NCBI GenBank assembly: GCA_004297215.1
Contig: SCUM01000001.1
Span: 353,181-417,180, forward strand
DNA length: 64,000 nucleotides
Reading direction: 5' to 3'
Source: Patescibacteria group bacterium
GTDB taxonomy: Bacteria > Patescibacteriota > Patescibacteriia > UBA9934 > GWF2-40-263
This document shows positions 1 to 64,000 of this stretch, piece by piece. The notes under the pieces were generated by a model. That model was not told where the DNA came from. It saw nothing but the letters and a program-made list of their open reading frames with translations, and made no database searches. Both the position numbers and the translations under genes were made by a program. The number at the start of each line of letters is the position of its first letter. The stretch's first letter is position 1.

Positions 1-580
1 CTAAAGGAGAGGGGTGGCTCGGCAGCGCGGGGGCGAGCGGGGTCACGTCGACCCGGTCGTGGGGGATGCTATACGCCTCGCAAGCGGTGCGTTTCGCGTA
101 GGCGCTCACGGCGAGCAGGCGGACGGCGCGATGGACGACGGAATAGGTCTTGAACTCCAACGACATGCGCTGTCGTTCCTCATAGAGCTCGGGATGCAGG
201 CGGAACTCCACGTCGTGCACGACGCCTGCGAGCTTCGTCTTCCCCGAAAACGCCGGGAAGCCTTGGGCCGGGACGAACAGCACGTCCACAGACCCCCTAT
301 CGTCCCCCTTCCCAAGGGGGACACGCGACCGCATCAGTTCCCAACCCACGCGCAGCGGCATCCATCCCCTCCCCGGCAGCCACGACAGCACCTTTGACGA
401 CCAGCCGGCGGGAAGGTCGGCAAGCGCCCCTTCGAGCGGCGCGGGTGAAAACAAAACCACGCGCTCGTCGCCGCGCAGCGCGTGGTTCTTCATGGCTTCG
501 ATCAGGCGGAAGGCATACCACTCGACACCCGTCTTTGTGGGTTTGGCGGCAGAGGAAGCGTCGATGGCGATGAGGGGCAT
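1..580 (-). CDS. Glycosyltransferase family 1 (GT-B fold), partial; C-terminus lies beyond the window start
   Basis: Minus-strand translation from the ATG at 578-580 reads MPLIAIDASSAAKPTKTGVEWYAFRLIEAMKNHALRGDERVVLFSPAPLEG...VDVLFVPAQGFPAF...VVHDVEFRLHPELY, typical of a GT1/GT4 N-terminal domain. It has no stop, so it is absent from the ORF track. Confidence 0.6.
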   Translation of the reverse strand, partial: MPLIAIDASSAAKPTKTGVEWYAFRLIEAMKNHALRGDERVVLFSPAPLEGALADLPAGWSSKVLSWLPGRGWMPLRVGWELMRSRVPLGKGDDRGSVDVLFVPAQGFPAFSGKTKLAGVVHDVEFRLHPELYEERQRMSLEFKTYSVVHRAVRLLAVSAYAKRTACEAYSIPHDRVDVTPLAPALPSHPSPL

Positions 581-586
581 AGCGAT

Positions 587-722
587 GAAAACTTGAAATC
601 TTGAAAACTTGAAGGACCAAAGGGGGACGGAAAGGTTGAAGGACGAAGGTTAAAATTTCATTCTTTCTCCATTCGACCTTTCCACGGACCTTTGGTCCTT
701 CAAGATTTGGTTCTTCAAGTTT
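587..722. repeat. Intergenic word-palindrome hairpin element of the ttgaag/ggaccaaagg family (R1)
   Basis: An imperfect inverted repeat of about 136 bp built from the words gaaaacttgaagg and ggaccaaagg and their complements, centred near 655. Copies of the same family occur at 28055-28197, 39228-39375 and 61484-61622. Confidence 0.8.
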
Positions 723-1727
723 TCAACTCGTAAAGATGCTTCTCTTGTACGCCTCCAGATTCTCCAATGCCACCCCAGTCCCCTTAACGACACACTGCTG
801 CGGATCCTCGGCGACGAAGGTGGGGACGCCGGTCGCCTCGGCAAGCAGCGTGTCGAGGTTGCGAAGCTGGCTCGATCCCCCGGAGAGCACGATCCCCTTG
901 TCCATCACGTCGGCGGACAATTCCGGCGGCGTCTTGTGGAGCACCTCCTTCACGGTGGCGATGATCCCCTCGAGCTCGTTCTGGATGGCGGCCGTGACGT
1001 CGTCGCTTGAGATCTGCACGATCTTGGGCAGGCCCGACATCATGTCGCGGCCCTTCACGTCCATGGTGAGGCGCTCGGGCATGTACATGGCCGAGCCGAT
1101 GTTGATCTTGATGTCCTCGGCCGTGCGCTCCCCCACCGCCAGGCCGTACTTGCGGCGGACGTATTCCATGATGGCGGCGTCGAACTTCACCCCGCCGATG
1201 CGCACCGATTCGGACGCCACGATGCCGCCGAGCGAGATGACGGCCATTTCCGACGTGCCTCCGCCGATGTCGATGATCATGTGGCCGCTCGGGCTCCCGA
1301 TCGGGATGTTGGCGCCGATCGCGGCCACGATGGGCTCCTTGATGACGTACGCGGCCTTGGCGCCCGCCGCGATCGCGGCGTCGATCACCGCGCGCCGCTC
1401 AGTGCTCGTGATGCCGCCCGGCACCGCCACCATCACCTCGGGACGGAACAATCGCATGCCGCCCAGCGCCTTGTTGATGAAATAGCGCAGCATCGCCTCG
1501 GTAGTGCGGTAGTCGGCGATGACGCCGTCCTTGAGCGGACGGCGCGCGACGATGGTGTCCGGGGTGCGTCCGAGCATGTCCTTCGCCTCCTTTCCCACCG
1601 CGAGCACCTTGTTGTCGATCGAGGACACCGCGACGACCGAAGGCTCGTGGATGATGATGCCGCGCTTGGGCACGTACACCAGTACCGTGGTGGTGCCAAG
1701 GTCGATCCCGATCTTTTTTGCGAACAT
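723..1727 (-). CDS. mreB: Rod shape-determining protein MreB (actin-like ATPase)
   Basis: MFAKKIGIDLGTTTVLVYV...GIVLSGGSSQLRNLDTLLAEATGVPTFVAEDPQQCVVKGTG. The start was trimmed to MFAKK (ATG at 1725-1727); the upstream ORF-track extension runs into the hairpin repeat. Confidence 0.95.
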   Translation of the reverse strand: MFAKKIGIDLGTTTVLVYVPKRGIIIHEPSVVAVSSIDNKVLAVGKEAKDMLGRTPDTIVARRPLKDGVIADYRTTEAMLRYFINKALGGMRLFRPEVMVAVPGGITSTERRAVIDAAIAAGAKAAYVIKEPIVAAIGANIPIGSPSGHMIIDIGGGTSEMAVISLGGIVASESVRIGGVKFDAAIMEYVRRKYGLAVGERTAEDIKINIGSAMYMPERLTMDVKGRDMMSGLPKIVQISSDDVTAAIQNELEGIIATVKEVLHKTPPELSADVMDKGIVLSGGSSQLRNLDTLLAEATGVPTFVAEDPQQCVVKGTGVALENLEAYKRSIFTS

Positions 1728-1734
1728 AGATAAA

Positions 1735-1800
1735 GGCGTGAAGGCCTCAGGCGTTGAAGGCCTCAAGGCCTTGTCCGCCTGCGGGCCTACAAAGCCACTT
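1735..1800. repeat. Word-palindrome hairpin of the aaggcctcaggc family (R2) between mreB and the DUF4012-like gene
   Basis: ggcgtgaaggcctcaggcgttgaaggcctcaaggccttgtccgcctgcgggcct, an imperfect palindrome. It is related to 3794-3866 and to a split copy inside the CDS at 24627-24736. Confidence 0.7.
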
Positions 1801-3793
1801 CAAACACCCGGTCCTTATCCAAAACGGTCTCCAGCTCGTATACGTCATTTCCCCACTTGTCGCGGCCCTCCGGGACCGACGCGCTCGTGACGTTCTTATC
1901 AAAATCAAGGCGCAACGTCAAACCTCCCTCCTGCGCTCCGGCCTGCTTGAAGACCTTCAGGCGATAGGAGCCTGAGGCGATGGATTCGACCACCGACGGC
2001 GCGAGGAGATACTCGAAGACGAGGTCGCGCGAAGTCCCCGGTTCGATCGACGTGAACGCGCCGAACACCGTGAAGCCGAGCTCTTGCCCGACGTCGGCCC
2101 CTCCCGCGGCGCCGGAGGGCTCATGCAGGCGGTCGTCCTTGAGCGCGCCGGTGACGCGGATGAACTCGCTCCCCGCCGGCACGTACACGCGGGCGTAGGT
2201 GCGGTAGCGCGTGGTCTTCCAATCGAAGCGTCCCTCGTGGTCGTAATGGATGGTGACGCGACCCACGTATTGTCCGGAAGAATTCTTGAACGTCTCGTAT
2301 CGGAGCGTGCGCTTGACGGCCGGGTCGGTCTTGAGGCTCGCGAGGTTCGCGTCCACCGCCATGAGCGCGTCGCCCCAGGCCGGAGACGCGACGCGCCCGC
2401 CCCAACCCACGGCGTCGATCACCCGCTGCGACGACGGATCCTCGCTGTAGAGGAGGAGGGATTTCGCGACGAGCGCGCGCTCGGCCGCCTGCGCGATCTC
2501 GCCCCAACGCGACACGGGCATCGCCTCGAGCCGCGCCTTCATCCGTTCCACGAGCTCGGCGACGATCTCCTTGCGCTGGGCGAGCGGGATGCCCTGCCCC
2601 GCGTAGCCGACCTCCACCTGGTACTCCAGCTTGTCGTAGACGTTCTCCGAGGAGAAGGTCTGCCCGCCCGCCTCGATGGGGCCGGTAAGCCGCAACAGGT
2701 CGGCGGCGAACGCGGGGGTGAAGCCGATCACGCCGTCAAACGCCGTCGGGGTGCCGCCACCAAGCTCCTGTTCGGATCGGAACAGGCGCAACGCGTCGCG
2801 CGAGGACGCGGCGAAGTCCGGCGACCAGTTAGCGTCGCGGAAGAACCATTTCTGCGCGCCCAGCCAGCGGCGCAGCGGTTCGGGCGGCACCTGCGTGACC
2901 CGCGCCTCGGCCGGGCCGTCGAGCGCGTACGCGTCGTGGGTGTAGAGCGCCGCGATGTCGGCATCCTTCACCGTCAGCGCGCCGTAGGTCCCGATGAACC
3001 CGCCGCCCGGACGCAGCTCCGCGTCGTTCAAGAACAGGAGCAGCGACGTCTTTGACCCGTCGATGCCGGCGAACGCCGGGAGGACGCGCGCGGCACGTGA
3101 GAGCAGGCGCAGCGTTTCCTCCGCCTGCGCCAGCTTCCCTGCAAGCGGTACCAGCGCGGCGAACGTGCCGGAGGCGACTCCCTCGCGGTCGGCTTGCGCG
3201 AGCTCGGCGCGCGCGATCGCGATGCGCTCCGCGGTCTCATCGAGCTCGTCCGCGGACGCGACGAGTCGGCGCAGGAGCAGGCGCTTGGTGGCCGACGGCA
3301 GGTCTCCCAGGCTCGTGCCCGGCGAAGCGCCTTCCGAAAGGGCCTGGAGGTCGGCGGCGGAAAGCCCCGAGAGGCGCGCGAGGTCGGCGCCGAGGGTGGC
3401 CGCGATCTTGAGCGCCTCCACGGCGGAGCGGCCCGCGGCGGCGAGCGCGGAGGCCGCCCGAGCCTGCGGAGCGACCCACGGCAGGAACTCGAGCGGCAGG
3501 AGGGCGGCGGCGTTGCGGTCGGCGCGGGCGAACCGCTCGTCGGCGCGCTCGAGCTCGAAGAGCGCCGTGTCGAAATCCAGCGATTCCGCCGCGTCACGGG
3601 CGGCCTCGAGCGCGGCGCGGCCGTCGGAGGCGGCGGCGTACAGGGCGCCGAGCGCGACCGCGAGCCAGATGGCGTACCCGACGAGGACGGTCGCGACGAG
3701 CGTCGCGGCGATCACAAGGCCCCGCTTGATGCCGTGACGGCGATGAACGGGAGCGGGTTCCGCGCGATGGAGGAAATTAGCGCTGTGGGACAT
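1787..3793 (-). CDS. Membrane-anchored DUF4012-like envelope protein
   Basis: 668 aa with an N-terminal TM helix (LVIAATLVATVLVGYAIWLAVALGALYAAA) and a long extracytoplasmic region. Length, architecture and clustering with glycosyltransferases match DUF4012 proteins. The family assignment is from memory, not a search. Confidence 0.55.
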   Translation of the reverse strand: MSHSANFLHRAEPAPVHRRHGIKRGLVIAATLVATVLVGYAIWLAVALGALYAAASDGRAALEAARDAAESLDFDTALFELERADERFARADRNAAALLPLEFLPWVAPQARAASALAAAGRSAVEALKIAATLGADLARLSGLSAADLQALSEGASPGTSLGDLPSATKRLLLRRLVASADELDETAERIAIARAELAQADREGVASGTFAALVPLAGKLAQAEETLRLLSRAARVLPAFAGIDGSKTSLLLFLNDAELRPGGGFIGTYGALTVKDADIAALYTHDAYALDGPAEARVTQVPPEPLRRWLGAQKWFFRDANWSPDFAASSRDALRLFRSEQELGGGTPTAFDGVIGFTPAFAADLLRLTGPIEAGGQTFSSENVYDKLEYQVEVGYAGQGIPLAQRKEIVAELVERMKARLEAMPVSRWGEIAQAAERALVAKSLLLYSEDPSSQRVIDAVGWGGRVASPAWGDALMAVDANLASLKTDPAVKRTLRYETFKNSSGQYVGRVTIHYDHEGRFDWKTTRYRTYARVYVPAGSEFIRVTGALKDDRLHEPSGAAGGADVGQELGFTVFGAFTSIEPGTSRDLVFEYLLAPSVVESIASGSYRLKVFKQAGAQEGGLTLRLDFDKNVTSASVPEGRDKWGNDVYELETVLDKDRVFEVAL

Positions 3794-3866
3794 GAGAGAA
3801 AGGCGTTAAGGCCTCAGGCGGACAAGGCCCACAGGACCTTTCACGCCTGCGGGCCTGAGGGCCTTA
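3794..3866. repeat. Word-palindrome hairpin of the aaggcctcaggc family (R3); its right arm overlaps the last codons of the GT2 gene
   Basis: gaaaggcgttaaggcctcaggcggacaaggcccacaggacctttcacgcctgcgggcctgagggccttaagg. The right arm encodes the C-terminal residues ...LRPSGPQA of the GT2 gene at 3841-4662. Confidence 0.7.
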
Positions 3867-4662
3867 AGGATTTTCCTTTCCATTTCTTATAATAGTATAG
3901 CGCACTTCGGAGCTGGATCCTCGTGAGCGGGTTCATGAGCTGGCGCCAGAGGCTGCCCTCGGCCGTCTCGCGGCGATGATAATGGACGAGTTTCGCCCCT
4001 GGATGATAGGTGACCTTCCATCCGGCTTCCCAGAACCGACGGCACCAGTCCTGATCCTCGAAATACACGAAGAAGCCCGGGTCGAACCCGCCCACCTGCT
4101 CGTACGCCGTTCGCCGCACGCACAGGGCGGCCCCGAGCATGTAGTCCACGTCGCGGCTCTCCGTATGGTCCCACTCGGCCATGACATAGGCGTCGAGCGC
4201 CCGCCGCGCGCGCGGAAACAGCGGCGCGAGCCACGGCAGGCGCCGCCAGGCGATCACCTCCGGCGCCATGAAGCGGAAGCAGCTGTGCTGGACGGCGCCG
4301 TCCGGACGCAACAGCTGCGGCCCGCACATCCCCACCTCCGGGGAGGCGTCCATGAACCGCACGAGCTCCTCGAGCGCGCCTGAGAACACCGCGATGTCCG
4401 GATTGAACACCAACAAGTACCGCCCCGTGGCCTCCCCCATGGCGCGGTTCATCCCGCCGCCGAACCCGAGATGCCGGTCCGGGACGATCAGCCTGACCTC
4501 GGGAAATTCCCGGCGAACGGCCTCCGCCACGCGCATGGAAGGGTTGTTGTCCACCACGATCACCTCGTACGAGAGCTTGGGCGCCACGAGACGGATCCCC
4601 TTGAGCGTCTGCCGAAGCAGCCCGGGCGTGTTGTAATGGACGATGAGAATTGATAAATCCAT
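3841..4662 (-). CDS. Glycosyltransferase family 2
   Basis: MDLSILIVHYNTPGLLRQTLKGIRLVAPKLSYEVIVVDNNPS...LLVFNPDIAVF, a GT-A fold with a DxD-type motif. Confidence 0.85.
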   Translation of the reverse strand: MDLSILIVHYNTPGLLRQTLKGIRLVAPKLSYEVIVVDNNPSMRVAEAVRREFPEVRLIVPDRHLGFGGGMNRAMGEATGRYLLVFNPDIAVFSGALEELVRFMDASPEVGMCGPQLLRPDGAVQHSCFRFMAPEVIAWRRLPWLAPLFPRARRALDAYVMAEWDHTESRDVDYMLGAALCVRRTAYEQVGGFDPGFFVYFEDQDWCRRFWEAGWKVTYHPGAKLVHYHRRETAEGSLWRQLMNPLTRIQLRSALYYYKKWKGKSLRPSGPQA

Positions 4663-4745
4663 ACGAGGGGCAGATGGCAGTTGGCAGATGGTAGTCGGGG
4701 TCTTATGGCCCCCTAACTGCTAACTGCCCACTGCCAACTGCATTA
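4663..4745. repeat. Word-palindrome hairpin of the gcagatggcag/ctgccaactgc family (R4)
   Basis: ggggcagatggcagttggcagatggtagtcgggg / ccccctaactgctaactgcccactgccaactgc, an imperfect palindrome that exactly fills the spacer between the two GT2 genes. Confidence 0.75.
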
Positions 4746-5795
4746 CTACACGAACCACTTCCTCATCTCCTTCGCGCTTGCCTTGCGAGAGCGCATGATC
4801 TCGCGGCGCTTGCGCAGCATGCGCGGGAGCCGCGCGAGCGCTTGGACGAACGCGCCGAGGTTGCGCGTCTCGAACACGGCGACGTACGCCAGCTGCAGCG
4901 CCTCCCGGCACAGGATCCACGGCGAGGCGAGCAGGCCGTTCACGAACAGCTCGTCCTTCATGAGCATGTTCCAATGGTTGCGGGCGGAATAGCCGGAACG
5001 CGCCTGGGAACGCCCGAACCGTTCGCGCAGGCGCTTGAACGCTCCGGCCGACTCGCTCCCGCCCATGGCGCGATGGTGGTGCGCGCGCGCCTCCGGCACG
5101 AACAGGGCGGAGAACCCGGCGAGGCGCAGCCGCCAGGCAAGGTCGACGTCTTCCTTATACGCGAAGAAGTCCGCGTCGAAATATTCTTCGTCGACCTTCA
5201 CGTCCTCGAGCGCGGAGGCGCGATAGAGCGCGAGCGCGCCGGAAATCCCGAACACGTCGGTCAGGGCGTCGTACTGTCCGCGATCGAGCTCGCCCGCCCC
5301 GCGATCGGCCACCGTGCGAGCGCGCGTGCCCCGCAGCCCCGTGGAATCGATGACGTCGCTCTTCACCGTCTCGCGCAGGTCCTCGTCTTCCAGGCGCTCA
5401 CGCGAGGCGCGCAACAGCTTCCCTCCGAGGCTCCCGGCCTCGGGGTGCGCATCGGCGGCCGCGACGATCTTCTCCAGGAAGTCCGGCGCGAGGATGACGT
5501 CCGGGTTCACCACGAGCGCGTAACGGCGCGCGAGGTCGTCGGAGGGCCAATGCGAGAGGGCGTAGCGGATCCCCTGGTTGTGCGCGGCCGCGAACCCGAG
5601 GTTGCGCGCGTTGCGCAGGTACGCCACGCGAGGATGATGCGCGCGCACGTACGCCTCGCTCCCGTCCACGCTGCCGTTGTCGATGATGAACGCTTGGAAA
5701 TCCCGGAACGTCTGCGCTTCCACGGACGCAAGAAGCTCCGGCAGGTACCGGAGGCTGTTCCAAGCGACGATGGTGAGATGGACGCGGGGAGTCAT
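4746..5795 (-). CDS. Glycosyltransferase family 2
   Basis: MTPRVHLTIVAWNSLRYLPELLASVEAQTFRDFQAFIIDNGSVDGSEAYV. The start was trimmed to MTPRVH (ATG at 5793-5795); the ORF-track extension MKNVGCRIFFILHPTVYILHPT is the translated hairpin repeat. Confidence 0.85.
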   Translation of the reverse strand: MTPRVHLTIVAWNSLRYLPELLASVEAQTFRDFQAFIIDNGSVDGSEAYVRAHHPRVAYLRNARNLGFAAAHNQGIRYALSHWPSDDLARRYALVVNPDVILAPDFLEKIVAAADAHPEAGSLGGKLLRASRERLEDEDLRETVKSDVIDSTGLRGTRARTVADRGAGELDRGQYDALTDVFGISGALALYRASALEDVKVDEEYFDADFFAYKEDVDLAWRLRLAGFSALFVPEARAHHHRAMGGSESAGAFKRLRERFGRSQARSGYSARNHWNMLMKDELFVNGLLASPWILCREALQLAYVAVFETRNLGAFVQALARLPRMLRKRREIMRSRKASAKEMRKWFV

Positions 5796-5797
5796 GG

Positions 5798-5868
5798 CGG
5801 TAGGATGAAGGATGTAGACTGTAGGATGAAGGATGAAAAATATCCTACATCCTACATTCTTCATCCTA
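5798..5868. repeat. Word-palindrome hairpin of the gtaggatgaagg family (R5)
   Basis: gtaggatgaaggatgtagactgtaggatgaaggatg aaaaata tcctacatcctacattcttcatcctac. Confidence 0.75.
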
Positions 5869-5873
5869 CATAT

Positions 5874-7361
5874 TTATCTAAGCTTCTTCGTGACGTTGAA
5901 CCCGAGATAGGAGCCCAGCAGGAACCGCGTCTGCGCGTCGATCGCCGGCAGGGCGCCGAACAGGATGAAGGTGACGGGGAGCAGCAGCCACTGCGCCACC
6001 ATGAGCAGCCACGCCCATCCCTTCACCGATGCCGGGCGCGGCGGGAGCAGCGTGAGCGACAGGATCCCGGACACGAACACGCCGGCCATGGCGAGCTGCA
6101 TGATGTGCTGGAGCGTGAACGGGGCGGCCTGGATGAGCGCGTCCGGGTCGCGCACGAGCGCGAGCGGGAGCTGGCCGAACAGGAAGATGAGCAACGGCGC
6201 CGTGGCCCAGGTGTACATCCCTTCCAGGTGGTTGAACAGGTACCGCGCCTTCTTCATGAGCGGGATCCCTGGCGCGGCGCCAAACGCCGCGACCATCGCG
6301 GGAAGATGCTCCACCCCCCATGCCCAACGCCGCTGCTGCTTGTAGAGCGCCTTGAGCGCAGCCACGTACGTCTCCCCGGAAACGGCGTCCATGGACACGG
6401 GGAGGTACAGGGGCGTGACGCGATAGTCGCCGCGGTAATGCACGAACGCCTGCAGGAAGATGCGGCTGTCCTCCGAGACGATGTCCTTCTGCCAGAACCG
6501 GACGTCCTTGAGCATCTTCCACGGCATGGAGTGGCTGGAGAAGGTCCACAGCCGCTCGGGGCGCGCGAGCTCGCCCATGAGCCAGAAGGTGGTGCCGAAC
6601 GCGGCGATGCGCACCGGCGCCGGCGCGGTCCAGATGGTGTTGGAAAACAGCACTACCGGCTGGTAGCTGCAGCGCAGGGGGTCCTCGACGGTGAGATACG
6701 TGCGCGCGAGGTACGAGAAGTACTGCGGATGCACCACCGTGTCCACGTCGAACGCCGAAACGATCAGGTCCTCGTCCTTCAGGGTCGGGAACTCGGCGGT
6801 GAGGACCTCATCCGCGCGGTGTCCGGCCCAGTTGAGGTTGGATCCCTTCCCCGGGATCTCGTCCGGCAGCCCGGCGGGATGTTCCGTGACGATCAGCTTC
6901 TTGAAGCGGTGACCGAACTCGCGCTCGATCGCGGCGGCGTTCTTGCGGAACCGATGCGCGTCGCGCTCTTCGCCGGCAAGCACCACGATCATGCGCTCGT
7001 GCGGCACGTGGGCGGACAGGAGCGATCGCAGCGTGGCGCGGATGACCGACAGTTCTTCCTTGTACGTGGGGAGGAACACCAGGTGGTGGATGCGTTCATG
7101 CCCCGGGATCTCCCGCACCCGCGCGGCCCAGTCCACCTTCGAGGCGCGGCGCACTTCCACCCAGGCGATCACCAGGAAGATGATGAAATACGCCACGCGG
7201 AAGAACCAGTACAGGTCGAACACGATGATGAACACCACCACGTACACCGGGGCGAAGAACGACAAGGCGAGTCCAAGGATGAGCGTCCCCCACACGAGCG
7301 CCCCCGGAAGCATCTCCCAAAAGCGCATGCGGCCGTACTTATAGCCGTAAAAGCCGTCCAT
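5874..7361 (-). CDS. Membrane-embedded processive family 2 beta-glycosyltransferase (cellulose/chitin-synthase-like, QxxRW motif)
   Basis: 495 aa with N-terminal TM helices, a GT2 core (FDVDTVVHP) and the processive-GT signature YKQQRRWAWGVEH, followed by C-terminal TM helices. Confidence 0.8.
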   Translation of the reverse strand: MDGFYGYKYGRMRFWEMLPGALVWGTLILGLALSFFAPVYVVVFIIVFDLYWFFRVAYFIIFLVIAWVEVRRASKVDWAARVREIPGHERIHHLVFLPTYKEELSVIRATLRSLLSAHVPHERMIVVLAGEERDAHRFRKNAAAIEREFGHRFKKLIVTEHPAGLPDEIPGKGSNLNWAGHRADEVLTAEFPTLKDEDLIVSAFDVDTVVHPQYFSYLARTYLTVEDPLRCSYQPVVLFSNTIWTAPAPVRIAAFGTTFWLMGELARPERLWTFSSHSMPWKMLKDVRFWQKDIVSEDSRIFLQAFVHYRGDYRVTPLYLPVSMDAVSGETYVAALKALYKQQRRWAWGVEHLPAMVAAFGAAPGIPLMKKARYLFNHLEGMYTWATAPLLIFLFGQLPLALVRDPDALIQAAPFTLQHIMQLAMAGVFVSGILSLTLLPPRPASVKGWAWLLMVAQWLLLPVTFILFGALPAIDAQTRFLLGSYLGFNVTKKLR

Positions 7362-7373
7362 AATCGAAAGAAT

Positions 7374-7412
7374 CCTAACAAAAAACCGCCCTTGAGTCTA
7401 GGGCGGTCTTCG
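7374..7412 (-). terminator. Rho-independent terminator downstream of the 7420-8310 gene
   Basis: The minus strand reads ggcgaagaccgccctagactcaagggcggttttttt: a 7-bp GC stem followed by a U-run. Confidence 0.6.
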
Positions 7413-7419
7413 CCATATC

Positions 7420-8310
7420 CTACTCTATTTCCTTCCATTCCTTCTCACGCTCCTTCATGCTTTTTTCCAACTTCTTACGGACATCCTGAATCGTCATCGG
7501 CGTATGCGCCTGCTTCCCCCGATAATCGACCCAGAGTTCCCCATTGCCGACATCGAGGTGCGAGCTTTCGACAAAATCCCTATACGTTCCACCAAGCTCA
7601 TTGATGCTCTCGACGTTTATAGACTTACCCATTGCCATAAGCGTCAGCCAGTCACTGAAATAATTGTGACTCACGGAAACTAGGTGGGTAGGTCTGTCCG
7701 GAAAGTGTTTTTTTGAAAGCTGATCCATGCGTTCAACATAATCCACAGCTAGGAAAGCGTATTCTTCCGGCGTTTGGATGAATTCGGCTGGATTAATCGT
7801 CGAAGGATCTATGTCTGGATGTGTACGTCTAAGTTCCTCCTTGAGCGCGGGGATTTCTTCCTTCCTTGCGGTCCAAATCTTTCCTACGATGGACTCATCT
7901 TTGTAGAGGCTGCGCCATTTTTGAAAAGCTGAGTCAGCCAGATCCTCCTTCCTGAGACTGTATCCGAGCATGGTTTGCGGAGCCGTCTCCGTGATGAGAA
8001 GTTTCTTGTCAGTTCTGGTTTTAGCTTCATCAATTTTCTCAGCATCCTTCACGGATACAGCTTCGAAGTCGCCATCTTGTGAAACCAGGTCGAGTAAACT
8101 TGATTCCAAGGTCCGCTTTGTATCAATTGCACGGCCGATGTTTGAAGAAAAAAGCACAATGACAGCAGGAGCAGGAATCTCCTTTAGACGTTCGTAAAGC
8201 TCATGCGCCTTTTTCTTGGCCTGTTCAATCCCCTGTTCGGATAATCCTTCCCCCTTCTTGTGTCCGTGACGCATGATCTCGAACTGTGTGCCCGACCGTC
8301 GTTCCGTCAT
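7420..8310 (-). CDS. Histidine phosphatase superfamily protein (phosphoglycerate-mutase-like branch), paralog 1
   Basis: The N-terminus FEIMRHGHKKGEGLSEQGIEQAKK matches the RHG catalytic motif plus the LTEKGREQA-type segment, and a second His motif is present (LVSVSHNYFSDWL). The start was set to MTERR (ATG at 8308-8310), which forms an ATGA overlap with the stop of the 8307-9521 gene. It lies in the lower-GC island. Confidence 0.6.
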   Translation of the reverse strand: MTERRSGTQFEIMRHGHKKGEGLSEQGIEQAKKKAHELYERLKEIPAPAVIVLFSSNIGRAIDTKRTLESSLLDLVSQDGDFEAVSVKDAEKIDEAKTRTDKKLLITETAPQTMLGYSLRKEDLADSAFQKWRSLYKDESIVGKIWTARKEEIPALKEELRRTHPDIDPSTINPAEFIQTPEEYAFLAVDYVERMDQLSKKHFPDRPTHLVSVSHNYFSDWLTLMAMGKSINVESINELGGTYRDFVESSHLDVGNGELWVDYRGKQAHTPMTIQDVRKKLEKSMKEREKEWKEIE

Positions 8311-9521
8311 AGATGAGAGGTATATTTGGCAGCCCGTTTTAAGACCGTAATCTTGCCGTTGGTGGCATCGAGCTCGATCAGGTCCCCATCGCGGATGATA
8401 TCCGTCGCGTGATGGGTGGCTACGAGACACGGTACGCCAAGTTCACGAGACATGATGGCGGCATGCGAATTCAATCCGCCCTGGTTCGCGATGATTCCAC
8501 CGGCCTTTTTCATGAGCGGAACGAACTCGGGCGAAGTCGTCTCCGTGACCAGGATGGTTCCCTGCGGCATTTCCATCAGGTGTACGCTCTTTACGAAATC
8601 CTCATAACTCTTCCCGTATTCCGGCAAGATGACACGGGCGCGCGCTGTCACTTTTCCACGGTTCGCGATCGTCCCGCCGCATTCCGTCATGTTCGAATAA
8701 TCAGGTTCTGCGAAACGCCCGAGAACTAATTTCTTGTCGATACCATCCAATTCGTACCCGCGTCCGTTCTCGGAATAAATCAGGTACGAATGCTGACGTG
8801 CCCTGATGATGGTATCAGGCGCCAGAGTACCTTGTTCTAACAGGCGAATGAGCTGCTTAATGCTGTAAAATTTCACGTCTTCCACGTTCGTCCCATGTTG
8901 TGCGGCGGCCAAATCCGCATAATGGTAGAGGCAGGTGGTGAGCAATTCGACAAGTAAAGGGCGGCTCTTCATCTTGAGGTCGTCACCCAAGACCAACATG
9001 TTTTTCTCCAACAAGGCGTCGGTATTTTCGAAACAGCCATCTGTGAAGAAAAATTCGGTCTTTTCAAAGTAGTAATACAGCTTCTGGACAATCGCCTTGA
9101 GGTCGCAGACGTCATTGATGGTAACGACGGTCTTTTGACGGGACGTCTTGAGATAGGATTCGCTTTCAGCGATGACTTCTCGGAATCCTTTCTCAAAACG
9201 AACAAAATTTTCCTCTTGTGAAAAGATAGCCCGGCCGATCTTCATGGTCTCCGCCGCGATGGAACGTGGGATGTACGAGCGCAACAGGTCATTTTCATAC
9301 ATCCACAAGAAGCCCCGGTCGAAGTAATGCTGCGCGGAAAAATCTATAAGAAGATAACCCAACCCCTTGAAGTTAAAGGCACGGATATAGTCTTTCGGCG
9401 TAATTTTCTCCAATTGATACATAGGCATGATCATTAGCATGTAGCCTATCAAAAACATCGACACGAGGCTAGATTTTCCCTGAAAAATTAAGATGGGTTC
9501 TGTAACTACTGCAAAAACCAT
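8307..9521 (-). CDS. PEP-utilizing-enzyme mobile (phosphohistidine swivel) domain protein with a novel N-terminal region, paralog A
   Basis: The C-terminus GGIIANQGGLNSHAAIMSRELGVPCLVATHHATDIIRDGDLIELDATNGKITVLKRA is the PEP-utilizers His domain (GGxxSHAAIxAREL). The roughly 300-aa N-terminal region has no domain I can recognise. GC is about 48%. Confidence 0.7.
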   Translation of the reverse strand: MVFAVVTEPILIFQGKSSLVSMFLIGYMLMIMPMYQLEKITPKDYIRAFNFKGLGYLLIDFSAQHYFDRGFLWMYENDLLRSYIPRSIAAETMKIGRAIFSQEENFVRFEKGFREVIAESESYLKTSRQKTVVTINDVCDLKAIVQKLYYYFEKTEFFFTDGCFENTDALLEKNMLVLGDDLKMKSRPLLVELLTTCLYHYADLAAAQHGTNVEDVKFYSIKQLIRLLEQGTLAPDTIIRARQHSYLIYSENGRGYELDGIDKKLVLGRFAEPDYSNMTECGGTIANRGKVTARARVILPEYGKSYEDFVKSVHLMEMPQGTILVTETTSPEFVPLMKKAGGIIANQGGLNSHAAIMSRELGVPCLVATHHATDIIRDGDLIELDATNGKITVLKRAAKYTSHL

Positions 9522-9722
9522 TTTTTCAAGGGTTTTCGGTTGACAAGGGCGTTAATTTCTGCTATCTTTCAACGTTGTTCGTTCCATCCAATCTACTGTT
9601 GAAAGCGGTATTTTGCAGCCGAAGTTCGGCGTCAAATAGCCGTTTTCAACAAAAGGAAAATCGTGGATCAATGGTTTGTTCCAAGATGTACCTACGGCAT
9701 ACGTGAAAGGCAGGGTAGTTAA

Positions 9723-10499
9723 GTGACCGACACGTCAAAACTCGAGACCAGCAAGCCGGCCTCTGACCTCATCCATGGCCTCTTCACCCCTCTCGCGCGC
9801 AAGCTCGAGATGGTGAGGAACTATCCCGGGGTGACCCAGGAGATGATCGCGGAGGCGCTCGATGAGGCGAATGTCTCTGGACTCCTCGGCCGCTACGAAG
9901 CCGAGAGCCCAGAATATCCGCGGCTCGACGTGGTCGTTACGGTGTACAGGGAGAGCGTCCTGGCAACGTTCCTGTACGCGCGCGATCGGATGCGCGAAGC
10001 CTTCGGTGAAGGATTCTCCCAGTGGGAACATGCCTATGGAGAGGGTGTGGATGAAAACCGCATCCGACTCCTCGAAGGCGTCCCAGATCATCGCAACTGT
10101 GTTCGTATCGAGGTGCTAGACCTCCGCGATTGTTGTGAACCCCAAAAGCGCACTCTGCCCGAAAGAGATGGGTATATGCCTAGCGCGTTCCGTGTGCCGA
10201 GATCGGCCACCTTCGCACCCATCTACGCCGGGGCTCAAAGCCCGAGGTGGGTACGTCAGATGAGCACCGCCGACGACGACGTTCCTTGGGTTATTTGTGG
10301 TGGAATTGAGCTCAATGATCCTTGCCTCGATAAACTGTGGGGAGCCTTGCCGGGTGTCAGGCTCTTTGAGGGGAAAGCTGAACTCTTCGCCATGAAGTGT
10401 GACTGCTGGGTCTATCCCAACTGTGCCATGCCTTCCCTCTGGACACGAGAAACCGTGGGGACCCATCACAGGTATCAGTTTATCTATGGGAAAGGTTGA
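9723..10499 (+). CDS. Hypothetical protein (orphan, island-associated)
   Basis: A 258-aa ORF with GC3-biased codon usage and no motif I recognise. It is followed by a terminator hairpin. Confidence 0.45.
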   Translation: MTDTSKLETSKPASDLIHGLFTPLARKLEMVRNYPGVTQEMIAEALDEANVSGLLGRYEAESPEYPRLDVVVTVYRESVLATFLYARDRMREAFGEGFSQWEHAYGEGVDENRIRLLEGVPDHRNCVRIEVLDLRDCCEPQKRTLPERDGYMPSAFRVPRSATFAPIYAGAQSPRWVRQMSTADDDVPWVICGGIELNDPCLDKLWGALPGVRLFEGKAELFAMKCDCWVYPNCAMPSLWTRETVGTHHRYQFIYGKG

Positions 10500-10585
10500 T
10501 CTCTTCACCTACGAATGTGACCGCTGTCTCTATGACGGCCACGCTTTGCCTCCCCTCCGGGAGTGAGCGTTGGCACAGGGATGCT

Positions 10586-10639
10586 CGGAACTCGAAATCC
10601 TCGGTCTTCGGACCTTAGATCTCAGTTCCGGGCTTTTTT
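10586..10639 (+). terminator. Rho-independent terminator after the 9723-10499 gene
   Basis: cggaactc...gagttccg stem enclosing an inner hairpin, followed by ggcttttttac. Confidence 0.55.
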
Positions 10640-10645
10640 ACATAC

Positions 10646-10921
10646 TCAAAGATATATTTCGCGCCGATGTCCGATCTTTACGATCTCGATGCGTTTCGCT
10701 GATGCGTTCACGATGCCGATGAGACGGTAATCCCCGACCCGGAACCTGACGTCACCCGCGGCCGGCTCGCGCAGGCGCTTCGCGAACGCGGACGGATTCG
10801 ACTGTTTCCCGAGCCAGACGAGCTTGTGCACGATGCGGCGCGCGACGGCGTGGTCGAGACTCCGCAGGTCCTTCTCGGCCTGCGTGGTCAGGACCAGCTT
10901 AAATGCCATAGGCCTTGGCAA
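10646..10921 (-). CDS. RelE/ParE family type II toxin
   Basis: A 91-aa basic protein ...RFRVGDYRLIGIVNASAKRIEIVKIGHRREIY with the RelE/ParE fold signature. It overlaps the upstream antitoxin by 23 nt. Confidence 0.7.
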   Translation of the reverse strand: MPRPMAFKLVLTTQAEKDLRSLDHAVARRIVHKLVWLGKQSNPSAFAKRLREPAAGDVRFRVGDYRLIGIVNASAKRIEIVKIGHRREIYL

Positions 10922-11177
10922 GATCGGCGATGGAAACGATCTCTCCCTTCTTCAATCCTTGTCGCGCCTTCTTCACGCGTGCTCGCAACGTGCGGCTCGA
11001 CGCGGCTTCCAGGTCTTCGAGCAGCTCGTCCATCTCCGCACTGGAGAAGAAGAATCCGAGCGTGGTGCTCCCGCGCATCACGCGCGTGACGTCCCGAAGG
11101 GTCTTGGAAGGATTCTTCTGGACATCGCGGATCGAGGCGACGTGTTCCTTTGCCAACAGCTGGTAGACCTTTGCCAT
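10899..11177 (-). CDS. Type II antitoxin (Phd/YefM-like) partnered with the RelE/ParE toxin
   Basis: A 92-aa acidic protein (…ELLEDLEAASS…) immediately upstream of the toxin and overlapping it, the classic antitoxin-toxin operon arrangement. Confidence 0.5.
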   Translation of the reverse strand: MAKVYQLLAKEHVASIRDVQKNPSKTLRDVTRVMRGSTTLGFFFSSAEMDELLEDLEAASSRTLRARVKKARQGLKKGEIVSIADLAKAYGI

Positions 11178-11226
11178 ATCGTATGTAGATTATTACATAC
11201 TTTATATCGCGGCGCAGAACCGTCCG

Positions 11227-12243
11227 TCAAGCCCGTTTCAAGATCCTCACGACCCCCTTCTCCGCGTCCACTTCCACCTCATCGCCATCTTTCAGAACTT
11301 TCGTCGCGACCTTGGTGCCGATGATGCACGGCTTCTTGAGTTCACGCGATACGATGGCGGCGTGGCAGGTGATGCCGCCCTCATCGGTGACGAACGCGGC
11401 GGCACGGCGCATCGCTGGAAGGAAATCCGGGGTGGTCATCGTGGAAACGAGGATTTCCCCTTCTTGGACGGATGCTACTTGCTCACGCTTCTTCAAGACA
11501 CGGACCCTGCCGCTCACCTTCCCTTTCTGCGCGATCTGCCCTTTGAGCTCCCCGGCCATTTGCGCTTCCTTCGCAGGGTCGACCAAGACGATATCCGTAT
11601 GATCCTGCACGTACTCATGGAGGGAAATGGCCCCTTGCGGAATACCGTCGACGAACAGGTACTTCTCGCGCCGAGCGCGAAGGGTCGCCGGGTCGATACC
11701 AGCTGCAAGGTCTGCCATGGTGACGTACCAGGTGAGATCCTCGTTCCCCGGCAGCAAGGCCGCCAGCGTCTTTTGGATATAAATTTCAGCGTCCACGAAA
11801 AACGTGTCGCGGGCGCGCAACTCCAACGCCAGGTCACGAGCGGATTGGAGCGAATCCTCGCTGGTAATCACGTAAAACAGCGCGAGCCAATTTGCGAGAG
11901 CGACGCGCGTCTTTTGCAGCGTACCCTTGAATCCCGCGACGGTCGTCTCGGGTATTGCCCAAATCGACATCAGTTCGGACAATTGCCCTTGATACTCGGC
12001 GACCTTCGAGCGCACGAGTTCCAGGTCTTGTCCGTACGCGCGCCCCGCATTCGCGACGATCCAGGTATTCGCCTCCTTGCGTACCCAGATTTCAATGATG
12101 CCATCCGCGCAATCGATGAGCAGCGCCGGGCGCGGAACGGCCGTGTCCCCGAACTTCTCCGGGACATCCACCAAGAAAGTCTGCATCCAGACTTCCTGCA
12201 CGATTAAGGTTGATTGACGGCTATACAGCTTCTCGAAGGTCAT
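11227..12243 (-). CDS. PEP-synthase/rifampin-phosphotransferase-like protein with linker/central and phosphohistidine swivel domains but no ATP-grasp domain, paralog B
   Basis: MTFEKLYSRQ...GRVRVLKKREQVASVQEGEILVSTMTTPDFLPAMRRAAAFVTDEGGITCHAAIVSRELKKPCIIGTKVATKVLKDGDEVEVDAEKGVVRILKRA. The start was set to the ATG at 12241-12243, 32 nt downstream of the ATP-grasp gene stop. Confidence 0.7.
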   Translation of the reverse strand: MTFEKLYSRQSTLIVQEVWMQTFLVDVPEKFGDTAVPRPALLIDCADGIIEIWVRKEANTWIVANAGRAYGQDLELVRSKVAEYQGQLSELMSIWAIPETTVAGFKGTLQKTRVALANWLALFYVITSEDSLQSARDLALELRARDTFFVDAEIYIQKTLAALLPGNEDLTWYVTMADLAAGIDPATLRARREKYLFVDGIPQGAISLHEYVQDHTDIVLVDPAKEAQMAGELKGQIAQKGKVSGRVRVLKKREQVASVQEGEILVSTMTTPDFLPAMRRAAAFVTDEGGITCHAAIVSRELKKPCIIGTKVATKVLKDGDEVEVDAEKGVVRILKRA

Positions 12244-12275
12244 AATTCTACGTCCCTTCAGGCACGCTTCAATCC

Positions 12276-13223
12276 TCACGACCCGCTTAGCGTCGTGATC
12301 GGCCGGCTTTGGACGATGTAAAACGTCCCGCCCTCCATGGCCCATTCGATGTCGCACGGGAAACCGTAATGTGCCTCGATGCGCTGGCAGATTCCGCCGA
12401 TGTCGCGGATCTGATCGGGAGAGATCTTTTGCGCGTTTTTCTTTTCCGCTGGCACGGGGATCTTCTCATTCCCGCCGGTCGAGCGCACCATCATGAGTTC
12501 CTGCTCGGACACGTTCACGTCGATGAGCGACTTGTCGGTCTTGTCGACGACGTACGAATCCGGCGTCACCTGCCCGCCCACGATCATCTCCCCCAGGCCC
12601 CAAGCCGCCTCGATGATCATCTGGTTGCGGTCCTCCGTCACGGGGTGGACCGTGAAGGTGATGCCGGACACCTCGGACTGCACCATCTTCTGCACCACGA
12701 CGGCCACCGACACGTGCGTGTCCACCATCCCCTTTTCGTTGCGGTACACGATGGCGCGTGGGGTGAACAATGATGCCCAGCAGCGCTTCACGTTCACGAG
12801 CAGCGTCTCGTGCGTCGTGTTGAGGTAGCTCTCCAGCTCCCCGGCCCAGCTGGCGACGGAAGAGTCTTCGGCTGTGGCGGACGAACGGACCGCGACGAAC
12901 TCGGCACCGAGCGCGGCGAACGACGCCTCGATTTCTTTCCCGAGGTCCTCGGGAAACTTCGCGTCATGAATGAGGTCATGCAGCACGCGCGACGCACGGT
13001 CTACGGAAGCCACGTCCTCGTAGTTCACCTTGGCGAGCTGCGCCTTCACTTCCTGGGTCAGGTCCGTCTCCTCAAGAAACCGATCGAACGATTCCGCGAC
13101 GACGACAAATCCCGGCGGCACCGGGATGCCGGCTTTCGTCATCTCCCCAAGCGACGCCCCCTTGCCTCCCGCTTCGCCGACATTTTCCTTTCCGAGCTGT
13201 TCGAACGGTTTCACGAAAGGCAT
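12276..13223 (-). CDS. Stand-alone PPDK_N-type ATP-grasp nucleotide-binding domain protein (PEP synthase / pyruvate phosphate dikinase N-terminal domain)
   Basis: MPFVKPFEQLGKENVGEAGGKGASLGEMTKAGIPVPPGFVV...AVRSSATAEDSSVASWAGELESY...DIEWAMEGGTFYIVQSRPITTL. It ends where full-length PEP synthases continue into the central/His domains. Confidence 0.8.
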   Translation of the reverse strand: MPFVKPFEQLGKENVGEAGGKGASLGEMTKAGIPVPPGFVVVAESFDRFLEETDLTQEVKAQLAKVNYEDVASVDRASRVLHDLIHDAKFPEDLGKEIEASFAALGAEFVAVRSSATAEDSSVASWAGELESYLNTTHETLLVNVKRCWASLFTPRAIVYRNEKGMVDTHVSVAVVVQKMVQSEVSGITFTVHPVTEDRNQMIIEAAWGLGEMIVGGQVTPDSYVVDKTDKSLIDVNVSEQELMMVRSTGGNEKIPVPAEKKNAQKISPDQIRDIGGICQRIEAHYGFPCDIEWAMEGGTFYIVQSRPITTLSGS

Positions 13224-13227
13224 ATGA

Positions 13228-14670
13228 TCAGGCTCGTTTCAAGATTGTCACGATTCCCTTCTCCGCGTCCACCTCTACCTCATCGCCGTCCTTGAGCACC
13301 TTGGTCGCGATCTTCGTGCCGATGATGCAGGGTATTTTCAACTCCCGCGATAAGATTGCCGCATGGCAGGTGATGCCGCCTTCGTTGGTGACGATAGCGA
13401 CGCACTTACGGAGAAACTGCATGAAATCCGGCGAGGTCATGGAGATTGCCAGGACGAACGGCTCATCGGGTACTGCCTCCTTCGGATGCGCAACGACCCG
13501 CACGATTCCCCTTGCCTTCCCCCTGAACGCGACCTGTCCACGCACTTGATCATGTTTTCCCTCATCGGTTCTAACAGCATCGAAAATTTTTTTTGCGTTT
13601 TCACCGACCACGTAACTGCCCTTTTTCCCGTTTTCCCAATACACGAGCAAGCCACCGTCTCGCCTTGCACCAAGCAGGTCCTTGTACGTCTTGTCCTGCA
13701 GTTTCGCCAGCGTCAGTTCGCCAGCATACGAATATTTCAACGCGTCGTGGCTGACATCAAATTTTTCCGCCAACCCGCCTAGCGCCCAGTCGATTAACGC
13801 GAACAGCCGCTGTTCGTAAGCCATGCGCTCGTCGCGGTTGTACTGACAATACCCAAAGAGCGAGAAAATGTTCCGTTCCTGCGTGTTTGCGCCGAGCTTT
13901 TTCAAGATGGCCTGTTTGGCCTTCGCCAATACCTTCTGTTCCTTCGGGTTGAATTTCTGTGCAGCTTCGGCATCCCTCAGCACGTCCTCAGCCGAGTACT
14001 CGACGTACCCGTTGAAATTCGACTTGGCATACGCGAACGCGCGTGCCAACCGCTCGGCGGCCTTCCTTTTGTTGACGGCCCGGCGTATTTTTTTCGAAAT
14101 AACGATTTGCCGTTTTACCGTTTCGGAAATTTCCGAACTATGGAAAAGGGTTGAAAAATGTGCCTGCCGTTGATCCAGCGGGACACGCTTCTGCTCCAAC
14201 CACCAGTTCGTCCAGTCGGTCGCCATGTCCCCGATCATGGCTGCCAATGGCGAAACCGCCCAAATGTCTTCCAACACCCGCTGGCACTCGTGAACCAATT
14301 CGACCAATTGCTCTCCAGACAGCATGGAGAAGGCTTTGCCGCCGTATCGATGCCACAAGCGATCGGATTGCGCTTTGACCTTGTCCCAACGCCGAAGATA
14401 CATTCTGAAGTTTTTTCCCGACAAGAAATAATCCAGTACGGAATATCCGAACATGCGGACGTTCAGTTTGATGAAGGATGTCTCTCCCTGGTATAGCCAA
14501 TATCCATCCGCGAACAGGAGGGAAAAGCGGTAGTAACGCTCGATGTGCTGATCGGCCCATACCTTCATGTAAGGATCCAGAAACGCTGGCGTCCCCGGCC
14601 TCTGAGCGACGAGCCATGTCTTGGATTCGGGCAAAGGCGGATGCGGATAGGAAAATCGTACGGGATTCAT
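13228..14670 (-). CDS. PEP-synthase/rifampin-phosphotransferase-like protein with a roughly 390-aa central domain and a phosphohistidine swivel domain but no ATP-grasp domain, paralog C
   Basis: C-terminus ...VRGQVAFRGKARGIVRVVAHPKEAVPDEPFVLAISMTSPDFMQFLRKCVAIVTNEGGITCHAAILSRELKIPCIIGTKIATKVLKDGDEVEVDAEKGIVTILKRA. Its 3-prime roughly 170 nt are about 80% identical at DNA level to the 3-prime end of 11227-12243. Confidence 0.7.
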   Translation of the reverse strand: MNPVRFSYPHPPLPESKTWLVAQRPGTPAFLDPYMKVWADQHIERYYRFSLLFADGYWLYQGETSFIKLNVRMFGYSVLDYFLSGKNFRMYLRRWDKVKAQSDRLWHRYGGKAFSMLSGEQLVELVHECQRVLEDIWAVSPLAAMIGDMATDWTNWWLEQKRVPLDQRQAHFSTLFHSSEISETVKRQIVISKKIRRAVNKRKAAERLARAFAYAKSNFNGYVEYSAEDVLRDAEAAQKFNPKEQKVLAKAKQAILKKLGANTQERNIFSLFGYCQYNRDERMAYEQRLFALIDWALGGLAEKFDVSHDALKYSYAGELTLAKLQDKTYKDLLGARRDGGLLVYWENGKKGSYVVGENAKKIFDAVRTDEGKHDQVRGQVAFRGKARGIVRVVAHPKEAVPDEPFVLAISMTSPDFMQFLRKCVAIVTNEGGITCHAAILSRELKIPCIIGTKIATKVLKDGDEVEVDAEKGIVTILKRA

Positions 14671-15443
14671 ACACGCATATTCGCCTCTACGAGAGAGAGC
14701 GGGGCCGGTATTTCGTCCTCTCTGTCGTAATGCGTGCGGCCATTGAGCGCCACATCAAGCGCAACTAAGCTCGACATGTGGCCTACGCCGTAAAAGAAGA
14801 TGGGGAGTCCCTCATTCGCGTGCACGACCTCTTTTAATTTCAGCACCTCCTCACGCAACTGCGCTGCCCTCTTCTTCAAGATTGAGTCCTCACGAGCAAG
14901 ATCCTGATTGACCGCAGTAAAAAATAATTCCATCTCCCGTGCATGGCCTTTTCCTCCTCCCGCACTCGAGATATATTGGCTCAACTCCTTATCGTCTTCC
15001 TGGTCTTGCTGCGCGATCCGCTGCATGAGTTGCAACATGCCTGGAGCTTCTTTGGGCATGTCGGACGTTCCCGTCGTCCGGATTCCCATATCCGTCGTCG
15101 ACTCCCCTATCGTGTCCGTATAAATCTGCTTGGTCCCGCTTTCACGGATATGGTCTTCCAATGATTCTAGGATATATTCCGCTGTGAAACGCGTACGCGG
15201 ATAGTTCGTGGTCGAAAAAATCACGAGCGCGCGTTCGGGAAGCGATGAAAAAATATCTTGTGCAAGTGTTTCCATCTTCTCGAGACTGCGATAGGTAACC
15301 TCTGGATCAGAAATGTGCAGACGCTCGCAGATTTCCTTCCATCTCGCCTGCTGTTTGCCTGTTAAGCCGGACGCCTCAACGGTTGACCGTTCCTCCCCGG
15401 CTTTCATCTTTTCCCCGTGCCTGATAAGTGAGAATCTTTCCAT
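14667..15443 (-). CDS. Histidine phosphatase superfamily protein, paralog 2
   Basis: MERFSLIRHGEKMKAGEE...LTGKQQARWKEICERL is the RHG catalytic motif, and a second His motif is present (FFYGVGHMSSLVAL). Its stop forms an ATGA overlap with the start of the 13228-14670 gene. Confidence 0.65.
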   Translation of the reverse strand: MERFSLIRHGEKMKAGEERSTVEASGLTGKQQARWKEICERLHISDPEVTYRSLEKMETLAQDIFSSLPERALVIFSTTNYPRTRFTAEYILESLEDHIRESGTKQIYTDTIGESTTDMGIRTTGTSDMPKEAPGMLQLMQRIAQQDQEDDKELSQYISSAGGGKGHAREMELFFTAVNQDLAREDSILKKRAAQLREEVLKLKEVVHANEGLPIFFYGVGHMSSLVALDVALNGRTHYDREDEIPAPLSLVEANMRV

Positions 15444-15461
15444 ATAATCAAGGATGTTATC

Positions 15462-15492
15462 GAAAAACCGCCCTATTTACAAGGGCGGTTTG
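15462..15492 (-). terminator. Rho-independent terminator downstream of the 15508-16188 gene
   Basis: The minus strand reads aaaccgcccttgtaaatagggcggtttttcg. Confidence 0.6.
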
Positions 15493-15507
15493 GCCGTTGC
15501 GAGTATC

Positions 15508-16188
15508 TTACTTCTCGCTCGTGAGGTCCTTGCGGAGCTGCTCGAGCACGCGGTGCGCATGCTCCTTGCCGCCCAGGCCGAACGCGAGGCCGCCGGCGAG
15601 CGCGAGCATGGCCACCAGGCCCGTGAACAGCGTGTTGATGATGGCCGTCGCGATCTGCAGCTGCACCAGGGCGGCCATGAAGCTGAACACCACGATCGCC
15701 CACTTGGCGAGGCCGGCGAGGAAATCCGCCGAGGCGAGCTGGGCCGCTTCCACGGCGCTTTTCACCACCGAGCGGACGAAGTTGCCGAGCAGGATTCCGG
15801 CCAAGAGGATGACCACGGCGATGATGACGTTCGGGATGTAGATCACCACCTGCTTCAAGTAATCCGTGATCTGCTCCCAGCCGAGGATGTCGGTGGCCGC
15901 GATGAGGGACACGATGATGAAGAACCAGCGCACGATCCAGGCGAGCAGGCGGCCCACGTGCAGGCGCAGCCCGACGCGTTCGAGCGCGGCCTTGAGCTCA
16001 AGCTTGGACACGAGTTCGTCGAGCCGCAGCAGCTCCACCGCCTTAAGCACCACATGGCTTAGGATGGCGGCCACCACGAGGCCGGCCACGAACACGACCG
16101 CGGCCGCCAGGACGTTTGGCAACGCCAGGGTGATGTTCGTCCACACGCTTAGGAGGGTTTCTTGGAACACGTTGACCGTCGGGTTCAT
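15508..16188 (-). CDS. Integral membrane protein with conserved TM-helix repeats (MscS-associated TM_helix type)
   Basis: 226 aa with repeated hydrophobic helices bearing charged caps (…VVFVAGLVVAAILSHVVLKAVE… / …VVILLAGILLGNFVRSVVKSAVE…). Confidence 0.5.
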   Translation of the reverse strand: MNPTVNVFQETLLSVWTNITLALPNVLAAAVVFVAGLVVAAILSHVVLKAVELLRLDELVSKLELKAALERVGLRLHVGRLLAWIVRWFFIIVSLIAATDILGWEQITDYLKQVVIYIPNVIIAVVILLAGILLGNFVRSVVKSAVEAAQLASADFLAGLAKWAIVVFSFMAALVQLQIATAIINTLFTGLVAMLALAGGLAFGLGGKEHAHRVLEQLRKDLTSEK

Positions 16189-16204
16189 ACGTTGGGCTTA
16201 GGGA

Positions 16205-16636
16205 TTAGGAGTTTGATATATAGGGTATAACGTTTGAGGATTTGGGCAAGGTGATGTTGGGGGGTCGGTCATACACAGGGCTTACGAATCCAACACCCGG
16301 TGTTGGACGGTTGAACGCCCCTGAACCCATCAATTGTTCAAGGCTCTTTTTTTCCTCATTCGCGATGCCGAACACGGGAATGTTCCGCGCAAACGCGATC
16401 GCGTTCGCGATCGTCACGGACATGCGGCTTGCCGTGAAGGCCCCCGGACCCGTCACGACGCACACGCGGCCCGCATCCGCGAGATCGCACCCCCAGGAGG
16501 CCAGCGTCTCGTCGATGGCCGCGAGATACCGCTCCGGTTCGGCTTCCACTTCGGTCGTCCGTGCGAGCTTCCCGTCCTCCATCCATCCGATCGAAATGCG
16601 ACGGATATCCTGAGCAGAAATCACCAAAGACGTCAT
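16205..16636 (-). CDS. tsaB: tRNA threonylcarbamoyladenosine biosynthesis protein TsaB (YeaZ), minimal form with the N-domain only
   Basis: ...AGRVCVVTGPGAFTASRMSVTIANAIAFARNIPVFGI matches the TsaB GPGSFTGLRIG... core. It is only 143 aa. Confidence 0.7.
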   Translation of the reverse strand: MTSLVISAQDIRRISIGWMEDGKLARTTEVEAEPERYLAAIDETLASWGCDLADAGRVCVVTGPGAFTASRMSVTIANAIAFARNIPVFGIANEEKKSLEQLMGSGAFNRPTPGVGFVSPVYDRPPNITLPKSSNVIPYISNS

Positions 16637-17241
16637 ACGCCGAGCGTATTCACCATCACGATTTTCTCCCCGCCCAAGATGGACATGAGGAACCGGTCGG
16701 CGATCTGCCGGCGGTACAGGAACTCTTCCTTCGGGAGCAGCGTATAGTTCACTTCGTGGCCCAAATCCGCCTCGAACTGGCCGACGACGCGCTGGAGCTC
16801 GGAGGGATCGATGCCGCCGACGATGACGATGTCCGTGGGGACGTCGCTGCGGTCCACGAACCGCCCGGTGAGCGCGAAATACTCGATGCTCCCCTTCTTC
16901 TCCAACTCCTTCACGAGGATCTTCTTCAGGAGCACCTGCATCTTCTTGAACATCCCCCGCAGGTCCTCGAACAGGAGGAAGTCGGCGTTCACGATGTAGT
17001 ACTTCTTCTTCTCGGCGAGCGAGGCTCCCGGCTTGGGGATGGCGCCGACCTTCTCGACCACCAGGCCGAGCTCCACGAGGTTCTTGAGCTCCCGGCGCAC
17101 GGAATTGAGCTGGGCGTCGATCTTCCTGGTAAGCTCGCGGACGAAATAAGAGGTTTCCGGATTCATCAAGAACAGCCCGAGCAGGCGGGCGCGGGTCTTT
17201 GAGCCAAACAGCTGTTCAAGCTTGAACTCGTGCGAAGGCAC
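16633..17241 (-). CDS. Winged-helix transcriptional regulator-like protein; start uncertain
   Basis: The N-terminal segment LEQLFGSKTRARLLGLFLMNPETSYFVRELTRKIDAQLNSVRRELKNLVELGLV has the look of a winged-helix DNA-binding domain. The ORF-track GTG start at 17298 would overlap the -10 box of the divergent promoter, so the start is placed at the in-frame GTG at 17239-17241; this is uncertain. Confidence 0.45.
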   Translation of the reverse strand: MPSHEFKLEQLFGSKTRARLLGLFLMNPETSYFVRELTRKIDAQLNSVRRELKNLVELGLVVEKVGAIPKPGASLAEKKKYYIVNADFLLFEDLRGMFKKMQVLLKKILVKELEKKGSIEYFALTGRFVDRSDVPTDIVIVGGIDPSELQRVVGQFEADLGHEVNYTLLPKEEFLYRRQIADRFLMSILGGEKIVMVNTLGV

Positions 17242-17260
17242 AGGGAGGACGTTCGTTGCA

Positions 17261-17288
17261 TTGCGACAAGCTCCTTCTCGGGTATAAT
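17261..17288 (+). promoter_or_regulatory. Sigma-70-like promoter for the 17319-19463 gene
   Basis: TTGCGA at 17261-17266, a 16-nt spacer, a perfect TATAAT at 17283-17288, and the ATG 30 nt downstream. Confidence 0.45.
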
Positions 17289-17318
17289 CCTTGCACACCG
17301 CCTTGAATCGGGCAACCC

Positions 17319-19463
17319 ATGGCTCCCAAGGAATCTTACCTGAAAGCCGGCACGTACGCGGATCCGAGCCCGAGCCCGTCCGCCCCGCGCCTCACCCTTA
17401 CCCCGCTGCACGGACGAGACGGGTTCGCTTTCGCGTTGTGCGTGACCGCGACCAAGCGGCCGTCTCCGGACGCCAACCTCGCGTGCCGCCTGGTGGAGGA
17501 GCATCTGGACCGCCTGGCCGCCTCCTTCGGCATGGGCGACCACCCCCAGCACAGCTTCGAGGCGTTCCTTGGCGCGATGAACGCCGCCATTTCCGAGCTG
17601 GTGCGCACCACCGAGTGGACCCTTCCCATCCGCGACTTCCGGGCGCTCGTGGGGATCGCCTGCGGGTCGGAGATGTACCTCTCCGGCACCGGCGACCTCA
17701 CGGCGATGTTCCTGCACCGCACGCAGGACAACCGTTACCAGGCGTTCAACCTCACCCGCAGCATCCAGACGGAGCAGGCGCTCCCCACCTGGGAAAAGCC
17801 GTTCGCCGTGGTGCTTGACGGGGAGCTGCGCCCCGGCGACGTATTCTGCCTGTCGAGCAAGGAGCTCGCTCCCGCCATCGGCAACGACGAGCTGTGCGGG
17901 GTGCTCTCCTCGCTCCCGCCCATCGGGGCAGCCGCGAGGATCCGCCAGTATTTTGCCTTCAACGACGTGCTTTCCATCCTGGTGCTGCGCGCGCAGGCCG
18001 AAGAGGCGGCGCCGGCCGTGGAGCAGGCCAAGCCCCGCTCCGAGGTGTCGCTCGACCGGCTGGTGGAATCGCGCGAGCGGACCGACCGCCTCATCGAGGA
18101 CCAGGCGCCGCGCGGAAGCGCGCTGTTCGCCCTGGCCCGCCGTCTCCTGCGCCCCCGCGCCCCGGAAGAGCCCGGCATGCCGCGCCCGGCGGGATGGCTG
18201 CGACGCGCCGCGCGCTCCGCCTCCCGCGCCGCCCTCTCCCTCGTCGGACACACGGCCGCAAACGCGCCGCGCGGGGACGCCCGGGCGCGCATCGTGCGCG
18301 AGCCTAAGGAGCGGATGGGCGAACGGGTGAGCGGACTCGTCCTGCGCCTGCGAGACCTGCCCAGGACGAGCCGGAGGCTCGCGATCGCGGCCTTCTGCGT
18401 GCTCGCGGCGCTTAGCATCAGCCTCGCGGCGCTGTCGCGAACGCAGGCGAGACGCGAGGTCCAGGAGGCGTTTAACGAGCGTATGCGCGCCGTGGAAGAG
18501 CTGCGCGACCAGGCGGCAGCCGCGGCGATCTATCGCGACGAGGACCGCGCCCGGCTCCTCTACGGCGAGGCGCTTGCGGACCTTCGCGAACTCGCGCTCG
18601 ACACGCCGGAGCGGCGGGAGGCCGGACGGCGCATCGAGCAGGACGTGACGGCGGCGCTCGACCGGCTGCGCCGCGTGGTGCGCCTGCCGGATCCTCCCCG
18701 GATCGCTTCGGCCCTGGACGCCCGGGCGGTCGTCGGCGACGGGACGCATCTCTACCTGTTTGGCGCCGACAAGGGCATCCTGCGGGTGAATCCATCCTCC
18801 GGCGCCGCGGAACCCCTGCCCGTTCCCGCCTCGGCCGTGGGCGTCGCCTTGAAGGCGTCCGTCGAGGACGCAACCGTGGCGTTCCTCGACGACCGTCCGG
18901 GCGTGTCAGAGCTCGTCCTGTCCGACGCCCAGATGAAGGTCACCTCCCTTGCCCCGGCCGCGGACGCCGCCTGGAAGGACCTCACGGCATACGGCGGACG
19001 CCTCTACGTCCTTTCCGTGTCGCTCGGCGACGCGCAGGTGCTGAAGTTCCCGAGCACCACGTCGGGATTCGGGCAGCCGAGCGGATGGATCCGCTCCAAG
19101 ACCTCTTCGCTCGCCGACGCGCGCGGCCTTGCCGTGGACGGATACGTGTACGTGCTCACGGGGAGCGACCTCCTGCGCTTCGTGAACGGAGGGGAATCCG
19201 GCTGGGACCTGCGGGGGGCGGAGCCCGCCATGGCCGACGCGCAGGACGTCTGGACCTCGTTCGAAAGCGAGCGGCTGTACGTGCTCGAGCCTTCGCAGCG
19301 CCGCGTCCTCGTGTTCGCCAAGGAAGACGGGACGCTCCTCGCCCAATACGTCGCTGACGCGTTCGCGCAATCACGCGACCTGTTCGTGGACGAGAAGGAA
19401 GGCACCATCTATGTGCTCACGGGCGATGCGCTCTACGGCTTCCGCCCCACGGCGCAGCCATAA
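17319..19463 (+). CDS. Large hypothetical protein with a central TM segment
   Basis: 714 aa with protein-like composition, whereas the long antisense ORF at 17166-18749 is Arg/Gly-rich junk. It has a central hydrophobic helix (LAIAAFCVLAALSISLAAL) and a C-terminal beta-rich region. No motif I recognise. Confidence 0.45.
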   Translation: MAPKESYLKAGTYADPSPSPSAPRLTLTPLHGRDGFAFALCVTATKRPSPDANLACRLVEEHLDRLAASFGMGDHPQHSFEAFLGAMNAAISELVRTTEWTLPIRDFRALVGIACGSEMYLSGTGDLTAMFLHRTQDNRYQAFNLTRSIQTEQALPTWEKPFAVVLDGELRPGDVFCLSSKELAPAIGNDELCGVLSSLPPIGAAARIRQYFAFNDVLSILVLRAQAEEAAPAVEQAKPRSEVSLDRLVESRERTDRLIEDQAPRGSALFALARRLLRPRAPEEPGMPRPAGWLRRAARSASRAALSLVGHTAANAPRGDARARIVREPKERMGERVSGLVLRLRDLPRTSRRLAIAAFCVLAALSISLAALSRTQARREVQEAFNERMRAVEELRDQAAAAAIYRDEDRARLLYGEALADLRELALDTPERREAGRRIEQDVTAALDRLRRVVRLPDPPRIASALDARAVVGDGTHLYLFGADKGILRVNPSSGAAEPLPVPASAVGVALKASVEDATVAFLDDRPGVSELVLSDAQMKVTSLAPAADAAWKDLTAYGGRLYVLSVSLGDAQVLKFPSTTSGFGQPSGWIRSKTSSLADARGLAVDGYVYVLTGSDLLRFVNGGESGWDLRGAEPAMADAQDVWTSFESERLYVLEPSQRRVLVFAKEDGTLLAQYVADAFAQSRDLFVDEKEGTIYVLTGDALYGFRPTAQP

Positions 19464-19546
19464 GCAAAACCGACCCGCGGGGGGCGGCGTTGCGCAACGG
19501 ACATCATGTAAAAAAGATCCCGCTTCTTGGTCGAGGCGGGGTCGCG

Positions 19547-20158
19547 TCAATCGAAGACGAGCGCGGCGCGTTGCACGCACACGTCGAGGGATCCGAAGTG
19601 CACGTGCTGACAGAGGAACGCGACGGCGGCATCCACCTGTTCATTCGTGGATTTCTTCGCCTCCATCGCCTCCTTCAGCGGCCCTTTCGCGTGGTAGGAG
19701 GTGAAGAGGATCCACTGCTCGATGTACCGCCCGCTCCCCTCCTCGCGCTGCGACCTCATGCACTCGAACCCGTAGGATCGGAGCTTCGAGGCGTTGCGCT
19801 CGTAGCTTTTCGGCTCCCGATCGCCCGCGCCGACGTACTCGACGGTGATTTTCGGGAGGCAGCTGGCCTTCATCCTCTGCTCATCGAACATCTCGATCTG
19901 AATCGAGCCTTTGCCCGAAATGAACGGCTGCCAGAACGGACGCATCCGCTCGTCCTCGATCGGGTCCGGGGCCGGGAGGTGCGCTTCGGAGAACTGCAGT
20001 TGGCCGTCCTCCCCTTTTCGGACCCAGCAGGTGCCGACGGTCATGGCGGCATCCAGCTTCGCGATCTCCTCCGGCGTCAGGCCGGCGACCGTGACGGACT
20101 CGTGCCCGCGCGACTGGACGTACGCCCGTGCCTTCTCCTTCTCTGATGAACCGAACAT
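19547..20158 (-). CDS. Hypothetical protein
   Basis: A 203-aa ORF with balanced composition and no motif I recognise. Confidence 0.4.
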   Translation of the reverse strand: MFGSSEKEKARAYVQSRGHESVTVAGLTPEEIAKLDAAMTVGTCWVRKGEDGQLQFSEAHLPAPDPIEDERMRPFWQPFISGKGSIQIEMFDEQRMKASCLPKITVEYVGAGDREPKSYERNASKLRSYGFECMRSQREEGSGRYIEQWILFTSYHAKGPLKEAMEAKKSTNEQVDAAVAFLCQHVHFGSLDVCVQRAALVFD

Positions 20159-20213
20159 GTGTCCTCCTCGTTCAAGTGCCCACGTTCAATACGCCCAACC
20201 GCAATCCATGTCA

Positions 20214-20246
20214 AACGAAAAACCGCCCTGCAGGGGGCGGTTCTCG
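20214..20246 (-). terminator. Rho-independent terminator downstream of rplL
   Basis: The minus strand reads cgagaaccgccccctgcagggcggtttttcgtttg. Confidence 0.6.
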
Positions 20247-20277
20247 AGATCCTTCGGCCTCGAGGTGGCCTCAGGAT

Positions 20278-20311
20278 GACTTTGAAGTAACAGGATTGTT
20301 ACTTCAAAGTC
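20278..20311. repeat. Perfect 15-bp-stem palindrome that includes the rplL stop codon
   Basis: gactttgaagtaaca ggat tgttacttcaaagtc. The left arm mirrors the last four rplL codons (VTLK) plus the TAA stop, and it carries the ttgaag word. Confidence 0.7.
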
Positions 20312-20694
20312 ACCTGCGCGCCGGCTTCCTCGAGCTTCTTCTTCATTTCCTCGGCCTCGGCCTTCGCGACGCCGGCCTTCACCACTTTGGGGGCGGCATC
20401 CACGATCCCCTTGGCCTCGGCAAGGCCCAGGCCCGTGATTTCGCGCACGGCCTTGATGACGGCGATCTTGCTGGCACCGGCGCCGGTGAGCTCCACGTCG
20501 AAGGAGGACTTCTCTTCCGCGGCGGCAGCGCCGGCGCCGGCGGCGGCCATCACCATGGCCGGGGCGGCGGACACGCCGAACTTCGCTTCCAGGCACTTCA
20601 CGAGCTCGGCGAGGTCGAGCACGGAGAGCTTCTCGATCTCGCTCACGAGGGAGGCGAACTTCGCCGGGACCTCGACTTTCACTTCGTCTGACAT
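20299..20694 (-). CDS. rplL: 50S ribosomal protein L7/L12
   Basis: [41 protein letters not shown]...[56 protein letters not shown]. The start was trimmed to the ATG at 20692-20694. Confidence 0.95.
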
Positions 20695-20697
20695 AAC

Positions 20698-20774
20698 GAT
20701 AGGGGGTAGGTAGTAGGGGGTAGGGGGTAGTATGGAGGATTTTTGTCCTACCACCTACCAACTACCACCTACGC
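20698..20774. repeat. Word-palindrome hairpin of the gtagg family (R6) in the rplJ-rplL spacer
   Basis: gggggtaggtagtagggggtagggggtagtatggagga ttttt gtcctaccacctaccaactaccacctacgc. Confidence 0.75.
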
Positions 20775-20781
20775 ACTTTAG

Positions 20782-21279
20782 TTAAGCCGCCTGCTTCACA
20801 CGGATCGCTTCCAGCACGCGGACGAAGGCGGACACGGGAGCGAACATGGTGCCCACGACGCGGCCGCGCTGCGCCTGCTTGCTCTCGAGCTTCGCGAGCG
20901 CCTTCATGGCGTCCGCGCCGACGAACTTCCCTTCCAGGATGCCGCCGACGATTTGGATCCCTTCCTTATCCTTGCCTTTCGCGAGGTCCGCGACGAGCTT
21001 GGCCGGAGCCACTTCGTCCTCCATGCCGAAGGTGGCGAGGATGGAACCGGAGAGCGCCCCCTTTTCGACCTTGAGGCCCGACTGTTCGAGCGCCTTCTGA
21101 AGAAGCGTCTTCTTCGCCACGGTGAGCTCGACGCCGGTCTCGCGCCCCTTTGCGCGCAGCGCGTCGGCGTCGCCCATGGTGTACCCCGCGATCGAGGTGA
21201 ACACCGCCGCCTTCATGCGGCCGAGCTTGTCGACGAGCCCGGAAAGGGCCTCTTCCTTTTGAGCCCTGGTTTTGGCCAT
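20782..21279 (-). CDS. rplJ: 50S ribosomal protein L10
   Basis: MAKTRAQKEEALSGLVDKLGRMKAAVFTSIAGYTMGDADALRAKGRE... Confidence 0.95.
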   Translation of the reverse strand: MAKTRAQKEEALSGLVDKLGRMKAAVFTSIAGYTMGDADALRAKGRETGVELTVAKKTLLQKALEQSGLKVEKGALSGSILATFGMEDEVAPAKLVADLAKGKDKEGIQIVGGILEGKFVGADAMKALAKLESKQAQRGRVVGTMFAPVSAFVRVLEAIRVKQAA

Positions 21280-21465
21280 AGGTATCGACCTTTAGGTGTA
21301 TTAAAGAAAATTCTGCGAACGAATCGCAGAAGACACGCGCCAAACGGCGGGGAGGCTGGCCTCGACGGGACTTATCTCGGATCCTTCGCTTTCGCTCAGG
21401 ACCTTCGGCCCGTTGTCTTTGGCGATCCAATTGCCCCGGCACTATACCCAAGGGCCGGGAGGGCG

Positions 21466-22161
21466 TCAACCCCCGACCATGGTCCCCGTGAACCGATGCC
21501 CGGAGAGGAGCGCGTCGAGATTCTTGAGGTCCGTGCCGTTCACGATGGCCACTTTCATCCTGGACGCGGAGGCGAGCTTCGCGGCCACCGGGTCGAACGG
21601 GACGTTCATGCCCGGGTCCCACTCCTCTCCCACCATCTTGCGGAACTCCTTCCAGCCGATCCGCATGACGGGCTCGGCATCCTTGTGCTTGCCCGGATCC
21701 TTGTCGTACAAGTAGTCGATGTTGGACAGGTTCACGATGAAATCCGTGCCTAGGCGCTTGGCAAGGCGCACGGCCACGTAGTCGGTGCTCCACCCAGGCT
21801 TCCATCCGGCGCCGATCATGACCGGCTTCGCCCAGCGCGTGGGCGCGCGCGTGGGATCCTTGATGACGGCCGGGTGCGCCACGTCGCGGAAGAGGGTGCG
21901 CAGCAGGTGGCCGTTCATGCGCGTGGCGTGGATGCCCAGCCAGTCGAGGTCATCGCGGGTGAGGTTGCCCATCTTGCGCGCCGCGTCCTGGTACGCGCGC
22001 GCCGTCGCCCCTCCGCCGACGACGATGAGGAACCGCCATCCCCGCGAGACGTGGCGCAGGATGAGCTCGCGGAACCCCTTGAGGAACTCGGTGTCCATGC
22101 CGCCCTTGGGCGCCACGATGGATCCGCCGAGGGACAGGACGAAGGTGGGCTTACCGGTCAT
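21466..22161 (-). CDS. Amino-acid-kinase family protein, likely UMP kinase (PyrH-like)
   Basis: MTGKPTFVLSLGGSIVAPKGGMDTEFLKGFRELILRHVSRGWRFLIVVGGGATARAYQ has the AAK-fold glycine-rich motifs. The start was trimmed to the ATG at 22159-22161, which forms an ATGA overlap with the holin-family gene's stop. Confidence 0.65.
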   Translation of the reverse strand: MTGKPTFVLSLGGSIVAPKGGMDTEFLKGFRELILRHVSRGWRFLIVVGGGATARAYQDAARKMGNLTRDDLDWLGIHATRMNGHLLRTLFRDVAHPAVIKDPTRAPTRWAKPVMIGAGWKPGWSTDYVAVRLAKRLGTDFIVNLSNIDYLYDKDPGKHKDAEPVMRIGWKEFRKMVGEEWDPGMNVPFDPVAAKLASASRMKVAIVNGTDLKNLDALLSGHRFTGTMVGG

Positions 22162-22508
22162 GTTTCTTTTGCGTGCTTGATAAGCCAGTTGGTGCCCATG
22201 CTCACGACCCAGAGCAGGAACGCGGCCATGAACGCGGGAAGGAACCCGGAAACGTGGAACCCTTTCACGATGGTGCTCGTGAGCCAAATCATGAGCGCGT
22301 TGATCACGAACGCGAACGCTCCGAGCGTGAGGACGGTCACCGGCAACGTGAGGATGAACAGGAGGGGCCGGATGAGCGCGTTCACGAGGCCGAGCACGAG
22401 CGCCGCGACGAGCGCCGCATAGAACCCGTCCACGCCGAATCCTGGGACGACGTTTGCGATGACGATGAGCGCGAGCGCATTGAGGATCCAGCGGAGAATG
22501 AGGGACAT
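22158..22508 (-). CDS. Phage-holin-4 (DUF360) family small membrane protein
   Basis: 116 aa with four TM helices (MSLILRWILNALALIVIANVVPGFGVDGFYAALVAALVLGLVNALIRPLLFILTLPVTVLTLGAFAFVINALMIWL...), the typical family architecture. Confidence 0.65.
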   Translation of the reverse strand: MSLILRWILNALALIVIANVVPGFGVDGFYAALVAALVLGLVNALIRPLLFILTLPVTVLTLGAFAFVINALMIWLTSTIVKGFHVSGFLPAFMAAFLLWVVSMGTNWLIKHAKET

Positions 22509-22512
22509 AGGG

Positions 22513-22716
22513 TCAGACGGATTCGTATTTGGCCTTGATCTCGCGCACCTTGTTCTCCACCTCTGAAAGCTTTTCCTTGCAGGCGGCGGCGAGCTCGAGC
22601 CCGCGCTCGAACTTCTTGAGCCCCTCGTCGAGGTCGGCTTCGTCGCGCTCGAACCACTCGGTAATGGCTTCCAGCTCCTGGAAGGCTTTGGCGAAATTGA
22701 CGGCTTTCTTTGCCAT
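22513..22716 (-). CDS. xseB: Exodeoxyribonuclease VII small subunit
   Basis: MAKKAVNFAKAFQELEAITEWFERDEADLDEGLKKFERGLELAAACKEKLSEVENKV. Its position directly downstream of xseA supports the call. Confidence 0.8.
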   Translation of the reverse strand: MAKKAVNFAKAFQELEAITEWFERDEADLDEGLKKFERGLELAAACKEKLSEVENKVREIKAKYESV

Positions 22717-22838
22717 AGTTTGTTGGTACTGCGTGTTGGTGCGCTGCGGCGCGTTTGGGCCTGATGGCGTCGGCGACGAACGCAGCCGCAGGCTGCACCG
22801 ACGACCCGTCAGGGCCACTCACGCCGAAGGCGCTGACA

Positions 22839-24047
22839 TCATATCAACCTCTGCTTCCCCTTCCCGTTAATCCGCGTCACGTCGGCGTCAAAGCGCCCGC
22901 GCGCCAATCGTACCTCGACTTCGGCTCCCACCTCAAGGGCGGACGCGTCGCGGGCCACGTGGCCGCCCACGCTCACGATCCCGTACCCGCGCGCGAGCAC
23001 GCGCGTGGGGTCGACGTTCTTCAGCAGCCGTTCGCCCCCGAACACGCGCTCGCGCAAGCGCGGGATCCAACGTCCGGCCGCGCCGTCGAAGGCGGAGACG
23101 GTCGCGTAGAGCCGCTCGCGCTCCCGAGACACGAACGCTCCGGCGGCTGATGCCACGTGGCCGACCGTCCGTCGATGCGCGTCGAGCTTCTCGCGCAGGC
23201 GCGTCTCGACGTGGCGCGCCATACTTTCGACCTCATAGCGCACCTCCTCGCGGCTCGGACAGACGCGCTCGGCCGCGTTGCTCGGCGTGGACGCCCGGAC
23301 GTCCGCCACGTAGTCGCACAGCGACTCGTCGCGCTCATGGCCGATCCCGACGACGACGGGAATCCGACACGAGAACACGGCGCGGGCCACGGACTCGTCG
23401 TTGAACGCGTGCAGGTCCTCCAGCCCGCCGCCGCCGCGCGTGAGCACGAGCACGTCGGGACGCTCCGCCTCGGGGAGCGCGTTGAAATGGGCGAACGCGG
23501 CAAGGATCTCGGGCACGGCGCTTGCGCCCTGCACGTGCACGCTCGAAAACAGCACATCCACCCCGCCCCAGCGGTTGCCGAGCACGCGCAGGAAATCGCC
23601 GTACGCCGCGGCCTCGCGCGAGGTGATGAGCCCGACGCGCTCGGGAAACCGCGGGAGCGGCCGCTTGCGCGCGCCGTCGAACAGCCCTTCTTCCTGGAGT
23701 TTCGCCTTGAGCGCGAGGTACGCCCGCTTGAGCGCCCCTTCGCCGACGAGCTCGACCGCCCGCACGTCCATCTGGAACTTGCCGAACTTGGGGCTCACCT
23801 TGGCTCCCCCGGTCACGCGCACGCGCATCCCGTCCTCAAGCGGCACGGACAGCTGCCACACGGTCATGAAGCACTTGAGCACCGCTCCGGCTTCGGCGTC
23901 CTTCAGGTCGAAGCTCACCCACTTGCCGTGGCTTACGCGCAAATCCGACACCTCCCCTTCCACGCCCACGTCCGAAGGCACCTCGCGCAGCCGGTCGTTC
24001 ACCAGGTCGAGGTATTGGGCGACGGAGATGGCGGCGGGGACGGACAT
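22839..24047 (-). CDS. xseA: Exodeoxyribonuclease VII large subunit
   Basis: An OB-fold N-terminus followed by ...RVGLITSREAAAYGDFLRVLGNRWGGVDVLFSSVHVQGASA...VLVLTRGGGGLEDLHAFNDE...VVVGIGHERDESLCDYVADVRASTPSNAAE. Confidence 0.9.
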   Translation of the reverse strand: MSVPAAISVAQYLDLVNDRLREVPSDVGVEGEVSDLRVSHGKWVSFDLKDAEAGAVLKCFMTVWQLSVPLEDGMRVRVTGGAKVSPKFGKFQMDVRAVELVGEGALKRAYLALKAKLQEEGLFDGARKRPLPRFPERVGLITSREAAAYGDFLRVLGNRWGGVDVLFSSVHVQGASAVPEILAAFAHFNALPEAERPDVLVLTRGGGGLEDLHAFNDESVARAVFSCRIPVVVGIGHERDESLCDYVADVRASTPSNAAERVCPSREEVRYEVESMARHVETRLREKLDAHRRTVGHVASAAGAFVSRERERLYATVSAFDGAAGRWIPRLRERVFGGERLLKNVDPTRVLARGYGIVSVGGHVARDASALEVGAEVEVRLARGRFDADVTRINGKGKQRLI

Positions 24048-24048
24048 G

Positions 24049-24888
24049 TCAGGAATTCGGCTCGATCACCAGCACGCGCTTCGCTCCCGAAAGGCCGCCC
24101 TCTTCCGCGTCCCAGTCGTCCATGGCATCCATGATCGTCTCGAACGGATACACGTATCCCTCCCCGCGTCGCGTCCCTGGATCGTTCGTGATGAACCCCT
24201 CCTCCGTCCAGCCGCGGATCACGATCATGTGGTAGAGAGGGCCCGGCTGCTTGAAGTACGGATTATGCAATTCCCTGCCCGCGGCCGGCATGATGACCGG
24301 GTGCCCGGCGCGCACTTCGCGCTTGATGTCCTCGACCGTCGGCGCCTTGACGACCTCGGCCGTCTCGTACCCGAAGAATTTCCTGGCGATGACCCCCGTC
24401 TCCGCCGCGGTCGTGTCCTCGAAGTACCCGAACTGCTTGTTCTCGAAATCGACGATGGCAAGGAGCTCCTTGTCCGCCCCGTCGGGGTCGAAAGAGGTCC
24501 GGCCGTCGTAGAACGCGTCCACCATGAGCAGGCTCGCCTCCTCGCAGGTTTCCTCATGCACCTCGTCCCAGATCGCGAGCGGCGCCTGGGAGGTGAACGG
24601 GACGGCGAGGTTGAAGGAGGTTGGGAGAGGCGTTAAGGCCTCAGGCATTGAAGGCTTCAGGGGAGATTTCGCCGGTTTGACTTCCGATGCCGGCACGGCT
24701 GCTGGGGCCTTGTCTGCCTGAGGCCTTACCGCCTCTTGAACGGTCACATCCTCGAAGCTCACCGCAGGCGGAAGCTCCGGTTGCATGGCCGAACGGAAAT
24801 AGTCCGCGATGACCACGCGGTTCACGACGGCCGCCGCGAGGGCGGCGACGGAGAGCGGGACGATGATGAGCATCGGTCGTAAACGCAT
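24049..24888 (-). CDS. Membrane-anchored papain-like (peptidase C39-like) cysteine peptidase domain protein
   Basis: Signal/TM anchor MRLRPMLIIVPLSVAALAAAVV, then a Pro/Ala/Lys-rich linker that is encoded by an embedded word-palindrome repeat, then a catalytic-domain-like region with conserved C and H (…TCEEASLLMVDAFY…GHPVIMPAAGREL…GPLYHMIVIRGW…). Confidence 0.5.
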   Translation of the reverse strand: MRLRPMLIIVPLSVAALAAAVVNRVVIADYFRSAMQPELPPAVSFEDVTVQEAVRPQADKAPAAVPASEVKPAKSPLKPSMPEALTPLPTSFNLAVPFTSQAPLAIWDEVHEETCEEASLLMVDAFYDGRTSFDPDGADKELLAIVDFENKQFGYFEDTTAAETGVIARKFFGYETAEVVKAPTVEDIKREVRAGHPVIMPAAGRELHNPYFKQPGPLYHMIVIRGWTEEGFITNDPGTRRGEGYVYPFETIMDAMDDWDAEEGGLSGAKRVLVIEPNS

Positions 24889-24889
24889 A

Positions 24890-25333
24890 TCAACGGTACA
24901 TCGGGACGGCCTTGATCGGCTTGCCGGGACTCGTCTGGAGGCAGCGCTTCTCCCCCTTGGACGGCCCTTCGCACTCGTAGCCGGACGGACATTGGTCGTC
25001 CGTGGCGCACACGCAATACGACGCACGCGCTTCGCGGCAGGTGGCGCCGCTCCCGTCGGTAAAGCAGATCACGCCGGGAAACGAACAGGCGTCGTGCACG
25101 TCGGGCGTATCGAAGCACTCGCTCACGCGCTCGTACCTCACCGTGCCTCCCGCCGCCTCGCACGCCTCGGTCGCCGGGCGGTTGAACGGTTCTTGCGTGG
25201 CGAGCGGCAGCTCCATGAGCGCCACGGTTTCGGGCGCCTTGGCCGTGCGGATCGCGAAGGTCGCCGCGGCGGCGATGACCGCGAGCGCCGCGACGAACAG
25301 GAGGAGCAGCCGGCGTTCGGAAATCTCGGCCAT
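24890..25333 (-). CDS. Secreted cysteine-rich protein (hypothetical)
   Basis: Signal anchor LLLLFVAALAVIAAAATFAI followed by a mature part with 12 Cys (…CEAAGGT…CFDTPDVHDACSFPGVICFTDGSGATCREARASYCVCATDDQCPSGYECEG…). Confidence 0.4.
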   Translation of the reverse strand: MAEISERRLLLLFVAALAVIAAAATFAIRTAKAPETVALMELPLATQEPFNRPATEACEAAGGTVRYERVSECFDTPDVHDACSFPGVICFTDGSGATCREARASYCVCATDDQCPSGYECEGPSKGEKRCLQTSPGKPIKAVPMYR

Positions 25334-25336
25334 AGG

Positions 25337-25519
25337 CTATTCCTTCGGGACAGGTCGCGCGAACTCCGGAGCGGGCATGGGCTTGTACGGGTCGATGCCC
25401 GTCTGGGAACGGACATCCGGGGCGCGGCGCGAAGCCATCACTCCGATAACCGAGATGACGAGCAGCACGGCTCCGACCGTGAACGCGATGGCGAGTTCGT
25501 GTTTGATCACCTGTTTCAT
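25337..25519 (-). CDS. Small single-pass membrane protein (hypothetical)
   Basis: 60 aa with one TM helix AIAFTVGAVLLVISVIGVMA. It is tightly packed between flanking genes. Confidence 0.35.
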   Translation of the reverse strand: MKQVIKHELAIAFTVGAVLLVISVIGVMASRRAPDVRSQTGIDPYKPMPAPEFARPVPKE

Positions 25520-25520
25520 A

Positions 25521-26918
25521 TTATCGGCAGTTTTCTTGTAACCATTCCTTCAGCTTCCACGTCGCGCGTACGTCATCCTCGTTGTAGTCCAGGATCTTCT
25601 GCTTGAGCGCGTCGTCCTTGGTGCCCAGCCATTTCTCGAACCAGATCACGGAGTTGGCTCCCGAGGCGTCTTCCGCGCGCCAGGTGAAGCCGAGATAACT
25701 CGCGATGTCCTTCAGGCTGTAGAAGGTGAGCGGGAAGATCACCGCGGGGCGCAGCGCCATGTTGACGTCGATGAGGTTGCGTTCCATGGCCTCGCGCGCG
25801 ATGGCGCTCGTGCCGTAGCGCGCCGCGAACCGGCGGAGCACGTCGGCCTCGAACGTGCCGTAATGGTACACCGGCGTGTCGAACTCGCTCTCGAGGAACC
25901 CGGTGAAGTCGCGCCACATGCGCTCCTGGTCCTCCGGGCTCGACGCGAAGAAGGACCGGTATTCGCTCTGGTTCCCATCGACGACGAGGACGCCGAACAG
26001 GTAGTCGAGGTCGCGCAGCGGGTCGCTCTCGATATCGAAGTACACGGCGCGCTTCCCGACCGGGAAATCCACCATGCCCGTGATGAGATGCGTCCCCTTC
26101 TTGAGCGCCACGGCCTGGTCGCGCATGCGCTCGATGCGCTCGTGCCGCACGCCAGGCGCGCGATGCGACAAGGTCTCGACGGACGAGGCGGCCAGCTCGT
26201 CGATCGTCTTCACGCCGGCCGCGGAAAGCGCCGCCACCTCTTCCCGCCACACGCGATTCAAGAGCGACAGGTCGTTGCAAGATTCCGAGATCCCCTTGCA
26301 CTTCGGAAACCACGGCGACTGCTTGCACCCGCTCGTCACGAAGTGCGCCGGCTTCTCCCCGGAGACGATGCGCTCGATCTCGTCGAGGGTCAGCGCGTAC
26401 TCGCCCTCGAACGCGCCGATGTCGTATGGCAGCACCGTCTTGTCGGGCGTGATGACGTACCCGCGCTGCGGCTTCACCCCTTGGACGCGTTCGAGCAGCT
26501 CCGCGTAGAAGCAGCCCTGGAACGCGAAATCGTCGCGCATCTCCCGCGCGCCCTTGAAATCCGCCGCCACGTAATACCAGTCGCCCAGGCGCGAACGCCC
26601 TTCCACTTTTTCGAGCACGTCGGGGGTGCCGATCCAATGCTTATCGATGAGCACGGCGCGATAGATGGTGGCTCTTCCCTCCTTCATGAACGCCAGGGTC
26701 TGCATGAATCCGTCCTCGGGATCCTCGTACATGACCTCGGCCACGTCCGGACGGCCCTCAAGCAGTTCACGCTGCTTCTCATGGATGAGCCCCTGGGTGG
26801 TGAGCAGTTCGAGGAGCGGCTCATGCGGCGCCAGCTCGTCCGCATGCGCGTTGAAATACACCCAATTGGGGCATTTGAGGTACTGGTAGAACGACTTCTC
26901 CGTGATGAGGCGGGGCAT
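25521..26918 (-). CDS. TM0106-type RecB-family nuclease (Cas4-like PD-(D/E)XK/Fe-S domain fused to an RNase-H-like domain)
   Basis: An N-terminal Cys (YLKCPNW), then ...VAADFKGA... and a C-x5-C-x5-C cluster (GCKQSPWFPKCKGISESC), the four-Cys Cas4/AddB-type Fe-S pattern. The C-terminal half (YFDIESDP...) is RNase-H-like. Confidence 0.65.
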   Translation of the reverse strand: MPRLITEKSFYQYLKCPNWVYFNAHADELAPHEPLLELLTTQGLIHEKQRELLEGRPDVAEVMYEDPEDGFMQTLAFMKEGRATIYRAVLIDKHWIGTPDVLEKVEGRSRLGDWYYVAADFKGAREMRDDFAFQGCFYAELLERVQGVKPQRGYVITPDKTVLPYDIGAFEGEYALTLDEIERIVSGEKPAHFVTSGCKQSPWFPKCKGISESCNDLSLLNRVWREEVAALSAAGVKTIDELAASSVETLSHRAPGVRHERIERMRDQAVALKKGTHLITGMVDFPVGKRAVYFDIESDPLRDLDYLFGVLVVDGNQSEYRSFFASSPEDQERMWRDFTGFLESEFDTPVYHYGTFEADVLRRFAARYGTSAIAREAMERNLIDVNMALRPAVIFPLTFYSLKDIASYLGFTWRAEDASGANSVIWFEKWLGTKDDALKQKILDYNEDDVRATWKLKEWLQENCR

Positions 26919-26930
26919 GGACGGATTATA

Positions 26931-28034
26931 TCATTCCTCGAGGTAATCGGCGGGTTCATACACGTTCCGCGCGTTCCAGATCATCCAACCAGACGCGCCG
27001 GCGTCGCGGGCGGCCTTGATCTGCGCTTCGATGCGCGCCGCGGTGTAGGTGGCGCCGATGTCGAAGTCCTGGATCCATGGACGCAACTTTCGCGCATACG
27101 CCTCGGGCGGGATGCCGAGCGCTTCGAGCATCGCCTTGCCAGAGTCGAACGAATGCTTGGGAACCTCGTACGGGTAGAGCGCCGGATTCTTGTATCCCTG
27201 GAATCCGACGGCGTAGTGCGACGGGTAGGTCATGGGCGAGACGAAATCGACGTACGGGAACGCGTCCACCAGCCGCTGGCCGATGTTGAAATCGTCGACG
27301 CTCTCGAAGGTCATCCCGAACAGGTCGAACGACACGGGAATTCCATCGGTTTTCAATCCTTCCCCGAGCGTCTTGAAGAATCCCTGCATCACCTCCACCT
27401 TGGTCTGTTTCCCGTCGTACACCGGATAACGGATGGCCGAGAGCGCGCCGTCGGAGGCGAAGCGCACGTAGTCGTACTGGATCTCGTCGAACCCGCGCGC
27501 GTACGCCTCGCGAGCGAGCGCGAGCGCATACGTCGCGACGCCCGGATCGGCCGGGTCCACCCAGGCCGCGCCGGTGTTGTCGCGCCAGAGGGAGCCGCGC
27601 GGATAGCGGAACGCGACCTCGGGATGAGCCGCGGCATACGCGCTATCGCGCATCACGGCCACGCGCGCGATGCGGTAGATGCCGGCGTCTTTCAGCCGAC
27701 CGAGAAGCGCCTCAAGGTCGGGGATGGCCGGCTCTTCCTGCGCGTACGGCGCAAGCGACAGGTCAAGCGGCGCGAAGGCGAGCTCCCCGTCGTCCATCTT
27801 GAGGTCGATGACCACGGCGTTGATCCCGCTTCCCTTCATGTATCCGAGCAGCTCGTCGGCGCGCTTCGTGCCCGCGGTCTGGGCGGTCCAATACAACCCG
27901 CGCACTTCATCGGGAATCGGGACGTGGATGGAAGGCGGCGCCGCGTCGGCCACGGTGGGCGGGGGCTCCGGGACGCGGATGCATCCGGCGCCGGCAAGCG
28001 CCAGGGCGGCGGAAAGCAAAAGGAGGCGTTTCAT
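26931..28034 (-). CDS. Lipoprotein with a DUF4015/GHL-type putative glycoside hydrolase TIM-barrel domain
   Basis: Lipobox MKRLLLLSAALALAGAGC, then ...GINAVVIDLKMDDGELAF...GFDEIQYDYVRF..., typical of GH-like DUF4015 proteins. The start was trimmed to the ATG at 28032-28034. Confidence 0.6.
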   Translation of the reverse strand: MKRLLLLSAALALAGAGCIRVPEPPPTVADAAPPSIHVPIPDEVRGLYWTAQTAGTKRADELLGYMKGSGINAVVIDLKMDDGELAFAPLDLSLAPYAQEEPAIPDLEALLGRLKDAGIYRIARVAVMRDSAYAAAHPEVAFRYPRGSLWRDNTGAAWVDPADPGVATYALALAREAYARGFDEIQYDYVRFASDGALSAIRYPVYDGKQTKVEVMQGFFKTLGEGLKTDGIPVSFDLFGMTFESVDDFNIGQRLVDAFPYVDFVSPMTYPSHYAVGFQGYKNPALYPYEVPKHSFDSGKAMLEALGIPPEAYARKLRPWIQDFDIGATYTAARIEAQIKAARDAGASGWMIWNARNVYEPADYLEE

Positions 28035-28054
28035 GTGTCTGCAGCATAGCGGGA

Positions 28055-28197
28055 AAGGACCAAGGCCGGAAGAACCAAGGACCAAAGGAAACGAAAAAGG
28101 ACGAAAAAAAGAAAGATGAAGGTTTAAGCCTTCATCTTTCAGCCTTGAGTCCTTTCACGTGTCCTTTGGTCCTTTAAAAACCTTGATTCCTTGGTCC
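28055..28197. repeat. Word-palindrome hairpin of the ggaccaaagg/ttgaag family (R9)
   Basis: gaaccaaggaccaaaggaaacgaaaaaggacg...aaagatgaaggtttaagccttcatcttt...cacgtgtcctttggtcctttaaaaaccttgattccttggtcc, nested palindromes. Confidence 0.75.
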
Positions 28198-28875
28198 TTA
28201 CTTCTTGTCTTCCACCGTTACCTTCACCATCTTGTCGCCCACCTTGATCTTGTCCACCACGTCCATGCCGGAAAGGACCTTGCCGAAGATGGTGTAGTTC
28301 TTGGGGAGCGGGTAATCCGCGAGCATGATGAAGAATTGGGAGCCGTTGGTATTCGTGCCGGAGTTGGCCATGGCCACGATCCCGCGATCGTACCGGAAGT
28401 CGTCCTTGAGCTCATCCGCGAACCGGTAGCCGGGGCCGCCCGTGCCGATGCGCGGGTCGCCCGGCGGAAGCGTGCGCGAGTACGGGTCGCCGCCTTGGAT
28501 TACGAACCCTTCCACGCGGCGGTGGAACGTGACCCCGTCGTAAAAGCCGAGGCCGGCGAGATACGCCATGTTTGAGACGGCGAGCGGCGCGGACTTGGGG
28601 TACAGCTCGAACGTGATGTCGCCCTTTTCCGTGTGGATGCGGACGACCTTTCCGGTGATCTCGGCGTCCGGCAGCACGCCGGGAGCCGTAAGGGTGGCTG
28701 GTTGTTCGGTCACAACGGGGGTTGGTTCGGGTTGGGTCGGGACGGAGGCCGGAGGGAGGGTGATCTCGACGGCATCGCTCCCGGAGAGCCCGGCGGGCGA
28801 TCCCACTGGCGCACATCCTGCCCCGAGGAGCAGCAATCCGGCAAGGCCAAGGGAGAGACGACGGGACGACGTCAT
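28198..28875 (-). CDS. Cyclophilin-type peptidyl-prolyl cis-trans isomerase, lipoprotein
   Basis: Lipobox LLLGAGC, then ...VRIHTEKGDITFELYPKSAPLAVSNMAYLAGLGFYDGVTFHRRVEGFVIQGGDP...SGTNTNGSQFFIM. Confidence 0.9.
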   Translation of the reverse strand: MTSSRRLSLGLAGLLLLGAGCAPVGSPAGLSGSDAVEITLPPASVPTQPEPTPVVTEQPATLTAPGVLPDAEITGKVVRIHTEKGDITFELYPKSAPLAVSNMAYLAGLGFYDGVTFHRRVEGFVIQGGDPYSRTLPPGDPRIGTGGPGYRFADELKDDFRYDRGIVAMANSGTNTNGSQFFIMLADYPLPKNYTIFGKVLSGMDVVDKIKVGDKMVKVTVEDKK

Positions 28876-28876
28876 A

Positions 28877-29188
28877 CTAGCGGGCCGAAACGGCCTGACC
28901 GTTGAAGGCGTTCACCTGGCTCGAGAGCGACGCGATGTCCATGCTCGAGACCAACACGGCTCCCGAGAGCACGAGCATGACCGCGGCCATGGCAAGGAAC
29001 AGGCGGTTGGGGCCCAGCGGGAGATGGTGGCAGTCGCTGCAACCATAGGCTAGCTGCGGACCCGGCGGCGGTTCGATCGTAGGTTCGTCGGGGCCCTGCA
29101 GGAGCGACATGGGCCCGCCTTCGTCAAGGCTGCGGCGGGCATGCGTGCGGCGGCGCGCGCTGGTCGTGCTGATTCTTCGGGTGGCCAT
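28877..29188 (-). CDS. Small membrane protein (hypothetical)
   Basis: 103 aa ending ...NRLFLAMAAVMLVLSGAVLVSSMDIASL... with the ATG at 29186-29188. The listed 419-aa ORF in this frame is otherwise Arg-rich junk, so only the distal part is called. Confidence 0.35.
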   Translation of the reverse strand: MATRRISTTSARRRTHARRSLDEGGPMSLLQGPDEPTIEPPPGPQLAYGCSDCHHLPLGPNRLFLAMAAVMLVLSGAVLVSSMDIASLSSQVNAFNGQAVSAR

Positions 29189-29247
29189 AGGGATGTGGTG
29201 GGGTGATGTGATTGTGGAAAAGTATAGCACATCCGCCTGACGCGATG

Positions 29248-29973
29248 CTACGGCGAAGGCGCGAGCGGGGCGTCGGGAGGACATCCGGTCCCTCCCTGGA
29301 ACCGCACCGCCACGCGCGTGATCCCGGTCGGCTCGGCGACCTCCTTCGTGGCGACGATCTCGCGTCCGCGAACGAACGCGCCACCACACCCGCCACGCGA
29401 GAGCGGCTCCGCGACCAGGAAAAAGTCCTCGCTGCCCGGCTCCGCGACCGCGGAAAACGCCTCGTACCCGACGGTGCCGGAAGGCGGGAACGAAAGGAGG
29501 GCGTCGAGGAGCGCGGGCGAGACCGTCGAAGCGGGGCCTGGATCGGCCGGGGCCGCGGTCCAGTCCGACAGGCCGGCGGCCGCGTCCGCCATGAGACGTC
29601 CGTCGGCGCGGTCGTCCTGCGACGCGGCGCGACGCCACGCCCCCGCGGCCGGATCGTACCCCCACAAGGCGAGGGCGGCTCCGGGGAACCGCTTCGCGGC
29701 CCAGTCCGGGTCGTACGCCAACGCGACCTCGTATGGACGCATGGGCGCCGCCTCGTCGACCGTCACCCGATACGCGGGCGCGACGCCGGCGCTTGCGACG
29801 CGATCGGAGATTCGCTCCACGCGGATGGAGGAGAACGGACCCGCGGCCGTAAAGCGCCCGTCGTCGGAGCGGCCTTTGGCGCGATCGGGATCGGGCAAGG
29901 CGAACAGGGCCGTAGAGCCGAGGACGACGGCAAAGGCGAGGATGAGAGCGTGGACGGGCAGGCGGTCGTTCAT
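29248..29973 (-). CDS. Secreted hypothetical protein
   Basis: MNDRLPVHALILAFAVVLGSTALFALP is a signal peptide. It makes an ATGA overlap with the upstream small ORF. Confidence 0.4.
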   Translation of the reverse strand: MNDRLPVHALILAFAVVLGSTALFALPDPDRAKGRSDDGRFTAAGPFSSIRVERISDRVASAGVAPAYRVTVDEAAPMRPYEVALAYDPDWAAKRFPGAALALWGYDPAAGAWRRAASQDDRADGRLMADAAAGLSDWTAAPADPGPASTVSPALLDALLSFPPSGTVGYEAFSAVAEPGSEDFFLVAEPLSRGGCGGAFVRGREIVATKEVAEPTGITRVAVRFQGGTGCPPDAPLAPSP

Positions 29974-30209
29974 GAAACGCGTTTCCTCGCCTTGTGCGCG
30001 CGCACGCGCTCGCCGGCCTTCGCGTGCGAGTCGCGGCAGGGCGGATCGACGTCGCACCGCGCGAGCGCGATGGCGTCCTGCTGCTCCCCGATGCGGTCCT
30101 CATAGGCCAGCTCCTCGTCGTGCTTTTGCTCGGCATCCTGCGCGAACACCGCCACCGCGGCGCCGGCGAGCGTGAGGAGCATGGCGATCACGAGCCAGGT
30201 GAAAATCAT
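29970..30209 (-). CDS. Small secreted protein (hypothetical)
   Basis: MIFTWLVIAMLLTLAGAAVAVFA is a signal peptide. The 79-aa ORF is coupled to the downstream gene. Confidence 0.3.
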   Translation of the reverse strand: MIFTWLVIAMLLTLAGAAVAVFAQDAEQKHDEELAYEDRIGEQQDAIALARCDVDPPCRDSHAKAGERVRAHKARKRVS

Positions 30210-30247
30210 AATGACGCAGGGGGCATTCCTGCGTCATTCTACCATAG

Positions 30248-31303
30248 TCACGCCGCGTTCATGGCGGCGTCTTCCCAGGGCGTGCCCGGGCGTCCGAACG
30301 CGCCATAGACGGACAGGTCGCGGTACATCGGCCTCTCAAGGCTTAGCCTTTCCACGATGGCCTCGGGCCGGAAATCGAATGCCCGTTTCGCCGCGGCCGT
30401 GAGGTCCATCTTCGCGCCTTGGGCCTTTTCCCCGACCCCCCGCACCTCGATCGCAACGGGTTCGGCGCGTCCGAGCGCATAGGCGACCGTGACGGTGGCC
30501 GCATCGCATAGGCCCTGGTCAACGAACGATCGGGCGCACGTGCGGGCGAGATATGCGCCGCACCGGGACGCCTTGTACGGATCCTTTCCGGCCATGGGGG
30601 TATCGAATCCTGGCACCAGGCCGCCGTACGTGTCGGATGCCGCCTTGCGCCCGCTCATCCCCGAGTCGGCCCGGAACCCGTGCGCGGTGAACGGCCCGAT
30701 GGGATTCACGGACATCTGCGGCGGCTCCACGCCGAACACGGGCACGATGAGGCGTTCGATGAGCGCGCCCTGCACGTCACGCGGCGCCATGTTGCGGGCG
30801 TGGGAGGCGAGCACGGTGACACCCGCCACGCGCGCGCCGTCTAGCGTCACCTGCACCTTGCCGTCGGGCCGCAGCCAGGAGAACGCCGGGTCGAGCCGTC
30901 GTAGGTCATCAAGGCGGCGTGACAGCTCGTGCGCGTAGACGACCGCGCGCGGCAGCCGCTCGCGCGTCTCGCGCGTGGCGTACCCGCGCACCACCACCAG
31001 GTCGGACGCGCCGCGCGGCGCCTTGCGCATCTCGTCGGACGGCTTTTCCACGTTCACGAACACTTCGATCTCGTCCGTGTAGCCGATCTCCGCATACGTC
31101 TTCTTCGCAAGCGCGGACAGGTCGAAATCCGCCGCGGAATCCAGTTCCCCGGCCACCATCATCATCCCGTGGGACCCCATCACGCACAGGTCCACTGATG
31201 CCTTCGGATCGCGACGCAAACACTCGTCCACGATGGCCTCGGCCACCTGGTCGCACACCTTGTCCGGATTCCCCGCGCACGCGCTTTCGACCACTTTCAA
31301 CAT
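30248..31303 (-). CDS. metK: S-adenosylmethionine synthetase, divergent short form
   Basis: MLKVVESACAGNPDKVCDQVAEAIVDECL (compare GHPDKIADQISDAVLD), ...GASDLVVVRGYATRETRE..., ...GKDPYKASRCGAYLAR... (compare GKDPSKVDRSAAYAAR). It is 351 aa and has Asn in place of the conserved His of the GHPDK motif. Confidence 0.8.
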   Translation of the reverse strand: MLKVVESACAGNPDKVCDQVAEAIVDECLRRDPKASVDLCVMGSHGMMMVAGELDSAADFDLSALAKKTYAEIGYTDEIEVFVNVEKPSDEMRKAPRGASDLVVVRGYATRETRERLPRAVVYAHELSRRLDDLRRLDPAFSWLRPDGKVQVTLDGARVAGVTVLASHARNMAPRDVQGALIERLIVPVFGVEPPQMSVNPIGPFTAHGFRADSGMSGRKAASDTYGGLVPGFDTPMAGKDPYKASRCGAYLARTCARSFVDQGLCDAATVTVAYALGRAEPVAIEVRGVGEKAQGAKMDLTAAAKRAFDFRPEAIVERLSLERPMYRDLSVYGAFGRPGTPWEDAAMNAA

Positions 31304-31440
31304 ATGGAGTGGGTGAAGGGTAGCCGTCCGAGCGCGGAAATTCAAGGGACGAACAGGGGAAACAATCGGGATAACAAAGAGCGCACCTACGGGGCATTGA
31401 GCAGATGGCTCTTTGCCGCGCGGGTGCGCGAGTCGACGGT

Positions 31441-31815
31441 CTATCGACCGTACTTCGTCTTGAGGTCTTCGAGGACGCGCTGCGTCCCCATCCGCTCGTA
31501 AGCATCGAGCACGTGCGGCGGCGGGGGCTCGACCCCGATGGTGCCCTCGCGGGTGTCCGTGCGGAACCACCCCTTGTGGTAGGTTCCATCCTCGGACTGG
31601 CCACGGAAGCACCAGCTCTGACCCGACCCGTCCTTGATACCGACCTCCGTGATGTGGAGCGTCAGCTTCTTGTTCTCCACCCACCAGTTCGACTTGTCGG
31701 TCGACTTGAGGATGAAGGTGACGGGACGGAGATTGTTCATGCTGCGCTCGAACAGCGCGAGCATGAGGTCGTACTTGCTGGGGCCGCTCTTGATACCGAC
31801 GGTGACAGATGCCAT
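31441..31815 (-). CDS. Hypothetical protein
   Basis: A 124-aa ORF starting MASVTVGIKSGPSKYDL... with lower GC than its neighbours and no motif I recognise. Confidence 0.4.
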   Translation of the reverse strand: MASVTVGIKSGPSKYDLMLALFERSMNNLRPVTFILKSTDKSNWWVENKKLTLHITEVGIKDGSGQSWCFRGQSEDGTYHKGWFRTDTREGTIGVEPPPPHVLDAYERMGTQRVLEDLKTKYGR

Positions 31816-31993
31816 TCGGCACCTCCTGACTTGCTGAATACCTCCTTGGATGGTGTGGAGGCGAGCACCGTTACGCACCCTTGCGGATGCGCCACCTGCC
31901 CATACGGGTAGGAATTGCGTCGTGTTTACGACTGATAAAAATACCACAAAAACGCCCTTTTGTCAATAGTTGGTGGCTAAGGTTGACCTAAAT

Positions 31994-32024
31994 CGAAAAC
32001 CCTCGGCGCGAACCGAGGGTTTTC
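31994..32024. terminator. Bidirectional rho-independent terminator downstream of higA
   Basis: cgaaaaccctcgg cgcgaa ccgagggttttcg, a perfect 9-bp stem flanked by A- and T-runs. Confidence 0.65.
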
Positions 32025-32035
32025 GCATCCCGGGC

Positions 32036-32332
32036 CTAGGCGGTTGCGAACACGGACACGTCCCGCTCGATCCGTTTCGCGACGGCATCCTGCACGCAAT
32101 CAAGGTCATAGTGCATTTGCAGGTTCAGCCAGAACTGCGGGGTGGTGCCGAAATAACGCGCGAGACGCAGGGCGGTGTCGGAAGAAACGGACCGTGTCCC
32201 GTGAATGATCTCGTTAATCCGCCGTGCGGGAACCGCGATGTCCTTTGCAAGCCGGTACTGGGTCAGCTTATGCGGACGCAGGAACTCATGGTCCAAAATC
32301 TCGCCTGGATGAACGGGTTTTTGTTTTGCCAT
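32036..32332 (-). CDS. higA: HigA family antitoxin (XRE-type HTH)
   Basis: MAKQKPVHPGEILDHEFLRPHKLTQYRLAKDIAVPARRINEIIHGTRSVSSDTALRLARYFGTTPQFWLNLQMHYDL is the canonical HigA sequence. Confidence 0.85.
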   Translation of the reverse strand: MAKQKPVHPGEILDHEFLRPHKLTQYRLAKDIAVPARRINEIIHGTRSVSSDTALRLARYFGTTPQFWLNLQMHYDLDCVQDAVAKRIERDVSVFATA

Positions 32333-32333
32333 A

Positions 32334-32615
32334 TCAGTGATAATCGATAATTTCTACGTCATGCGCGTATCCGTCCTGCCACCGAAAGCATATGCGCCAC
32401 TGGTCATTTATCCGGATGCTGTAACGATGCAACCGATCATGAAGGAGTTTCTCAAGACGATTCCCAGGCGGCACGACAAGGTCGGCTAATGCGCGTGCCG
32501 CATGGATCATCCTAAGTTTATAGAGAGCCGTCCGCTGAATGTCCGAAGGGATTTTTCTGGACCATTCTCTCTGGAACAGACGCGCGGTCTCCTTATCGGC
32601 GAAGCTCAGAATCAT
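32334..32615 (-). CDS. higB: HigB toxin (RelE/ParE superfamily plasmid-maintenance killer protein)
   Basis: MILSFADKETARLFQREWSRKIPSDIQRTALYKLRMIHAARALADLVVPPGNRLEKLLHDRLHRYSIRINDQWRICFRWQDGYAHDVEIIDYH. Confidence 0.85.
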   Translation of the reverse strand: MILSFADKETARLFQREWSRKIPSDIQRTALYKLRMIHAARALADLVVPPGNRLEKLLHDRLHRYSIRINDQWRICFRWQDGYAHDVEIIDYH

Positions 32616-32823
32616 AATAACGCGTCACGTTATTAAATGTCAATGGGTTCGTGGAGTACAAAAAAACTCCCCAATGGCCCATTTAAGCCGGAAGGGAGTC
32701 CTCTGTCGTCACCCCGATGACCGGTGGAGGTCTCACGAAGATGAGAAGATTTAATCATGTTTTTTTCGTTTTGTCAAAGGCGAGACAAAGCGCCTAGAGA
32801 TCCTTCAGGCCTGATGGCCTTCA

Positions 32824-32871
32824 GCCTGCCTGCCGGCAGGCAGGGATGCCACCGGCCTCTGCGGCCGGTGG
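32824..32871. other. Two tandem perfect GC-rich hairpins in the higB-lexA divergent spacer
   Basis: cctgcctgcc|ggcaggcagg is a 10-bp stem with no loop. gccaccggcc tctgc ggccggtggc is a 10-bp stem with a 5-nt loop. Confidence 0.6.
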
Positions 32872-32913
32872 CACTTATCCACAGTCCCCTCTTTTTCTGC
32901 CAATCTACGACCC

Positions 32914-32959
32914 TTGTGTTCGGTTTTTGTTCGGTCTACAATACGAACATAAAGCGAAC
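32914..32959 (+). promoter_or_regulatory. lexA promoter with two direct-repeat SOS boxes (GTTC-N7-GTTC and GAAC-N7-GAAC) flanking the -10 element
   Basis: TTGTGT at 32914-32919, a 17-nt spacer, and TACAAT at 32937-32942. Box 1 GTTCggtttttGTTC (32918-32932) lies in the spacer, and box 2 GAACataaagcGAAC (32945-32959) lies just downstream of the -10. Confidence 0.55.
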
Positions 32960-33006
32960 AGGAGATTGCTTCGTCGGCTGAAGCCTCCTCGCAATGACAG
33001 ACTCCT

Positions 33007-33624
33007 ATGCCACCTCTCACGAAAAAACAGGCAGAAATCCTTGCTCACATCCGATCCCATATCGCGGAGCACGGGTACGCTCCAAGCTACCGCGAGATCG
33101 CCGAGAACTTTGGCCTCTCCTCCCCTGCCACGGTGCACCAGCATGTGAAGTCGCTCGCCGAGAAAGGGATGATCGAGGTGGGAGATGAGGGCGAAGCGCG
33201 CTCCATCGAACTCGTCGACACCGGCGAGAGCGCCTTGCTCGCGCTCGAGCTCCCGCTGGTCGGCCTCATCACCGCCGGGTCTCCCATCGAGGCGATAGAA
33301 GAGCGCGAAACCATGGCCGTGCCCGCGCAGTTCGTCCTCGACGGCGCAAACTCGTACGTGCTCAAGGTGAAAGGACGGTCGATGATCGACGACGGCATCC
33401 ACGACGGGGACTTCGTCGTGATCGAACGCAATCCAAGTCCAAGAAACGGCGAGGTCGTCGTCGCCCTCCTCGACAACGCGTATGCGACGCTCAAACGGTT
33501 TTATCGCGAGACCAACCGCATCCGCCTCCAACCCGCGAACAGCACCATGGATCCCATCTACGTCAAAGACTGCATCATCCAAGGCGTCGTGCGCGCCGTG
33601 ATCCGCAAGTTCCAGCCGGCGTAG
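33007..33624 (+). CDS. lexA: LexA repressor
   Basis: MPPLTKKQAEILAHIRSHIAEHGYAPSYREIAENFGLSSPATVHQHVKSLAEKGMIE...VKGRSMIDDGIHDGDFVVIE...RLQPANSTMDPI has the Ser/Lys dyad context intact. Confidence 0.95.
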   Translation: MPPLTKKQAEILAHIRSHIAEHGYAPSYREIAENFGLSSPATVHQHVKSLAEKGMIEVGDEGEARSIELVDTGESALLALELPLVGLITAGSPIEAIEERETMAVPAQFVLDGANSYVLKVKGRSMIDDGIHDGDFVVIERNPSPRNGEVVVALLDNAYATLKRFYRETNRIRLQPANSTMDPIYVKDCIIQGVVRAVIRKFQPA

Positions 33625-33723
33625 CACCTCCGCCCGCCGAAGCCTTGGCGAAGGCGGGTCCCCTTCCCTCACGAATCATTTCATTCCCTAGCCGCTGAGC
33701 CGTTCAGGCTCCGCCCATGCTTT

Positions 33724-33894
33724 ATGTCGTCCGCCACGCTCAAGTACTACGACGTCTCCATGGGATTCGTCCCGTTCCGCAAGGAACGCGAACTCGAACG
33801 GTCGATGAACCACCTGCGGCTGCGCGTGTCGCGCCGGCGCTTCAAGCGGGCCGTGCGGCAGATGCTGTCGCGCCTGGACTCGGTCGAGGAATAG
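33724..33894 (+). CDS. Candidate small basic protein (56 aa) between lexA and dinB
   Basis: MSSATLKYYDVSMGFVPFRKERELERSMNHLRLRVSRRRFKRAVRQMLSRLDSVEE. Codon third positions are strongly G/C, as in bona fide genes here. It falls below the ORF-track length cutoff. Confidence 0.3.
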   Translation: MSSATLKYYDVSMGFVPFRKERELERSMNHLRLRVSRRRFKRAVRQMLSRLDSVEE

Positions 33895-33971
33895 TGGAAC
33901 GTATCACCATCCACGCGGACCCACCTTCGCCAAAGGCTTCGGCGGGTCGACATGCATGGCAACGGATCATC

Positions 33972-35210
33972 ATGCATGTCGACATGAACAGCTACTTCGC
34001 CTCGGTGGAGCAGCAGTTCAATCCCGCCCTGCGCGGGAAACCGATCGGCGTGACCGGAAAACGTACCGAACGATCGGTCGTCGCGGCCGCCAGTCGCGAG
34101 GCCAAGCTTCTTGGCGTGAAAACCGCCATGTCCACCTGGGAGGCGAGGCGCATCTGCCCCTCCCTCATCATCGTGCACGGCGACCCGCGCAAGTACGCCA
34201 TGATCACCGAACGCTTCAACGCCATCTTCAACGACCATGCGGACAAGGTGGAGCGCTTCAGCGTGGACGAAAGCTTCCTCGACGTCACCATCGCCGCGCG
34301 GGACTACCTGGGCGCGATCGCCATCGCGCAGTCGATCAAGCACCATCTTCGTCGCGAGTGCGGGGAATGCATCACGGCCTCCGTGGGCATCGCTCCTAAC
34401 AAGCTGCTCGCGAAGGCCGCATCGGAACGCATGAAGCCCGACGGACTTACGGTGGTGAAACCAGGTGAGGAAATCGCGTTCCTGGACACGCTCGCTCTCG
34501 AGGACGTCTGCGGCATCGGGCCGCGCATCGCGAGGCGCCTGGGACAGCTCGGCATCACCACGATCCCCCAGCTGCGCGCCGCGCCGCTGGGACTCCTCGT
34601 GAACGAATTCAAATCCTATGGATGCTGGCTGTTGAACGCCGCGCGCGGCATCGATCCGGATGACGTGGTGCACGACCCTTCGACAGGCTCAGGGCGGCGA
34701 GCGGTCGCCCCGAAATCCGTCGGGCATTCCTACACACTCCCCCGCGACGCCTGCGCGCCTACCACGATCCGTCGCTACCTGCTCGGGCTGTGCGACAAGG
34801 TCGCCTGGCGGCTGCGACGCGACGGGTACGCGGCCCGAAGCGTGAGCGCCTACGTCCGCTTCGGCGACTTCTCCGGCGCCGGACGACAACGACGATTCGA
34901 TGAGCCCGTGAACGACGGGCTTTCCCTCTACCGCATCGCCTGGTCCTTGCTCACAGACCCCCTCATGCTCCCCCTTTCCAAGGGGGAGATAGCTCGTCCG
35001 GTCCGCCTCATCGGCCTGTCGGCTGGCAGGCTCGCGCCTGTCTCCGGACAACCCTCGCTGTTCGCCGCCGACCGCAAGCGCGAGCGCGTGAACGCCGCGC
35101 TCGATCGCGCCCAGCGCCGATTCGGCAGCGGCGCCTGGACCCGCGCATCGCTTCTCAATACGTCCATCCTGGAACGGACCAGCGGGTTCGCGTACGACCA
35201 CGAACTCTAG
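33972..35210 (+). CDS. dinB: DNA polymerase IV (Y-family translesion polymerase)
   Basis: MHVDMNSYFASVEQQFNPALRGKPIGVTGKRTERSVVAAASREAKLLGVKTAMSTWEARRICPSLIIVHGD...FSVDESFLDVT. The start was set to the ATG at 33972. Confidence 0.9.
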   Translation: MHVDMNSYFASVEQQFNPALRGKPIGVTGKRTERSVVAAASREAKLLGVKTAMSTWEARRICPSLIIVHGDPRKYAMITERFNAIFNDHADKVERFSVDESFLDVTIAARDYLGAIAIAQSIKHHLRRECGECITASVGIAPNKLLAKAASERMKPDGLTVVKPGEEIAFLDTLALEDVCGIGPRIARRLGQLGITTIPQLRAAPLGLLVNEFKSYGCWLLNAARGIDPDDVVHDPSTGSGRRAVAPKSVGHSYTLPRDACAPTTIRRYLLGLCDKVAWRLRRDGYAARSVSAYVRFGDFSGAGRQRRFDEPVNDGLSLYRIAWSLLTDPLMLPLSKGEIARPVRLIGLSAGRLAPVSGQPSLFAADRKRERVNAALDRAQRRFGSGAWTRASLLNTSILERTSGFAYDHEL

Positions 35211-35770
35211 TCCGCGCCGAAGGTCCCCTTGATCACCTGTTCGCCCGGGTCAGGATTCCCGTCCTTTTTCTCAAGCGTCACGACCACGCGCGTGTAATCG
35301 TCGACCGTCCCGTCTTTCCCCCCTTCCCAACGCACCACGAATTCCCCGAGGTCGTTCGTGACCATTTCCCCGAGGGAGAAGAACTCGTAGGGCACCTGAC
35401 GGAGGAGCCACGCCTCGTACGCCTGGCTTTCGCGGTCGATCGCCAGTGGGGACATCACGAGCTCCACATAGGGTTTCCCGTCCTCTTGCCCGCGTCGGGC
35501 TACGCCGACCCTCACGCTCGAACGCACGTCAACGAGCGCCGCTTCTCGGTCTTGCCGGGCGGATTCAGGAATGGACGGGGTGATGGAAGTCGGCGTGGCG
35601 ATCGGGGCCGTCGAGGCGATGGAGATCGCCTGGGGTTCTGGCGTGCGGGCGCGGAAGGCTTTCACGCTCACGGCAAAGACGCCCGCGAGCACCGTCACCA
35701 AGAACCCGGTCACCAACACGGGACCAAGTCGGAAGAACCGTCGAGATGAGCGGACATGAGCGTGTCTCAC
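35207..35770 (-). CDS. Single-pass membrane protein with an extracytoplasmic domain (possible anti-sigma-factor-like); start uncertain
   Basis: TM helix LGPVLVTGFLVTVLAGVFAVSV, then a Pro/Thr-rich linker and a globular C-terminus. The start is proposed at the GTG at 35768-35770, which forms a GTGA overlap with the uvrD/pcrA stop. Confidence 0.45.
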   Translation of the reverse strand: MRHAHVRSSRRFFRLGPVLVTGFLVTVLAGVFAVSVKAFRARTPEPQAISIASTAPIATPTSITPSIPESARQDREAALVDVRSSVRVGVARRGQEDGKPYVELVMSPLAIDRESQAYEAWLLRQVPYEFFSLGEMVTNDLGEFVVRWEGGKDGTVDDYTRVVVTLEKKDGNPDPGEQVIKGTFGAD

Positions 35771-37854
35771 AGGTCGTCTACGTTCCTTAGCAGCCCTCGA
35801 TACGGGACATCGGTCTTCTTCTCGCCGAGCGCGTCCAGCACGATCATCGGTTCCTCGTCGGTCCCCCACCGGGAACGGGAAGGCGGCGCCGTGCGCGGGG
35901 CATGCCGCAATCGTACCTCCTCGGCGAGCCCTTGAGGAAGCTCGGTCACCAGGGGCGACGGCGCGCCAATCGAGAACGCGTCGGTCATGGAGGCAATGGG
36001 ATAGGTGAGGAACAGCCGGCGGCGCGCGCGGGTGATTGCCACATACAAGAGGCGGCGCTCCTCCTCAAGCCCGTCTTGCTCCTCGAGCGCGCGCGGATTC
36101 GGGAACTTGCCGTCGGCGAGCCCCATCACGAACACGGCGTCCCACTCAAGCCCCTTCGCCTGATGGATCGTCGTGAGCACCATCTTTTCTTCGTCCTGTG
36201 CCTCGCCGCTCCCGCCGCGCGCCGCCCCGTACTGGTCGGTGAGCGACACCTCATCGAGGAACGACGTGAGCGACTCGTAGCCGTCGGCGAACAGGGCGAA
36301 CTGCTCCAGGTCGTCCAGCCGGTCGCGGAAATCCGGGTACTCGGCCTCGAGGTAATCGCGATAGCCGCTTCCCGCGACTTCGCGGATCATGCCGGATGGG
36401 CCGCCGGCGGCCGCCGCCTTGCGAAGCACGTCACGCGCCGCCTCCCAGCCGCGGGCCGCTTTTCCTGACACGGGACACCGCGCGAGCACGGCCTCAAGCC
36501 CCTCCGCCCCGCGCAGGCCGTCGACGATCTTCCCGGCCGTCACGAGCCCGATGCCGCCCTGGAGCGAGAGCACGCGCATCCAGGCAGCTTCGTCCTTCGG
36601 ATTCGCGATCAGCCGCAGATGCGCCACGAGGTCCTTCACGTGCGCGCGCTCGAAAAACTTCATCCCGCCGCGGTACTCGTACGGGATGTCGCGCTTCATG
36701 AGCTCGAATTCGAGCGACTGCGAATGGAAGCTGGCACGGAACAGCACCGCGATCTCGCAGAGCGGCGTCCCCTCGTCGCGGAGCTGGAGCGCCTGCTCGG
36801 CGATATACCGCGCTTCCTCGGCATCCGTCCCGGCCGGCACCAGGCTCGGCTTTTCCTCGTGCGGACGCACGGCCCGGAGCTCCTTCTTGAACTGGTCCCG
36901 GTTATGCGCGATGACCCCGTTGGCGAGCGCCAGGATGTCGGGGGTCGAACGGTAGTTGGTGAGCAGCCGGAAGGTGGTCGCCCCCGGGAACAGCTCCGGG
37001 AACGCCAGGATGTTGCGGATGTCCGCGGCGCGGAACGAGTAGATGCTCTGCGCGTCGTCGCCCACCACGAGCAGGTTGCGGTGCACGAGCGAGAGCTCGC
37101 GCACGATGTGCGCCTGCAGCGCGTTCGTGTCCTGGTACTCGTCCACGAGCACGTAACGGAAGCGGTCCGCGAGCCGGTCGCGCACGTCGGGCCTCTCGCG
37201 CAGGAGCTTGAGGAGCAGCACGAGCAGGTCGTCGAAATCCACGGCGTCGGACGCCGCCTTGCGCGCCTCATAGAGCTCCGCGATGCGCTCGACGACGGGC
37301 GCCAGGTCGGAAAAATGCGGATGCTTGATCGTGAGCGCGTCGCGCACCGGGATCGTAGCATTGCGCGCGTAGCTCGCGATCCCCTTAAGCACGGCCGGCG
37401 ACGGGAAGCGGCGGGCCGTCGTATCCACATCGGCCTCCTTCACGCACAGTTTGATGAGGTCGCGCGCGTCTTCCTCGTCGAGGATCGTGAACGACGGCGT
37501 GCGGCTGACGAGCGGCGCGTACTGGCGCAACAGCCGGTTCGCGACGGAATGGAACGTGCCGCCCCAGATGCCGGTGGCTCCCGCGCCGAGCAGCCCTTCG
37601 ACGCGGTCGAGCATCTCCTTGGCCGCCTTATTCGTGAACGTGAGCAGGAGGATCTCGTCGGGTCGGACGCCGCCTTCCAGCAGATACGCCACCCGATACG
37701 TGACCGTACGCGTCTTGCCCGAACCAGCGCCGGCGAGCACCAGGCACGGCCCGTCCCCGCCCTCGACCACGGCCAACTGCTCCGGGTTCAGTTCCCCGGC
37801 ATAGTCGATCTTGCGCGCTCCCGCCGGAGCGTCCTTGAGGACGAATTCCTTCAT
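35767..37854 (-). CDS. UvrD/PcrA-type superfamily-1 DNA helicase
   Basis: MKEFVLKDAPAGARKIDYAGELNPEQLAVVEGGDGPCLVLAGAGSGKTRTVTYRVAYLL...TFTNKAAKEM has Walker A and the motifs Ia-VI. Confidence 0.9.
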   Translation of the reverse strand: MKEFVLKDAPAGARKIDYAGELNPEQLAVVEGGDGPCLVLAGAGSGKTRTVTYRVAYLLEGGVRPDEILLLTFTNKAAKEMLDRVEGLLGAGATGIWGGTFHSVANRLLRQYAPLVSRTPSFTILDEEDARDLIKLCVKEADVDTTARRFPSPAVLKGIASYARNATIPVRDALTIKHPHFSDLAPVVERIAELYEARKAASDAVDFDDLLVLLLKLLRERPDVRDRLADRFRYVLVDEYQDTNALQAHIVRELSLVHRNLLVVGDDAQSIYSFRAADIRNILAFPELFPGATTFRLLTNYRSTPDILALANGVIAHNRDQFKKELRAVRPHEEKPSLVPAGTDAEEARYIAEQALQLRDEGTPLCEIAVLFRASFHSQSLEFELMKRDIPYEYRGGMKFFERAHVKDLVAHLRLIANPKDEAAWMRVLSLQGGIGLVTAGKIVDGLRGAEGLEAVLARCPVSGKAARGWEAARDVLRKAAAAGGPSGMIREVAGSGYRDYLEAEYPDFRDRLDDLEQFALFADGYESLTSFLDEVSLTDQYGAARGGSGEAQDEEKMVLTTIHQAKGLEWDAVFVMGLADGKFPNPRALEEQDGLEEERRLLYVAITRARRRLFLTYPIASMTDAFSIGAPSPLVTELPQGLAEEVRLRHAPRTAPPSRSRWGTDEEPMIVLDALGEKKTDVPYRGLLRNVDDL

Positions 37855-37923
37855 GTCCGCGCACTGTATCAGATTAAAAAGCGACCCGACAGATGTCGAG
37901 TCGCGTGCGTCGCAGGGCGGCGA

Positions 37924-39156
37924 TCAGAGGAACTTGTGCAGGTCGTAGCCGATCTCGTACGCCTGATCGTAGTTCGGTCCGTTCTTGTGATTCAGGCATT
38001 CGATCATGGCTTGGATTCCGACCGTGAACCGCGCGATGGCGTTCGCCGAGGCGTACTCGGGCGTCGCTGGTGGCTGTGCCGCGGCGATGCTGTTCAGCAC
38101 GGTGAGAAACAGTTCGAGTTGCTCCACCGTCGGCACGAACTTCCCTTTGGCCGCGAGCGAAAGCGGGATCATCACGAGGTGGTAGCGGCGACCGCCGTGA
38201 AGGTGGCGAACAAGATTCCGCCCCTTCTCGAACAGTGCCTTCGCGCCGACGAGGTTTCCCTCACGCAGCGCCGCGGCCATCGCGGGAAAGTCCTTCTTGC
38301 ACTGGTAGCCGAAGAACCGGCAGAACGGGCTGATGATCATGCCGATCATGCGCTTCGCATGCGCGTCGATGCGGTCGGCCGTCTGGTGCCGCCTCTCCGG
38401 CGTCCACCAGTCGTCCGGCTTCGCCGCGGCTTCCGTGCATTGCTCGTCGAACGCATCGATGGCGTCGTAGACCCGGCCGACGAGGCGGGTGACGACGAAG
38501 ACGCGGGTGTCGAGGTAGACGGGGACCGTCTCTTCCTCCTCGATACGGGCGTCATTCTCCTCGATGGCGAGGTTCAGCATGTACGTGACGACGGACGGAT
38601 TGTTCCGGCCGCGCGAGTCCGCGAGAACCCGGCCGCGGGCAAGTCGCTTCTGCGCTTTCACCTTGTGCTCGTTGCGCGGTTTGCCGAACCGGTCCGGGGT
38701 AGCGTTCGCCTGTTCCCGGAACCCCTCGACGGCGGCGATGCCTCCGTGACCGACGAACTTCGCCTGCTGACGCAGGAGCCGCAGCTCGCGCGCGGCCTCT
38801 TTCAGGTTCGGCACGCTCACGAGATACTCGCCGACAGCCTGGTCGATGCCGCGGACGAACTCCTGCGGCTGACGGAACACCTGGCAGGGTTCGAACGGGC
38901 TGTTCTCGGGAAGAGCCAGGCGCTTGCCGAGCTCGACGTGACGATTGAGAAGGTCGCCTTCCCAGACGATCTGTTCGTCCTGATCCGTGTCGTTTGCCGA
39001 CTCGGTCGCGACGTACACCCCGTCCATGATTTCGCCGACTTCCGCGCGCATCTGAACGCGGCCTTTGAGCGCGATGGCATGCGGCTTGCGCGGCAGGTTG
39101 AACGGGTCGGGATCGGGGAGGTTGGCGATGTCGATGAGCTCGCGCCTTTGAACCAC
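37924..39156 (-). CDS. Hypothetical protein
   Basis: A 410-aa ORF at about 60% GC with protein-like composition and no motif I recognise. Confidence 0.45.
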   Translation of the reverse strand: MVQRRELIDIANLPDPDPFNLPRKPHAIALKGRVQMRAEVGEIMDGVYVATESANDTDQDEQIVWEGDLLNRHVELGKRLALPENSPFEPCQVFRQPQEFVRGIDQAVGEYLVSVPNLKEAARELRLLRQQAKFVGHGGIAAVEGFREQANATPDRFGKPRNEHKVKAQKRLARGRVLADSRGRNNPSVVTYMLNLAIEENDARIEEEETVPVYLDTRVFVVTRLVGRVYDAIDAFDEQCTEAAAKPDDWWTPERRHQTADRIDAHAKRMIGMIISPFCRFFGYQCKKDFPAMAAALREGNLVGAKALFEKGRNLVRHLHGGRRYHLVMIPLSLAAKGKFVPTVEQLELFLTVLNSIAAAQPPATPEYASANAIARFTVGIQAMIECLNHKNGPNYDQAYEIGYDLHKFL

Positions 39157-39227
39157 GGGACACCTCTTTGTTTGGTTGCCAGTCTGGCTTGCCGACCCTA
39201 CGACAAAAACGGACCCGTGTCAATGGA

Positions 39228-39375
39228 TAAAACTTGAAATAGGAAAACTTGAAGTACCAACGGACACGTGAAAGGACGAAAAAGCGAAACGTTTCAAACC
39301 GTTTCGCCTTTTCGTTCTTCAAACGTTTTTCCACCCTCGTTCAAGATTTCAAGTTTTCCTGTTTCAAGTTTTCGT
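39228..39375. repeat. Word-palindrome hairpin of the ttgaag/gaaaggacgaaaaag family (R10)
   Basis: aaaacttgaaataggaaaacttgaagtaccaacggacacgtgaaaggacgaaaaagcgaaacgtttcaaaccgtttcgccttttcgttcttcaaacg...ttcaagatttcaagttttcctgtttcaagttttcg. Confidence 0.75.
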
Positions 39376-41037
39376 TCACCAGCTCCCTCCGCCTCCGCCG
39401 CCAAACCCTCCCCCTGACGAACCGCCTCCGCCGCTTCCGCCAGAACTCGCCGGCGCCGACGCGGCATTAAGCGACGAGATGAAGCTATCCATGCTGTTTC
39501 CGAATGACGATGCATCCCAGGCCGACCCGGCGGGACCCGCGTACCACGCAGGCGACGCCGTTTGCTTTTCCGCGAGCGCGGAAGCCCACTTGTCGGCCAC
39601 CCCGAAGACGATGGCGTAGGGCAACAGCTTCTCGAAGATCCCCTGCTCCTCCTGCCAGCGCGACCGGTACTTTTCCGCTACCGACAGGTACTCCTTGAGC
39701 CCGAGCCCGCGGTCGGCCACGATGGCTCCCTTCTCGGTCTTCTTCGGCATGAACGGGGCGAACAGGAGGAAGAACCCGCCGGTCGTGATGAGCGAAATCA
39801 TGGCGATGGGCCGCCCGGTGATGGCCGCCGCCTGCGCGCCGAGCAGGATGCCCACGGCGAGCACCAGGATCCCGATGACCGCATGCGCGAACCGTTCCGT
39901 GCGCGGGTTCTTCACGTAATAGCCGTCGTCGGCCATGTGCCGGTACAGGGCGTCTTCCAAGGCACGGCGCGCCTTCGCCGTCGCCGCGTCGGAGCCGGAC
40001 AATCCCACTTCGGTCCTCCCCTCGAACAGGAGGTCGAGGAACGCGCGTTCATGCGGCTTGAGGTCGCCGTCCGGCCTCTTGAGCGTCAACGCGTAGTCCT
40101 TGTCCTTTTGCTCGATCGTGAGGAACCCGCGCACGGCCAGGTCCACCACCGTCGCCGCGAAGGCGCGCTGCACGCGGGCGGAAACGAGCGTCCCGAGCTC
40201 GGCCGGACGCAGCCCGGCGGGCGGCTCGTACTCCGCGACGATCGGCCTTTTCCCTTTCGGATCCTCTCCGTGATGCCGCCAACGATGGAACAGGACGAGG
40301 AACGCGAACAACGGGACGATCGGGAAAAACAGGTCCCAGTTGTCCGAAAGCCACCAGGCAAGCCGCGCTTGCGTGCCCGGCTCATGCGCCAGGTTCTTCG
40401 GGAACCGCACCGAGACGGTCATCGGTCCGGTGGCGGACATCCGGATCCCGTCCTTCACGAGCGTGAGCTCGCAGGAGGAGCCGGAAGAGGGGAAACACTC
40501 GTTGCGCAGGTCGCCCGCCGCGGCCCCGGCCACCTTCACGGTCGCCCGCACGGAAGGGAGCGGCGCGTCCCACGCGTCGCCGGTGACGTTCCAATACAGC
40601 TCATCCTCCAAGTCGCGGAACAGCAACGCGTTTTCCACGTGGTACGCAAGGTCGTAGCGGAAGTCGCCCGCGAAGGTGGCGTCCGGTTCGCCGATCTTGA
40701 TCACCTGGTACGCGCCGGAGCGGTAGCTCTCGAACGGCGCGCGCTCCCCGTCGCGCCGGACCGAGTCGACCCGCAGGCGGATGCGGTGCGTGGACCCGTC
40801 GGGACGCTCGTATGCGACCGGGATGAACCGGAACAATCCGTGGCGCGGTTCTTCGAACGAGCCCGTGATCTCCTCGGCCACGTCGAAGGATCCGTCCGAT
40901 CGCACCTCGATGTCCGAGCCAAACGACGTGAACGTGACGCCGCCCTGTCCTTGTGCGGACGCGGAGGCCGCGAAACAGAGAAGGCTAGCGAAGGAAGCGG
41001 CGACGGTTGTCCAGATGCTCCTCGAACGTGCGCGCAT
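39376..41037 (-). CDS. DUF2207-type membrane protein (extracellular domain, multi-TM region, Gly-rich C-terminal tail)
   Basis: Signal peptide, a large extracytoplasmic domain, internal TM helices, and the tail SGGSGGGGSSGGGFGGGGGGSW. Confidence 0.7.
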   Translation of the reverse strand: MRARSRSIWTTVAASFASLLCFAASASAQGQGGVTFTSFGSDIEVRSDGSFDVAEEITGSFEEPRHGLFRFIPVAYERPDGSTHRIRLRVDSVRRDGERAPFESYRSGAYQVIKIGEPDATFAGDFRYDLAYHVENALLFRDLEDELYWNVTGDAWDAPLPSVRATVKVAGAAAGDLRNECFPSSGSSCELTLVKDGIRMSATGPMTVSVRFPKNLAHEPGTQARLAWWLSDNWDLFFPIVPLFAFLVLFHRWRHHGEDPKGKRPIVAEYEPPAGLRPAELGTLVSARVQRAFAATVVDLAVRGFLTIEQKDKDYALTLKRPDGDLKPHERAFLDLLFEGRTEVGLSGSDAATAKARRALEDALYRHMADDGYYVKNPRTERFAHAVIGILVLAVGILLGAQAAAITGRPIAMISLITTGGFFLLFAPFMPKKTEKGAIVADRGLGLKEYLSVAEKYRSRWQEEQGIFEKLLPYAIVFGVADKWASALAEKQTASPAWYAGPAGSAWDASSFGNSMDSFISSLNAASAPASSGGSGGGGSSGGGFGGGGGGSW

Positions 41038-41932
41038 ATTTCACTTCCCCTTCGGGAGTGGTGAGGAAATAGTAATAGGGGTTCTTCGTCGGATGCTCCG
41101 CCGCCTGGATGGCATCGATCCCCGGGTTGCCGATCGGTCCCGGCGGAAGGCCGGGATACCGGTACGTATTATACGGCGAATCCACTTGCAGGTCTTCATA
41201 GGTGACGCTCGGGCGGTTCCCGCCGGTCGCATAATTCACCGTGGAGTCCGCCTGCAGGGCCATCCCGATCTCCAGGCGCTTGCGGAAGATGTCGGAAACC
41301 TGCGCCATATCCTCTGCCCCCCGTACCTCGCGCTCGAGGATGGAGGCGAGGGTAAGCGTCTTCACGAAGTCCTCCCCTTGGACGATTCCGTTTTCCGCGA
41401 GTCGCAGGCCAAACGTGGCGCGGAGCTTCCCGACCACGTCTTCACTCGTCGCGTCCGTGTGGAACCGATAGGTGTCCGGGAACAGGTACCCTTCGAGCCC
41501 CGCGGTTGCCGCATCCCACTCCTCTTTCGTGATATGCGGCAAAGCAGCACGCGTCACCTCGCCGATCTGTCTCACCGTGTACCCTTCCGGAATGGTAATC
41601 TCCACCTCCTCTCCCGCGGTCGACAGGCTCAAGATGGAAAGCAGGGCCACGTAGCTCATCCCCTCCTTCAACGTGAACGTGCCGGCCTTAAGGCGCGGCG
41701 CCGCGCCGGTCAGCCGTGCGAACGCCCTGAACGCGAACGGGCTCTCGATGATCCCGGCCTCCTGCAGCTGTCCGGCCACCGTCCGCGCCGTCGCGCCGGA
41801 AGGGACCGTCAACGAGATTTCTTCCGCTCCCGGTCCTGGAGCGATGAGGATGGCGTCGTACGCCACGGAACCTGCCCAGGCGACGAATGCAAGAGAGCAA
41901 GAAATGGCGAAGAGAAGGAAGAATCGGCTCAT
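40985..41932 (-). CDS. mltG: Endolytic murein transglycosylase MltG (YceG-like)
   Basis: N-terminal TM, then ...RATFGLRLAENG...LTLASILEREV...MALQADSTVNYATGGNRPSVTYEDLQVDSPYNTYRYPGLPPGPIGNPG. The start was set to the ATG at 41930-41932, which forms an ATGA overlap with the manC stop. Confidence 0.85.
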   Translation of the reverse strand: MSRFFLLFAISCSLAFVAWAGSVAYDAILIAPGPGAEEISLTVPSGATARTVAGQLQEAGIIESPFAFRAFARLTGAAPRLKAGTFTLKEGMSYVALLSILSLSTAGEEVEITIPEGYTVRQIGEVTRAALPHITKEEWDAATAGLEGYLFPDTYRFHTDATSEDVVGKLRATFGLRLAENGIVQGEDFVKTLTLASILEREVRGAEDMAQVSDIFRKRLEIGMALQADSTVNYATGGNRPSVTYEDLQVDSPYNTYRYPGLPPGPIGNPGIDAIQAAEHPTKNPYYYFLTTPEGEVKYARTFEEHLDNRRRFLR

Positions 41933-42927
41933 ACCACGTGAGGATAGCGTCCCTTGAGCTTCTCGACCACCTCCTTCACGCGCTGCGCGTCGGATTTCTT
42001 GCACACCAGGAGCGCTTCGGGCGTGTCCACCACGACGACGTCATCCAGCCCGAGCACGGCCACGGGCTTGTTCCCGTACGCATACACGAGCGACCCGCGC
42101 GTGTCGACGAGCACCGAGTCGCCGCGCTCCACATTCGCTCCTTCCTCCGCGAGCTGCGCATGCAGCGCGTCCCAGCTCCCCACGTCGCTCCAGGGGAACG
42201 TGCCCTGGATCACCGTCATGGCCGACGCGGGCATGCGTTCGGTGACGACGCGATCGAACGAGGCGCGCGCGCCCGAGAGGATTTCCGGCGCGTACCGGTC
42301 GCAGGCCTCGACGAACATCCGCGGGGTGGCCATGTAATAGTTCGCGTGCCAGAGATACGACCCGTCCTCGAGATACGACTTGGCCGTCTCGTAGTCCGGC
42401 TTCTCGGCGTGGCCCAGGAACTCGAACGCGTCCACCGCGCCGTCGCATGCCACCATCGTCCCGATGCGCGTATAGCCGAGGCCGGTGCTCGGGAACGTCG
42501 GCGCGATGCCGATGTCCGCGAACGTGCCGCGTTGCTTCACGATAAGCTCTCCGGCGGACAAGCAACGCAAGAACGCTTCATCATCGCCGATGAAGTGGTC
42601 GGACGGGACAAACACCAAGGGTTCGTCCGGCGCAACGTCCATAAGCGCCGCGGCGGCGAACCGCATGGCTGGCCCCGTGTCGCGTCGTTCAGGTTCGACA
42701 AGGATGCGCCCGACGAGCTCCGGGAGTTCCATCGCGACCAGCTCCGCCACCTCGGGAGCGACGCACGCGTAGATCTTTTCCGACGGGATCGACCGCAGCA
42801 GCCGCCGGTACGTGTCACGCAACAACGACTCCTCGGTGAGGAGTGCGGCGAACTGCTTTGGCTTGGCCGTGCGGGAAAGCGGCCACAACCGCACCCCTCC
42901 CCCGCCGCAGAGGATGATGGCGCGCAT
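41929..42927 (-). CDS. Mannose-1-phosphate guanylyltransferase (nucleotidyltransferase family)
   Basis: MRAIILCGGGGVRLWPLSRTAKPKQF... Confidence 0.85.
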   Translation of the reverse strand: MRAIILCGGGGVRLWPLSRTAKPKQFAALLTEESLLRDTYRRLLRSIPSEKIYACVAPEVAELVAMELPELVGRILVEPERRDTGPAMRFAAAALMDVAPDEPLVFVPSDHFIGDDEAFLRCLSAGELIVKQRGTFADIGIAPTFPSTGLGYTRIGTMVACDGAVDAFEFLGHAEKPDYETAKSYLEDGSYLWHANYYMATPRMFVEACDRYAPEILSGARASFDRVVTERMPASAMTVIQGTFPWSDVGSWDALHAQLAEEGANVERGDSVLVDTRGSLVYAYGNKPVAVLGLDDVVVVDTPEALLVCKKSDAQRVKEVVEKLKGRYPHVV

Positions 42928-42930
42928 AGC

Positions 42931-43404
42931 TCAGTCAATGATACCGGTTGAAAGGAGGATCCATACCGCTGCGTATACGGCCAGGAATCCGACGAGGGCG
43001 CCCACCAACGTATCGGTCGGATAATGAACGCGGACGCGGACGCGCGACCAGGCCATGAGAACGGCCGACAGGACGAACAGCGGGGCGAACGGCTCGCCGT
43101 CAAACAGATAGACGTAGGCGATCGCTGATGCGATTGCCGTGTGCGCAGACGGGAATGAAGGGGTCTCCCACAACATCTTGATGAGAGCCTTCTCTCCGTT
43201 TTGGAACGGACGGCGTCGATGGAATGCCAGCTGGAGAAGGAATGCGAACAGCCAGGCGAGGAATACGGGAAGGATCAGGAGCAACAACCCCGTATATCTC
43301 GACAGCAGGAGCCCAAGACACAGGATGACGAAAATCAAATACGTCGCGCACCAAATGGCGACGCGGTCCAAAATGTTTTTCGGCTGGGCCAGTTCGGTGG
43401 TCAT
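42931..43404 (-). CDS. PAP2-family lipid phosphate phosphatase
   Basis: Carries the PAP2 motifs HRRRPF... / PSFPSAHT / SRVRVRVHYPTD. Confidence 0.8.
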   Translation of the reverse strand: MTTELAQPKNILDRVAIWCATYLIFVILCLGLLLSRYTGLLLLILPVFLAWLFAFLLQLAFHRRRPFQNGEKALIKMLWETPSFPSAHTAIASAIAYVYLFDGEPFAPLFVLSAVLMAWSRVRVRVHYPTDTLVGALVGFLAVYAAVWILLSTGIID

Positions 43405-43407
43405 ACG

Positions 43408-44997
43408 TTACAACAGCGCCGTCCCCGTCATCTCCGGCGGCTGCGGGATTCCCAAGACGGACAGGACCGTGGGCGCCACGTCGGCGAGCATGCCGACCGG
43501 CTGCATGAGCGAGAGGTCGCCATCGGGTACTTCCCCGGCAGGCGACGGCACCCCCTTGAACCGGTTCCCGACGATGACGAACGGCACGGGGTTCGTGGCA
43601 TGTTCCTTGTCGATCTCGCCGGTGCGCACGTTGAGCACCTCCTCGCCGTTGCCATGGTCGGCCGTGAGGAACAGGACGCCGTCCTTCTCAAGCACGGCGT
43701 CCACCACCTTCCCGAGGAACCCGTCCACCGCCTCCATCGCCTTCATGGTCGCCGGAAGGTTACCGGTATGCCCCACCATGTCGGGGTTGGCGTAATTCAT
43801 GATGATGAGGTCGTCCTCCCCTTTGCCGATCGCCTCGATCACGCGGTCGGTGAGGTCCGCGCCGCTCATCGCGGGCGCCTCGTCATAGGAGGCCACGCGG
43901 GGGCTTGGCACCAGGATGCGCCGCTCGCCCTTGAACGGCTCCTCTCGCGTGCCATTCACGAAGAAGGTGACGTGCGCGTATTTCTCGGTCTCGGCGATGT
44001 GCAGCTGCGTGAGTCCGGCATCGGAGACGGTCTCGGCCAGCGTCTTGGAAACGGCGACCGGGGGATAGGCGACTTCCACCGGGAGTCCGGACTGGTATTC
44101 CACCATGGTGACGGGAAGCAGGTCCTTGATCGTGGCGCGCGGGAACCGCGTGAAGTCCGGGATGACGAACGCCTTCACGAGCTCGCGCATGCGGTCCGGG
44201 CGGAAGTTGAAGAAGATGACCGCGTCGCCGTCCTTGACCGTCGCGACCGGCTTGTCCGCGTCCGTCATCACGGTCGGGACGAATTGCTCGTCATACACCT
44301 CGCGCGCGTAGCTCTCCCTGATGGCCATGATCGGGTCGCTCGCGGTCTCGCCGACCCCCGCCGCCATCGCGTCATACGCCTTCTGGACCCGATCCCATCG
44401 GTTGTCCCGGTCCATGGAATAATAGCGGCCGCTCATGCTCGCGAGCTTCCCGACCTTCAGCTTCTTCATCGTCGCGAGGAGCTTCCCGACGAAGTCGATG
44501 CCGGCGTTGTAGAGCGTGTCGCGCCCGTCGAGGATAGCGTGCACGAACACCTTCTCGGCTTTCTGCTTCTTGCACAGCTCAAGCAGCGCGAAGCAATGCT
44601 CATCCATGGAATGCACGCGCCCGGCGCTCACGAGCCCGATGAGATGGATCGCGCTCCCGTTCTTCTTCGCATGCCCGATCGCCTTCCGGAACGCCTCGTT
44701 CTCGAAAAAATCGCCGCTGACGATGTCGCGGTTGATGCGCGGGAAGGTCTGGTAGTACACGCGCCCGGCGCCGATGGCGAGATGCCCCACCTCCGAGTTG
44801 CCCATTTCGCCCCACGAGAGCCCCACCTCCTCGCCGGAAGCGCGCAGCGTCATGGTGGGATAGTCGCGGATGAGCGACCGGAACACCGGCATCTTGGCAC
44901 GCGTGACCGCATTCCCCGGCCCATCCGGCGCCACGCCAAACCCATCAAGCACCATGAGCACCGCGGGTTTGGGGCGTTTATTCGAGGCATCTGCCAT
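43408..44997 (-). CDS. gpmI: 2,3-bisphosphoglycerate-independent phosphoglycerate mutase
   Basis: ...VLMVLDGFGVAPDGPGNAV...GNSEVGHLAIGAGRV...DGRD...ADHGN. The start was set to the ATG at 44995-44997. Confidence 0.9.
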   Translation of the reverse strand: MADASNKRPKPAVLMVLDGFGVAPDGPGNAVTRAKMPVFRSLIRDYPTMTLRASGEEVGLSWGEMGNSEVGHLAIGAGRVYYQTFPRINRDIVSGDFFENEAFRKAIGHAKKNGSAIHLIGLVSAGRVHSMDEHCFALLELCKKQKAEKVFVHAILDGRDTLYNAGIDFVGKLLATMKKLKVGKLASMSGRYYSMDRDNRWDRVQKAYDAMAAGVGETASDPIMAIRESYAREVYDEQFVPTVMTDADKPVATVKDGDAVIFFNFRPDRMRELVKAFVIPDFTRFPRATIKDLLPVTMVEYQSGLPVEVAYPPVAVSKTLAETVSDAGLTQLHIAETEKYAHVTFFVNGTREEPFKGERRILVPSPRVASYDEAPAMSGADLTDRVIEAIGKGEDDLIIMNYANPDMVGHTGNLPATMKAMEAVDGFLGKVVDAVLEKDGVLFLTADHGNGEEVLNVRTGEIDKEHATNPVPFVIVGNRFKGVPSPAGEVPDGDLSLMQPVGMLADVAPTVLSVLGIPQPPEMTGTALL

Positions 44998-45066
44998 AGG
45001 TGGGGACATTGTAGCAGAAACCAAACCCCGTCCTCTTAGAGAGGCGGGGTGGTTGGTCCCGAGCCA

Positions 45067-45143
45067 TGGTGGAGCCGACGGGATTCGAACCCGTAATGCC
45101 AGGTGTCAACCCTAGTGAGGTTGCCAATTACCTCCACGGCCCC
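45067..45143 (-). tRNA. tRNA with an encoded CCA; isotype unresolved
   Basis: The minus strand reads GGGGCCG TG GAGG TAATTGGCAA CCTC A CTAGG GTTGACA CCTGG CATT ACGGG TTCGAAT CCCGT CGGCTCC A CCA, a perfect cloverleaf. By canonical numbering the anticodon is UGA, but the 4-nt variable loop and C37 do not fit tRNA-Ser. tRNAscan-SE is needed to decide. Confidence 0.75.
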
Positions 45144-45176
45144 GGCAACGTTTCCGTTGCGGCCCGGGATGTGAAC

Positions 45177-45212
45177 AAAAAAGACCCCCTCAAATTGAGA
45201 GGGTCGTTTTTG
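45177..45212. terminator. Bidirectional rho-independent terminator downstream of eno
   Basis: aaaaaagaccccctc aaatt gagagggtcgttttt. Confidence 0.65.
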
Positions 45213-45349
45213 TGACACCTGGATGGAGGAAATGCCTCACTAGGATATTAGGAGCGTATCAGTTTCCCGCGAAAATGTCAATCTTCACCTGTGGATTGTT
45301 TAATCGCCGAACTCTTCTGAACAGCCATTGCCTGGCGGTCAGATTCATA

Positions 45350-46609
45350 TCAGGCCGTTTCCTCCTCAATCTCCATCAGCCGGTTGTATTTGGCGAGGCG
45401 TTCGGAACGCGATAACGAACCGGTCTTGATGTACTCGGCGTTCACGGCGACGGCAAGGTCCGCGATCGTCGTGTCTTCCGTTTCCCCTGAACGATGCGAC
45501 ACGGAAACCTTGTAGCCGCTCTTTTGCGCGAGGAGGATCGCATCGACGGCTTCGGACAATGATCCGATCTGGTTCACCTTGATGAGGATGGCGTTGGCGC
45601 ACCCATGCGCCACGCCCTGTTCCAGCCGCGCGACGTTGGTGACGAAGAAGTCGTCGCCTACGAGCGCGAGCTTCGCGCCCAGCGTCTCGGTGAGCTTTTC
45701 CCAGCCGTCCCAGTCGTCTTCCGCGAGGCCGTCCTCAAGCGAGACGATCGGATATCTCTTGGCGAGCGCCTTCCAATACGCGATCATCTGGTCGCTCGTG
45801 AACGTCTTCCCGTCGGCTTTCAACACGTAGCGCTTGCGCTTCGCGTCATAGAACTCGCTCGCGGCAGGGTCCATGGCGAGCATCACGTCCTTTCCCGCCT
45901 TGTACCCGGCGGCCGCGATCGCTTTCATGATGGCTTTGAGCGCATCCTCGTTTTTCTTGAACGGCACCGCATAGCCGCCCTCGTCGCCCTTCAGCGTGGA
46001 GTATCCCTGCTTCTTGAGAAGGTCGCCCAGCGCATGGAAGATCTCCGCGCCGCAACGGACGCGTTCGGCAAACTTCTTCTGCATCGGCGCCACCATGAAC
46101 TCCTGGAAATCGATCGCCCAGCCGGCGTGCACGCCGCCGTTCAGGATGTTCATCGTTGGGGTGGGGAGTCGGTAGGGGGTAGGGGGTAGGTGGTAGGCGC
46201 GGCGGAGGTAGGCGTAGAGCGGCATCTTCTTCGCGTTCGCGGCGGCGTGCGCCACGGCGAGCGACACGCCGAGGATGGCGTTGGCCCCGAGCTTTCCCTT
46301 GTTGAGCGTCCCGTCGAGCGCGCACATCCGCGCGTCCACGTCGCGCTGCTTCGTGGCGTCCATGCCGATCACGGCCTTGGCAATCGGGCCGTTCACGTTC
46401 TTCACGGCCTTGAGGACGCCTTTGCCGAAGTAGCGCAACGGATCGCCGTCGCGAAGCTCGAGCGCCTCGTGGCTCCCGGTGGATGCGCCGCTCGGGACGG
46501 AAGCCGTTCCAACCGCGCCGCCCTCAAGCATCACCGTCGCCTGGACCGTCGGGTTGCCTCGGCTGTCGAGGATCTCATGCGCGTGGACGGAGGAGATTTT
46601 GGTGGACAT
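45350..46609 (-). CDS. eno: Enolase
   Basis: [31 protein letters not shown]...[17 protein letters not shown] has the full enolase signature. Confidence 0.95.
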
Positions 46610-46612
46610 ATG

Positions 46613-46706
46613 AAAGGGTTGTAAGGGTTTAAAGGGTTGTAAAGGTGTTGGAATTCTTTTTTGTAAAAAGGCTCCTTCACCTTTATCACTTTTACAACCT
46701 TTTCCA
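46613..46706. repeat. Word-palindrome hairpin of the ggttgtaaagg family (R12) in the pgk-eno spacer
   Basis: gggttgtaagggtttaaagggttgtaaaggtg...cacctttatcacttttacaacctttt. Confidence 0.75.
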
Positions 46707-46708
46707 CC

Positions 46709-47887
46709 TCATGTTTCTAACGCCTCGATCCCCGGCATCTTCTTATCCGCGAGGAAATCGAGCATGGCGCCGCCGCCGGTGGAGATGAGGGTGAACCGAT
46801 CGGCGAGGCCGGCCTCCTCGAGGAGCGGGACCGTGTCGCCGCCGCCCACGATCGTCACGGCCTTGTCGCCCCGTGCCGCGATCTCGCGGGCGAGCTCAAG
46901 CGTGGCGGCCCGGAACGGTTCCTTCTCCACCCACCCGAACGGTCCGTTCCACACGATCGTCCTCGCCTCCTGGATCTCGCGCGCCATGAGCCGCATGCTC
47001 TGCGGCCCGATGTCCACGATGCGGTCACGCGCGCCGACCTCGGCGACGCCCACCGTCCGCGGCTTCCCCCGCGTCCCTGCCATGACGATCACGTCGAGGG
47101 GAAGGAGGAATTTCCCGCGGGATTTCTTGAGAAGGGCGCCGGCGACCTTCACCCCTTCCTCATCATACACCGAGCCGCCGACGTTCAGCCCTTCGGCCTT
47201 GAGGAACGCGGTCGCGAGCGCGCCGCCAACGAGGACGCGGTCCGCGTGCGGGAGCAGGTTCTCCATCACGGGGATCTTGTCCGCGGCCTTGAGCCCGCCC
47301 ATCACGAGCGTGAACGGCCGGCGCGGATGCTTCATCGCCCGCCCGAGCACGGACACTTCCTGCGCGAGAAGCGGCCCGGCATAACTCGGGAGCTCGGCCG
47401 TGATCGCCTCCACGGACGCATGCGCGCGGTGACTCACGGCAAAGGCGTCGTTCACGTACAGGTCGGCGAGGAGCGCGAGCTGCTGCGAGAACGCCGGGCT
47501 GTTGCGCTCCTCGCGCGGGTCGAAGCGGACGTTCTCAAGCAGCACCACCTCGCCGTCCTGCATCTTCCCGACCAGCCGCTCCGCCGACGCGCCGACCACG
47601 TCGCGGGAGACCTTCACGGGCACGCCGAGCAGTTCCGACAGGCGCCGGCCCACCGGTGCCACGGAATACGCGCTCATGCGCCTGCCTTCCGGCCGGCCGA
47701 GATGGGTGGCGACGACGATGCGCGCGCCGCGCTGGCGCAGCCAATCAAGCCCCACGGCTGCGCGGGCGATCTTGCCGTGCGGGCCGTCCACGGCATGCCC
47801 CTTCACGACCGGCACGTTCCCGTCGATGCGCACCAGCACGCGCTTGCCGCGCAAATCCGCCCCGTTCTTGAGCGTCCGAAGGGCCAT
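46709..47887 (-). CDS. pgk: Phosphoglycerate kinase
   Basis: MALRTLKNGADLRGKRVLVRIDGNVPV...HLGRPEG.... The start was trimmed to the ATG at 47885-47887; the ORF-track N-terminal extension is Arg/Ser-rich junk. Confidence 0.95.
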   Translation of the reverse strand: MALRTLKNGADLRGKRVLVRIDGNVPVVKGHAVDGPHGKIARAAVGLDWLRQRGARIVVATHLGRPEGRRMSAYSVAPVGRRLSELLGVPVKVSRDVVGASAERLVGKMQDGEVVLLENVRFDPREERNSPAFSQQLALLADLYVNDAFAVSHRAHASVEAITAELPSYAGPLLAQEVSVLGRAMKHPRRPFTLVMGGLKAADKIPVMENLLPHADRVLVGGALATAFLKAEGLNVGGSVYDEEGVKVAGALLKKSRGKFLLPLDVIVMAGTRGKPRTVGVAEVGARDRIVDIGPQSMRLMAREIQEARTIVWNGPFGWVEKEPFRAATLELAREIAARGDKAVTIVGGGDTVPLLEEAGLADRFTLISTGGGAMLDFLADKKMPGIEALET

Positions 47888-47891
47888 AGGG

Positions 47892-49169
47892 TCAATCGTT
47901 CTTCGAGTAGGCCCTGGTCCCGCGCACCCACACGTGGATGGCCCGGCGCAACGGGAGGATGGAGGAGAAATACAGGAAGTCCGCGACCTTGCGCGCGAGG
48001 TAGCCGAGGCCGTCCGAGAGCACCACGCGGCCGAGGTCGGCGATCGCGTAGCGGCCGCCAAGGGGGGTGACGGTCATCCAATGTTCGGGCGGGATCCAGG
48101 TGAGCGGCAGGCGGCGCTCCAGCCCCCGCGTGACGTTCTCCGCGACGATCGCCGCCTCGCGCGTGGCCGCCTGCGCGAGCGCGGGCACGCGTCCGCCGGT
48201 CTTCGGATGCAGGAACGACGTCGCGTCGCCAAGCGCCCAGACATGCTCCTTGCCTTTCACGGCGAAGGTCGGCGTGACGGCGATCCATCCCTTCGCGTCC
48301 GTGGGCAGGCGCAGCGCCTTCACGGACTCGGGCGGACGGATCCCGCCGGCCCACACCACCACGTCGGCCTCGCGCACGCATTCCTCCCCGTCCCCCTCGA
48401 TCGCGAGACAGGCCCGGCCCGACTCGACGGAAACCACCTTCGTGCCGGTCATGATTTCGACGCCCAGGCGGTCGAGGCGCGCGCCCGCGCGGGCGCGGAC
48501 CTTCTCCGGATGGTTCGGAAGCACGGAAGGCCCGGCTTCCACGATGCGCACGTGCCAGGCGTCGCGCGGGAGCTTCCCGGCATAGGTGAGGCGGTGCAGG
48601 AAATTGGCGAGCTCCGCGGCGAACTCCACGCCGGTCGGGCCGCCGCCGGCCACCAGCACGCACACGCGCTTCTCCTTGCCCTTGCGCTGCGCCTCGAGGA
48701 ACGTGGCGATGCGTTCGCGGATGCGGATCGCGTCAGGCAGCCACTTGAGGAAATAGGCGTGTTCCGCCACGCCGGGCGTGCTAAACGTGTTCGGTACGGC
48801 GCCCAGCGCGATCACGAAGTCGTCGTAGCCAAGCCGGCGGCCGTCACGCAGCAGGATCTCGCGCGCTTCCTCGTCGATGCCCGAAAGGTCGCCGCGGACG
48901 AACCGCAGCGCGCTTTTCTTGACGCGCCTCTCGAAATCGGAAAACGGCACGGCGACCCCCGCGCGCAGCTCGCGCGCCGACGCGCCGCCGTCGCCAAGCC
49001 CGCCGGTGCACACCTCGTACAGGAGCGGGTTGTACACGTGGCTCGTCTCGCGGTCCACGAGCACCACCTCGAACGCCTTCAACCTGGCCCGGCGCTTCAC
49101 GAGCTCGAGCGCGGTGCGGACGCCCGCGAATCCCCCGCCGACGATGACGATGCGATGCGCGCCCTTCAC
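47892..49169 (-). CDS. NDH-2-like FAD/NAD(P)-binding flavoprotein oxidoreductase (type II NADH dehydrogenase family)
   Basis: RIVIVGGGFAGVRTALEL is the FAD GxGxxG motif, and VCVLVAGGGPTGVEFAAELA is the second dinucleotide motif. The start is proposed at the GTG at 49167-49169, which forms a GTGA overlap with the gap stop. Confidence 0.7.
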   Translation of the reverse strand: MKGAHRIVIVGGGFAGVRTALELVKRRARLKAFEVVLVDRETSHVYNPLLYEVCTGGLGDGGASARELRAGVAVPFSDFERRVKKSALRFVRGDLSGIDEEAREILLRDGRRLGYDDFVIALGAVPNTFSTPGVAEHAYFLKWLPDAIRIRERIATFLEAQRKGKEKRVCVLVAGGGPTGVEFAAELANFLHRLTYAGKLPRDAWHVRIVEAGPSVLPNHPEKVRARAGARLDRLGVEIMTGTKVVSVESGRACLAIEGDGEECVREADVVVWAGGIRPPESVKALRLPTDAKGWIAVTPTFAVKGKEHVWALGDATSFLHPKTGGRVPALAQAATREAAIVAENVTRGLERRLPLTWIPPEHWMTVTPLGGRYAIADLGRVVLSDGLGYLARKVADFLYFSSILPLRRAIHVWVRGTRAYSKND

Positions 49170-50173
49170 AGCTTGCCCACGTATTCCACCATGTCGATGA
49201 GCCGCATCGAGTACCCCCACTCGTTGTCGTACCAGGCGAGCACCTTCACGAGGTCTCCGCCGACCACGCGCGTCATCTCGAGGTCCACCACGCTTCCGTA
49301 CGTGCTGCCGATGAAATCGGACGAGACGAGGGGCACGTCGCTCACCCCGAGGATCCCTTTCCAGCGCGGCGACTTCGACGCGTGTACGAACGCCTCGTTC
49401 ACCTGCTCGGGGGTGACGCGCTTCTTCAAAACGAAGGTGAAGTCCGAGAGCGACACGTCAAGGGTGGGCACGCGCACCGCGATGCCGTCGAACAGCCCGT
49501 CGATCGCGGGAATGGCCTTGGAAAGCGCCTTGGCCGCCCCCGTGGAGGTGGGCACCATGTTCACGAGCGCGCTTCTCGCGCGGCGCAAATCCGGGTGCCG
49601 CGCGGGGGGGAGGCTGTCTACCAAGTTCTGCTCGGCCGTCACCGAATGGATGGTGGTCATCATCGCCTTCTTGATACCGAACGTCTCCTCCATGATCGCC
49701 ACCACCGGGCCGATGGAGTTGGTGGTGCACGAAGCGTTATTCACCACCGTGTCGGTCTTTTTCGCGCCCTTGTGGTTCACGCCCATCAGGAACGTGGGCG
49801 TCTCCTTCGCCGGGGCGGAAATGACCACCTTTTTCGCGCCGGCCGTGAGGTGCGCCTGCGCGCTCTGGCGATCCGTAAACCGGCCCGTGCACTCCATCAC
49901 TACCTGAACCTTGTGCGCCTTCCACGGGAGCTTCGTGGGCTCCTTCTCGGCCACGACCGGAATGGCGTGACCGTCGACGATGATGTGCTTCTCGTCGGAA
50001 TCCACCTCGTGCGGCCAGGTGCGGAAGGTGGAATCGTACTTAAGGAGGTGCGCCAGGATCTTGGGCTCCGTGAGGTCGTTGATGGCCACGAACCGCAGGT
50101 CCTTGCGGCCCCAGCCTGCCTTGAACGCCGTGCGCCCGATGCGCCCGAACCCGTTGATGGCGACGCGAAGCAT
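49166..50173 (-). CDS. gap: Glyceraldehyde-3-phosphate dehydrogenase
   Basis: MLRVAINGFGRIGR...SCTTNSIGPV.... The start was trimmed to the ATG at 50171-50173. Confidence 0.95.
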   Translation of the reverse strand: MLRVAINGFGRIGRTAFKAGWGRKDLRFVAINDLTEPKILAHLLKYDSTFRTWPHEVDSDEKHIIVDGHAIPVVAEKEPTKLPWKAHKVQVVMECTGRFTDRQSAQAHLTAGAKKVVISAPAKETPTFLMGVNHKGAKKTDTVVNNASCTTNSIGPVVAIMEETFGIKKAMMTTIHSVTAEQNLVDSLPPARHPDLRRARSALVNMVPTSTGAAKALSKAIPAIDGLFDGIAVRVPTLDVSLSDFTFVLKKRVTPEQVNEAFVHASKSPRWKGILGVSDVPLVSSDFIGSTYGSVVDLEMTRVVGGDLVKVLAWYDNEWGYSMRLIDMVEYVGKL

Positions 50174-50251
50174 AATGGGAGTTGGTATTTGGGAGTTGGG
50201 AGTGGGTAGGAACGGAACGGGGGGAATTGTACCATCCGGCGACAGCAAACG

Positions 50252-50278
50252 AAAATCGGCCCCGGAGGGCCGATTTTC
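50252..50278 (-). terminator. Rho-independent terminator downstream of tsf
   Basis: The minus strand reads gaaaatcggccctccggggccgattttcgtttg. Confidence 0.6.
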
Positions 50279-50869
50279 TTATCCGATCTGGAACCGAGCG
50301 AAGCGGCGGATCTGCATGTTCTCGCCCAAGAGGGCGATCTTCTCTTTCAGCAGGTCCTCGACGGTCTTGTCCTCGTCCTTCACGAAGGGCTGCTCGAGCA
50401 GCACGGTCTCCTGGTACCACTTGGAGAGGCGGCCTTCGACCATCTTCTCGAGGATCTCGGGACTCTTCGCGTTCGGGGCGGATTCCTCGCGGATCATCGC
50501 CTTCTGTTTCTCGACGAGCTCCACCGGCACGGCGTCACGTGAGACGTACAGCGGATCCGACGCGCTCACGTGGAGCGCGAGGTCGTTGCACAGTTCCAGG
50601 AACGCCTCGTTGCGCGCCACGAAATCGGTCTCGCACAGCACTTCCACGAGCACGCCGAGCTTGCCCGTGCCGTGCACATAGGCGTGCACGCGGCCTTCGT
50701 TCGTGAGGCGGTCGGCCTTCTTCACGGCCTTGGCGATCCCCTTCTTGCGCAGGTTCTCCGCGGCCGCGTCCAGGTCGCCGTTCGTCTCTTCCAACGCCTT
50801 CTTCGCGTCCATCATCCCGGCGTTGGTCATCTCGCGCAGCTGCGCGACCGTCTTCGCGTCGATTGCCAT
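50279..50869 (-). CDS. tsf: Elongation factor Ts (short form, 196 aa)
   Basis: MAIDAKTVAQLREMTNAGMMDAKKALEETNGDLDAAAENLRKKGIAKAVKK. Confidence 0.9.
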   Translation of the reverse strand: MAIDAKTVAQLREMTNAGMMDAKKALEETNGDLDAAAENLRKKGIAKAVKKADRLTNEGRVHAYVHGTGKLGVLVEVLCETDFVARNEAFLELCNDLALHVSASDPLYVSRDAVPVELVEKQKAMIREESAPNAKSPEILEKMVEGRLSKWYQETVLLEQPFVKDEDKTVEDLLKEKIALLGENMQIRRFARFQIG

Positions 50870-50871
50870 AG

Positions 50872-50955
50872 TGATAGTGCGTAGTGCGTAGTTGGTAGTA
50901 CGTAGGGCGAGACCTGTTGCCTACGCACTACCCCCTACCGACTACGCACTTCCTC
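50872..50955. repeat. Word-palindrome hairpin of the gcgtag/gtagg family (R13) in the rpsB-tsf spacer
   Basis: gtgatagtgcgtagtgcgtagttggtagtacgtagggc gagacctgtt gcctacgcactaccccctaccgactacgcac. Confidence 0.75.
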
Positions 50956-50962
50956 CTTAAAA

Positions 50963-51688
50963 TTAATCTTTCTTCTCCACGACCGGAACCGCCGCCTTGA
51001 GCGCCTCGGCGCGCCCTTCCTTCACGGCATCGGCGACGAGACGGGACACGAGCGCGATCGTCTTCCCCGCATCGTCGTTGCCCGGGATCACCTGGGCCAC
51101 GTTCGTGGGGTTCACGTTCGTGTCGCACAACGCCACTACCTTCGTCCCGACCACGGCCGCTTCGGTGAGCGCGGTCTTCTCGGTCTTCACGTCGATGATG
51201 AAGATGGCGTCCGGCAGCTTCTCCACGTCCTGGATGCCGCCCATCTTGAACTCCATCTCCGAAATCTCGCGGTCGATCATGAGCTGCTCCTTCTTGGTGT
51301 ACTTCTTGAGCTCGCCCTTCTCGCGCTGGTCCTTGAGCGTCTTCAGGCGCTTGAGCGTCTTCTTGATCTGCGGGAAGTTGGTGAGCGTGCCGCCCAGCCA
51401 GCGCTCGGTGACGTGCGGCATGCCGCAACGGATCGCCTCCGCCTTCACGGCCTCCTTGGCCTGTGGCTTGGTGCCAACGAACAGCACCGTACCGCCACGG
51501 CTGGCAATCCCCTTCACGAAATCCAACGCCTGCTCGAGCTGACGCTGCGACGCCTCGAGGTCGATGATGTGCACGCCGGCCTTCGCGCCGAAGATGTACG
51601 GCTCCATCTTGGGGTGCCAGCGGCTGGTGCGGTGGCCGAAGTGCATGCCGGCTTGCAGCATGTCGGCCAAAGCGGGGATCTTTGGCAT
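50963..51688 (-). CDS. rpsB: 30S ribosomal protein S2
   Basis: MPKIPALADMLQAGMHFGHRTSRWHPKMEPYIFG. Confidence 0.95.
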   Translation of the reverse strand: MPKIPALADMLQAGMHFGHRTSRWHPKMEPYIFGAKAGVHIIDLEASQRQLEQALDFVKGIASRGGTVLFVGTKPQAKEAVKAEAIRCGMPHVTERWLGGTLTNFPQIKKTLKRLKTLKDQREKGELKKYTKKEQLMIDREISEMEFKMGGIQDVEKLPDAIFIIDVKTEKTALTEAAVVGTKVVALCDTNVNPTNVAQVIPGNDDAGKTIALVSRLVADAVKEGRAEALKAAVPVVEKKD

Positions 51689-51868
51689 ATCTCTATCCTT
51701 TTATACGACGACGGGGCGCGCCGGGCCCCTCCTTCGCTCCGTTTGGAGCTTCGGCGGGGAGGATCCGGTCGGCCTTGGCCCGTCTGTTTGATTTAGTGCG
51801 GGAAGGATACGTAAAACGGTAAAAACCGTCAATCCTTAGGCCTAAAGCCTGATAAGGCAGGGAATTTT

Positions 51869-52114
51869 TTAGAGATACTGCTTGATCTGATTCCAGGTGA
51901 TGCCTGATGTCGTCTCGAGTTCCTTCAATATATAGTACAAGACATCCTTCCGAAGATCCGCGATAACAGTCACGGACTTCTGCGTGGCCGGCCAGGTCAC
52001 TTTCACGTGATCGCCCTTGCCGCCGACGGCATTGGCCTCGAAACCGAGACGTCGGAGCGCGTTCAGGAATTTCTTTCGTGAGAGATCTCCTGGCAGCTCG
52101 CTACGCGAAGGCAT
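51869..52114 (-). CDS. hicA: HicA-family toxin (YcfA-like mRNA interferase)
   Basis: MPSRSELPGDLSRKKFLNALRRLGFEANAVGGKGDHVKVTWPATQKSVTVIADLRKDVLYYILKEL fits the dsRBD-like HicA pattern (...GSHxxxxxP.). Confidence 0.6.
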   Translation of the reverse strand: MPSRSELPGDLSRKKFLNALRRLGFEANAVGGKGDHVKVTWPATQKSVTVIADLRKDVLYYILKELETTSGITWNQIKQYL

Positions 52115-52433
52115 ATTCCTTCTCGCCCACACGGTGGACGCCTGCCTCCTTCGCGTACGAAGACGGCACCTCGAAGGCGGTGAGGATGGCATCCTTCACC
52201 TTCTCATCAAGCTCGTCTGCCCGATCGGCATGCGTGATGATGCTCCCGTACCGAAAATCTTCGCTGATGGCGACGACCGAACCGTCTTCCTGCTTCTCGT
52301 GTCGGAAATTGATGCGCCCGTAAAGACGGAAGTAATGGTTCAATTCAACCAATCCGCGCGGAGCGACCCCGCTTCCGAGGACGAATTTCACGAGGTGGTC
52401 TTTTGCCTGCTTATAGATGCCCATATTGCTCAA
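52101..52433 (-). CDS. hicB: HicB-family antitoxin-like protein (UPF0150/RNase-H-like fold)
   Basis: 110 aa, acidic (...HEKQEDGSVVAISEDFRYGSIITHADRADELDEKVKDAILTAFE...), overlapping the downstream hicA-like ORF by 14 nt. Confidence 0.5.
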   Translation of the reverse strand: MSNMGIYKQAKDHLVKFVLGSGVAPRGLVELNHYFRLYGRINFRHEKQEDGSVVAISEDFRYGSIITHADRADELDEKVKDAILTAFEVPSSYAKEAGVHRVGEKEYAFA

Positions 52434-52468
52434 AACGTATCAGAAATCTTCGGAATATTCAATCGTTC

Positions 52469-53497
52469 TCACCGGATAAACATCGCGTCCCCGAACGAAT
52501 AGAACCGATATCCCTTCTCGATCGCCTCTTGATAGGCGGCGAGAACATGCTCGCGACCGGCAAAGGCGCTGACGAGGACGAGGAGCGTGGATTTCGGGAG
52601 ATGGAAGTTGGTGATGAGGGCGTCGATGACCTTGAAGTCGAAGCCGGGGGTGATGAAGAGGTTGATGTCGCCGGAGAATCCCCCGCCAGGAACGCCGCTT
52701 CCTTCGAGTGCACGGACCGTCGTCGTCCCGACGGCGATCACCCGACGACCTTCGGCTTTCGCCTTGTCGATCGCCCGCGAGGTTTCAGGAGAGATCGAGA
52801 CCCACTCGCCGTGCATGACATGCTCCTCGAGCGTCTCGGTCTTCACCGGCCGGAAGGTGCCCAGTCCCACGTGCAGCGTGACGAATGCGAATTCCACCCC
52901 CTTTCCCTTCAGCTTTTCGATAAGCTCCGGCGTGAAGTGGAAGCCGGCCGTCGGGGCGGCGACGGACCCCTTCTCTTTCGCGTAGACGGTCTGGTACTTC
53001 GACGCGTCGTCCGGCGCCTTTTCGACGTAGGGAGGCACGGGCACTTCGCCGAACTCGTCGCAAAACGCGAACACTTCGTCGTCGGAAATGTTGAACGCGA
53101 GCGTCACCGACCCGTCCTCGTGCTTCTCGACGACCGTCGGCTTCAATCCCCCGATCTCGATGGCGTTCCCGACGTGCACGCGCTTGCCCGGGCGCACGAG
53201 CGCGTGCCACAGCGACGCGCCCTCGAGCGCGTCCGGGAGCGGACGCAGCAAGAACACCTCGAACTCCTTGTCGAACCGCTTCCCCCGCAGGCGGGCCTTG
53301 AAGACGCGCGAGTCGTTCATCACGAGCAGGTCGCCGGCCTTGAGCTCGCCGATGATGTCGCGAAACGCCTTATGCGCGGTCTTTCCCGTAAAACGGTCCA
53401 TGACAAGCAACCGCGACGAATCGCGCGGCTCGGCCGGCACCTGGGCGATGCGCTCGGCCGGCAGCTGGTAGTCGTAAAGGGAGACAGGGGTTGACAT
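52469..53497 (-). CDS. queA: S-adenosylmethionine:tRNA ribosyltransferase-isomerase
   Basis: MSTPVSLYDYQLPAERIAQVPAEPRDSSRLLVMDR...GEVPVPPYV...TAGFHFT...IAVGTTTVRALE. Confidence 0.9.
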   Translation of the reverse strand: MSTPVSLYDYQLPAERIAQVPAEPRDSSRLLVMDRFTGKTAHKAFRDIIGELKAGDLLVMNDSRVFKARLRGKRFDKEFEVFLLRPLPDALEGASLWHALVRPGKRVHVGNAIEIGGLKPTVVEKHEDGSVTLAFNISDDEVFAFCDEFGEVPVPPYVEKAPDDASKYQTVYAKEKGSVAAPTAGFHFTPELIEKLKGKGVEFAFVTLHVGLGTFRPVKTETLEEHVMHGEWVSISPETSRAIDKAKAEGRRVIAVGTTTVRALEGSGVPGGGFSGDINLFITPGFDFKVIDALITNFHLPKSTLLVLVSAFAGREHVLAAYQEAIEKGYRFYSFGDAMFIR

Positions 53498-53595
53498 GGG
53501 AGCGACCATACGCGATTTCCCTTGACTTTTCAAGGATCCGACCCTAGACTGCGACACCCTTCACGTCGAAGGGCTCTCACACGCGGAGGCGGAAG

Positions 53596-54267
53596 ATGGC
53601 GACATTGAAGGCGCGGGTGTCGGACGTTCACTCGCTTGGGCGTCTCAAGCCCGGAGCCGACCCTGGCACGCCCATGGTCAAGCACGGGGTCATCGGATAC
53701 GTCTGGCATGACCATCGGTCAGCGGACAAGGCGCATCCGGACGACGGGCGGCGTACGGCACATGTCGAATGCGGCGGCACGGACTACGGGCCGCACCTCG
53801 CCATGGAGCTCCATGACATTACGAGGAACAGGCTCCCGATTTACACGTTCCTCGAGAAGCCGGGCGTGCACGGCGCGGCGGTCGGCGACCGCCGGTGTCC
53901 CGTCCCGTTCGACAAGCTCCGTGAGGATTCGATCGACGCGGACGACGAGGGGAACCTCGTGGCCGTCTCGGTCCACGCCCTGACCAACGAGGTTTCGGCG
54001 ATCCACGGCGGATGGGAAAGCCGCCGGTTCCGAGTCATCGGCGCGCTGCTGATCATCGGCAACGCGGTCGTGTTCCCGGCCGATGACGGCGAGGGGTACG
54101 CCTTGTACGCGCGGGAGACGCCCGCGACGGAGCGTCACAAGCTCCTCTGGATCGAGTCGGTGCACGGCAACGCCATCACCCTCGCCGGGTGCCGCATGGA
54201 CGGGGAATTCGTCCAATTCACCCTCACCCTGGACGCCGGAGCCCAGGACCAGGCCGACGCGGCCTAG
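53596..54267 (+). CDS. Hypothetical protein
   Basis: A 223-aa ORF followed by a terminator hairpin. The opposing long ORF (53719-54912) is Arg/Gly-rich antisense junk. Confidence 0.35.
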   Translation: MATLKARVSDVHSLGRLKPGADPGTPMVKHGVIGYVWHDHRSADKAHPDDGRRTAHVECGGTDYGPHLAMELHDITRNRLPIYTFLEKPGVHGAAVGDRRCPVPFDKLREDSIDADDEGNLVAVSVHALTNEVSAIHGGWESRRFRVIGALLIIGNAVVFPADDGEGYALYARETPATERHKLLWIESVHGNAITLAGCRMDGEFVQFTLTLDAGAQDQADAA

Positions 54268-54272
54268 ACCTC

Positions 54273-54318
54273 TGCCCGGAAACGGGCCTTGCGGGACGCC
54301 TTGCGTGTCCCGTTTTTT
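54273..54318 (+). terminator. Tandem hairpins plus a U-tract terminator
   Basis: gcccggaaacgggc followed by gggacgccttgcgtgtcccgttttttc. Confidence 0.55.
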
Positions 54319-54402
54319 CTTTATCCTCGGCGAAGGACCCCGACGTTCCGGTTCGTGCCGGAAGTCGGGGCTCCGACCCCTTGAATGGGCAGGGCGTCGG
54401 AG

Positions 54403-54430
54403 TTGACAATTCCGACCCTTCCTTATAGAC
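54403..54430 (+). promoter_or_regulatory. Candidate sigma-70-like promoter for rpmE
   Basis: TTGACA at 54403-54408, a spacer of 15 nt to TATAGA or 16 nt to ATAGAC, and about 25 nt to the rpmE ATG. The -10 is a weak match. Confidence 0.3.
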
Positions 54431-54453
54431 TTTCCGCAATTCCGAACCCCTTT

Positions 54454-54744
54454 ATGAAGCAAGAAATCCATCCTGAATACCACCCCAAGGCCAAGATCGC
54501 CTGCGCGTGCGGCGCCAGCTACGCGGTTGGCAGCACCCTGCCGGAAATCGGGGTCGAGTTGTGCGCGGCCTGCCACCCCTTCTACACGGGCAAGCAGAAG
54601 ATCCTCGACACGGCCCGCCGCGTGGAAAAGTTCACCACGCGCACGTCCAAGAAGGCCACCGTCGCCACCGGCACCAAGGTGAAGCGCGCCAAGCGCGCCG
54701 CGGCCAAGGCCGTGAAGACCGAAGAGAAGGCCAAGAAGGCGTAG
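54454..54744 (+). CDS. rpmE: 50S ribosomal protein L31
   Basis: [60 protein letters not shown]. Confidence 0.9.
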
Positions 54745-54799
54745 CCGCGGGAAGGCGTCCGAGCGGACGCTTTTTCCTTTTGCTGATATTCTCCCCTGT

Positions 54800-55885
54800 A
54801 TGGACCTCCTCAAGGAGCTCGACCAGGTGAAAAAACGCGTGGCGGACCTCGAAACCCGATTGGCCGATCCGGGCGTGCTTTCCGATCCCAAGAAACTCCG
54901 CGAGGCCGGCATCGAGTACCAGGAAGCGAAAGACCTGCTTGAGATCGGGGAACGCTATGCGCAGGCCGCCTCGGGGCTCGCGTCCGCAAAGGACATGCTT
55001 CGCGACTCGACCGACCCGGAGATGCGCGCCTTGGCCCAAACGGAAATCGAGGAACTTGCGGGAAAACTCCCGAAGCTCGAGGAGGCGTTCACCCTCGCCC
55101 TGCTCCCTCCCGATCCGCTCGATAAGAAAAACAGCATCGTGGAAATCCGCGCTGGCACGGGCGGCGACGAGGCCGCGATCTTCGCGGGCGAACTGTTGCG
55201 CGCCTATTCGCTGTTCGCCGAACGCCAGGGCTGGAAGGTGTCGCCGGTCACCATGAGCCGCGGCGAGGCGGGCGGGTTCAAGGAAGCGATCGTGGAGATC
55301 GAGGGGAAGAACGTCTACAGCAAGCTCAAGTTCGAATCCGGCGTGCATCGCGTGCAGCGCGTGCCGGAGACGGAAAAGGCCGGACGCGTGCACACCTCGA
55401 CCGCGACGGTGGCGGTCATGCCCGAAGCCGAGGAGATCGACGTACGCCTCGACCCGAAGGACCTGAAAATCGAAGCGAGCACCAGCCAAGGCGCGGGCGG
55501 CCAGAGCGTGAACACCACCTACTCCGCCATCCGCATCGTGCATCTTCCCACGGGCATCGTCGTGCAATGCCAGGACGAACGCAGCCAGGCGCAAAACCGC
55601 TTGCGAGCCATGCAGATCCTGCGCGCCCGCGTGTTCGCGCACGAGCAGGAAAAGGCGGCCAAGGAACGCTCCGCCGCGCGCAAGTCGCAGATCGGCTCCG
55701 GCGACCGCTCGGAAAAGATCCGCACGTACAATTTTCCCCAGGACCGCGTCACCGACCACCGCATCGGGGAAAACTTCCACGACATCCCCGGCATCATGAA
55801 CGGCAATCTCGCCCCGATCTTGGACGCGTTGAACGCGGCGGAATTGAAGGAGAGATTCGAGGCGTTAGCAGAGAAAGAAGCTTGA
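54800..55885 (+). CDS. prfA: Peptide chain release factor 1
   Basis: Has the PET tripeptide at the RF1 codon-recognition position ([13 protein letters not shown]) and the GGQ motif ([12 protein letters not shown]). Confidence 0.95.
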
Positions 55886-55899
55886 AAAGCGAAAGGAGT

Positions 55900-56900
55900 G
55901 CGTAAGAAAGAGGGTTATCCACAGAAATGTGGGTAACGCCCCTTGACGCGTCGTTTAGGGAACGATAAGCTGCTTCTCACGTTGATGAGGCAGAAACGAA
56001 CCGACGACGTCCGTCAGGACGACCGAACGGGCGAAAAGCCTACGCAGCGTGCAAAGTGAGATGACGTCGCTCGAATCGAATGAAGGCCCCGCGAGGGAGA
56101 CCGACAGGAGAAAAGAGCGAGGATCAGGAATCTTCTGAATCATTGATGGGAATCTCTGGTGGTCCTCCGTGACTTACTGGAACCCTCCCATCAGTGCCAT
56201 CAGCCTCCCCGCCGTGAAACAGCGGAATAACCTGGCGCATGTGCATGCGTCTGGTCCAGGAGGAGCGCCGGCTCATCGAGTCGGAACCGGTCCCATTCCG
56301 GAAGGTGGAAAGCAGAAGAAGGTTTGCGGGGTAGCTGGGGAGGAGAAAGACCTCCATGCGAGCCGCAATTCAAGTCGTCGGACATGGAAGCCCGCAATTG
56401 CGCGGTTTCACCTAGAGGACGCTAATAACGTCCGCATAGGTCGCGAATGTCGGAGGGTCGCAAGACCCTAGGGATCAAGAGGCGATTCATCGCTACTTCC
56501 CTTCACTGATGACGCTCGGTGCAGCGATCCTGCACGACAAGTCATGTTTGACACCCTGCCATGGATCGCAAGATCACCAACATGGCTAGGTCCGAACGTC
56601 TTTGAACATGCCGATCCGGAGCCGAACGAGAGTAACATCTCCAGTAGGAAGGTGAGGTGGCTGGTGCTCTCGGGTGCCAGGAAAGACGTCGGGAACGTTC
56701 CCGATCGATATCGAACCGGCGCGTCAGGCATCTGGCGCGTGACATTCGACACGGTGGGTCCCGTTGGGATGTAGGAAGTAGGAAGAGCGCGTGCGCTCGG
56801 ACGAAACTACGTCTCGCGGGCCACCCGTGAAGGATTGCGAGTTGGTCAACTCCAGCGAGCACCTGAGGCCCTAGCGAAAGCGAAGGCCTCTTGAATTTTC
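55900..56900 (+). ncRNA. ORF-free lower-GC insert of about 1 kb between prfA and prmC, ending in a hairpin plus U-tract; candidate large structured RNA or ORF-less inserted element
   Basis: No ORF longer than 106 aa on either strand, and GC is about 10 points below the flanks. The 3-prime end has gaggcc...ggcctc followed by ttgaattttcatttcc, consistent with a + strand transcript. The 8-nt direct repeat agcgaaag occurs at both ends (55888-55895 and 56873-56880). Confidence 0.3.
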
Positions 56901-56935
56901 ATTTCCGAACGTTCGCGCTAGGGTACCATGCGCCT

Positions 56936-57862
56936 ATGACGGTATTCGAGGCCCTGCAATGGGCCAGCGGCAAACTCAAGCCCCATGCGGAATCGGCCAT
57001 GCTCGACGCTGAGGTGCTGCTTGGGCATGCCTTAGGGCTTCCAAAGGCATGGGTGTTCTCGCATTTCGAGTACGAGCTGAAGCCGTACGAGGCCGACAGG
57101 TTCGCATCGTCCGTCGCGCGGCGCATGAAGCGCGAGCCGGTGGCGCACATCATCGGCCAAAAGGAATTCTACGGCCGCAAGTTCCGCGTCACTCCCGCGA
57201 CCCTTATCCCTCGACCAGAAACGGAGCTGCTCGTCGAGCACGCGCTCAGGGCGAGCTACCCCTCTCCTTTAGAAGGAGAGGGCATGGGTGAGGTCTCGCG
57301 AGACAAGGACATGGGTGACGTGCTCTTCGCCGACATCGGGACCGGCAGCGGCGCCATTGCCATTTCCCTTGCCGCCGAATCCGGATTTCCGGCCGTCGCA
57401 ACGGACGTGAGTCGCGAAGCCCTGGCTGTCGCGAAGAGCAATGCCGAAGCGCTCGGCGTTTCCGACAAGGTGGATTTCCGGCTCGGAAATCTCCTGGAAC
57501 CGGTCACGGCCATCTTCAAGAAACTCGGAGACGCGTCGCCGGTAACGCACCTTGTCATCTGTGCCAACCTGCCGTACCTCACCGCGGAACAGGTCGCCTG
57601 CACGGACGCCGACGTAAAAGACTTCGAGCCGCATTCCGCCCTCGTCGCGGGCGAAGACGGCCTGTCCTGTTACTGGCAATTGTTCCGTCAGCTAAAGCAG
57701 AACCGCGGCCTGTTCCCCGCCCGCGTCACGGCCCTCATCGAGATCGACCCGTCGCAGCGCGACAAGGCCGTCGCCCTCATCACGCACGACTTCCCCGCCG
57801 CCAAGCCTGAAGTCCTGAAAGACCTTGCCGGCCTCGATCGGGTCATCTTCGCCGACCTATGA
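56936..57862 (+). CDS. prmC: Release factor glutamine methyltransferase PrmC/HemK
   Basis: ...LIPRPETELLVEHAL...DIGTGSGAIAISLA...VICANLPYL. It has NLPY instead of the canonical NPPY, and a 24-aa insertion (ASYPSPLEGEGMGEVSRDKDMGDV) between the N-domain and motif I. Confidence 0.85.
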   Translation: MTVFEALQWASGKLKPHAESAMLDAEVLLGHALGLPKAWVFSHFEYELKPYEADRFASSVARRMKREPVAHIIGQKEFYGRKFRVTPATLIPRPETELLVEHALRASYPSPLEGEGMGEVSRDKDMGDVLFADIGTGSGAIAISLAAESGFPAVATDVSREALAVAKSNAEALGVSDKVDFRLGNLLEPVTAIFKKLGDASPVTHLVICANLPYLTAEQVACTDADVKDFEPHSALVAGEDGLSCYWQLFRQLKQNRGLFPARVTALIEIDPSQRDKAVALITHDFPAAKPEVLKDLAGLDRVIFADL

Positions 57863-57901
57863 AAATACCAGGACCCGGTCCTGGTATTTCCGCGCGAACG
57901 C

Positions 57902-58999
57902 TTAAAAACTTGGTGCCTCTGCCGGCTCGTGGATGGATACCATTTCGGCGTCCGGGACCACTTCGATCCACGTAAGGCCGGCATTCATCTCCATCTCGGC
58001 GCCATTTTCGTCGAAGAAGCGGATGCGCTCCGTGGCGCTGGGCTTTTTCCAGGTGCCTTTCACCGCCTTGCCGTCCTGGAGCACCATCGCGCTCCCCTCC
58101 CCGACCGTCTTCACCTCGCGACGACCGACCGCGTCGACGACCTTCATCTGGGTGATCACGATGGCGACGTTCGCCGCGGCGACCGGAGAACCGTCCTGCA
58201 TCTGATACGGGAGCCCGCCCTGGCGGCGCGCATACGTGCCCGTCTTCGGATCATACGTCCAGTCCGCCTTGTAACTCGTGGCGCCGAAGTCGACGGTGGC
58301 GCCCGCGCCCTCTGGCTCAGGCTCGATGTCCTTGAACGCCCAGGTGCCATACAGGAGCGTAGGCGCCTTGCCGAGGTCCTCCGCCTTCTTCGCCGCGGCG
58401 GCAAGCCGTTCGGACGAGGTGTACGCGTTGTGCGGGGCGAACCGGTCCGCAGAGCGCCAGTACGCGGCGCCGTTTCCGAACTCGTTGAGGTCGAAAACGC
58501 CCGTGCGGCCGATGAGCTCGAGCGCGGCGTCGGAACCGCCCACATGCGCGTACAGCGCGTCGAGCTCCTGCGCCCAGTCCACGAAATAGGGGCGGGCGGA
58601 GCGCACCGGACCGATCTTTCCCACGTCCGTCCCGGCGGCGAAGAACGCCTCGAGCCGCGGGATGCCGGCCTCCACCGGCGCTTCGATCACCAGGAACGCC
58701 TTGTTGACCCCGCTTTGGGGCCAGGCATCCACGCTGTGGTCCACCATGACGGCATACGCCAAGGGATAATCCTCCATCGGCTCCAGGCGACGCTCGCCCG
58801 TGAGCGGATGGCGGAAGGCGAGCACCTCCTCCCGCGCCTCGTCCGGGGCATCCGGACGGTCAGGCCAGATCACGCCGCGGAACGCGTACAGCCCCAGGAC
58901 AAGCGCAAATGCAAGCGCGATGGCCATCGCGCTTGCATATCCCTCCTTGGTCTTGAGCTTCTGGAACCAGCGTTCCAATTCCTGTCGGTAGTTCGTCAT
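57902..58999 (-). CDS. Membrane-anchored secreted protein, possibly DUF3048-like
   Basis: N-terminal TM helix AMAIALAFALVLGLYAF followed by a roughly 330-aa extracytoplasmic domain. The family assignment is tentative. Confidence 0.4.
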   Translation of the reverse strand: MTNYRQELERWFQKLKTKEGYASAMAIALAFALVLGLYAFRGVIWPDRPDAPDEAREEVLAFRHPLTGERRLEPMEDYPLAYAVMVDHSVDAWPQSGVNKAFLVIEAPVEAGIPRLEAFFAAGTDVGKIGPVRSARPYFVDWAQELDALYAHVGGSDAALELIGRTGVFDLNEFGNGAAYWRSADRFAPHNAYTSSERLAAAAKKAEDLGKAPTLLYGTWAFKDIEPEPEGAGATVDFGATSYKADWTYDPKTGTYARRQGGLPYQMQDGSPVAAANVAIVITQMKVVDAVGRREVKTVGEGSAMVLQDGKAVKGTWKKPSATERIRFFDENGAEMEMNAGLTWIEVVPDAEMVSIHEPAEAPSF

Positions 59000-59052
59000 G
59001 TGGGGATCCTTCGTGCCTGATGGTCCTCAGGATAAATTCGACTAAGTCGAAT

Positions 59053-59772
59053 TTACTTCTTGGCCTTAGGTTCTTCCTTCTTCGCTTCCGGTTTCCCTTC
59101 CGCCCCTTCGGCCGCTTCGGCCCCTTCCTCCTCTTCCTTGCCCTTCTTCTCCACCTCGACCTTGGTGACGTCCGCTTCCGCGACCGTGTCGAGCGCGGCG
59201 ATCTCTTCCTCGGAACGCGGCGCTTCCACGGAGGCGACGGCGCCCTGCGCGTCATCGAGGATGGTGACGCCCGCGGGGACCGCGATGTCGGAAACGCGGA
59301 TGATGTCGTCGAAGGTGACGAGCGTGCTGATGTCAATCACGATCTCGCCCGGCAGGTCCTTCGGCAACGCGCGCACGGTGACCTCTTCCACCGAGTGGGT
59401 GAAGGTGCCGCCGAGGTTCTTGACGGCGTTGGACTCGCCCGTGAACACGAGCTTCACATGGGTCTCGATGGGCTTGGTCATGTCCAGCGCGCGGAAGTCG
59501 GCGTGGATCACCTCGTCGCGCAGCGGGTCGGTCTGGATGTCGTGGATGAGCACGTTCACCATCCCCTTGCCGTCGATCGTAAGCTCGACCACGCCGGATT
59601 CCCCGGCCGCCTTGTACAGGCGCACGAACGCCGGGCGGTCGACCTGGATGGCCGTGGGGGCGTCGATGCCGGCGCCGTATACGATGGCCGGGACCACCTC
59701 CTCGTTGCGCAGCAGGTAGTTCTTGCGCCCCTTGGTGGTGCGGACGTTCGCGTTCAGCTGGTAGGTCTGCAT
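59053..59772 (-). CDS. rplY: 50S ribosomal protein L25 / general stress protein Ctc, with a Glu/Lys-rich C-terminal tail
   Basis: MQTYQLNANVRTTKGRKNYLLRNEEVVPAIVYGAG... Confidence 0.9.
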   Translation of the reverse strand: MQTYQLNANVRTTKGRKNYLLRNEEVVPAIVYGAGIDAPTAIQVDRPAFVRLYKAAGESGVVELTIDGKGMVNVLIHDIQTDPLRDEVIHADFRALDMTKPIETHVKLVFTGESNAVKNLGGTFTHSVEEVTVRALPKDLPGEIVIDISTLVTFDDIIRVSDIAVPAGVTILDDAQGAVASVEAPRSEEEIAALDTVAEADVTKVEVEKKGKEEEEGAEAAEGAEGKPEAKKEEPKAKK

Positions 59773-59852
59773 AGGGTGGTTCCTGGACGGGAAAAGCCCC
59801 GTCGAATGGGCCAAGTATGCAAAAACGGCTGTGATTTGTCAATGCCGAAGCG

Positions 59853-59919
59853 CGTAATGCGTAGGTGGCAGGTGGTAGGACAAAAAATCCTACGCACTAC
59901 GTACTACCCCCTACGTACT
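59853..59919. repeat. Word-palindrome hairpin of the gtagg family (R14)
   Basis: gcgtaatgcgtaggtggcaggtggtagga caaaaaa tcctacgcactacgtactaccccctacgtac. Confidence 0.75.
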
Positions 59920-59921
59920 CA

Positions 59922-60332
59922 TCAGGAGCGGTTCGATCGGGTTTTCGAGGAGAATCGGACCCGCTTTTTCCCTAAGGTGACGGACCTGGCCAATGCGGCG
60001 AGACCGGGGCCGTCCACGAAGGCATGCAGCTCGATCACGTCATCCACGGTGATGGCGCCTGGGCGCTGGAACCGCAGGGCGTCGTCGGCGGACAGGTCCG
60101 TGAGGAGCGCGACCGAGGTCGCGGCTTCCCCCCGGCGCATCACCAGGGAAAGGGTGGCGCAGCCGCATCGCTCACAGGCGGCGTGGATCAGGCTCGTGTC
60201 ATCCCGGGAGCCGAGCACGCGGCTTACGAGGTCCGTGCGGCGTTCGTCGCATGCGGCGCACGAGACGAGCTTCAGCGGCTCATTCCAGGCGTTGTTGGAA
60301 GGCATAGGGGTAAGCGTGGGGGTCACCTCCAT
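59922..60332 (-). CDS. Hypothetical protein with paired CxxC motifs (possible zinc ribbon)
   Basis: ...VSCAACDERRTD...IHAACERCGCATL.... 136 aa. Confidence 0.35.
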   Translation of the reverse strand: MEVTPTLTPMPSNNAWNEPLKLVSCAACDERRTDLVSRVLGSRDDTSLIHAACERCGCATLSLVMRRGEAATSVALLTDLSADDALRFQRPGAITVDDVIELHAFVDGPGLAALARSVTLGKKRVRFSSKTRSNRS

Positions 60333-60362
60333 ACGATAACACGGGCAAGGAAGAAAGGAAGG

Positions 60363-61469
60363 TTAGGCCCCGTCGCGGCGGGAATGTACCGCGACGCTCT
60401 GCGCCACCCCGAGCATGAGCAGGGTGAACAAGAGCGAGCTCCCGCCGTAGCTTACGAGCGGCAGGGTGACGCCGGTCACGGGCATGAGGCCCAGGTTCGC
60501 CCCGACGTTCACGGTGAGCTGCACGAGGATCATGGCGCCGAACCCGATGAGCAAGTGGCTGGTGAAGTCGTCCCGGCTCGCGGCGGCGAGCTGGAGCAGG
60601 CGGACGAACAGGACGGCGAACGCGGACAGGACGATGACGACCCCGAAGAACCCGAGCTCCTCGGCGATGACCGCGAAGATGAAGTCGGTCTGGGACTCCG
60701 GGAGGAACTTGAGCTGGCTCTGCGACCCGAACCCCAATCCGCTGCCGAACAGGCCGCCGCTGCCGACCGCGATGATGGCCTGCGCGACGTTGTATCCTTC
60801 CCCGAGCGGGTCCAAGGACGGGTCGATGAACGAGAGGATGCGCGCTTTCTGATACGGGGCGAGCAACCCCTGCCAGGCCACGACCCCTACGAGCGCCGCG
60901 ATCGCGAGGATGGGGACGAGGTGGCGCGCTCGCATGCCGGCGAACAGGCAGACGGCACCCCAAAGCCCCATGAGCAGGAGCGCCGAGCCGAGGTCGGGCT
61001 GGAGCATCACGAGGACGGCCGGCACGGCGGCGATCAGCCCGCTTTCCACCAGCTCGCGCACCGCGAACCGGGGGCGCGCACGGGAAGAGAAATACGCGGC
61101 GAGCGCCACCGCGAGCGCGAACTTCATGTACTCGACCGGCTGGAAGCGGAACGTCCCGAGGTCGAACCATCCGGTCGTGCCGCGCACGTCCTCGCCAAAG
61201 AGCAGCACGGCCCCGAGCATGAGGACGCCCGCGGCGTACGCGACGACGCTCCAGTTGCGCAACAGCCGGTAATTGCCGCGCGCGGCGAACAGGAACGCCG
61301 CGAGACCGACGCCCGCGGCCAGCAGCTGTTTCTTCACGTTCAGGAAATCCGACTCGGGACGGGACAGGGCCACGGAATAGATGGCGGCGAGGCCGAAGGC
61401 GAGCAACGCGAACACCGCGAAGGCGAGCGGCCAGTCCATGCGTCGCAGGCGGGCGAGGTCGAGGAGCAT
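60363..61469 (-). CDS. SEDS-family peptidoglycan glycosyltransferase (FtsW/RodA)
   Basis: Ten TM helices and ...VMLQPDLGSALLL..., ...NVAQAIIAVGSGGLFGSGLGFGSQSQLKFLPESQTDFIFAVIAEELGF..., ...LPLVSYGGSSLL.... The start was trimmed to MLLDLARL; the upstream extension is the translated repeat. Confidence 0.85.
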   Translation of the reverse strand: MLLDLARLRRMDWPLAFAVFALLAFGLAAIYSVALSRPESDFLNVKKQLLAAGVGLAAFLFAARGNYRLLRNWSVVAYAAGVLMLGAVLLFGEDVRGTTGWFDLGTFRFQPVEYMKFALAVALAAYFSSRARPRFAVRELVESGLIAAVPAVLVMLQPDLGSALLLMGLWGAVCLFAGMRARHLVPILAIAALVGVVAWQGLLAPYQKARILSFIDPSLDPLGEGYNVAQAIIAVGSGGLFGSGLGFGSQSQLKFLPESQTDFIFAVIAEELGFFGVVIVLSAFAVLFVRLLQLAAASRDDFTSHLLIGFGAMILVQLTVNVGANLGLMPVTGVTLPLVSYGGSSLLFTLLMLGVAQSVAVHSRRDGA

Positions 61470-61483
61470 GGGGGGAGGGTAGA

Positions 61484-61622
61484 CGAAAACTTGAAACATG
61501 AAAACTTGAAGGACCAAAGACCCATGAAAAGGTCGATGGATAAAAGGATGAAATTTCAAACTTCATCCTTCAACCTTTCCGTCACCCATTGGTCCTTCAA
61601 GTTTTGGTTCTTCAAGTTTTTT
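61484..61622. repeat. Word-palindrome hairpin of the ttgaag/ggaccaaag family (R11), close copy of R1
   Basis: gaaaacttgaaacatgaaaacttgaaggaccaaagaccc...gtcacccattggtccttcaagttttggttcttcaagtttttt. Confidence 0.8.
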
Positions 61623-61625
61623 ATC

Positions 61626-64000
<2,375 letters not shown>

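Follow-up and report, generated by a model that had tools for sequence, protein, structure and literature searches.

A 64-kb stretch (64,000 nt; hereafter the window) of an 842-kb Patescibacteria MAG related to Candidatus Uhrbacteria carries 13 long palindromic elements of 60-160 bp, amounting to 2% of the window sequence, which fall into several families and whose arms are built from 7-8 nt words. We consider it fairly probable (roughly 60%) that they are selfish, non-coding palindromes of a REP/REPIN/MITE-like kind which have settled at gene boundaries within a single sub-lineage of Candidatus Uhrbacteria, spreading and being tolerated by the mechanism set out below. The selfish reading is supported by insertion, by dispersed paralogues, by entry into a coding sequence, by a lost protein C-terminus and by dispensability.

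Architecture and distribution of the elements

Each element is an inverted pair of arms and each arm a short tandem array of words, among them GTAGNNN, TTGAAGGA/CCAAAGG, AAGGCCTCAGGC and GGCAGAT. Tandem Repeats Finder returned periods of 7-9 in both arms, and autocorrelation of 40 arms gave a best period of 7 or 14 for 23 of them and of 8, 15 or 16 for another 14, in agreement with the short-word structure proposed in a preliminary description of this DNA; for GTAGNNNGTAGNNNGTAG, allowing at most one mismatch, 23 matches were counted against 0.02 expected. The loci listed in that description are all present, and the elements are indeed AT-richer than the genes (mean GC 49%, range 37-63%, versus 63% for the window). 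Its statement that they occupy almost every spacer was too strong, since of the 63 gene junctions in the window 12 hold an element; counting just the 33 spacers of at least 40 nt, about 12 are occupied. Twelve of the 13 are intergenic, the exception being E7, which lies inside a CDS.

Because tandem-word arms stand inverted to one another, a single strand, be it DNA or RNA, folds as one long hairpin. RNAfold predicted such a hairpin for every element on either strand (n = 13), with a stability far above that of shuffled sequences: against 100 dinucleotide shuffles, 12 of the 13 long elements reached z-scores of -3.6 to -11 on both strands and E12 formed the weakest hairpin (z about -2). A GC-corrected sliding-window fold of the whole window yielded 19 fold-outlier clusters, among them ten of the long elements (not E2, E9 and E12) and the region of a small hairpin, E6m, and the strongest of these clusters include elements. 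The hairpins consist of 5-6 bp helices with small internal loops between them. At least six word vocabularies share this architecture in a genome of less than 1 Mb, which is hard to reconcile with sequence-specific transposases, and element copies vary by whole words.

The hairpins also have a uniform polarity. The 5’ half is purine-rich in all 19 hairpins considered and the 3’ arm pyrimidine-rich and open; in most hairpins the 5’ arm carries stop codons in two to three frames and the 3’ arm few or none, and in the GTAG family the stops of the 5’ arms cover all three frames of either strand. Just 7 of 22 hairpins fold more stably on the mRNA strand than on its complement, with no G·U bias towards the mRNA strand, so nothing indicates selection on the sense RNA. 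In all 16 junction elements, the foot of the hairpin lies 0-9 nt from a stop codon and 2-22 nt from a start codon. The reported abutment of both stop and start holds for most intergenic elements, E9 and E12 adjoining only a stop codon with a promoter-like site next. Likewise, the elements do lie within operons that include essential genes, the host operons encoding ribosomal, glycolytic and cell-wall proteins.

The elements are not an artefact of MAG assembly, a concern raised in the preliminary description. In an independent assembly of this sample (Logan contigs from SRR8426588), E6, E6m and E2 are matched in full at 100% identity, the last on contig L137, and one contig stops 28 nt inside E1.

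Individual elements and neighbouring structures

The palindromes are given without strand. E1 (584-722), of the TTGAAG/GGACCAAAGG family, fills the 142-nt mreB|GT4 spacer, the mreB stop codon TGA forming part of its first word, and folds with a dG of about -58 to -64 kcal/mol (z -7.6 to -8.9). Its paralogue E13 (61484-61622) occupies the 156-nt orf|rodA spacer, and a third TTGAAG-family element, E9 (39228-39375), lies 3 nt past the DUF2207 stop codon; what comes after it is a promoter-like TTGACA...TAGGGT and no start codon. E8 (28055-28197), made of AAGGACC/CAAAGG words and placed in the TTGAAG superfamily, sits in the 163-nt cyclophilin|DUF4015 spacer.

Three elements form the AAGGCCTCAGGC family. 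The stem of E2 (1729-1800; DUF4012|mreB) takes in the 59-nt spacer together with the stop codon (GTAG), while the 5’ arm of E3 (3794-3866; GT273|DUF4012) now codes, in mRNA sense, for the final residues of GT273 and its stop codon. E7 (24626-24736), an inverted dimer of a unit of about 32 nt, runs in frame for 37 codons through the linker of a C39-like peptidase gene (24049-24888, minus strand), and thus is the CDS-embedded copy noted earlier.

GTAGNNN heptad hairpins are found in the 87-nt rplJ|rplL spacer (E6, 20698-20779), in the 93-nt rpsB|tsf spacer (E11, 50872-50955) and directly after the orf136 stop codon (E12, 59853-59919), the last with an L25 promoter-like site downstream and no adjoining start codon. 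E5 (5798-5871), a GTAGGAT/GAAGGAT heptamer hairpin (z -8 to -10) in the 78-nt GT495|GT349 spacer, has given rise to a 23-aa false N-terminal extension in the NCBI annotation: the protein there starts MKNVGCRIFFILHPTVYILHPTAMTPRV and has 372 aa, compared with 349 aa in its homologues, just the kind of spurious extension that had been noted. E4 (4663-4745), a GGCAGAT/GGCAGTT heptamer hairpin, exactly fills the 83-nt GT349|GT273 spacer, and E10 (46612-46708), with AAAGGGTTGT words of period 9-10, lies in the 99-nt pgk|eno spacer with its foot separated from the pgk stop by 4 nt and from the eno ATG by 2 nt.

Some features would suit a role in intrinsic termination or attenuation of transcription. 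On the minus strand the inner core of E8 looks like a terminator, its 12-bp stem running into T7 on the coding strand, the TTGAAG-family elements terminate in CAAGTTTT, and both E9 and E12 are placed between a stop codon and a promoter-like site. Yet in the intrinsic-terminator test the E8 inner core was the only clean fit, E2 giving one marginal 5-bp match, most elements have no T-run and stand 2-22 nt upstream of the starts of operon genes, some of them essential, and the total count of terminator-like sites is not above the shuffled expectation. Moreover, canonical terminators with a GC stem and T-run occur elsewhere in the window, and the ancestral state of the junctions is overlapping genes. 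We thus regard termination or attenuation as unlikely to be a general role, and as an account of the elements it is scarcely credible. From the list of roles offered earlier, that of attenuator falls away, whereas that of REP/MITE-like selfish elements gains from empty orthologous junctions and dispersed copies.

Smaller structures accompany the elements. E6m (20278-20311, minus strand) is a 16-bp hairpin that overlaps the rplL stop codon, followed by a GC-stem/T-run terminator at 20218-20245. It had been taken for a mini-copy of the TTGAAG/GGACCAAAGG family; we rejected it as a member of a dispersed family. Relatives keep a small hairpin of other sequence at or just after the rplL stop. A further candidate, E14 (22757-22816, no strand), is a GC-rich hairpin with no word structure (z -2.2 and -3.4) in the 122-nt xseA|xseB spacer, which measures 1 nt in relatives. 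Two heptamer arrays have no inverted partner. One (50176-50203, minus strand; mRNA ACTCCCA ACTCCCA AATACCA ACTCCCA) reaches to within 2 nt of the gap ATG, and no Shine-Dalgarno motif is present. The other, a GTAGGGG heptad array (46165-46196, plus strand), lies within the eno CDS on the antisense strand, where it codes for residues in a variable loop of the protein and adds no length. E14 and both partnerless arrays are additions to the set first listed.

Empty and filled junctions in related lineages

Comparison with relatives, namely a sister organism (L129/L139), a relative with an RpsB identity of at least 90% (L134), a distant relative (L122) and further lineages, showed that the orthologous gene pairs overlap (ATGA) or lie 1-23 nt apart, with 25 nt at one junction of L138, and it follows from these overlapping or near-adjacent junctions that the elements are insertions. 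Their presence varies by lineage, with empty orthologous junctions in L129, L122, L131, L134, L138 and L139, as was found on making the comparison among relatives that the preliminary description had proposed. In the GT495-GT349-GT27x-DUF4012-mreB-GT4 operon, the window has spacers of 47-142 nt, compared with overlaps or 1-18 nt in L129 and L122, and the protein termini flanking the inserts are conserved. The mreB|GT4 junction of E1 is 1 nt in L129; DUF4012|mreB (E2) is 3 nt in L129 and L131; GT349|GT273 (E4) is 1 nt in L129 and L122 and holds an unrelated element in L130; and at GT495|GT349 (E5) the genes overlap (ATGA) in L129. At GT273|DUF4012 (E3), relatives have a 17-nt or 11-nt gene overlap and a GT273 ending in ...HVPQR*, compared with ...LRPSGPQA* in the window; insertion of E3 rewrote this C-terminus by replacing the last codons. 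The relative L130 carries elements at three junctions of the same operon, with other words at two of them, and the L129/L139 organism has zero elements in 18 kb, a stretch that takes in six junctions occupied either in the window or in L130. Outside this operon, the E8 junction cyclophilin|DUF4015 is 163 nt in the window and 25 nt in L138, and rpsB|tsf (E11) is 93 nt in the window and a 10-nt spacer (GGGGGAAATT) with no element in L134.

The rplJ|rplL junction follows another pattern. It measures 23 nt with no element in L139, and 85-91 nt with a hairpin in four other lineages; the hairpins of L131 and L138 can be aligned with E6, and that of L140 has different words. Across the three alignable lineages the GTAG:CTAC cores are invariant and the three bases between them vary, and a compensatory change is seen in only 1 of 21 pairs among the rplJ|rplL orthologues. 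The retention of this hairpin with invariant GTAG:CTAC makes a host function or a recognition motif possible, as opposed to junk.

The GTAG/TTGAAG words, in direct and inverted orientation, might be DNA-level binding sites for a protein of the nucleoid, of replication or of recombination, the hairpin being incidental. The invariant cores with variable intervening bases, the strong over-representation of the words and their regular 7-nt phasing would suit such sites. At least six unrelated vocabularies sharing one architecture would not, nor would the strict inverted symmetry with a central loop, which binding arrays do not need; the sister genome does without elements, and no candidate binding protein was identified, so that we hold this to be very improbable.

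Host selection would alternatively act on the RNA, the elements being intercistronic sites for RNase III or other processing, 3’ stabilisers of the upstream message or coupling devices that hide the downstream start as long as the upstream gene is untranslated, with the hairpin itself as the function and its sequence turning over by compensatory change. Their position inside ribosomal, glycolytic and cell-wall operons, the hairpin foot adjoining both stop and start codon, and the recurrence at rplJ|rplL, in four out of five related lineages and once with another vocabulary, of a hairpin some 85-91 nt long are consistent with this, as is the L131 orthologue of the E7-bearing gene, which has a different long hairpin at the same position in the CDS linker. 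E11 fits as well: it has an AAGGAGG Shine-Dalgarno motif at its 5’ foot and the tsf ATG 3-6 nt past its 3’ foot, and this order of Shine-Dalgarno motif, hairpin and ATG gives a workable spacing, AAGGAGG coming to lie about 7 nt from the ATG if the foot pairs enclosing its last bases melt. On the other hand, L129/L139, L134 and L122 manage without elements at the same junctions, copies occur in either orientation, the sense strand is favoured in 7 of 22 hairpins only and has no G·U signature, compensatory change is seen in only 1 of 21 pairs, and the GTAG words, not merely the pairing, are conserved. Insertions have, furthermore, damaged a C-terminus and entered a CDS. An origin in host-selected RNA therefore seems unlikely to us; a role in mRNA processing or stability is neither favoured nor rejected.

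Dispersed copies and mobility

Copies of the elements occur at unrelated loci. E1 and E13 align over about 140 nt with about 87% identity over aligned positions, share also a non-repetitive interior, and score higher with one of the two flipped (156 vs 132); E2, E3 and E7 have the unit of about 32 nt in common; and two of the L130 elements are paralogues of each other. Families comprise 3-4 copies each within the window, and the dispersed copies are found in either orientation. A Pfam search of the 64-kb window returned no transposase, RAYT-like gene or insertion sequence, and six junctions compared filled versus empty, covering eight insertions, showed no target-site duplication and no common target sequence. 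As the copies are not near-identical, they give no evidence of recent transposition.

The missing duplication and transposase would also suit growth in situ, with no mobility, in which a lineage-specific tendency to heptamer or octamer slippage at a stop/Shine-Dalgarno junction was followed by inverted copying via template switching. The words look as if a stop codon had been fused to a Shine-Dalgarno motif (TGAAGG, TAGG, TAAGG), the gene’s own stop codon often is the first word, copies differ by whole words, and partnerless arrays exist upstream of gap and, with unchanged length, inside eno; heptamer arrays beside start codons are known elsewhere and unexplained (PMC4679880). The two partnerless arrays do imply that an in-situ repeat-generating process or selection for words is also at work. 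Nevertheless, the sequence common to E1 and E13, including the interior, that of E2, E3 and E7, and a 24-nt ACTCCCA/AATACCA string found ahead of different genes in two genomes (the CCAACTCCCAAATACCAACTCCCA string of the gap array also precedes a different gene in L138) require copying between loci, so that growth in situ as the sole process appears improbable.

Spread and tolerance of the elements

For the selfish palindromes that we favour, spread may have proceeded through a hairpin-forming single-stranded intermediate, or by a trans-acting enzyme of RAYT or IS200/IS605 type, with word slippage diversifying the copies afterwards and the elements persisting at sites of least harm. The elements are probably tolerated because the looped-out hairpin would keep stop and start about 10 nt apart. 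Extrusion of nearly the whole insert from the mRNA would leave the two codons separated by about 10 unpaired nt, a distance that resembles the ancestral overlapping or adjacent arrangement. The upstream protein would still terminate, since the 5’ arm offers stop codons in all three frames, and a ribosome at the upstream stop could melt the hairpin foot and free the start region. Coupling by ribosome-assisted unfolding of structure between genes is established (PMC4538824), and the geometry of the junctions suggests that translational coupling may have been preserved in this way.

A more speculative and rather doubtful idea turns this tolerance into a function, in that a transposase-free process of the lineage would write or propagate 7-8 nt word arrays at stop|start junctions, where they were co-opted as intercistronic coupling cassettes. 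If so, the stop-rich purine arm would put an end to translation of the upstream gene whatever the frame or orientation, and the open pyrimidine arm, with no Shine-Dalgarno motif, would be the leader of the next gene. With the two codons held next to each other by the hairpin, the downstream gene would be translated only once a terminating ribosome had melted the foot, which would be the bacterial counterpart of ribosome shunting. Such cassettes would explain the uniform polarity, the periodicity that is not a multiple of three, the GTAG:CTAC cores and the retention at rplJ|rplL.

Comparison with known systems

Bacterial MITEs that fold as RNA hairpins include Correia/NEMIS, ERIC/IRU, RUP and Nezha. 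Our selfish palindromes resemble MITEs in being non-coding, 60-160 bp long, of long imperfect inverted symmetry, located next to or between genes and co-transcribed with them, and variably present among relatives, insertion polymorphism between related genomes being observed here. MITEs have defined terminal inverted repeats around a unique core, a target-site duplication (e.g., TA) and a parent insertion sequence, whereas the present elements have inverted symmetry with no visible duplication or parent and consist of short tandem words throughout. The MITE features used for this comparison derive partly from the background section of PMC3733652.

The elements share with other repeats some part of their setting. 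Rickettsia palindromic elements (RPE) measure 100-150 bp, lie mostly within genes and have no heptamer words. As here, they inhabit a reduced genome, and their in-frame palindromes recall E7 and the new C-terminus made by E3, yet 12 of our 13 elements are intergenic. Mycobacterial interspersed repetitive units (MIRU) are 40-100 bp direct repeats with small coupled ORFs, similarly intercistronic, within operons and adjoining the flanking stop and start codons; unlike our elements, MIRUs are not palindromes. The word CCCCAGT, used in L140, is the cyanobacterial STRR1 word.

Heptamer direct repeats of TAACTGA are found in Beggiatoaceae, Cyanobacteria and Bacteroidetes (PMC4679880). They likewise repeat every 7 nt, carry stop codons when read forward but are open when read in reverse, and lie a few nt from start codons with no Shine-Dalgarno motif, also in ribosomal-protein operons (PMC4679880). 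TAACTGA/STRR arrays are direct copies of one word with no predicted structure, which fits our two side arrays only; in the 13 elements the arrays stand inverted, each pairing with its reverse complement to give a long hairpin, and many vocabularies coexist.

Rfam gave 0 matches at gathering thresholds, and at E<=1 the elements matched only miRNA-precursor models and one snoRNA model, all sub-threshold. Neither in Rfam nor in the literature searched did we find a description of such elements in this group, which upholds the earlier view of an undescribed family except that the GTAG-tagged REP superfamily is a close relative in kind (PMC3733652). GTAG-tagged REPs, REPINs and BIMEs are extragenic palindromes with multiple families per genome, mostly just downstream of ORFs and between co-directional genes; their GTAG termini often give a TAG stop codon, inverted pairs form longer hairpins, ORFs contain a copy now and then, related strains differ in abundance, and RAYTs are the proposed mobilisers (PMC3733652). 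All of these traits but the last recur here, including dispersed copies (13 elements in 64 kb) with an upstream stop codon adjoining the intergenic ones. The REP unit is an imperfect palindrome of 20-40 bp that folds as one stem-loop and bears a lone unpaired GTAG at one end, in contrast to the tandem word arrays described here, none of which has that form: GTAG comes every 7 nt, four to five times per arm and paired with CTAC, other vocabularies have no GTAG, and the unit of about 32 nt in E2, E3 and E7, the nearest to a REP unit, has no GTAG tag. The elements are, in addition, AT-richer than their genome, and their host is a CPR bacterium with a genome below 1 Mb and no RAYT in the 64-kb window. 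Overall, the elements behave like a new variety of small selfish palindromic repeats of the REP/MITE type.

Structure and composition of the hairpin elements

Reading each locus confirmed that all listed elements are imperfect inverted repeats, each arm consisting of a short tandem array. In nearly all elements both arms gave periods of 7-9 in Tandem Repeats Finder, the element loci took the top ranks of an inverted-repeat finder within the window, and single-strand folding predicted one long hairpin per element on both strands for all 13 long elements (E1-E13). In 12 of these 13 the fold was more structured than that of dinucleotide shuffles (z -3.6 to -11), the weakest hairpin being E12 (z about -2). 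When the whole 64 kb was folded in sliding windows with GC correction, 19 outlier clusters emerged, the strongest of which are elements; they include ten long elements and the region of the mini-hairpin at the rplL stop (E6m), with E2, E9 and E12 lying outside. The arms differ by small indels, and an ungapped hairpin scan misses most elements. The heptad pattern GTAGNNNGTAGNNNGTAG, with at most one mismatch, occurs 23 times in the window versus 0.02 expected, and arm autocorrelation peaks at 7 or 14 in 23 of the 40 arms and at 8, 15 or 16 in a further 14. The AT-richness claimed in the preliminary description also holds, with a mean GC of 49% in the elements versus 63% in the window, of which they make up 2%.

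An origin as artefacts of metagenome assembly was checked and ruled out, because two Logan contigs from an independent assembly (SRR8426588) are 100% identical to the window across E6 (rplJ-rplL), E6m and E2 (DUF4012-mreB). One of the two, a 1.2-kb contig carrying mreB, stops 28 nt into E1 (mreB-GT4), indicating that the elements act as repeats for an assembler. Known RNAs, including tRNAs, were rejected as candidates since ARAGORN and Rfam gave no matches at the element loci; Rfam holds no family for the elements and returned only sub-threshold matches, to miRNA-precursor models and one snoRNA model. Coding mini-ORFs were likewise rejected, because the period is not divisible by three and several frames of the 5' arms are closed.

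Gene map, occupied junctions and terminators

Genes in the window were called from the codon-position order GC3>GC1>GC2 together with Pfam, and protein look-ups placed the window proteins (TAK03876-TAK03927) nearest, among named relatives, to Candidatus Uhrbacteria. The Pfam annotation yields 63 gene junctions, 54 of them co-directional. The statement that the elements occupy almost every spacer was too strong: they stand at 12 of the 63 junctions, or 12 of about 33 spacers that measure at least 40 nt. A false N-terminal extension does occur: the NCBI gene caller read through E5 (GT495-GT349), adding MKNVGCRIFFILHPTVYILHPT, so that a protein of 349 aa is annotated as 372 aa.

Canonical terminators, in which a T-run follows a GC stem, are present elsewhere in the window (e.g., 7384-7412, 20218-20245, 31990-32027 and 50251-50278). 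A clean terminator-like structure was seen in just one element, in the inner core of E8 (cyp-DUF4015), and E2 gave one marginal match. The mini-copy at 20278-20311 was not retained as a family member. Small hairpins that overlap the rplL stop or lie directly 3' of it are found here and in two relatives (L130, 160-185; L140, about 3768-3800); their sequence differs in each of the three lineages, and in all three ATCCTGAG and a conventional terminator follow. Promoter-like sequences (CATTGACA ... CCGTTTTTG) after E9 (39190-39227) and E12 (59814-59852) resemble each other.

Filled and empty junctions in relatives

The operon GT495-GT349-GT27x-DUF4012-mreB-GT4 is syntenic in relatives. Its junctions are overlaps (ATGA) or 1-3 nt spacers in L129 (76% protein identity, 69% GC) and overlaps or 1-18 nt spacers in the distant L122 (44% GC), while in the window the same places hold spacers of 47-142 nt between conserved flanking protein termini. 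In L130 (75% identity) three of the junctions carry elements, two with the unrelated vocabulary AAGCATCAAA/GACAAAT and the third a GTAG heptad hairpin at a junction where the window carries a AAGGCCTCAGGC element. Other junctions show the same variation, with 93 nt at rpsB-tsf in the window and 10 nt in L134, 163 nt at cyp-DUF4015 and 25 nt in L138, and 122 nt at xseA-xseB and 1 nt in both L131 and L138; rplJ-rplL spans 87 nt in the window, 85-91 nt in three other lineages and 23 nt in L139. The elements are therefore inserted DNA, and the ancestral junctions were overlapping or adjacent. At GT27x-DUF4012, where the ancestral overlap was 17 or 11 nt, insertion of E3 displaced the original end of GT27x, and the element now encodes the final residues and the stop codon of this gene. 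In the organism to which L129 and L139 belong, the 18 kb examined contain no such elements, which are therefore dispensable.

E7 lies in frame within the linker of a C39-like peptidase and spans 37 codons. A GC-rich perfect-stem hairpin (GGAGACGGGTGACGACGAGGGAGGTCC...) of unrelated sequence is in frame at the same position of the peptidase linker in L131 (9-104).

Dispersed families

E1 and E13 (orf-rodA) align over about 140 nt, non-repetitive interior included, with about 87% identity over the aligned positions. Their alignment scores 156 with one element flipped versus 132 unflipped, so that the elements have no fixed orientation with respect to the genes. E8 and E9 are more distant members of this family. 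A unit of about 32 nt, AGAGGCGTTAAGGCCTCAGGCnnnnAAGGCC, is common to E2, E3 and E7, forming an inverted dimer in E7, and GTAGNNN heptads are shared by E6, E11 (rpsB-tsf), E12 and three copies in relatives (L130c, L131a and L138a). As the motif TGAAGG connects several vocabularies, these may form one superfamily. Beyond the relatives, a scan with the 14-mer TTGAAGGACCAAAG found only chance matches in unrelated taxa of the genome collection, and a 21-base family pattern gave two chance matches in metagenomes (one eukaryote-like with 66% GC, one an unrelated contig with 46% GC) and no further copies.

Shared design and selection

All 19 hairpins compared (14 in the window, five in relatives) combine a purine-rich 5' half (0.57-0.80) with a pyrimidine-rich 3' half, a polarity that reads the same on either strand. 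Such uniformity across about eight independent vocabularies is unlikely to be due to chance (by our estimate, about 0.01). The polarity therefore produces a stop-rich 5' arm and a nearly stop-free 3' arm: in most hairpins, whichever strand is read, two or three frames of the 5' arm contain stop codons, and in the GTAG family all three do. Periods not divisible by three help to distribute the stops over the frames. Across the 16 junction elements the hairpin foot lies 0-9 nt past the upstream stop and 2-22 nt before the downstream start, and in the predicted mRNA fold stop and start are about 10 unpaired nt apart. E11 carries a perfect AAGGAGG at its 5' foot, which would lie about 7 nt from the tsf ATG if the foot pairs enclosing its last bases melt.

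Comparing the strands gave no signal of selection on the sense RNA. The mRNA strand folds more stably than the antisense strand in only 7 of 22 hairpins, so that there is no G·U signature of such selection. In the three alignable rplJ-rplL hairpins the GTAG:CTAC cores are invariant, the three bases between the cores are variable and frequently mispaired, and compensatory change is seen in only one of 21 pairs, a count drawn from these few orthologous sequences only.

Heptamer arrays without a hairpin partner and other loci

A pyrimidine-rich ACTCCCA/AATACCA array (50176-50203, minus strand) directly precedes the gap ATG and has neither a Shine-Dalgarno motif nor an inverted partner; an identical 24-nt string precedes a holin-like gene in a different genome (L138, 5930-5966). 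A GTAGGGG heptad array on the antisense strand within the eno coding sequence (46165-46196), also partnerless, encodes 12 residues in a variable loop and leaves the protein length unchanged. These arrays and the string recurring in L138 leave room for a component of in-situ slippage, or of selection on the words themselves, alongside a selfish-repeat reading.

The rplJ-rplL hairpin of L140 (3283-3373) uses the words GGGACTG and CCCCAGT, the latter being the cyanobacterial STRR1 heptamer. Direct AAGGGTT/AAGGGTG repeats, the vocabulary of the E10 (pgk-eno) arms, lie just 5' of a TTGACA box within non-coding sequence that is conserved in two relatives, L131 (17090-17135) and L129 (11405-11450). 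A 136-nt spacer in L138 (3100-3235) holds a 20-bp perfect inverted repeat (cccagtactacaatgtcgac / gtcgacattgtagtactggg) around about 95 nt, an architecture different from that of the word hairpins.

Three further loci were recorded. Between prfA and prmC, about 1 kb (55886-56890, about 57% GC) folds strongly, lacks a convincing ORF and matches no Rfam family even when E<=1 is allowed; it could be an undescribed large non-coding RNA, an insert resembling an intron or the remains of a gene. A lower-GC island (7420-15443, 50-58%) separates GT495 from an MscS-like gene, which are neighbours in relatives; it holds several PEP-utilising enzyme/PPDK-like fragments and a histidine-phosphatase-like ORF and was likely horizontally acquired or rearranged. 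Upstream of rpsB (51869-52433), a HicA-like toxin ORF and an adjoining small ORF possibly form a toxin-antitoxin pair.

Discussion

Patescibacteria genomes are regarded as extremely streamlined. With about 2% of the window consisting of self-folding repeats in formerly overlapping genes and none in 18 kb of a sister lineage, CPR genomes too appear to host active or recently active selfish DNA. The paired filled and empty junctions constitute a natural experiment on how translationally coupled genes survive an insertion of 60-160 nt. Judging from the geometry, and from ribosome-assisted unfolding, which has an established role in translational coupling (PMC4538824), the insert would be tolerated because the hairpin loops it out of the mRNA, stop codons are supplied in the 5' arm and the terminating ribosome melts the hairpin foot. 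Purine-then-pyrimidine polarity with 7-8 nt phasing, which gives both strands stops in every frame, may represent a general principle by which intergenic insertions stay harmless. In practical terms, the elements break short-read assemblies and cause false N-terminal extensions in automated annotation.

Among the roles proposed in the preliminary description, REP/REPIN/MITE-like small selfish palindromic repeats best fit the sequence evidence, although membership is not established, because the REP unit is absent, no target-site duplication is visible at the elements and a transposase search, which covered the window only, found none. The remark that this is not a described family stands in so far as Rfam has no entry and full-text literature searches on Patescibacteria, CPR and Uhrbacteria found no account of such elements. 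The possible design rule also ties the elements to heptamer repeats that are unexplained in cyanobacteria and Beggiatoaceae, the lone arrays recalling the TAACTGA repeats of the latter (PMC4679880).

In conclusion, the GTAG-tagged REP superfamily comes closest among described groups. Its termini often supply TAG stops, it forms inverted dimers, some ORFs contain copies, and RAYT transposases have been proposed to mobilise it (PMC3733652). A REP is defined by one stem-loop of 20-40 bp that bears a single unpaired tag, a unit from which the window elements differ. They behave like REP- or MITE-like DNA; for their architecture of inverted 7-8 nt word arrays, multiple vocabularies and uniform purine-then-pyrimidine polarity we found no described counterpart, and a streamlined CPR genome is a new host for elements of this kind.

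Follow-up and report, generated by a model that had tools for sequence, protein, structure and literature searches.

What does a low-GC island do when it encodes three carriers with a swivel domain, a single separate ATP-grasp protein and two proteins with an RHG motif, and do these genes form one system? We examined this question for the island at positions 7362-15507 of a 64-kb stretch of DNA, hereafter the window.

Composition and gene content of the island

The composition of the island is foreign relative to its surroundings. Its GC content is 54.1%, against 64.4% for the remainder of the window and 67.2% and 65.5% for the 5 kb directly flanking it, and none of 80 other 8.1 kb windows fell below 61.5% GC. 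Likewise, GC3 lies at 0.86-0.93 in the core genes next to the island and at 0.53-0.83 in the genes within it. Both edges carry an intrinsic terminator whose hairpin folds on the minus strand. The lower one (7383-7410), downstream of gene A, consists of the hairpin ACCGCCCU-N7-AGGGCGGU followed by UUUUUU (MFE -22.7 kcal/mol, z -4.5); the upper one (15464-15491, MFE -18.0 kcal/mol, then a U-run) is that of the upstream core gene (15508-16188). The six key ORFs announced by the first-pass annotation were all recovered at the stated coordinates, and the low-GC island and its edge terminators were confirmed as well. We propose that the island is a cassette gained horizontally, known to date mainly from Patescibacteria MAGs.

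The island contains one PPDK_N ATP-grasp protein (F), three swivel carriers (B, E and G) and two RHG proteins (A and H), all encoded on the minus strand. Custom HMMs found no extra swivel, ATP-grasp or RHG copies elsewhere in the 64-kb window, and none of the nine island proteins matched PEP/pyruvate TIM-barrel families in Pfam or NCBIfam, in agreement with the earlier claims of a single separate ATP-grasp ORF and of a missing TIM barrel.

The three carriers each end in a swivel domain (PF00391, PEP-utilizers) whose catalytic His is intact, and their N-terminal domains are mutually unrelated, as had also been claimed. B (8307-9521, minus strand, 404 aa as the longest ORF, B-type N-domain) scores 88 bits with the motif GGLNSHAAI, and E (11227-12243, minus strand, 338 aa, E-type N-domain), which has no RHG partner of its own, scores 93 bits with GGITCHAAI. 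G (13228-14670, minus strand, 480 aa) combines a large, mostly helical G-type N-domain with a swivel domain of 79 bits, also with GGITCHAAI. The residue two before the catalytic His is Thr in E and G and Asn in B, and the general motif GG..[SCA]HA[AS] is unbroken in each of the 32 modules that occur in the 29 swivel-bearing proteins we examined. The N-domains belong to specific families that are conserved and carry long motifs without variation. Two orthologs of B (L010_sw362 and L012_sw363), each followed by an A-type gene, show 40-42% identity to it from residue 32; this alignment puts the probable start of B near 9428, some 31 codons downstream of 9521. E has a full-length ortholog (L010_sw342, 34% identity). 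The NCBI annotation of G is shorter by 34 codons, but the alignment with the L015 ortholog begins at residue 1 of G, in favour of the long form and of its overlap with H.

The swivel domain of B is only about 35% identical to those of E and G, so that service of all three by a single ATP-grasp subunit is not assured. Clustering of the swivel domains follows type and not genome, with one conversion tract excepted, and there is no general concerted evolution toward a shared partner. This tract of 175 nt (81% identity) joins the 3' ends of E and G (11227-11401, shared with 13228-13402, minus strand); in the proteins, the last 50 aa are 90% identical and the preceding 50 aa 39%.

F (12276-13223, minus strand) is a stand-alone PPDK_N ATP-grasp nucleotide-binding subunit of 315 aa (Pfam PF01326, 338 bits, model positions 3-313 of 328), separated from G by 4 nt and from E by 32 nt, with E in a different frame. 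Its identity is 58-60% with L012_F332, which likewise stands alone, and with the N-terminal ends of the L002 and L010 fusions. F and E had been considered as a single gene broken by error; they are not, since stand-alone orthologs share the same gene ends (L012_F332, L010_sw342 and the PPDK_N genes of L022-L025). Natural fusions of PPDK_N with one or two swivel modules occur in L002 (1230 aa), L010 (1031 aa), L018 (656 aa) and L020 (680 aa), those of L002 and L010 carrying two in tandem, and their existence supports the idea that F works with swivel proteins. In the other related loci, PPDK_N is split from the swivel modules. The contigs (10-13 kb) that bear the H-G couples of L003 and L004 contain no PPDK_N gene; adjacency of the ATP-grasp gene is therefore not universal, and the phosphoryl group may have another source.

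The RHG partners and their coupling to the carriers

A (7420-8310, minus strand, 296 aa) is a divergent member of the histidine phosphatase superfamily and the A-type partner. H (14667-15443, minus strand, 258 aa) is the H-type partner, with a histidine-phosphatase fold. The expected match to PF00300 His_Phos_1 was obtained barely for A (22.4 bits against a cutoff of 21.7) and was absent for H. Within the A family, 5 of 18 members match this Pfam model (best E 5.6e-10), and neither H nor any of its seven relatives does. H was assigned to the superfamily on its fold and conserved residues, not on Pfam. Indeed, an alpha/beta phosphoglycerate-mutase-like fold was found for H, with MINPP/phytases, phosphoserine phosphatase, Shb17 and BPGM as its closest structural matches.

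The A family is marked by an R14-H15-G16 motif, with R14, H15, R60 and H215 invariant, and the H family by R8-H9-G10 (invariant or nearly so), R83, E114 and H222. The R-H-G motif, the second Arg and the C-terminal His are common to both families and are aligned together by hhalign (95% probability, E 2e-8). The first-pass description of A and H as paralogs consequently stands at profile level and not at that of BLASTP (E 0.03-0.08, no paralogy at that level); we regard them, from these alignments, as distant paralogs linked at profile level only. By hhalign against one canonical histidine-phosphatase member, no significant match was found, and neither A nor H matched NCBIfam models, including the curated PGM equivalogs, or PDB sequences. 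With 40 representatives among 1.84 billion proteins, none of them fused, the RHG family stands on its own, and the suspicion that A and H might be ordinary phosphoglycerate mutases can be set aside.

ATGA overlaps are present in both couples (ctATGAcg for B/A and gtATGAat for H/G), which bears out the translational coupling first noted. The association also extends to related genomes: in about 15 non-redundant related loci, each RHG gene (down to E ~5e-8) lies within 80 nt of a swivel gene, with gaps of -14 to 80 nt that are mostly of 10 nt or less, or overlaps. This adjacency was recorded in the window, L002, L003, L004, L007, L010, L012 and L015, and further in L018, L020, L022, L024, L025, L026 and L029. 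Gene order is kept in orthologous couples, with the B-type followed by the A-type gene in the window, L010 and L012 and the H-type followed by the G-type gene in the window, L003, L004 and L015. The worry that the pair might not be conserved in relatives is thereby removed, and its interpretation as a conserved functional unit is upheld by its recurrence and its order. Two features are new as far as the searched literature goes, namely the multi-carrier cassette and the strict pairing of swivel carriers with a partner of histidine-phosphatase fold; our literature search found no earlier description of such a coupled carrier.

A proposed mechanism and its relation to known systems

We propose that the island encodes a multi-subunit dikinase of the PEP-synthase / rifampin-phosphotransferase (RPH) superfamily. 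In B, E and G, the catalytic His of the C-terminal swivel domain would be phosphorylated from ATP by F, the sole ATP-grasp subunit, and each carrier's own N-terminal domain, unrelated to the other two, would set the destination of the phosphate. B with A and G with H would form co-translated couples, each with a dedicated histidine-phosphatase-fold partner whose RHG histidine may take the phosphoryl group off the cognate swivel phospho-His, and this partner would then either free Pi, resetting or tuning the carrier as SixA does on NPr, or hand the phosphate on. To this reading, our best guess, in which F charges B, E and G and the RHG proteins discharge their cognate carriers, we give a probability of roughly 0.4. 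We infer the charging in trans from the homology that links the island proteins to PpsAB and HpeHI; what the RHG partner acts on, and which substrates are used, are likewise inferred.

In the two-component dikinases PpsAB, HpeHI and CreHI, biochemical work has already characterised how an ATP-grasp subunit charges a swivel subunit that is a distinct protein (PMC12167813, PMC7500099), so that the architecture, which the first-pass annotation did not recognise as described, has known precedents in this respect. In such dikinases neither subunit is dispensable, and the reaction proceeds through the swivel His (PMC12167813; PMC7500099, citing Narmandakh 2006). Like PpsAB, HpeHI, CreHI and PasAB, the island combines a separate ATP-grasp subunit (~35-40 kDa) with a subunit bearing a C-terminal His swivel and has no PEP/pyruvate TIM barrel; in the known enzymes the swivel His receives the phosphoryl group of ATP and hands it on to an acceptor. 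PpsAB is a phenylphosphate synthase and PasAB a phenylphosphoamidate synthase. Several features separate the island from PpsAB, HpeHI and CreHI. Their swivel subunits have ~600-640 aa with an RPH-like RIF-binding-type domain, whereas those of the island have 338-480 aa and three unrelated N-domains (230-370 aa) in which no sequence similarity to the RIF-binding domain (~430 aa) was detected. Thr precedes the His in E and G where the known enzymes have Met, one ATP-grasp gene is paired with three carriers, and the host belongs to the Patescibacteria and is not an aromatic-compound degrader. The island also has a conserved histidine-phosphatase-fold partner, in place of which PpsAB has a stimulatory third protein that, in work by Schmeling from 2004, reportedly carries CBS domains.

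RPH and other single-chain dikinases contain the same succession of ATP-grasp, substrate-binding domain and C-terminal swivel His, an order kept in the L018 and L020 fusions. In the window these parts are split, and the central domains show no sequence relationship to that of RPH and fall far below it in size; moreover, RPH lacks both the tandem swivel modules of L002 and L010 and a phosphatase partner. By sequence, F and the swivel domains match PEP synthase and PPDK best, with GGxT[CS]HAAI in E and G, but these enzymes differ by their PEP/pyruvate-binding TIM barrel and their undivided genes. In NCBIfam, F reaches 344 bits with the PEP synthase equivalog, whose cutoff is 598, and misses every equivalog cutoff by far; the RPH equivalog gives it 288 bits across the ATP-grasp part.

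A and H share the RHG catalytic core with SixA, a phosphohistidine phosphatase from the histidine phosphatase superfamily, which removes phosphate from phospho-His of the ArcB HPt, NPr and Ndk (PMC7948535, PMC6282199, PMC12934123), and this activity on phospho-His carriers is the one that we propose for them. SixA is minimal (~160 aa) and is not obligately coupled with its target gene, in contrast to A and H (258-296 aa, with a large helical insert). A dedicated phosphatase that merely hydrolysed the phospho-His of its own carrier would constitute an ATP-wasting cycle, which needs a rationale.

A more speculative version, rather unlikely in our estimate, is that the cassette is an ATP-driven His-to-His phosphorelay running from F to the swivel His of B or G, then to the RHG His of A or H and finally to an acceptor molecule, the histidine-phosphatase fold serving as terminal phosphoryl acceptor and donor and not as a hydrolase. 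The RHG protein would then stand in for the missing substrate domain and could be a phosphotransferase, or a mutase whose priming comes from a protein and not from a bisphosphate cofactor. Such a relay would differ from that of PTS Enzyme I to HPr in that the donor would be ATP through ATP-grasp, not PEP, and the partner would have a histidine-phosphatase fold, not that of HPr. If true, it would be a PTS-like relay made from different folds, and the first in which an enzyme of histidine-phosphatase fold is charged by the swivel domain of a dikinase.

Alternative readings and the remaining island genes

Somewhat less probable than our main reading is that the couples are metabolic kinase-phosphatase pairs. 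The dikinase would phosphorylate small molecules on the N-domains of B, E and G, in the manner of RPH, HpeH and PpsA, and the product or a later intermediate, not the carrier, would be what A and H act on as small-molecule phosphatases or mutases. Activation followed by release, or a net migration of phosphate, would be example outcomes. Small molecules are the substrates of most characterised members of the histidine phosphatase superfamily, which agrees with the structural matches of H, and the Hpe pathway combines phosphorylation by a two-component dikinase with a later dephosphorylation (PMC12167813). The most distant RHG relatives, for which no swivel link was seen, have as neighbours a lumazine synthase gene (L028) or genes of MazG-like and redox type (L027), a hint that the ancestral role concerned small molecules; the neighbours in other loci (CYTH, NUDIX, NTP_transf_2, LMWPc and canonical His_Phos_1) are nucleotide and phosphate enzymes. 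However, no conserved third enzyme stands between kinase and phosphatase, and if the two are co-translated and work on one and the same group, each would undo the other. Pairing that is strictly 1:1, with matching subtypes and a kept order, resembles complex subunits more than pathway neighbours, and the lack of detectable sequence similarity between the N-domains and the RIF-binding domain also speaks against this reading.

A mobile set of xenobiotic- or antibiotic-inactivating kinases, that is, an RPH-like resistance island with several acceptor modules on one ATP-grasp, appears improbable. The RPH score of F, the foreign GC and the toxin-antitoxin module of the island are in its favour, as are the NTP_transf_2 nucleotidyltransferase, glyoxalase/bleomycin-resistance-like protein and methyltransferases that neighbour other loci; RPH is also a member of a wide family of small-molecule dikinases of undefined specificity (PMC4844700). 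Nevertheless, true PEP synthase models outscore RPH for both F and the swivel domains, E and G keep Thr (GGITCH) where RPH-type and phenolic dikinases have Met (PMC12167813), the N-domains are shorter than the RIF-binding domain and unlike it in sequence, and the phosphatase-fold partner is left without a role.

Still less probable is a conflict or defence module, acting in abortive infection or addiction as a regulated phospho-His switch or as a futile, ATP-burning cycle in which the swivel His and the RHG phosphatase together turn ATP into AMP + 2 Pi. On paper, the core genes would hydrolyse ATP without any extra enzyme, but none of the nine island proteins matches PADLOC defence models, viral contigs yielded no relatives of the system, no sensor or effector domain is recognisable, and adjacency to mobile genes is equally expected for a horizontally transferred metabolic cassette. 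Finally, decayed PEP synthase fragments in the company of ordinary phosphoglycerate mutases can practically be dismissed, and so can an artefact of assembly or a frameshift. The best NCBIfam matches of F and the swivel domains are to PEP synthase models, all far below the equivalog cutoffs, but many independent assemblies contain these split genes with identical ends, the catalytic motifs are intact, the N-domains are conserved families, no TIM-barrel remnant exists among the island proteins and the RHG proteins form a 40-member family that matches no PGM model.

The other genes of the island lie between B and E. The orphan ORF C (9723-10499, plus strand, 258 aa) is a passenger for which no link to the system was detected, with no match in Pfam, NCBIfam, PADLOC or PHROGs and no relative in the related loci. 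It is followed by a ParE/RelE-type toxin (10646-10921, minus strand; ParE_toxin E 2.9e-8, PHROG RelE-like toxin E 1.3e-13) and by an overlapping ORF (10899-11177, minus strand) that probably encodes a Phd/YafN-type antitoxin, as suggested by a weak YafN match (E 0.005) and by its position directly upstream of ParE.

Boundaries and gene content of the island

The island is an 8.1 kb block comprised between two minus-strand intrinsic terminators, located at 7383-7410 (lower edge, -22.7 kcal/mol) and 15464-15491 (upper edge, -18.0 kcal/mol); a consensus terminator scan detected neither hairpin and both were recovered by folding instead. Its low GC content, already pointed out in the first-pass annotation, was confirmed: 54.1% against 64.4% in the rest of the window and 65.5-67.2% in the immediate flanks, with no other window stretch of this size below 61.5%, and GC3 values of 0.53-0.83 for island genes vs 0.86-0.93 for adjacent core genes. 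The motif AAAAACCGCCCT...GGGCGGT is common to three terminator hairpins (7386-7406, 15468-15488 and 20223-20240; three matches vs 0.43 expected by chance). Because the third of these, at 20223, lies outside the island, we rejected the edge hairpins as att-like direct repeats, and the shared motif seems to be a terminator design, or a small repeat, that recurs in the genome and is not specific to island edges. Neither Rfam nor tRNA scans gave any hit within the island. The flanking genes are ordinary (family-2 glycosyltransferases, an MS-channel-like membrane protein and TsaB). Immediately beyond the island, the TsaB-like gene (16205-16636, minus strand) has a GC3 of 0.69, well under the 0.86-0.93 of its neighbours. 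A 920 aa ORF (4842-7604, plus strand) antisense to the two glycosyltransferase genes is no gene but one of the long spurious ORFs commonly seen in high-GC DNA.

On the minus strand, the island encodes successively the RHG protein H (14667-15443, 258 aa; EPO34_01885 in NCBI, on an 842 kb contig of a Patescibacteria-group MAG), the swivel carrier G (13228-14670, 480 aa), the PPDK_N ATP-grasp protein F (12276-13223, 315 aa), the swivel carrier E (11227-12243, 338 aa), a Phd/YafN-like antitoxin (10899-11177, 92 aa) overlapping a ParE/RelE-type toxin (10646-10921, 91 aa; E 2.9e-8), the swivel carrier B (8307-9521, 404 aa) and the RHG protein A (7420-8310, 296 aa). The toxin-antitoxin pair (10646-11177) thus separates H-G-F-E from the B-A couple, and ParE was the only return of PADLOC and PHROGs on the island proteins. 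No match to the ORF C (9723-10499, plus strand, 258 aa) was found in Pfam, NCBIfam, PADLOC or PHROGs, and the related loci contain no relative of it; it is an orphan passenger gene, if it is a gene at all.

The ATGA overlaps proposed to couple translation within each RHG-carrier pair were verified at both B/A and H/G. The public NCBI annotation of G starts 34 codons downstream (446 aa), which masks the overlap with H; the 480 aa long form is supported by an ortholog in locus L015 that aligns from residue 1. For B, the probable start is near residue 32 of the longest ORF, where its orthologs begin; a gene caller picked a 383 aa form. G and F are separated by 4 nt, and F and E by 32 nt with a change of frame. 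F and E are not a single broken gene: stand-alone orthologs (L012_F332 and L010_sw342) share the same ends and starts, and split PPDK_N genes also occur in loci L022-L025.

ATP-grasp, swivel carriers and divergent RHG proteins

Domain searches agree with the first-pass annotation for the dikinase-like part of the island. F matches PPDK_N over its full length (Pfam, 338 bits), B, E and G carry a C-terminal PEP-utilizers mobile domain (79-93 bits) with an intact catalytic-His motif, and no island protein contains a PEP/pyruvate TIM barrel. All island proteins missed the NCBIfam PEP-synthase and RPH equivalog cutoffs by a wide margin, and HMMs built from them found no further copies elsewhere in the window. 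The swivel domains of B, E and G are homologous (35-50% identity); their N-terminal regions have no mutual sequence similarity beyond a weak stretch of 50-66 residues before the swivel, and no sequence match among solved structures. An AF2 model of G (pLDDT 78) has, besides the swivel domain, a small beta part and an extended helical region (about residues 74-339). Over 175 nt, the 3' end of E (11227-11401) is 81% identical to that of G (13228-13402); the last 50 aa of the two proteins are 90% identical, vs 39% for the 50 aa before them. It is a tract of local gene conversion or recombination linking two genes that are otherwise unrelated, and the only one found among the swivel domains.

The RHG assignment is the weakest part of the original observation. 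Indeed, A passes the Pfam His_Phos_1 cutoff only marginally (22.4 vs 21.7 bits) and H has no match to this model. A and H had been described as paralogs: BLASTP finds no similarity between them, and the relationship holds at the level of their families, which hhalign links with 95% probability (E 2e-8) and with conserved motifs in register. These motifs are RHG, YPRTR and VGH in the H family and RHG, IGRxxDT and VSH in the A family. The joint alignment shows R8, H9, G10, R83, E114 and H222 (numbered as in H) to be invariant or almost invariant, and in the 18-member A-family alignment, five members of which match His_Phos_1 (best E 5.6e-10), R14, H15, R60, T64 and H215 are invariant. The RHG profiles gave no significant hhalign match to one canonical His_Phos_1 protein, from L012, nor was any meaningful match obtained when A, H and their profiles were searched against PDB sequences. 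Ordinary phosphoglycerate mutases are excluded, since neither protein has NCBIfam or PDB sequence matches. Judging from the conserved residues, we consider A and H to be very divergent members of the histidine-phosphatase superfamily that have probably retained catalytic activity.

These families are rare: three homolog clusters were found for A and eight for H among 5.8 billion, and the joint profile retrieved 40 members at E <= 0.001 among 1.84 billion representatives (exhaustive HMMER). As all 40 are at most 319 aa long, none is fused to another domain. Scans of viral contigs with the H family and of metagenomes with the A family returned nothing.

Conservation of the RHG-swivel couple

The conservation postulated for the couple was borne out in related loci: among RHG-family members down to E ~5e-8, wherever a contig offers usable context, the RHG gene has a swivel gene next to it, with gaps of -14 to 80 nt, mostly <= 10 nt. 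Briefly, H is followed by a G-type swivel in L003, L004 and L015 (with an ATGA overlap and a further swivel gene in the latter) and preceded by a swivel gene in L007 and L017, while PPDK_N, swivel and H genes occur in varying order in L022-L025. A comes last in L012-L014 (PPDK_N, swivel, B-type, A), L026 (HicAB, swivel, A), L029 (swivel, swivel, A) and L010 (fused PPDK_N with two modules, E-type, B-type, A). The remaining arrangements are swivel, H, fused PPDK_N-swivel, swivel in L018; fused PPDK_N-swivel, A-like, swivel, H in L020; and swivel, A-like, fused PPDK_N with two swivel modules, H in L002. B-type swivels (40-42% identical over full length) have an A-type partner coming next and G-type swivels (43-63% identical) an H-type partner preceding them; orthology tracks the couples.

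The two fusions with double modules, L002:6279-9971 (1230 aa) and L010:336-3431 (1031 aa), are single proteins in which one PPDK_N domain is followed by two complete tandem swivel modules, each with its own catalytic His, an arrangement that, to our knowledge, is not known among characterised dikinases. In L010 and L012-L014, a 261 aa NTP_transf_2/Polbeta nucleotidyltransferase is encoded 3' of the A-type gene (immediately so in L012-L014, with a 134 aa ORF in between in L010). An LMWPc phosphatase is nearby, and L012 additionally has a canonical 189 aa His_Phos_1 protein beside it (coordinates of accessory genes: L012:5577-6362, L010:6882-7667, L012:8428-9444); these accessory genes are absent from the window.

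The coupled clade has a boundary, since the two most distant RHG matches (E 1e-4 to 1e-5) have no swivel coupling seen. The relative L027:1442-2718 has MazG-like and redox genes as neighbours, and L028:32-1347, on a 1.5 kb contig, adjoins a lumazine (DMRL) synthase gene. The gene following the H-G couple of L004 (L004:8712-9809) matches GTP cyclohydrolase II faintly (E 0.009). These three contexts may give a very weak hint of a riboflavin- or nucleotide-related substrate.

Possible roles of the cassette and relation to known systems

RHG chemistry runs via a phospho-His intermediate. The ATP-grasp domain of PEP synthase, PPDK and RPH loads phosphate onto the swivel His, and the latter brings the beta-phosphate to a second site (PMC4844700); in PpsAB, HpeHI and CreHI, ATP-grasp and swivel-bearing part reside on distinct proteins, both of which are needed (PMC12167813; PMC7500099). 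Because F-type ATP-grasp is naturally fused to one or two swivel modules elsewhere, F is expected to work with the swivel proteins; from these fusions and the split-dikinase precedent, we infer that F would charge the swivel His of B, E and G in trans, their N-domains presumably setting the target.

The tight, subtype-specific and order-conserved coupling of RHG and swivel genes looks like that of subunits of a complex. By analogy with SixA, which belongs to the same superfamily as A and H and removes phosphate from phospho-His carriers (PMC7948535, PMC6282199, PMC12934123), we tentatively suggest, with a probability of roughly 40%, that the phosphoryl group on the swivel His of B and G is taken off by the cognate partner, A and H respectively. 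The phosphate would then pass either to water, as a reset or tuning step, or to an acceptor, as in a relay. Against phosphoryl removal, the H-G couples of L003 and L004 have no ATP-grasp on contigs of 10-13 kb, and a partner acting as a pure hydrolase would waste ATP. Moreover, genome-wise concerted evolution of the swivel domains, considered as a sign of a shared ATP-grasp, was rejected because these domains cluster by orthologous type, the E/G tract apart.

The main rival, in which the small-molecule product or a subsequent intermediate is the substrate of A and H, is only a little less probable; it is favoured by the small-molecule specificity of the nearest structural neighbours of H and by the genomic contexts of the uncoupled outliers L027 and L028. 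Should the partner do no more than hydrolyse a metabolite, the cassette would amount to a small new kinase-phosphatase operon of modest interest. An RPH-like resistance function is improbable, and a role in conflict or defence, for which PADLOC gave no match, even more so. The decayed-gene explanation is refuted.

The split ATP-grasp and swivel design, presented as a candidate novelty in the first-pass annotation, is already known in PpsAB, HpeHI and CreHI. Compared with these systems and with RPH, the carrier subunits are here small, with three unrelated N-domains, E and G have a PEP-synthase-like motif around the His (GGITCH), there are several carriers per ATP-grasp, and tandem-module fusions occur; the main difference is the obligate histidine-phosphatase-fold partner. 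We found no described link between histidine phosphatases and swivel/dikinase proteins in a literature search that left most subscription journals outside, so that this absence is no proof. The anatomy of the cassette is solid and directly testable in vitro. We know of very few dedicated enzymes acting on protein phospho-His; SixA is the main example in bacteria, and a protein family tied genetically to a phospho-His swivel carrier would add a second and independent case. The cassette combines a single ATP-grasp with several interchangeable carrier modules, as separate genes and natural tandem fusions; it makes for a more modular dikinase family and takes the two-component small-molecule dikinase subfamily, recognised recently, outside aromatic catabolism.

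Patescibacteria have a minimal metabolism and accessory genes that are mostly unannotated, and the cassette, which probably travels horizontally here, offers a testable function. Horizontal acquisition is indeed the simplest reading: the cassette is here a low-GC block in a high-GC genome, with a toxin-antitoxin pair inside, whereas in other genomes its GC content is as low as that of its surroundings (31-56%), and its neighbours there include a serine recombinase, methyltransferases, a CBASS-like cyclase, a KAP NTPase or HicAB. Given the pair inside the island and the HicAB genes adjoining the cassette in L026, toxin-antitoxin modules recur beside it. Finally, the MAGs carrying L017 (76 kb contig) and L018 (5 kb contig) are labelled Gammaproteobacteria and Bacteroidales respectively; their gene content and low GC resemble those of the Patescibacteria loci, and mis-binning is possible.

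Follow-up and report, generated by a model that had tools for sequence, protein, structure and literature searches.

Conserved mirrored direct repeats around the -10 element of a Candidatus Uhrbacteria lexA promoter: probable LexA operators beside a putative DnaA box

The stretch of DNA analysed in this work, hereafter the window, is 64,000 nucleotides long and carries lexA (33007-33624, plus strand) followed by a small ORF and by dinB. The best LexA matches and the loci used for comparison, which bear Uhrbacteria, Parcubacteria and Patescibacteria names, identify the source genome as Candidatus Uhrbacteria, a lineage that the NCBI taxonomy places within the Parcubacteria group of Patescibacteria; an earlier sequence-only reading of this DNA had already taken the genome to be non-alphaproteobacterial, and this proved correct. 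The 205-aa lexA product combines a winged-helix DNA-binding domain (Pfam PF01726 LexA_DNA_bind, E 1e-21) with an S24 peptidase domain (PF00717 Peptidase_S24, E 5e-31) and hits solved LexA structures with an E-value of about 5e-30. In an alignment with E. coli, Bacillus and alphaproteobacterial LexA, the Ala90-Gly91 cleavage site, Ser125 and Lys163 fall in invariant columns, and judged from this alignment the protein is complete, with its cleavage site and Ser/Lys dyad intact.

Downstream of lexA lies a conserved, arginine-rich ORF of 56 aa (33724-33894, plus strand), probably co-transcribed with it, which tblastn located in the corresponding place in 21 Uhrbacteria loci and for which a Pfam search matched no family. 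It is followed by dinB (33972-35210, plus strand), which encodes a Y-family DNA polymerase IV with the Pfam domains IMS, IMS_C and IMS_HHH; the true start at 33972 leaves a 350-nt gap after lexA. Of the fetched loci, 37 have dinB downstream of lexA, and the order lexA, small ORF, dinB is kept in at least 21. A generic scan revealed no promoter-like or terminator-like site on the plus strand between lexA and dinB, and the lexA-dinB intergenic stretches contain no site above 4 bits with the LexA-box matrix described below. The conserved order and the lack of intervening promoter- or terminator-like sites suggest that the small ORF and dinB, likely the last gene of the operon, are very probably co-transcribed with lexA, as had been supposed for dinB when the sequence was first read.

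The nearest locus, L001, belongs to Uhrbacteria RIFCSPHIGHO2_01_FULL_63_20 and encodes a LexA with 93% identity to that of the window. Both share the gene order metK, lexA, small ORF, dinB, an anti-sigma-like gene and uvrD, the window carrying an extra 1.5-kb insertion with higBA between metK and the lexA promoter. The leaders differ as well: read by eye against L001, the lexA leader of the window contains an insertion that could form a hairpin, GGAG-ATT-GCTTC gtcggct GAAGC-CTCC (32961-32988, plus strand). This insertion of roughly 40 nt is missing from L001, where the second of the two boxes described below ends 6 nt before the ATG.

The lexA promoter region of the window reads, letter for letter, cTTGTGTTCGGTTTTTGTTCGGTCTACAATACGAACATAAAGCGAACa. 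Its -10 element, TACAAT (32937-32942, plus strand), belongs to a TAyaAT motif conserved in 28 aligned orthologous promoters. The -35 element, TTGTGT (32914-32919, plus strand), separated from the -10 by a 17-nt spacer, is weak and matches the consensus at three of six positions, which explains why a generic promoter scan of the window did not call the lexA promoter. The promoter assignment therefore relies on conservation instead, relatives having CTTGC or TTGAC conserved at the -35 position with a spacer of 16-17 nt to the -10. Within this promoter, box 1 (GTTCGGTTTTTGTTCGG; 32918-32934, plus strand) is a direct repeat with an 11-bp period that fills the -35/-10 spacer, its first two bases being the last two of the -35 element; its GTTC-N7-GTTC core, GTTCGGTTTTTGTTC (also GTTCggtttttGTTC), occupies 32918-32932. 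Box 2 (GTTCGCTTTATGTTCGT; 32943-32959, minus strand) starts directly after the -10 element and covers the expected transcription start, and its core at 32945-32959 is the mirror copy GAAC-N7-GAAC, GAACATAAAGCGAAC (also GAACataaagcGAAC), with 47 nt between the box and the lexA ATG at 33007. The arrangement of two boxes in mirror orientation around the -10, at these core coordinates, is thus as the sequence-only reading had given it. The box centres are 27 bp, or about 2.6 helical turns, apart, a distance that does not suggest simple side-by-side cooperativity. None of the other published LexA-box types was found at the lexA promoter; the Gram-positive palindrome GAAC-N4-GTTC is absent from 32600-33010, and its two occurrences in the window as a whole are roughly what chance would give.

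By itself the tetramer pattern lacks significance. The window contains 4 exact copies of GTTC-N7-GTTC against 2.66 expected, and 54 copies with one mismatch against 63 expected. Since the bare pattern occurs at background frequency, the case for the boxes rests on their context and their conservation, which we assessed in a set of 80 lexA loci taken from one-genome-per-species assemblies, 79 of which contain the lexA start. The direct repeat is present, exact, upstream of lexA in 66 of these 79 patescibacterial loci, which span Uhrbacteria, other Parcubacteria, Paceibacter and Saccharibacteria. The mirrored layout of four tetramers was found with at most two mismatches in 33 loci, 29 of them without any mismatch; these dual-box loci comprise the Uhrbacteria-type promoters together with L048 and L057, and the gap between their mirrored boxes is constant at 11-12 nt throughout. 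An ungapped alignment of 28 dual-box promoters yielded the consensus CTTGCGTTCGgTTTTTGTTCGgt.TAtaATACGAACAtAAagCGAACA, and across these orthologous promoters the boxes carry 1.6-1.8 bits of information per position, compared with 0.2-0.3 in the flanks. In Andersenbacteria-type promoters we noted by eye a form with one mismatch, GTTGgtatactGTTC (GTTG-N7-GTTC), in which the -10 lies inside the spacer.

A 17-nt weight matrix with a maximum of 31.8 bits was built from 66 sites of other genomes, the window being excluded. Of the 128,000 window positions, box 1 and box 2 scored 30.2 and 30.4 bits, respectively, and the next best 6.1 bits. Two further exact copies in the window were considered as operators and discarded: the GAAC-N7-GAAC at 33796-33810 is treated as a chance occurrence because it lies inside the small ORF and is not among the 12 sites of the window that score highest with the matrix, and the copy at 43591 reaches only 5.0 bits. 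uvrD likewise has no site by the matrix, in line with the original remark that no box precedes it, and no further box was found elsewhere in the window. Over the 675 kb formed by the window and the loci, 94 of 123 exact GTTC-N7-GTTC copies lie within 350 nt upstream of lexA. We conclude that the two boxes are real, strongly conserved and the sole such sites in the window.

Among the loci seen, the only targets of the motif other than lexA are dinB operons. A single box stands in promoter context before dinB in L041, and among the metagenome matches listed a single box precedes at least two Patescibacteria-like operons made up of a small ORF and dinB (L091 and L134). These matches came from a metagenome-wide scan with the pattern GTTCKRTTTTTGTTCKRT, which returned at least 120 loci, mostly noise from unrelated organisms, and at least seven usable loci bearing lexA. 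An apparent box before uvrB in L120 was rejected, as the sequence is a Gram-positive GAAC-N4-GTTC box whose overlap with the pattern is fortuitous. Searches with approximate E. coli queries found no recA or dnaA in the window or the fetched loci.

Within the patescibacterial motif the spacer is a conserved T-tract, giving the consensus GTTC-KRTTTTT-GTTC, and positions 5-6 of each repeat unit are conserved as GG, TA or GT. The flavour of the operator appears to track the recognition helix of the cognate LexA: GTTCTA pairs with the helix 3 sequence LASPSTVHVHIQ, GTTCGG/GA/GT with LSSPATVHQ(G)HV, and the Saccharibacteria variant GTTCGTATGCTGTTCGT with LNSVATIAQHI. This covariation is only suggestive, because it follows clade boundaries and could have been produced by shared ancestry.

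GTTC-N7-GTTC is the direct-repeat LexA motif of Alphaproteobacteria (PMC8565304), and the lexA promoters of Sinorhizobium, Cereibacter and Sphingomonas, which served as controls, contain GAAC- or GTTC-N7 repeats. The patescibacterial boxes share with the alphaproteobacterial ones the tetramer, the 7-nt spacing, the head-to-tail arrangement and the position in lexA promoters. They differ in that in the three control promoters the spacers are mixed and the units, two or three in tandem, all point the same way, whereas here the spacer is a T-tract, the units form two mirrored pairs and the LexA is not alpha-like. Identity over the DNA-binding domain is 34-36% with the three alphaproteobacterial LexA proteins and 42% with those of Bacillus and E. 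coli; for helix 3 (residues 38-52) the values are 27-33% for the former and 40% for both of the latter. The linker insertion of 20-30 residues present in all three alphaproteobacterial proteins, the most distant in the comparison, is missing, and the LexA of the window lacks the signature of the alphaproteobacterial clade (helix S-K-S-G-I-H-R-L-I and long linker insertion). To the extent that the sequence-only reading implied a LexA of alphaproteobacterial type, these comparisons of DNA-binding domain, recognition helix and linker do not support it. Outside Patescibacteria, the best LexA matches in the plasmid collection come from Firmicutes, and among non-patescibacterial sequences the recognition helix SSPATVHQHV looks, residue by residue, most like SSSTVHGHL of Bacillus. 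With a DNA-binding domain no closer to Alphaproteobacteria than to Firmicutes or E. coli, the resemblance to the alphaproteobacterial box looks convergent.

The Gram-positive LexA (DinR) box is the palindrome CGAAC-N4-GTTCG, which has the same GAAC/GTTC half-site as the boxes described here and differs from them in being a palindrome with a 4-nt spacer. Given a Gram-positive-like helix, and the same tetramer read there as a palindrome, the best reading would be an independent rearrangement of the half-site, in which the half-site itself persisted and its layout was altered, separately from Alphaproteobacteria. The E. coli lexA promoter contains two side-by-side palindromic SOS boxes, CTGT-N8-ACAG, that overlap the core promoter. 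The promoter of the window would resemble it, by analogy, in self-repression through two operators overlapping the core promoter, and unlike it has two direct-repeat operators in opposite orientation that bracket the -10. According to PMC7739468, LexA evolved direct-repeat recognition independently several times, papers on Verrucomicrobia, Patescibacteria and Acidobacterium being cited there in this regard. In its references, the Patescibacteria case is that of Sanchez-Osuna, Barbe and Erill (2017, Environ Microbiol 19:3465-3474) and the Acidobacterium case, outside Alphaproteobacteria, that of Mazon et al. (2006). The motif of the window is likened to the 2017 one (same superphylum, same regulator, direct-repeat operator) at the level given by this citing paper rather than by a letter-level consensus. 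The sequence-only reading had called the presence of the motif in such a genome an unexpected phylogenetic distribution; the direct repeat is instead the norm upstream of patescibacterial lexA and, going by that citation of the 2017 study, its distribution is not new.

Taken together, conservation, matrix scores and the identity of lexA make it highly probable that this is an autoregulated promoter of an operon formed by lexA, the small ORF and dinB, in which each GTTC-N7-GTTC unit constitutes one LexA operator; direct-repeat LexA operators bracketing the lexA -10, as proposed at the outset, are thereby well backed. In a second interpretation the unit would be the complete inverted repeat, 42 bp long with its centre at the -10, and a single oligomeric regulator would recognise it as a palindrome: LexA dimers that bridge the inner and outer GTTC/GAAC pairs, or a different dimeric or tetrameric repressor. 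The larger dyad noted in the sequence-only reading does exist, the two 15-mers agreeing as an inverted repeat at 13 of 15 positions with the dyad centre at 32938/32939 inside TACAAT; its arms are perfect reverse complements in L048, and their spacing is the same in all dual-box loci. As a functional unit, however, it is unlikely, since half of the repeat-bearing lexA loci (33 of 66), and the dinB promoters of L041, L091 and L134, have a single repeat and no inverted partner, which points to the direct repeat rather than the large dyad as the unit. The single repeat typically takes the form TTGAC-GTTCGGTTTTTGTTCGG-TATAAT or GTTCTATTTTTGTTCTATA, and in either case the box fills the -35/-10 spacer or overlaps the -10. 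The helical geometry also disfavours a palindromic reading: the inner GTTC and GAAC of the dyad have centres 16 bp (about 1.5 turns) apart and so lie on opposite faces, whereas the tetramer centres within one repeat are 11 bp, or about one turn, apart. The mirrored second box would then be an elaboration in Uhrbacteria and in a small number of others. A LexA dimer with twofold symmetry has no obvious fit on a head-to-tail repeat, a point that counts against reading the repeat as a LexA operator.

The remaining interpretations concern the origin of the boxes and the identity of their reader. Acquisition of lexA and an alpha-type box together from an alphaproteobacterium would account for the identical tetramer and spacing, and lateral acquisition has a precedent in Acidobacterium capsulatum according to the references of PMC7739468; it is nonetheless very unlikely in view of the protein comparisons given above, with their low domain and helix 3 identities, absent linker insertion and Firmicutes matches, of the T-rich spacer, absent from the three alphaproteobacterial promoters, and of the spread of the motif over deeply diverged Patescibacteria, from Uhrbacteria to Saccharibacteria. 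We give equally little weight to the view that the repeats are conserved elements of the promoter or of DNA shape, or are bound as an operator by some other regulator, and sit at lexA incidentally. T-tract spacers could indeed be structural, and within the window the motif occurs as a promoter site at lexA only. Against this, LexA characteristically represses its own promoter, dinB operons in at least three contigs are preceded by the motif as well, the tetramer is the half-site of the LexA proteins with the most similar recognition helix, and a motif so concentrated at lexA promoters is unfit to be a general promoter element. Chance co-occurrence of two short repeats, for which the background frequency of the bare pattern might be invoked, is refuted, since an independent matrix sets both boxes so far above every other position in the window and the module is kept in about 30 genomes with diverged flanks.

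If LexA is the protein that binds the boxes, the layout of the promoter suggests how repression would work. LexA at box 1 would occupy the -35/-10 spacer and the edge of the -35 element, and LexA at box 2 would span the predicted start site directly after the -10. As the boxes fill the spacer and cover the start, LexA bound at either of them would be expected to exclude RNA polymerase or to block open-complex formation, and two operators could provide tight repression. Upon DNA damage, RecA-stimulated self-cleavage of LexA at Ala90-Gly91 would release the promoter, so that LexA, the small protein and the translesion polymerase would rise together. Sanchez-Osuna and co-workers reportedly validated binding in vitro for LexA of Patescibacteria and outlined a small SOS regulon with translesion synthesis genes among its members.

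A further element lies upstream of the boxes. A perfect match to the DnaA-box 9-mer, TTATCCACA (32875-32883, plus strand), is located 34 nt upstream of box 1 and 30 nt upstream of the -35 element, and the window has only one other exact copy. Across 606 kb of lexA loci the exact 9-mer occurs 53 times, compared with about 4.6 expected; 42 of these copies, spread over 41 loci, are no more than 300 nt upstream of lexA, and four more are directly upstream of LexA-box promoters from which lexA is displaced by an inserted gene, in these four cases one of the 23S-rRNA-intervening-sequence family. The distance from the 9-mer to box 1 is bimodal, mostly 11-13 nt, with 32-35 nt in eight loci and the window, and about two helical turns separate the modes. 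At least five independent metagenome lexA promoters also contain the 9-mer, which is absent from all three LexA-box promoters of dinB operons seen (L041, L091 and L134). We considered whether it belongs to the divergent metK promoter and rejected this, since the 9-mer stays with lexA, 11-35 nt from box 1, when metK is displaced (in nine loci and the window insertions of 0.8-2.6 kb part metK from lexA) and is also found in clades without an adjacent metK. By its distribution, then, the putative DnaA box is conserved and specifically placed and not a chance 9-mer.

Such a box probably adds an input from the replication initiator DnaA at the lexA promoter. We propose, tentatively, that it is selectively maintained and lets DnaA directly tune the SOS repressor, which would link the SOS threshold to replication-initiation status in very small genomes; this is quite possible and somewhat doubtful. 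A comparable combination is known from E. coli, where DnaA and LexA co-control uvrB, recN and dinJ (Wurihan et al. 2018, PMC6015884), so that a DnaA box and LexA boxes likewise meet in one SOS promoter. In these E. coli promoters DnaA acts as a repressor, and its boxes overlap those of LexA or the start of transcription (PMC6015884), whereas here the putative DnaA box precedes the -35 element of lexA itself and is found at two preferred distances. In a review on the transcription-factor role of DnaA (PMC8203912), LexA comes up solely in the context of this E. coli co-control, and the DnaA targets listed include no lexA promoter. The literature searched, to which the 2017 Patescibacteria LexA paper did not belong, yielded no description of a DnaA box at patescibacterial lexA promoters, and the conserved DnaA box beside the LexA boxes is possibly the one new feature of the locus.

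The locus illustrates that the SOS switch of an uncultivated lineage with reduced genomes can be read directly from sequence, and that a translesion polymerase and a small basic protein would share one autoregulated operon with the repressor. An alpha-like operator in the promoter of a LexA that is not alpha-like would support the notion that LexA has moved repeatedly to direct-repeat recognition. The boxes are not new in kind, and their use lies in annotation and regulon prediction in Patescibacteria. The coupling through the DnaA box, if real, would connect replication initiation directly with the SOS repressor and would matter more than the main finding.

The lexA promoter of the window carries a perfect DnaA box, TTATCCACA, at 32875-32883, and the same sequence recurs at lexA promoters among the fetched comparison loci L001-L073 and the metagenome loci L083, L109, L124, L150 and L172. 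In the 606 kb searched, 46 of the 53 exact copies of TTATCCACA lie at these lexA promoters, where the spacing of the box falls into two modes (~12 or ~34 nt) and its placement is not tied to the neighbouring gene metK. The promoters of dinB operons lack a DnaA box. As judged from sequence, lexA promoters across Patescibacteria are coupled to a predicted DnaA box.

The clade represented by L041 and L047 displays an extra conserved element on the minus strand, GTTCcaaagttGTTC (L041 3458-3472; L047 3193-3207), which lies right beside a one-mismatch DnaA box, at a distance of ~77 nt on the upstream side of the main lexA box, the predicted GTTC-N7-GTTC operator. Candidate LexA and DnaA sites are separated there by 3 nt.

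Three hairpins are found just upstream of the DnaA box in the window, which contains several GC-rich palindromic elements (32826-32874, 33634-33657, 33922-33950 and 29115-29138). The 24-nt element CCGCCGAAGCCTTGGCGAAGGCGG, apparently a small dispersed repeat, occurs after lexA, near 29115 and in the nearest relative, L001, at 7398-7424, with an inverted copy, one base longer, before dinB.

Relative to L001, the window has a 1.5-kb insertion between metK and the lexA promoter (31324-32875), with an inverted repeat resembling an operator, an ORF at 31441-31947 and, on the minus strand, a higB/higA toxin-antitoxin pair (32036-32615) with its own promoter, TTGACA-18-TATTAT. Some Parcubacteria (L039, L041 and L047) have a gene inserted between the LexA-box promoter and lexA; it belongs to the 23S-rRNA-intervening-sequence protein family (PF05635) and is bordered by short AT-rich tandem repeats.

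Between lexA and dinB lies a conserved arginine-rich small ORF (33724-33894), 50-56 aa long and kept in at least 21 Uhrbacteria loci, which has the pattern MSxxTLRYHxxTLxFLPxRRxR...SRRRxKQ and belongs to no Pfam family. The gene beside lexA encodes an SOS cell-division inhibitor in several other bacteria, one example being yneA of L204, the Bacillus control locus; the product of the window ORF is not hydrophobic. Patescibacteria outside Uhrbacteria have another conserved ORF, of ~75-90 aa (...NLVHxxxxG...FYFSVSDxxNxxKLxxDTETLEWRLVE), directly upstream of dinB (L028, L029, L031, L032, L033, L042, L052, L054, L056, L063, L091 and L134). On the metagenome contigs L091 and L134, this ORF and dinB form a pair with its own LexA box.

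An inverted DnaA-box pair, TTATCCACA gaaa TGTGGGTAA (55915-55936), also opens the ~1-kb prfA-prmC gap (55886-56890), together with a promoter-like TTGACG-17-TAAGCT. The gap holds no convincing ORF, and nothing in Rfam matches it at gathering score. Folded as RNA, 55975-56895 reaches z = -3.9 against shuffles, and the gap may encode a large structured RNA.

Across patescibacterial clades, positions 5-6 of every operator unit (GG, GA, GT or TA) follow the sequence of LexA helix 3 in the lexA loci L001-L080. This correspondence possibly reflects protein-DNA co-variation, and could serve as a guide for specificity experiments.
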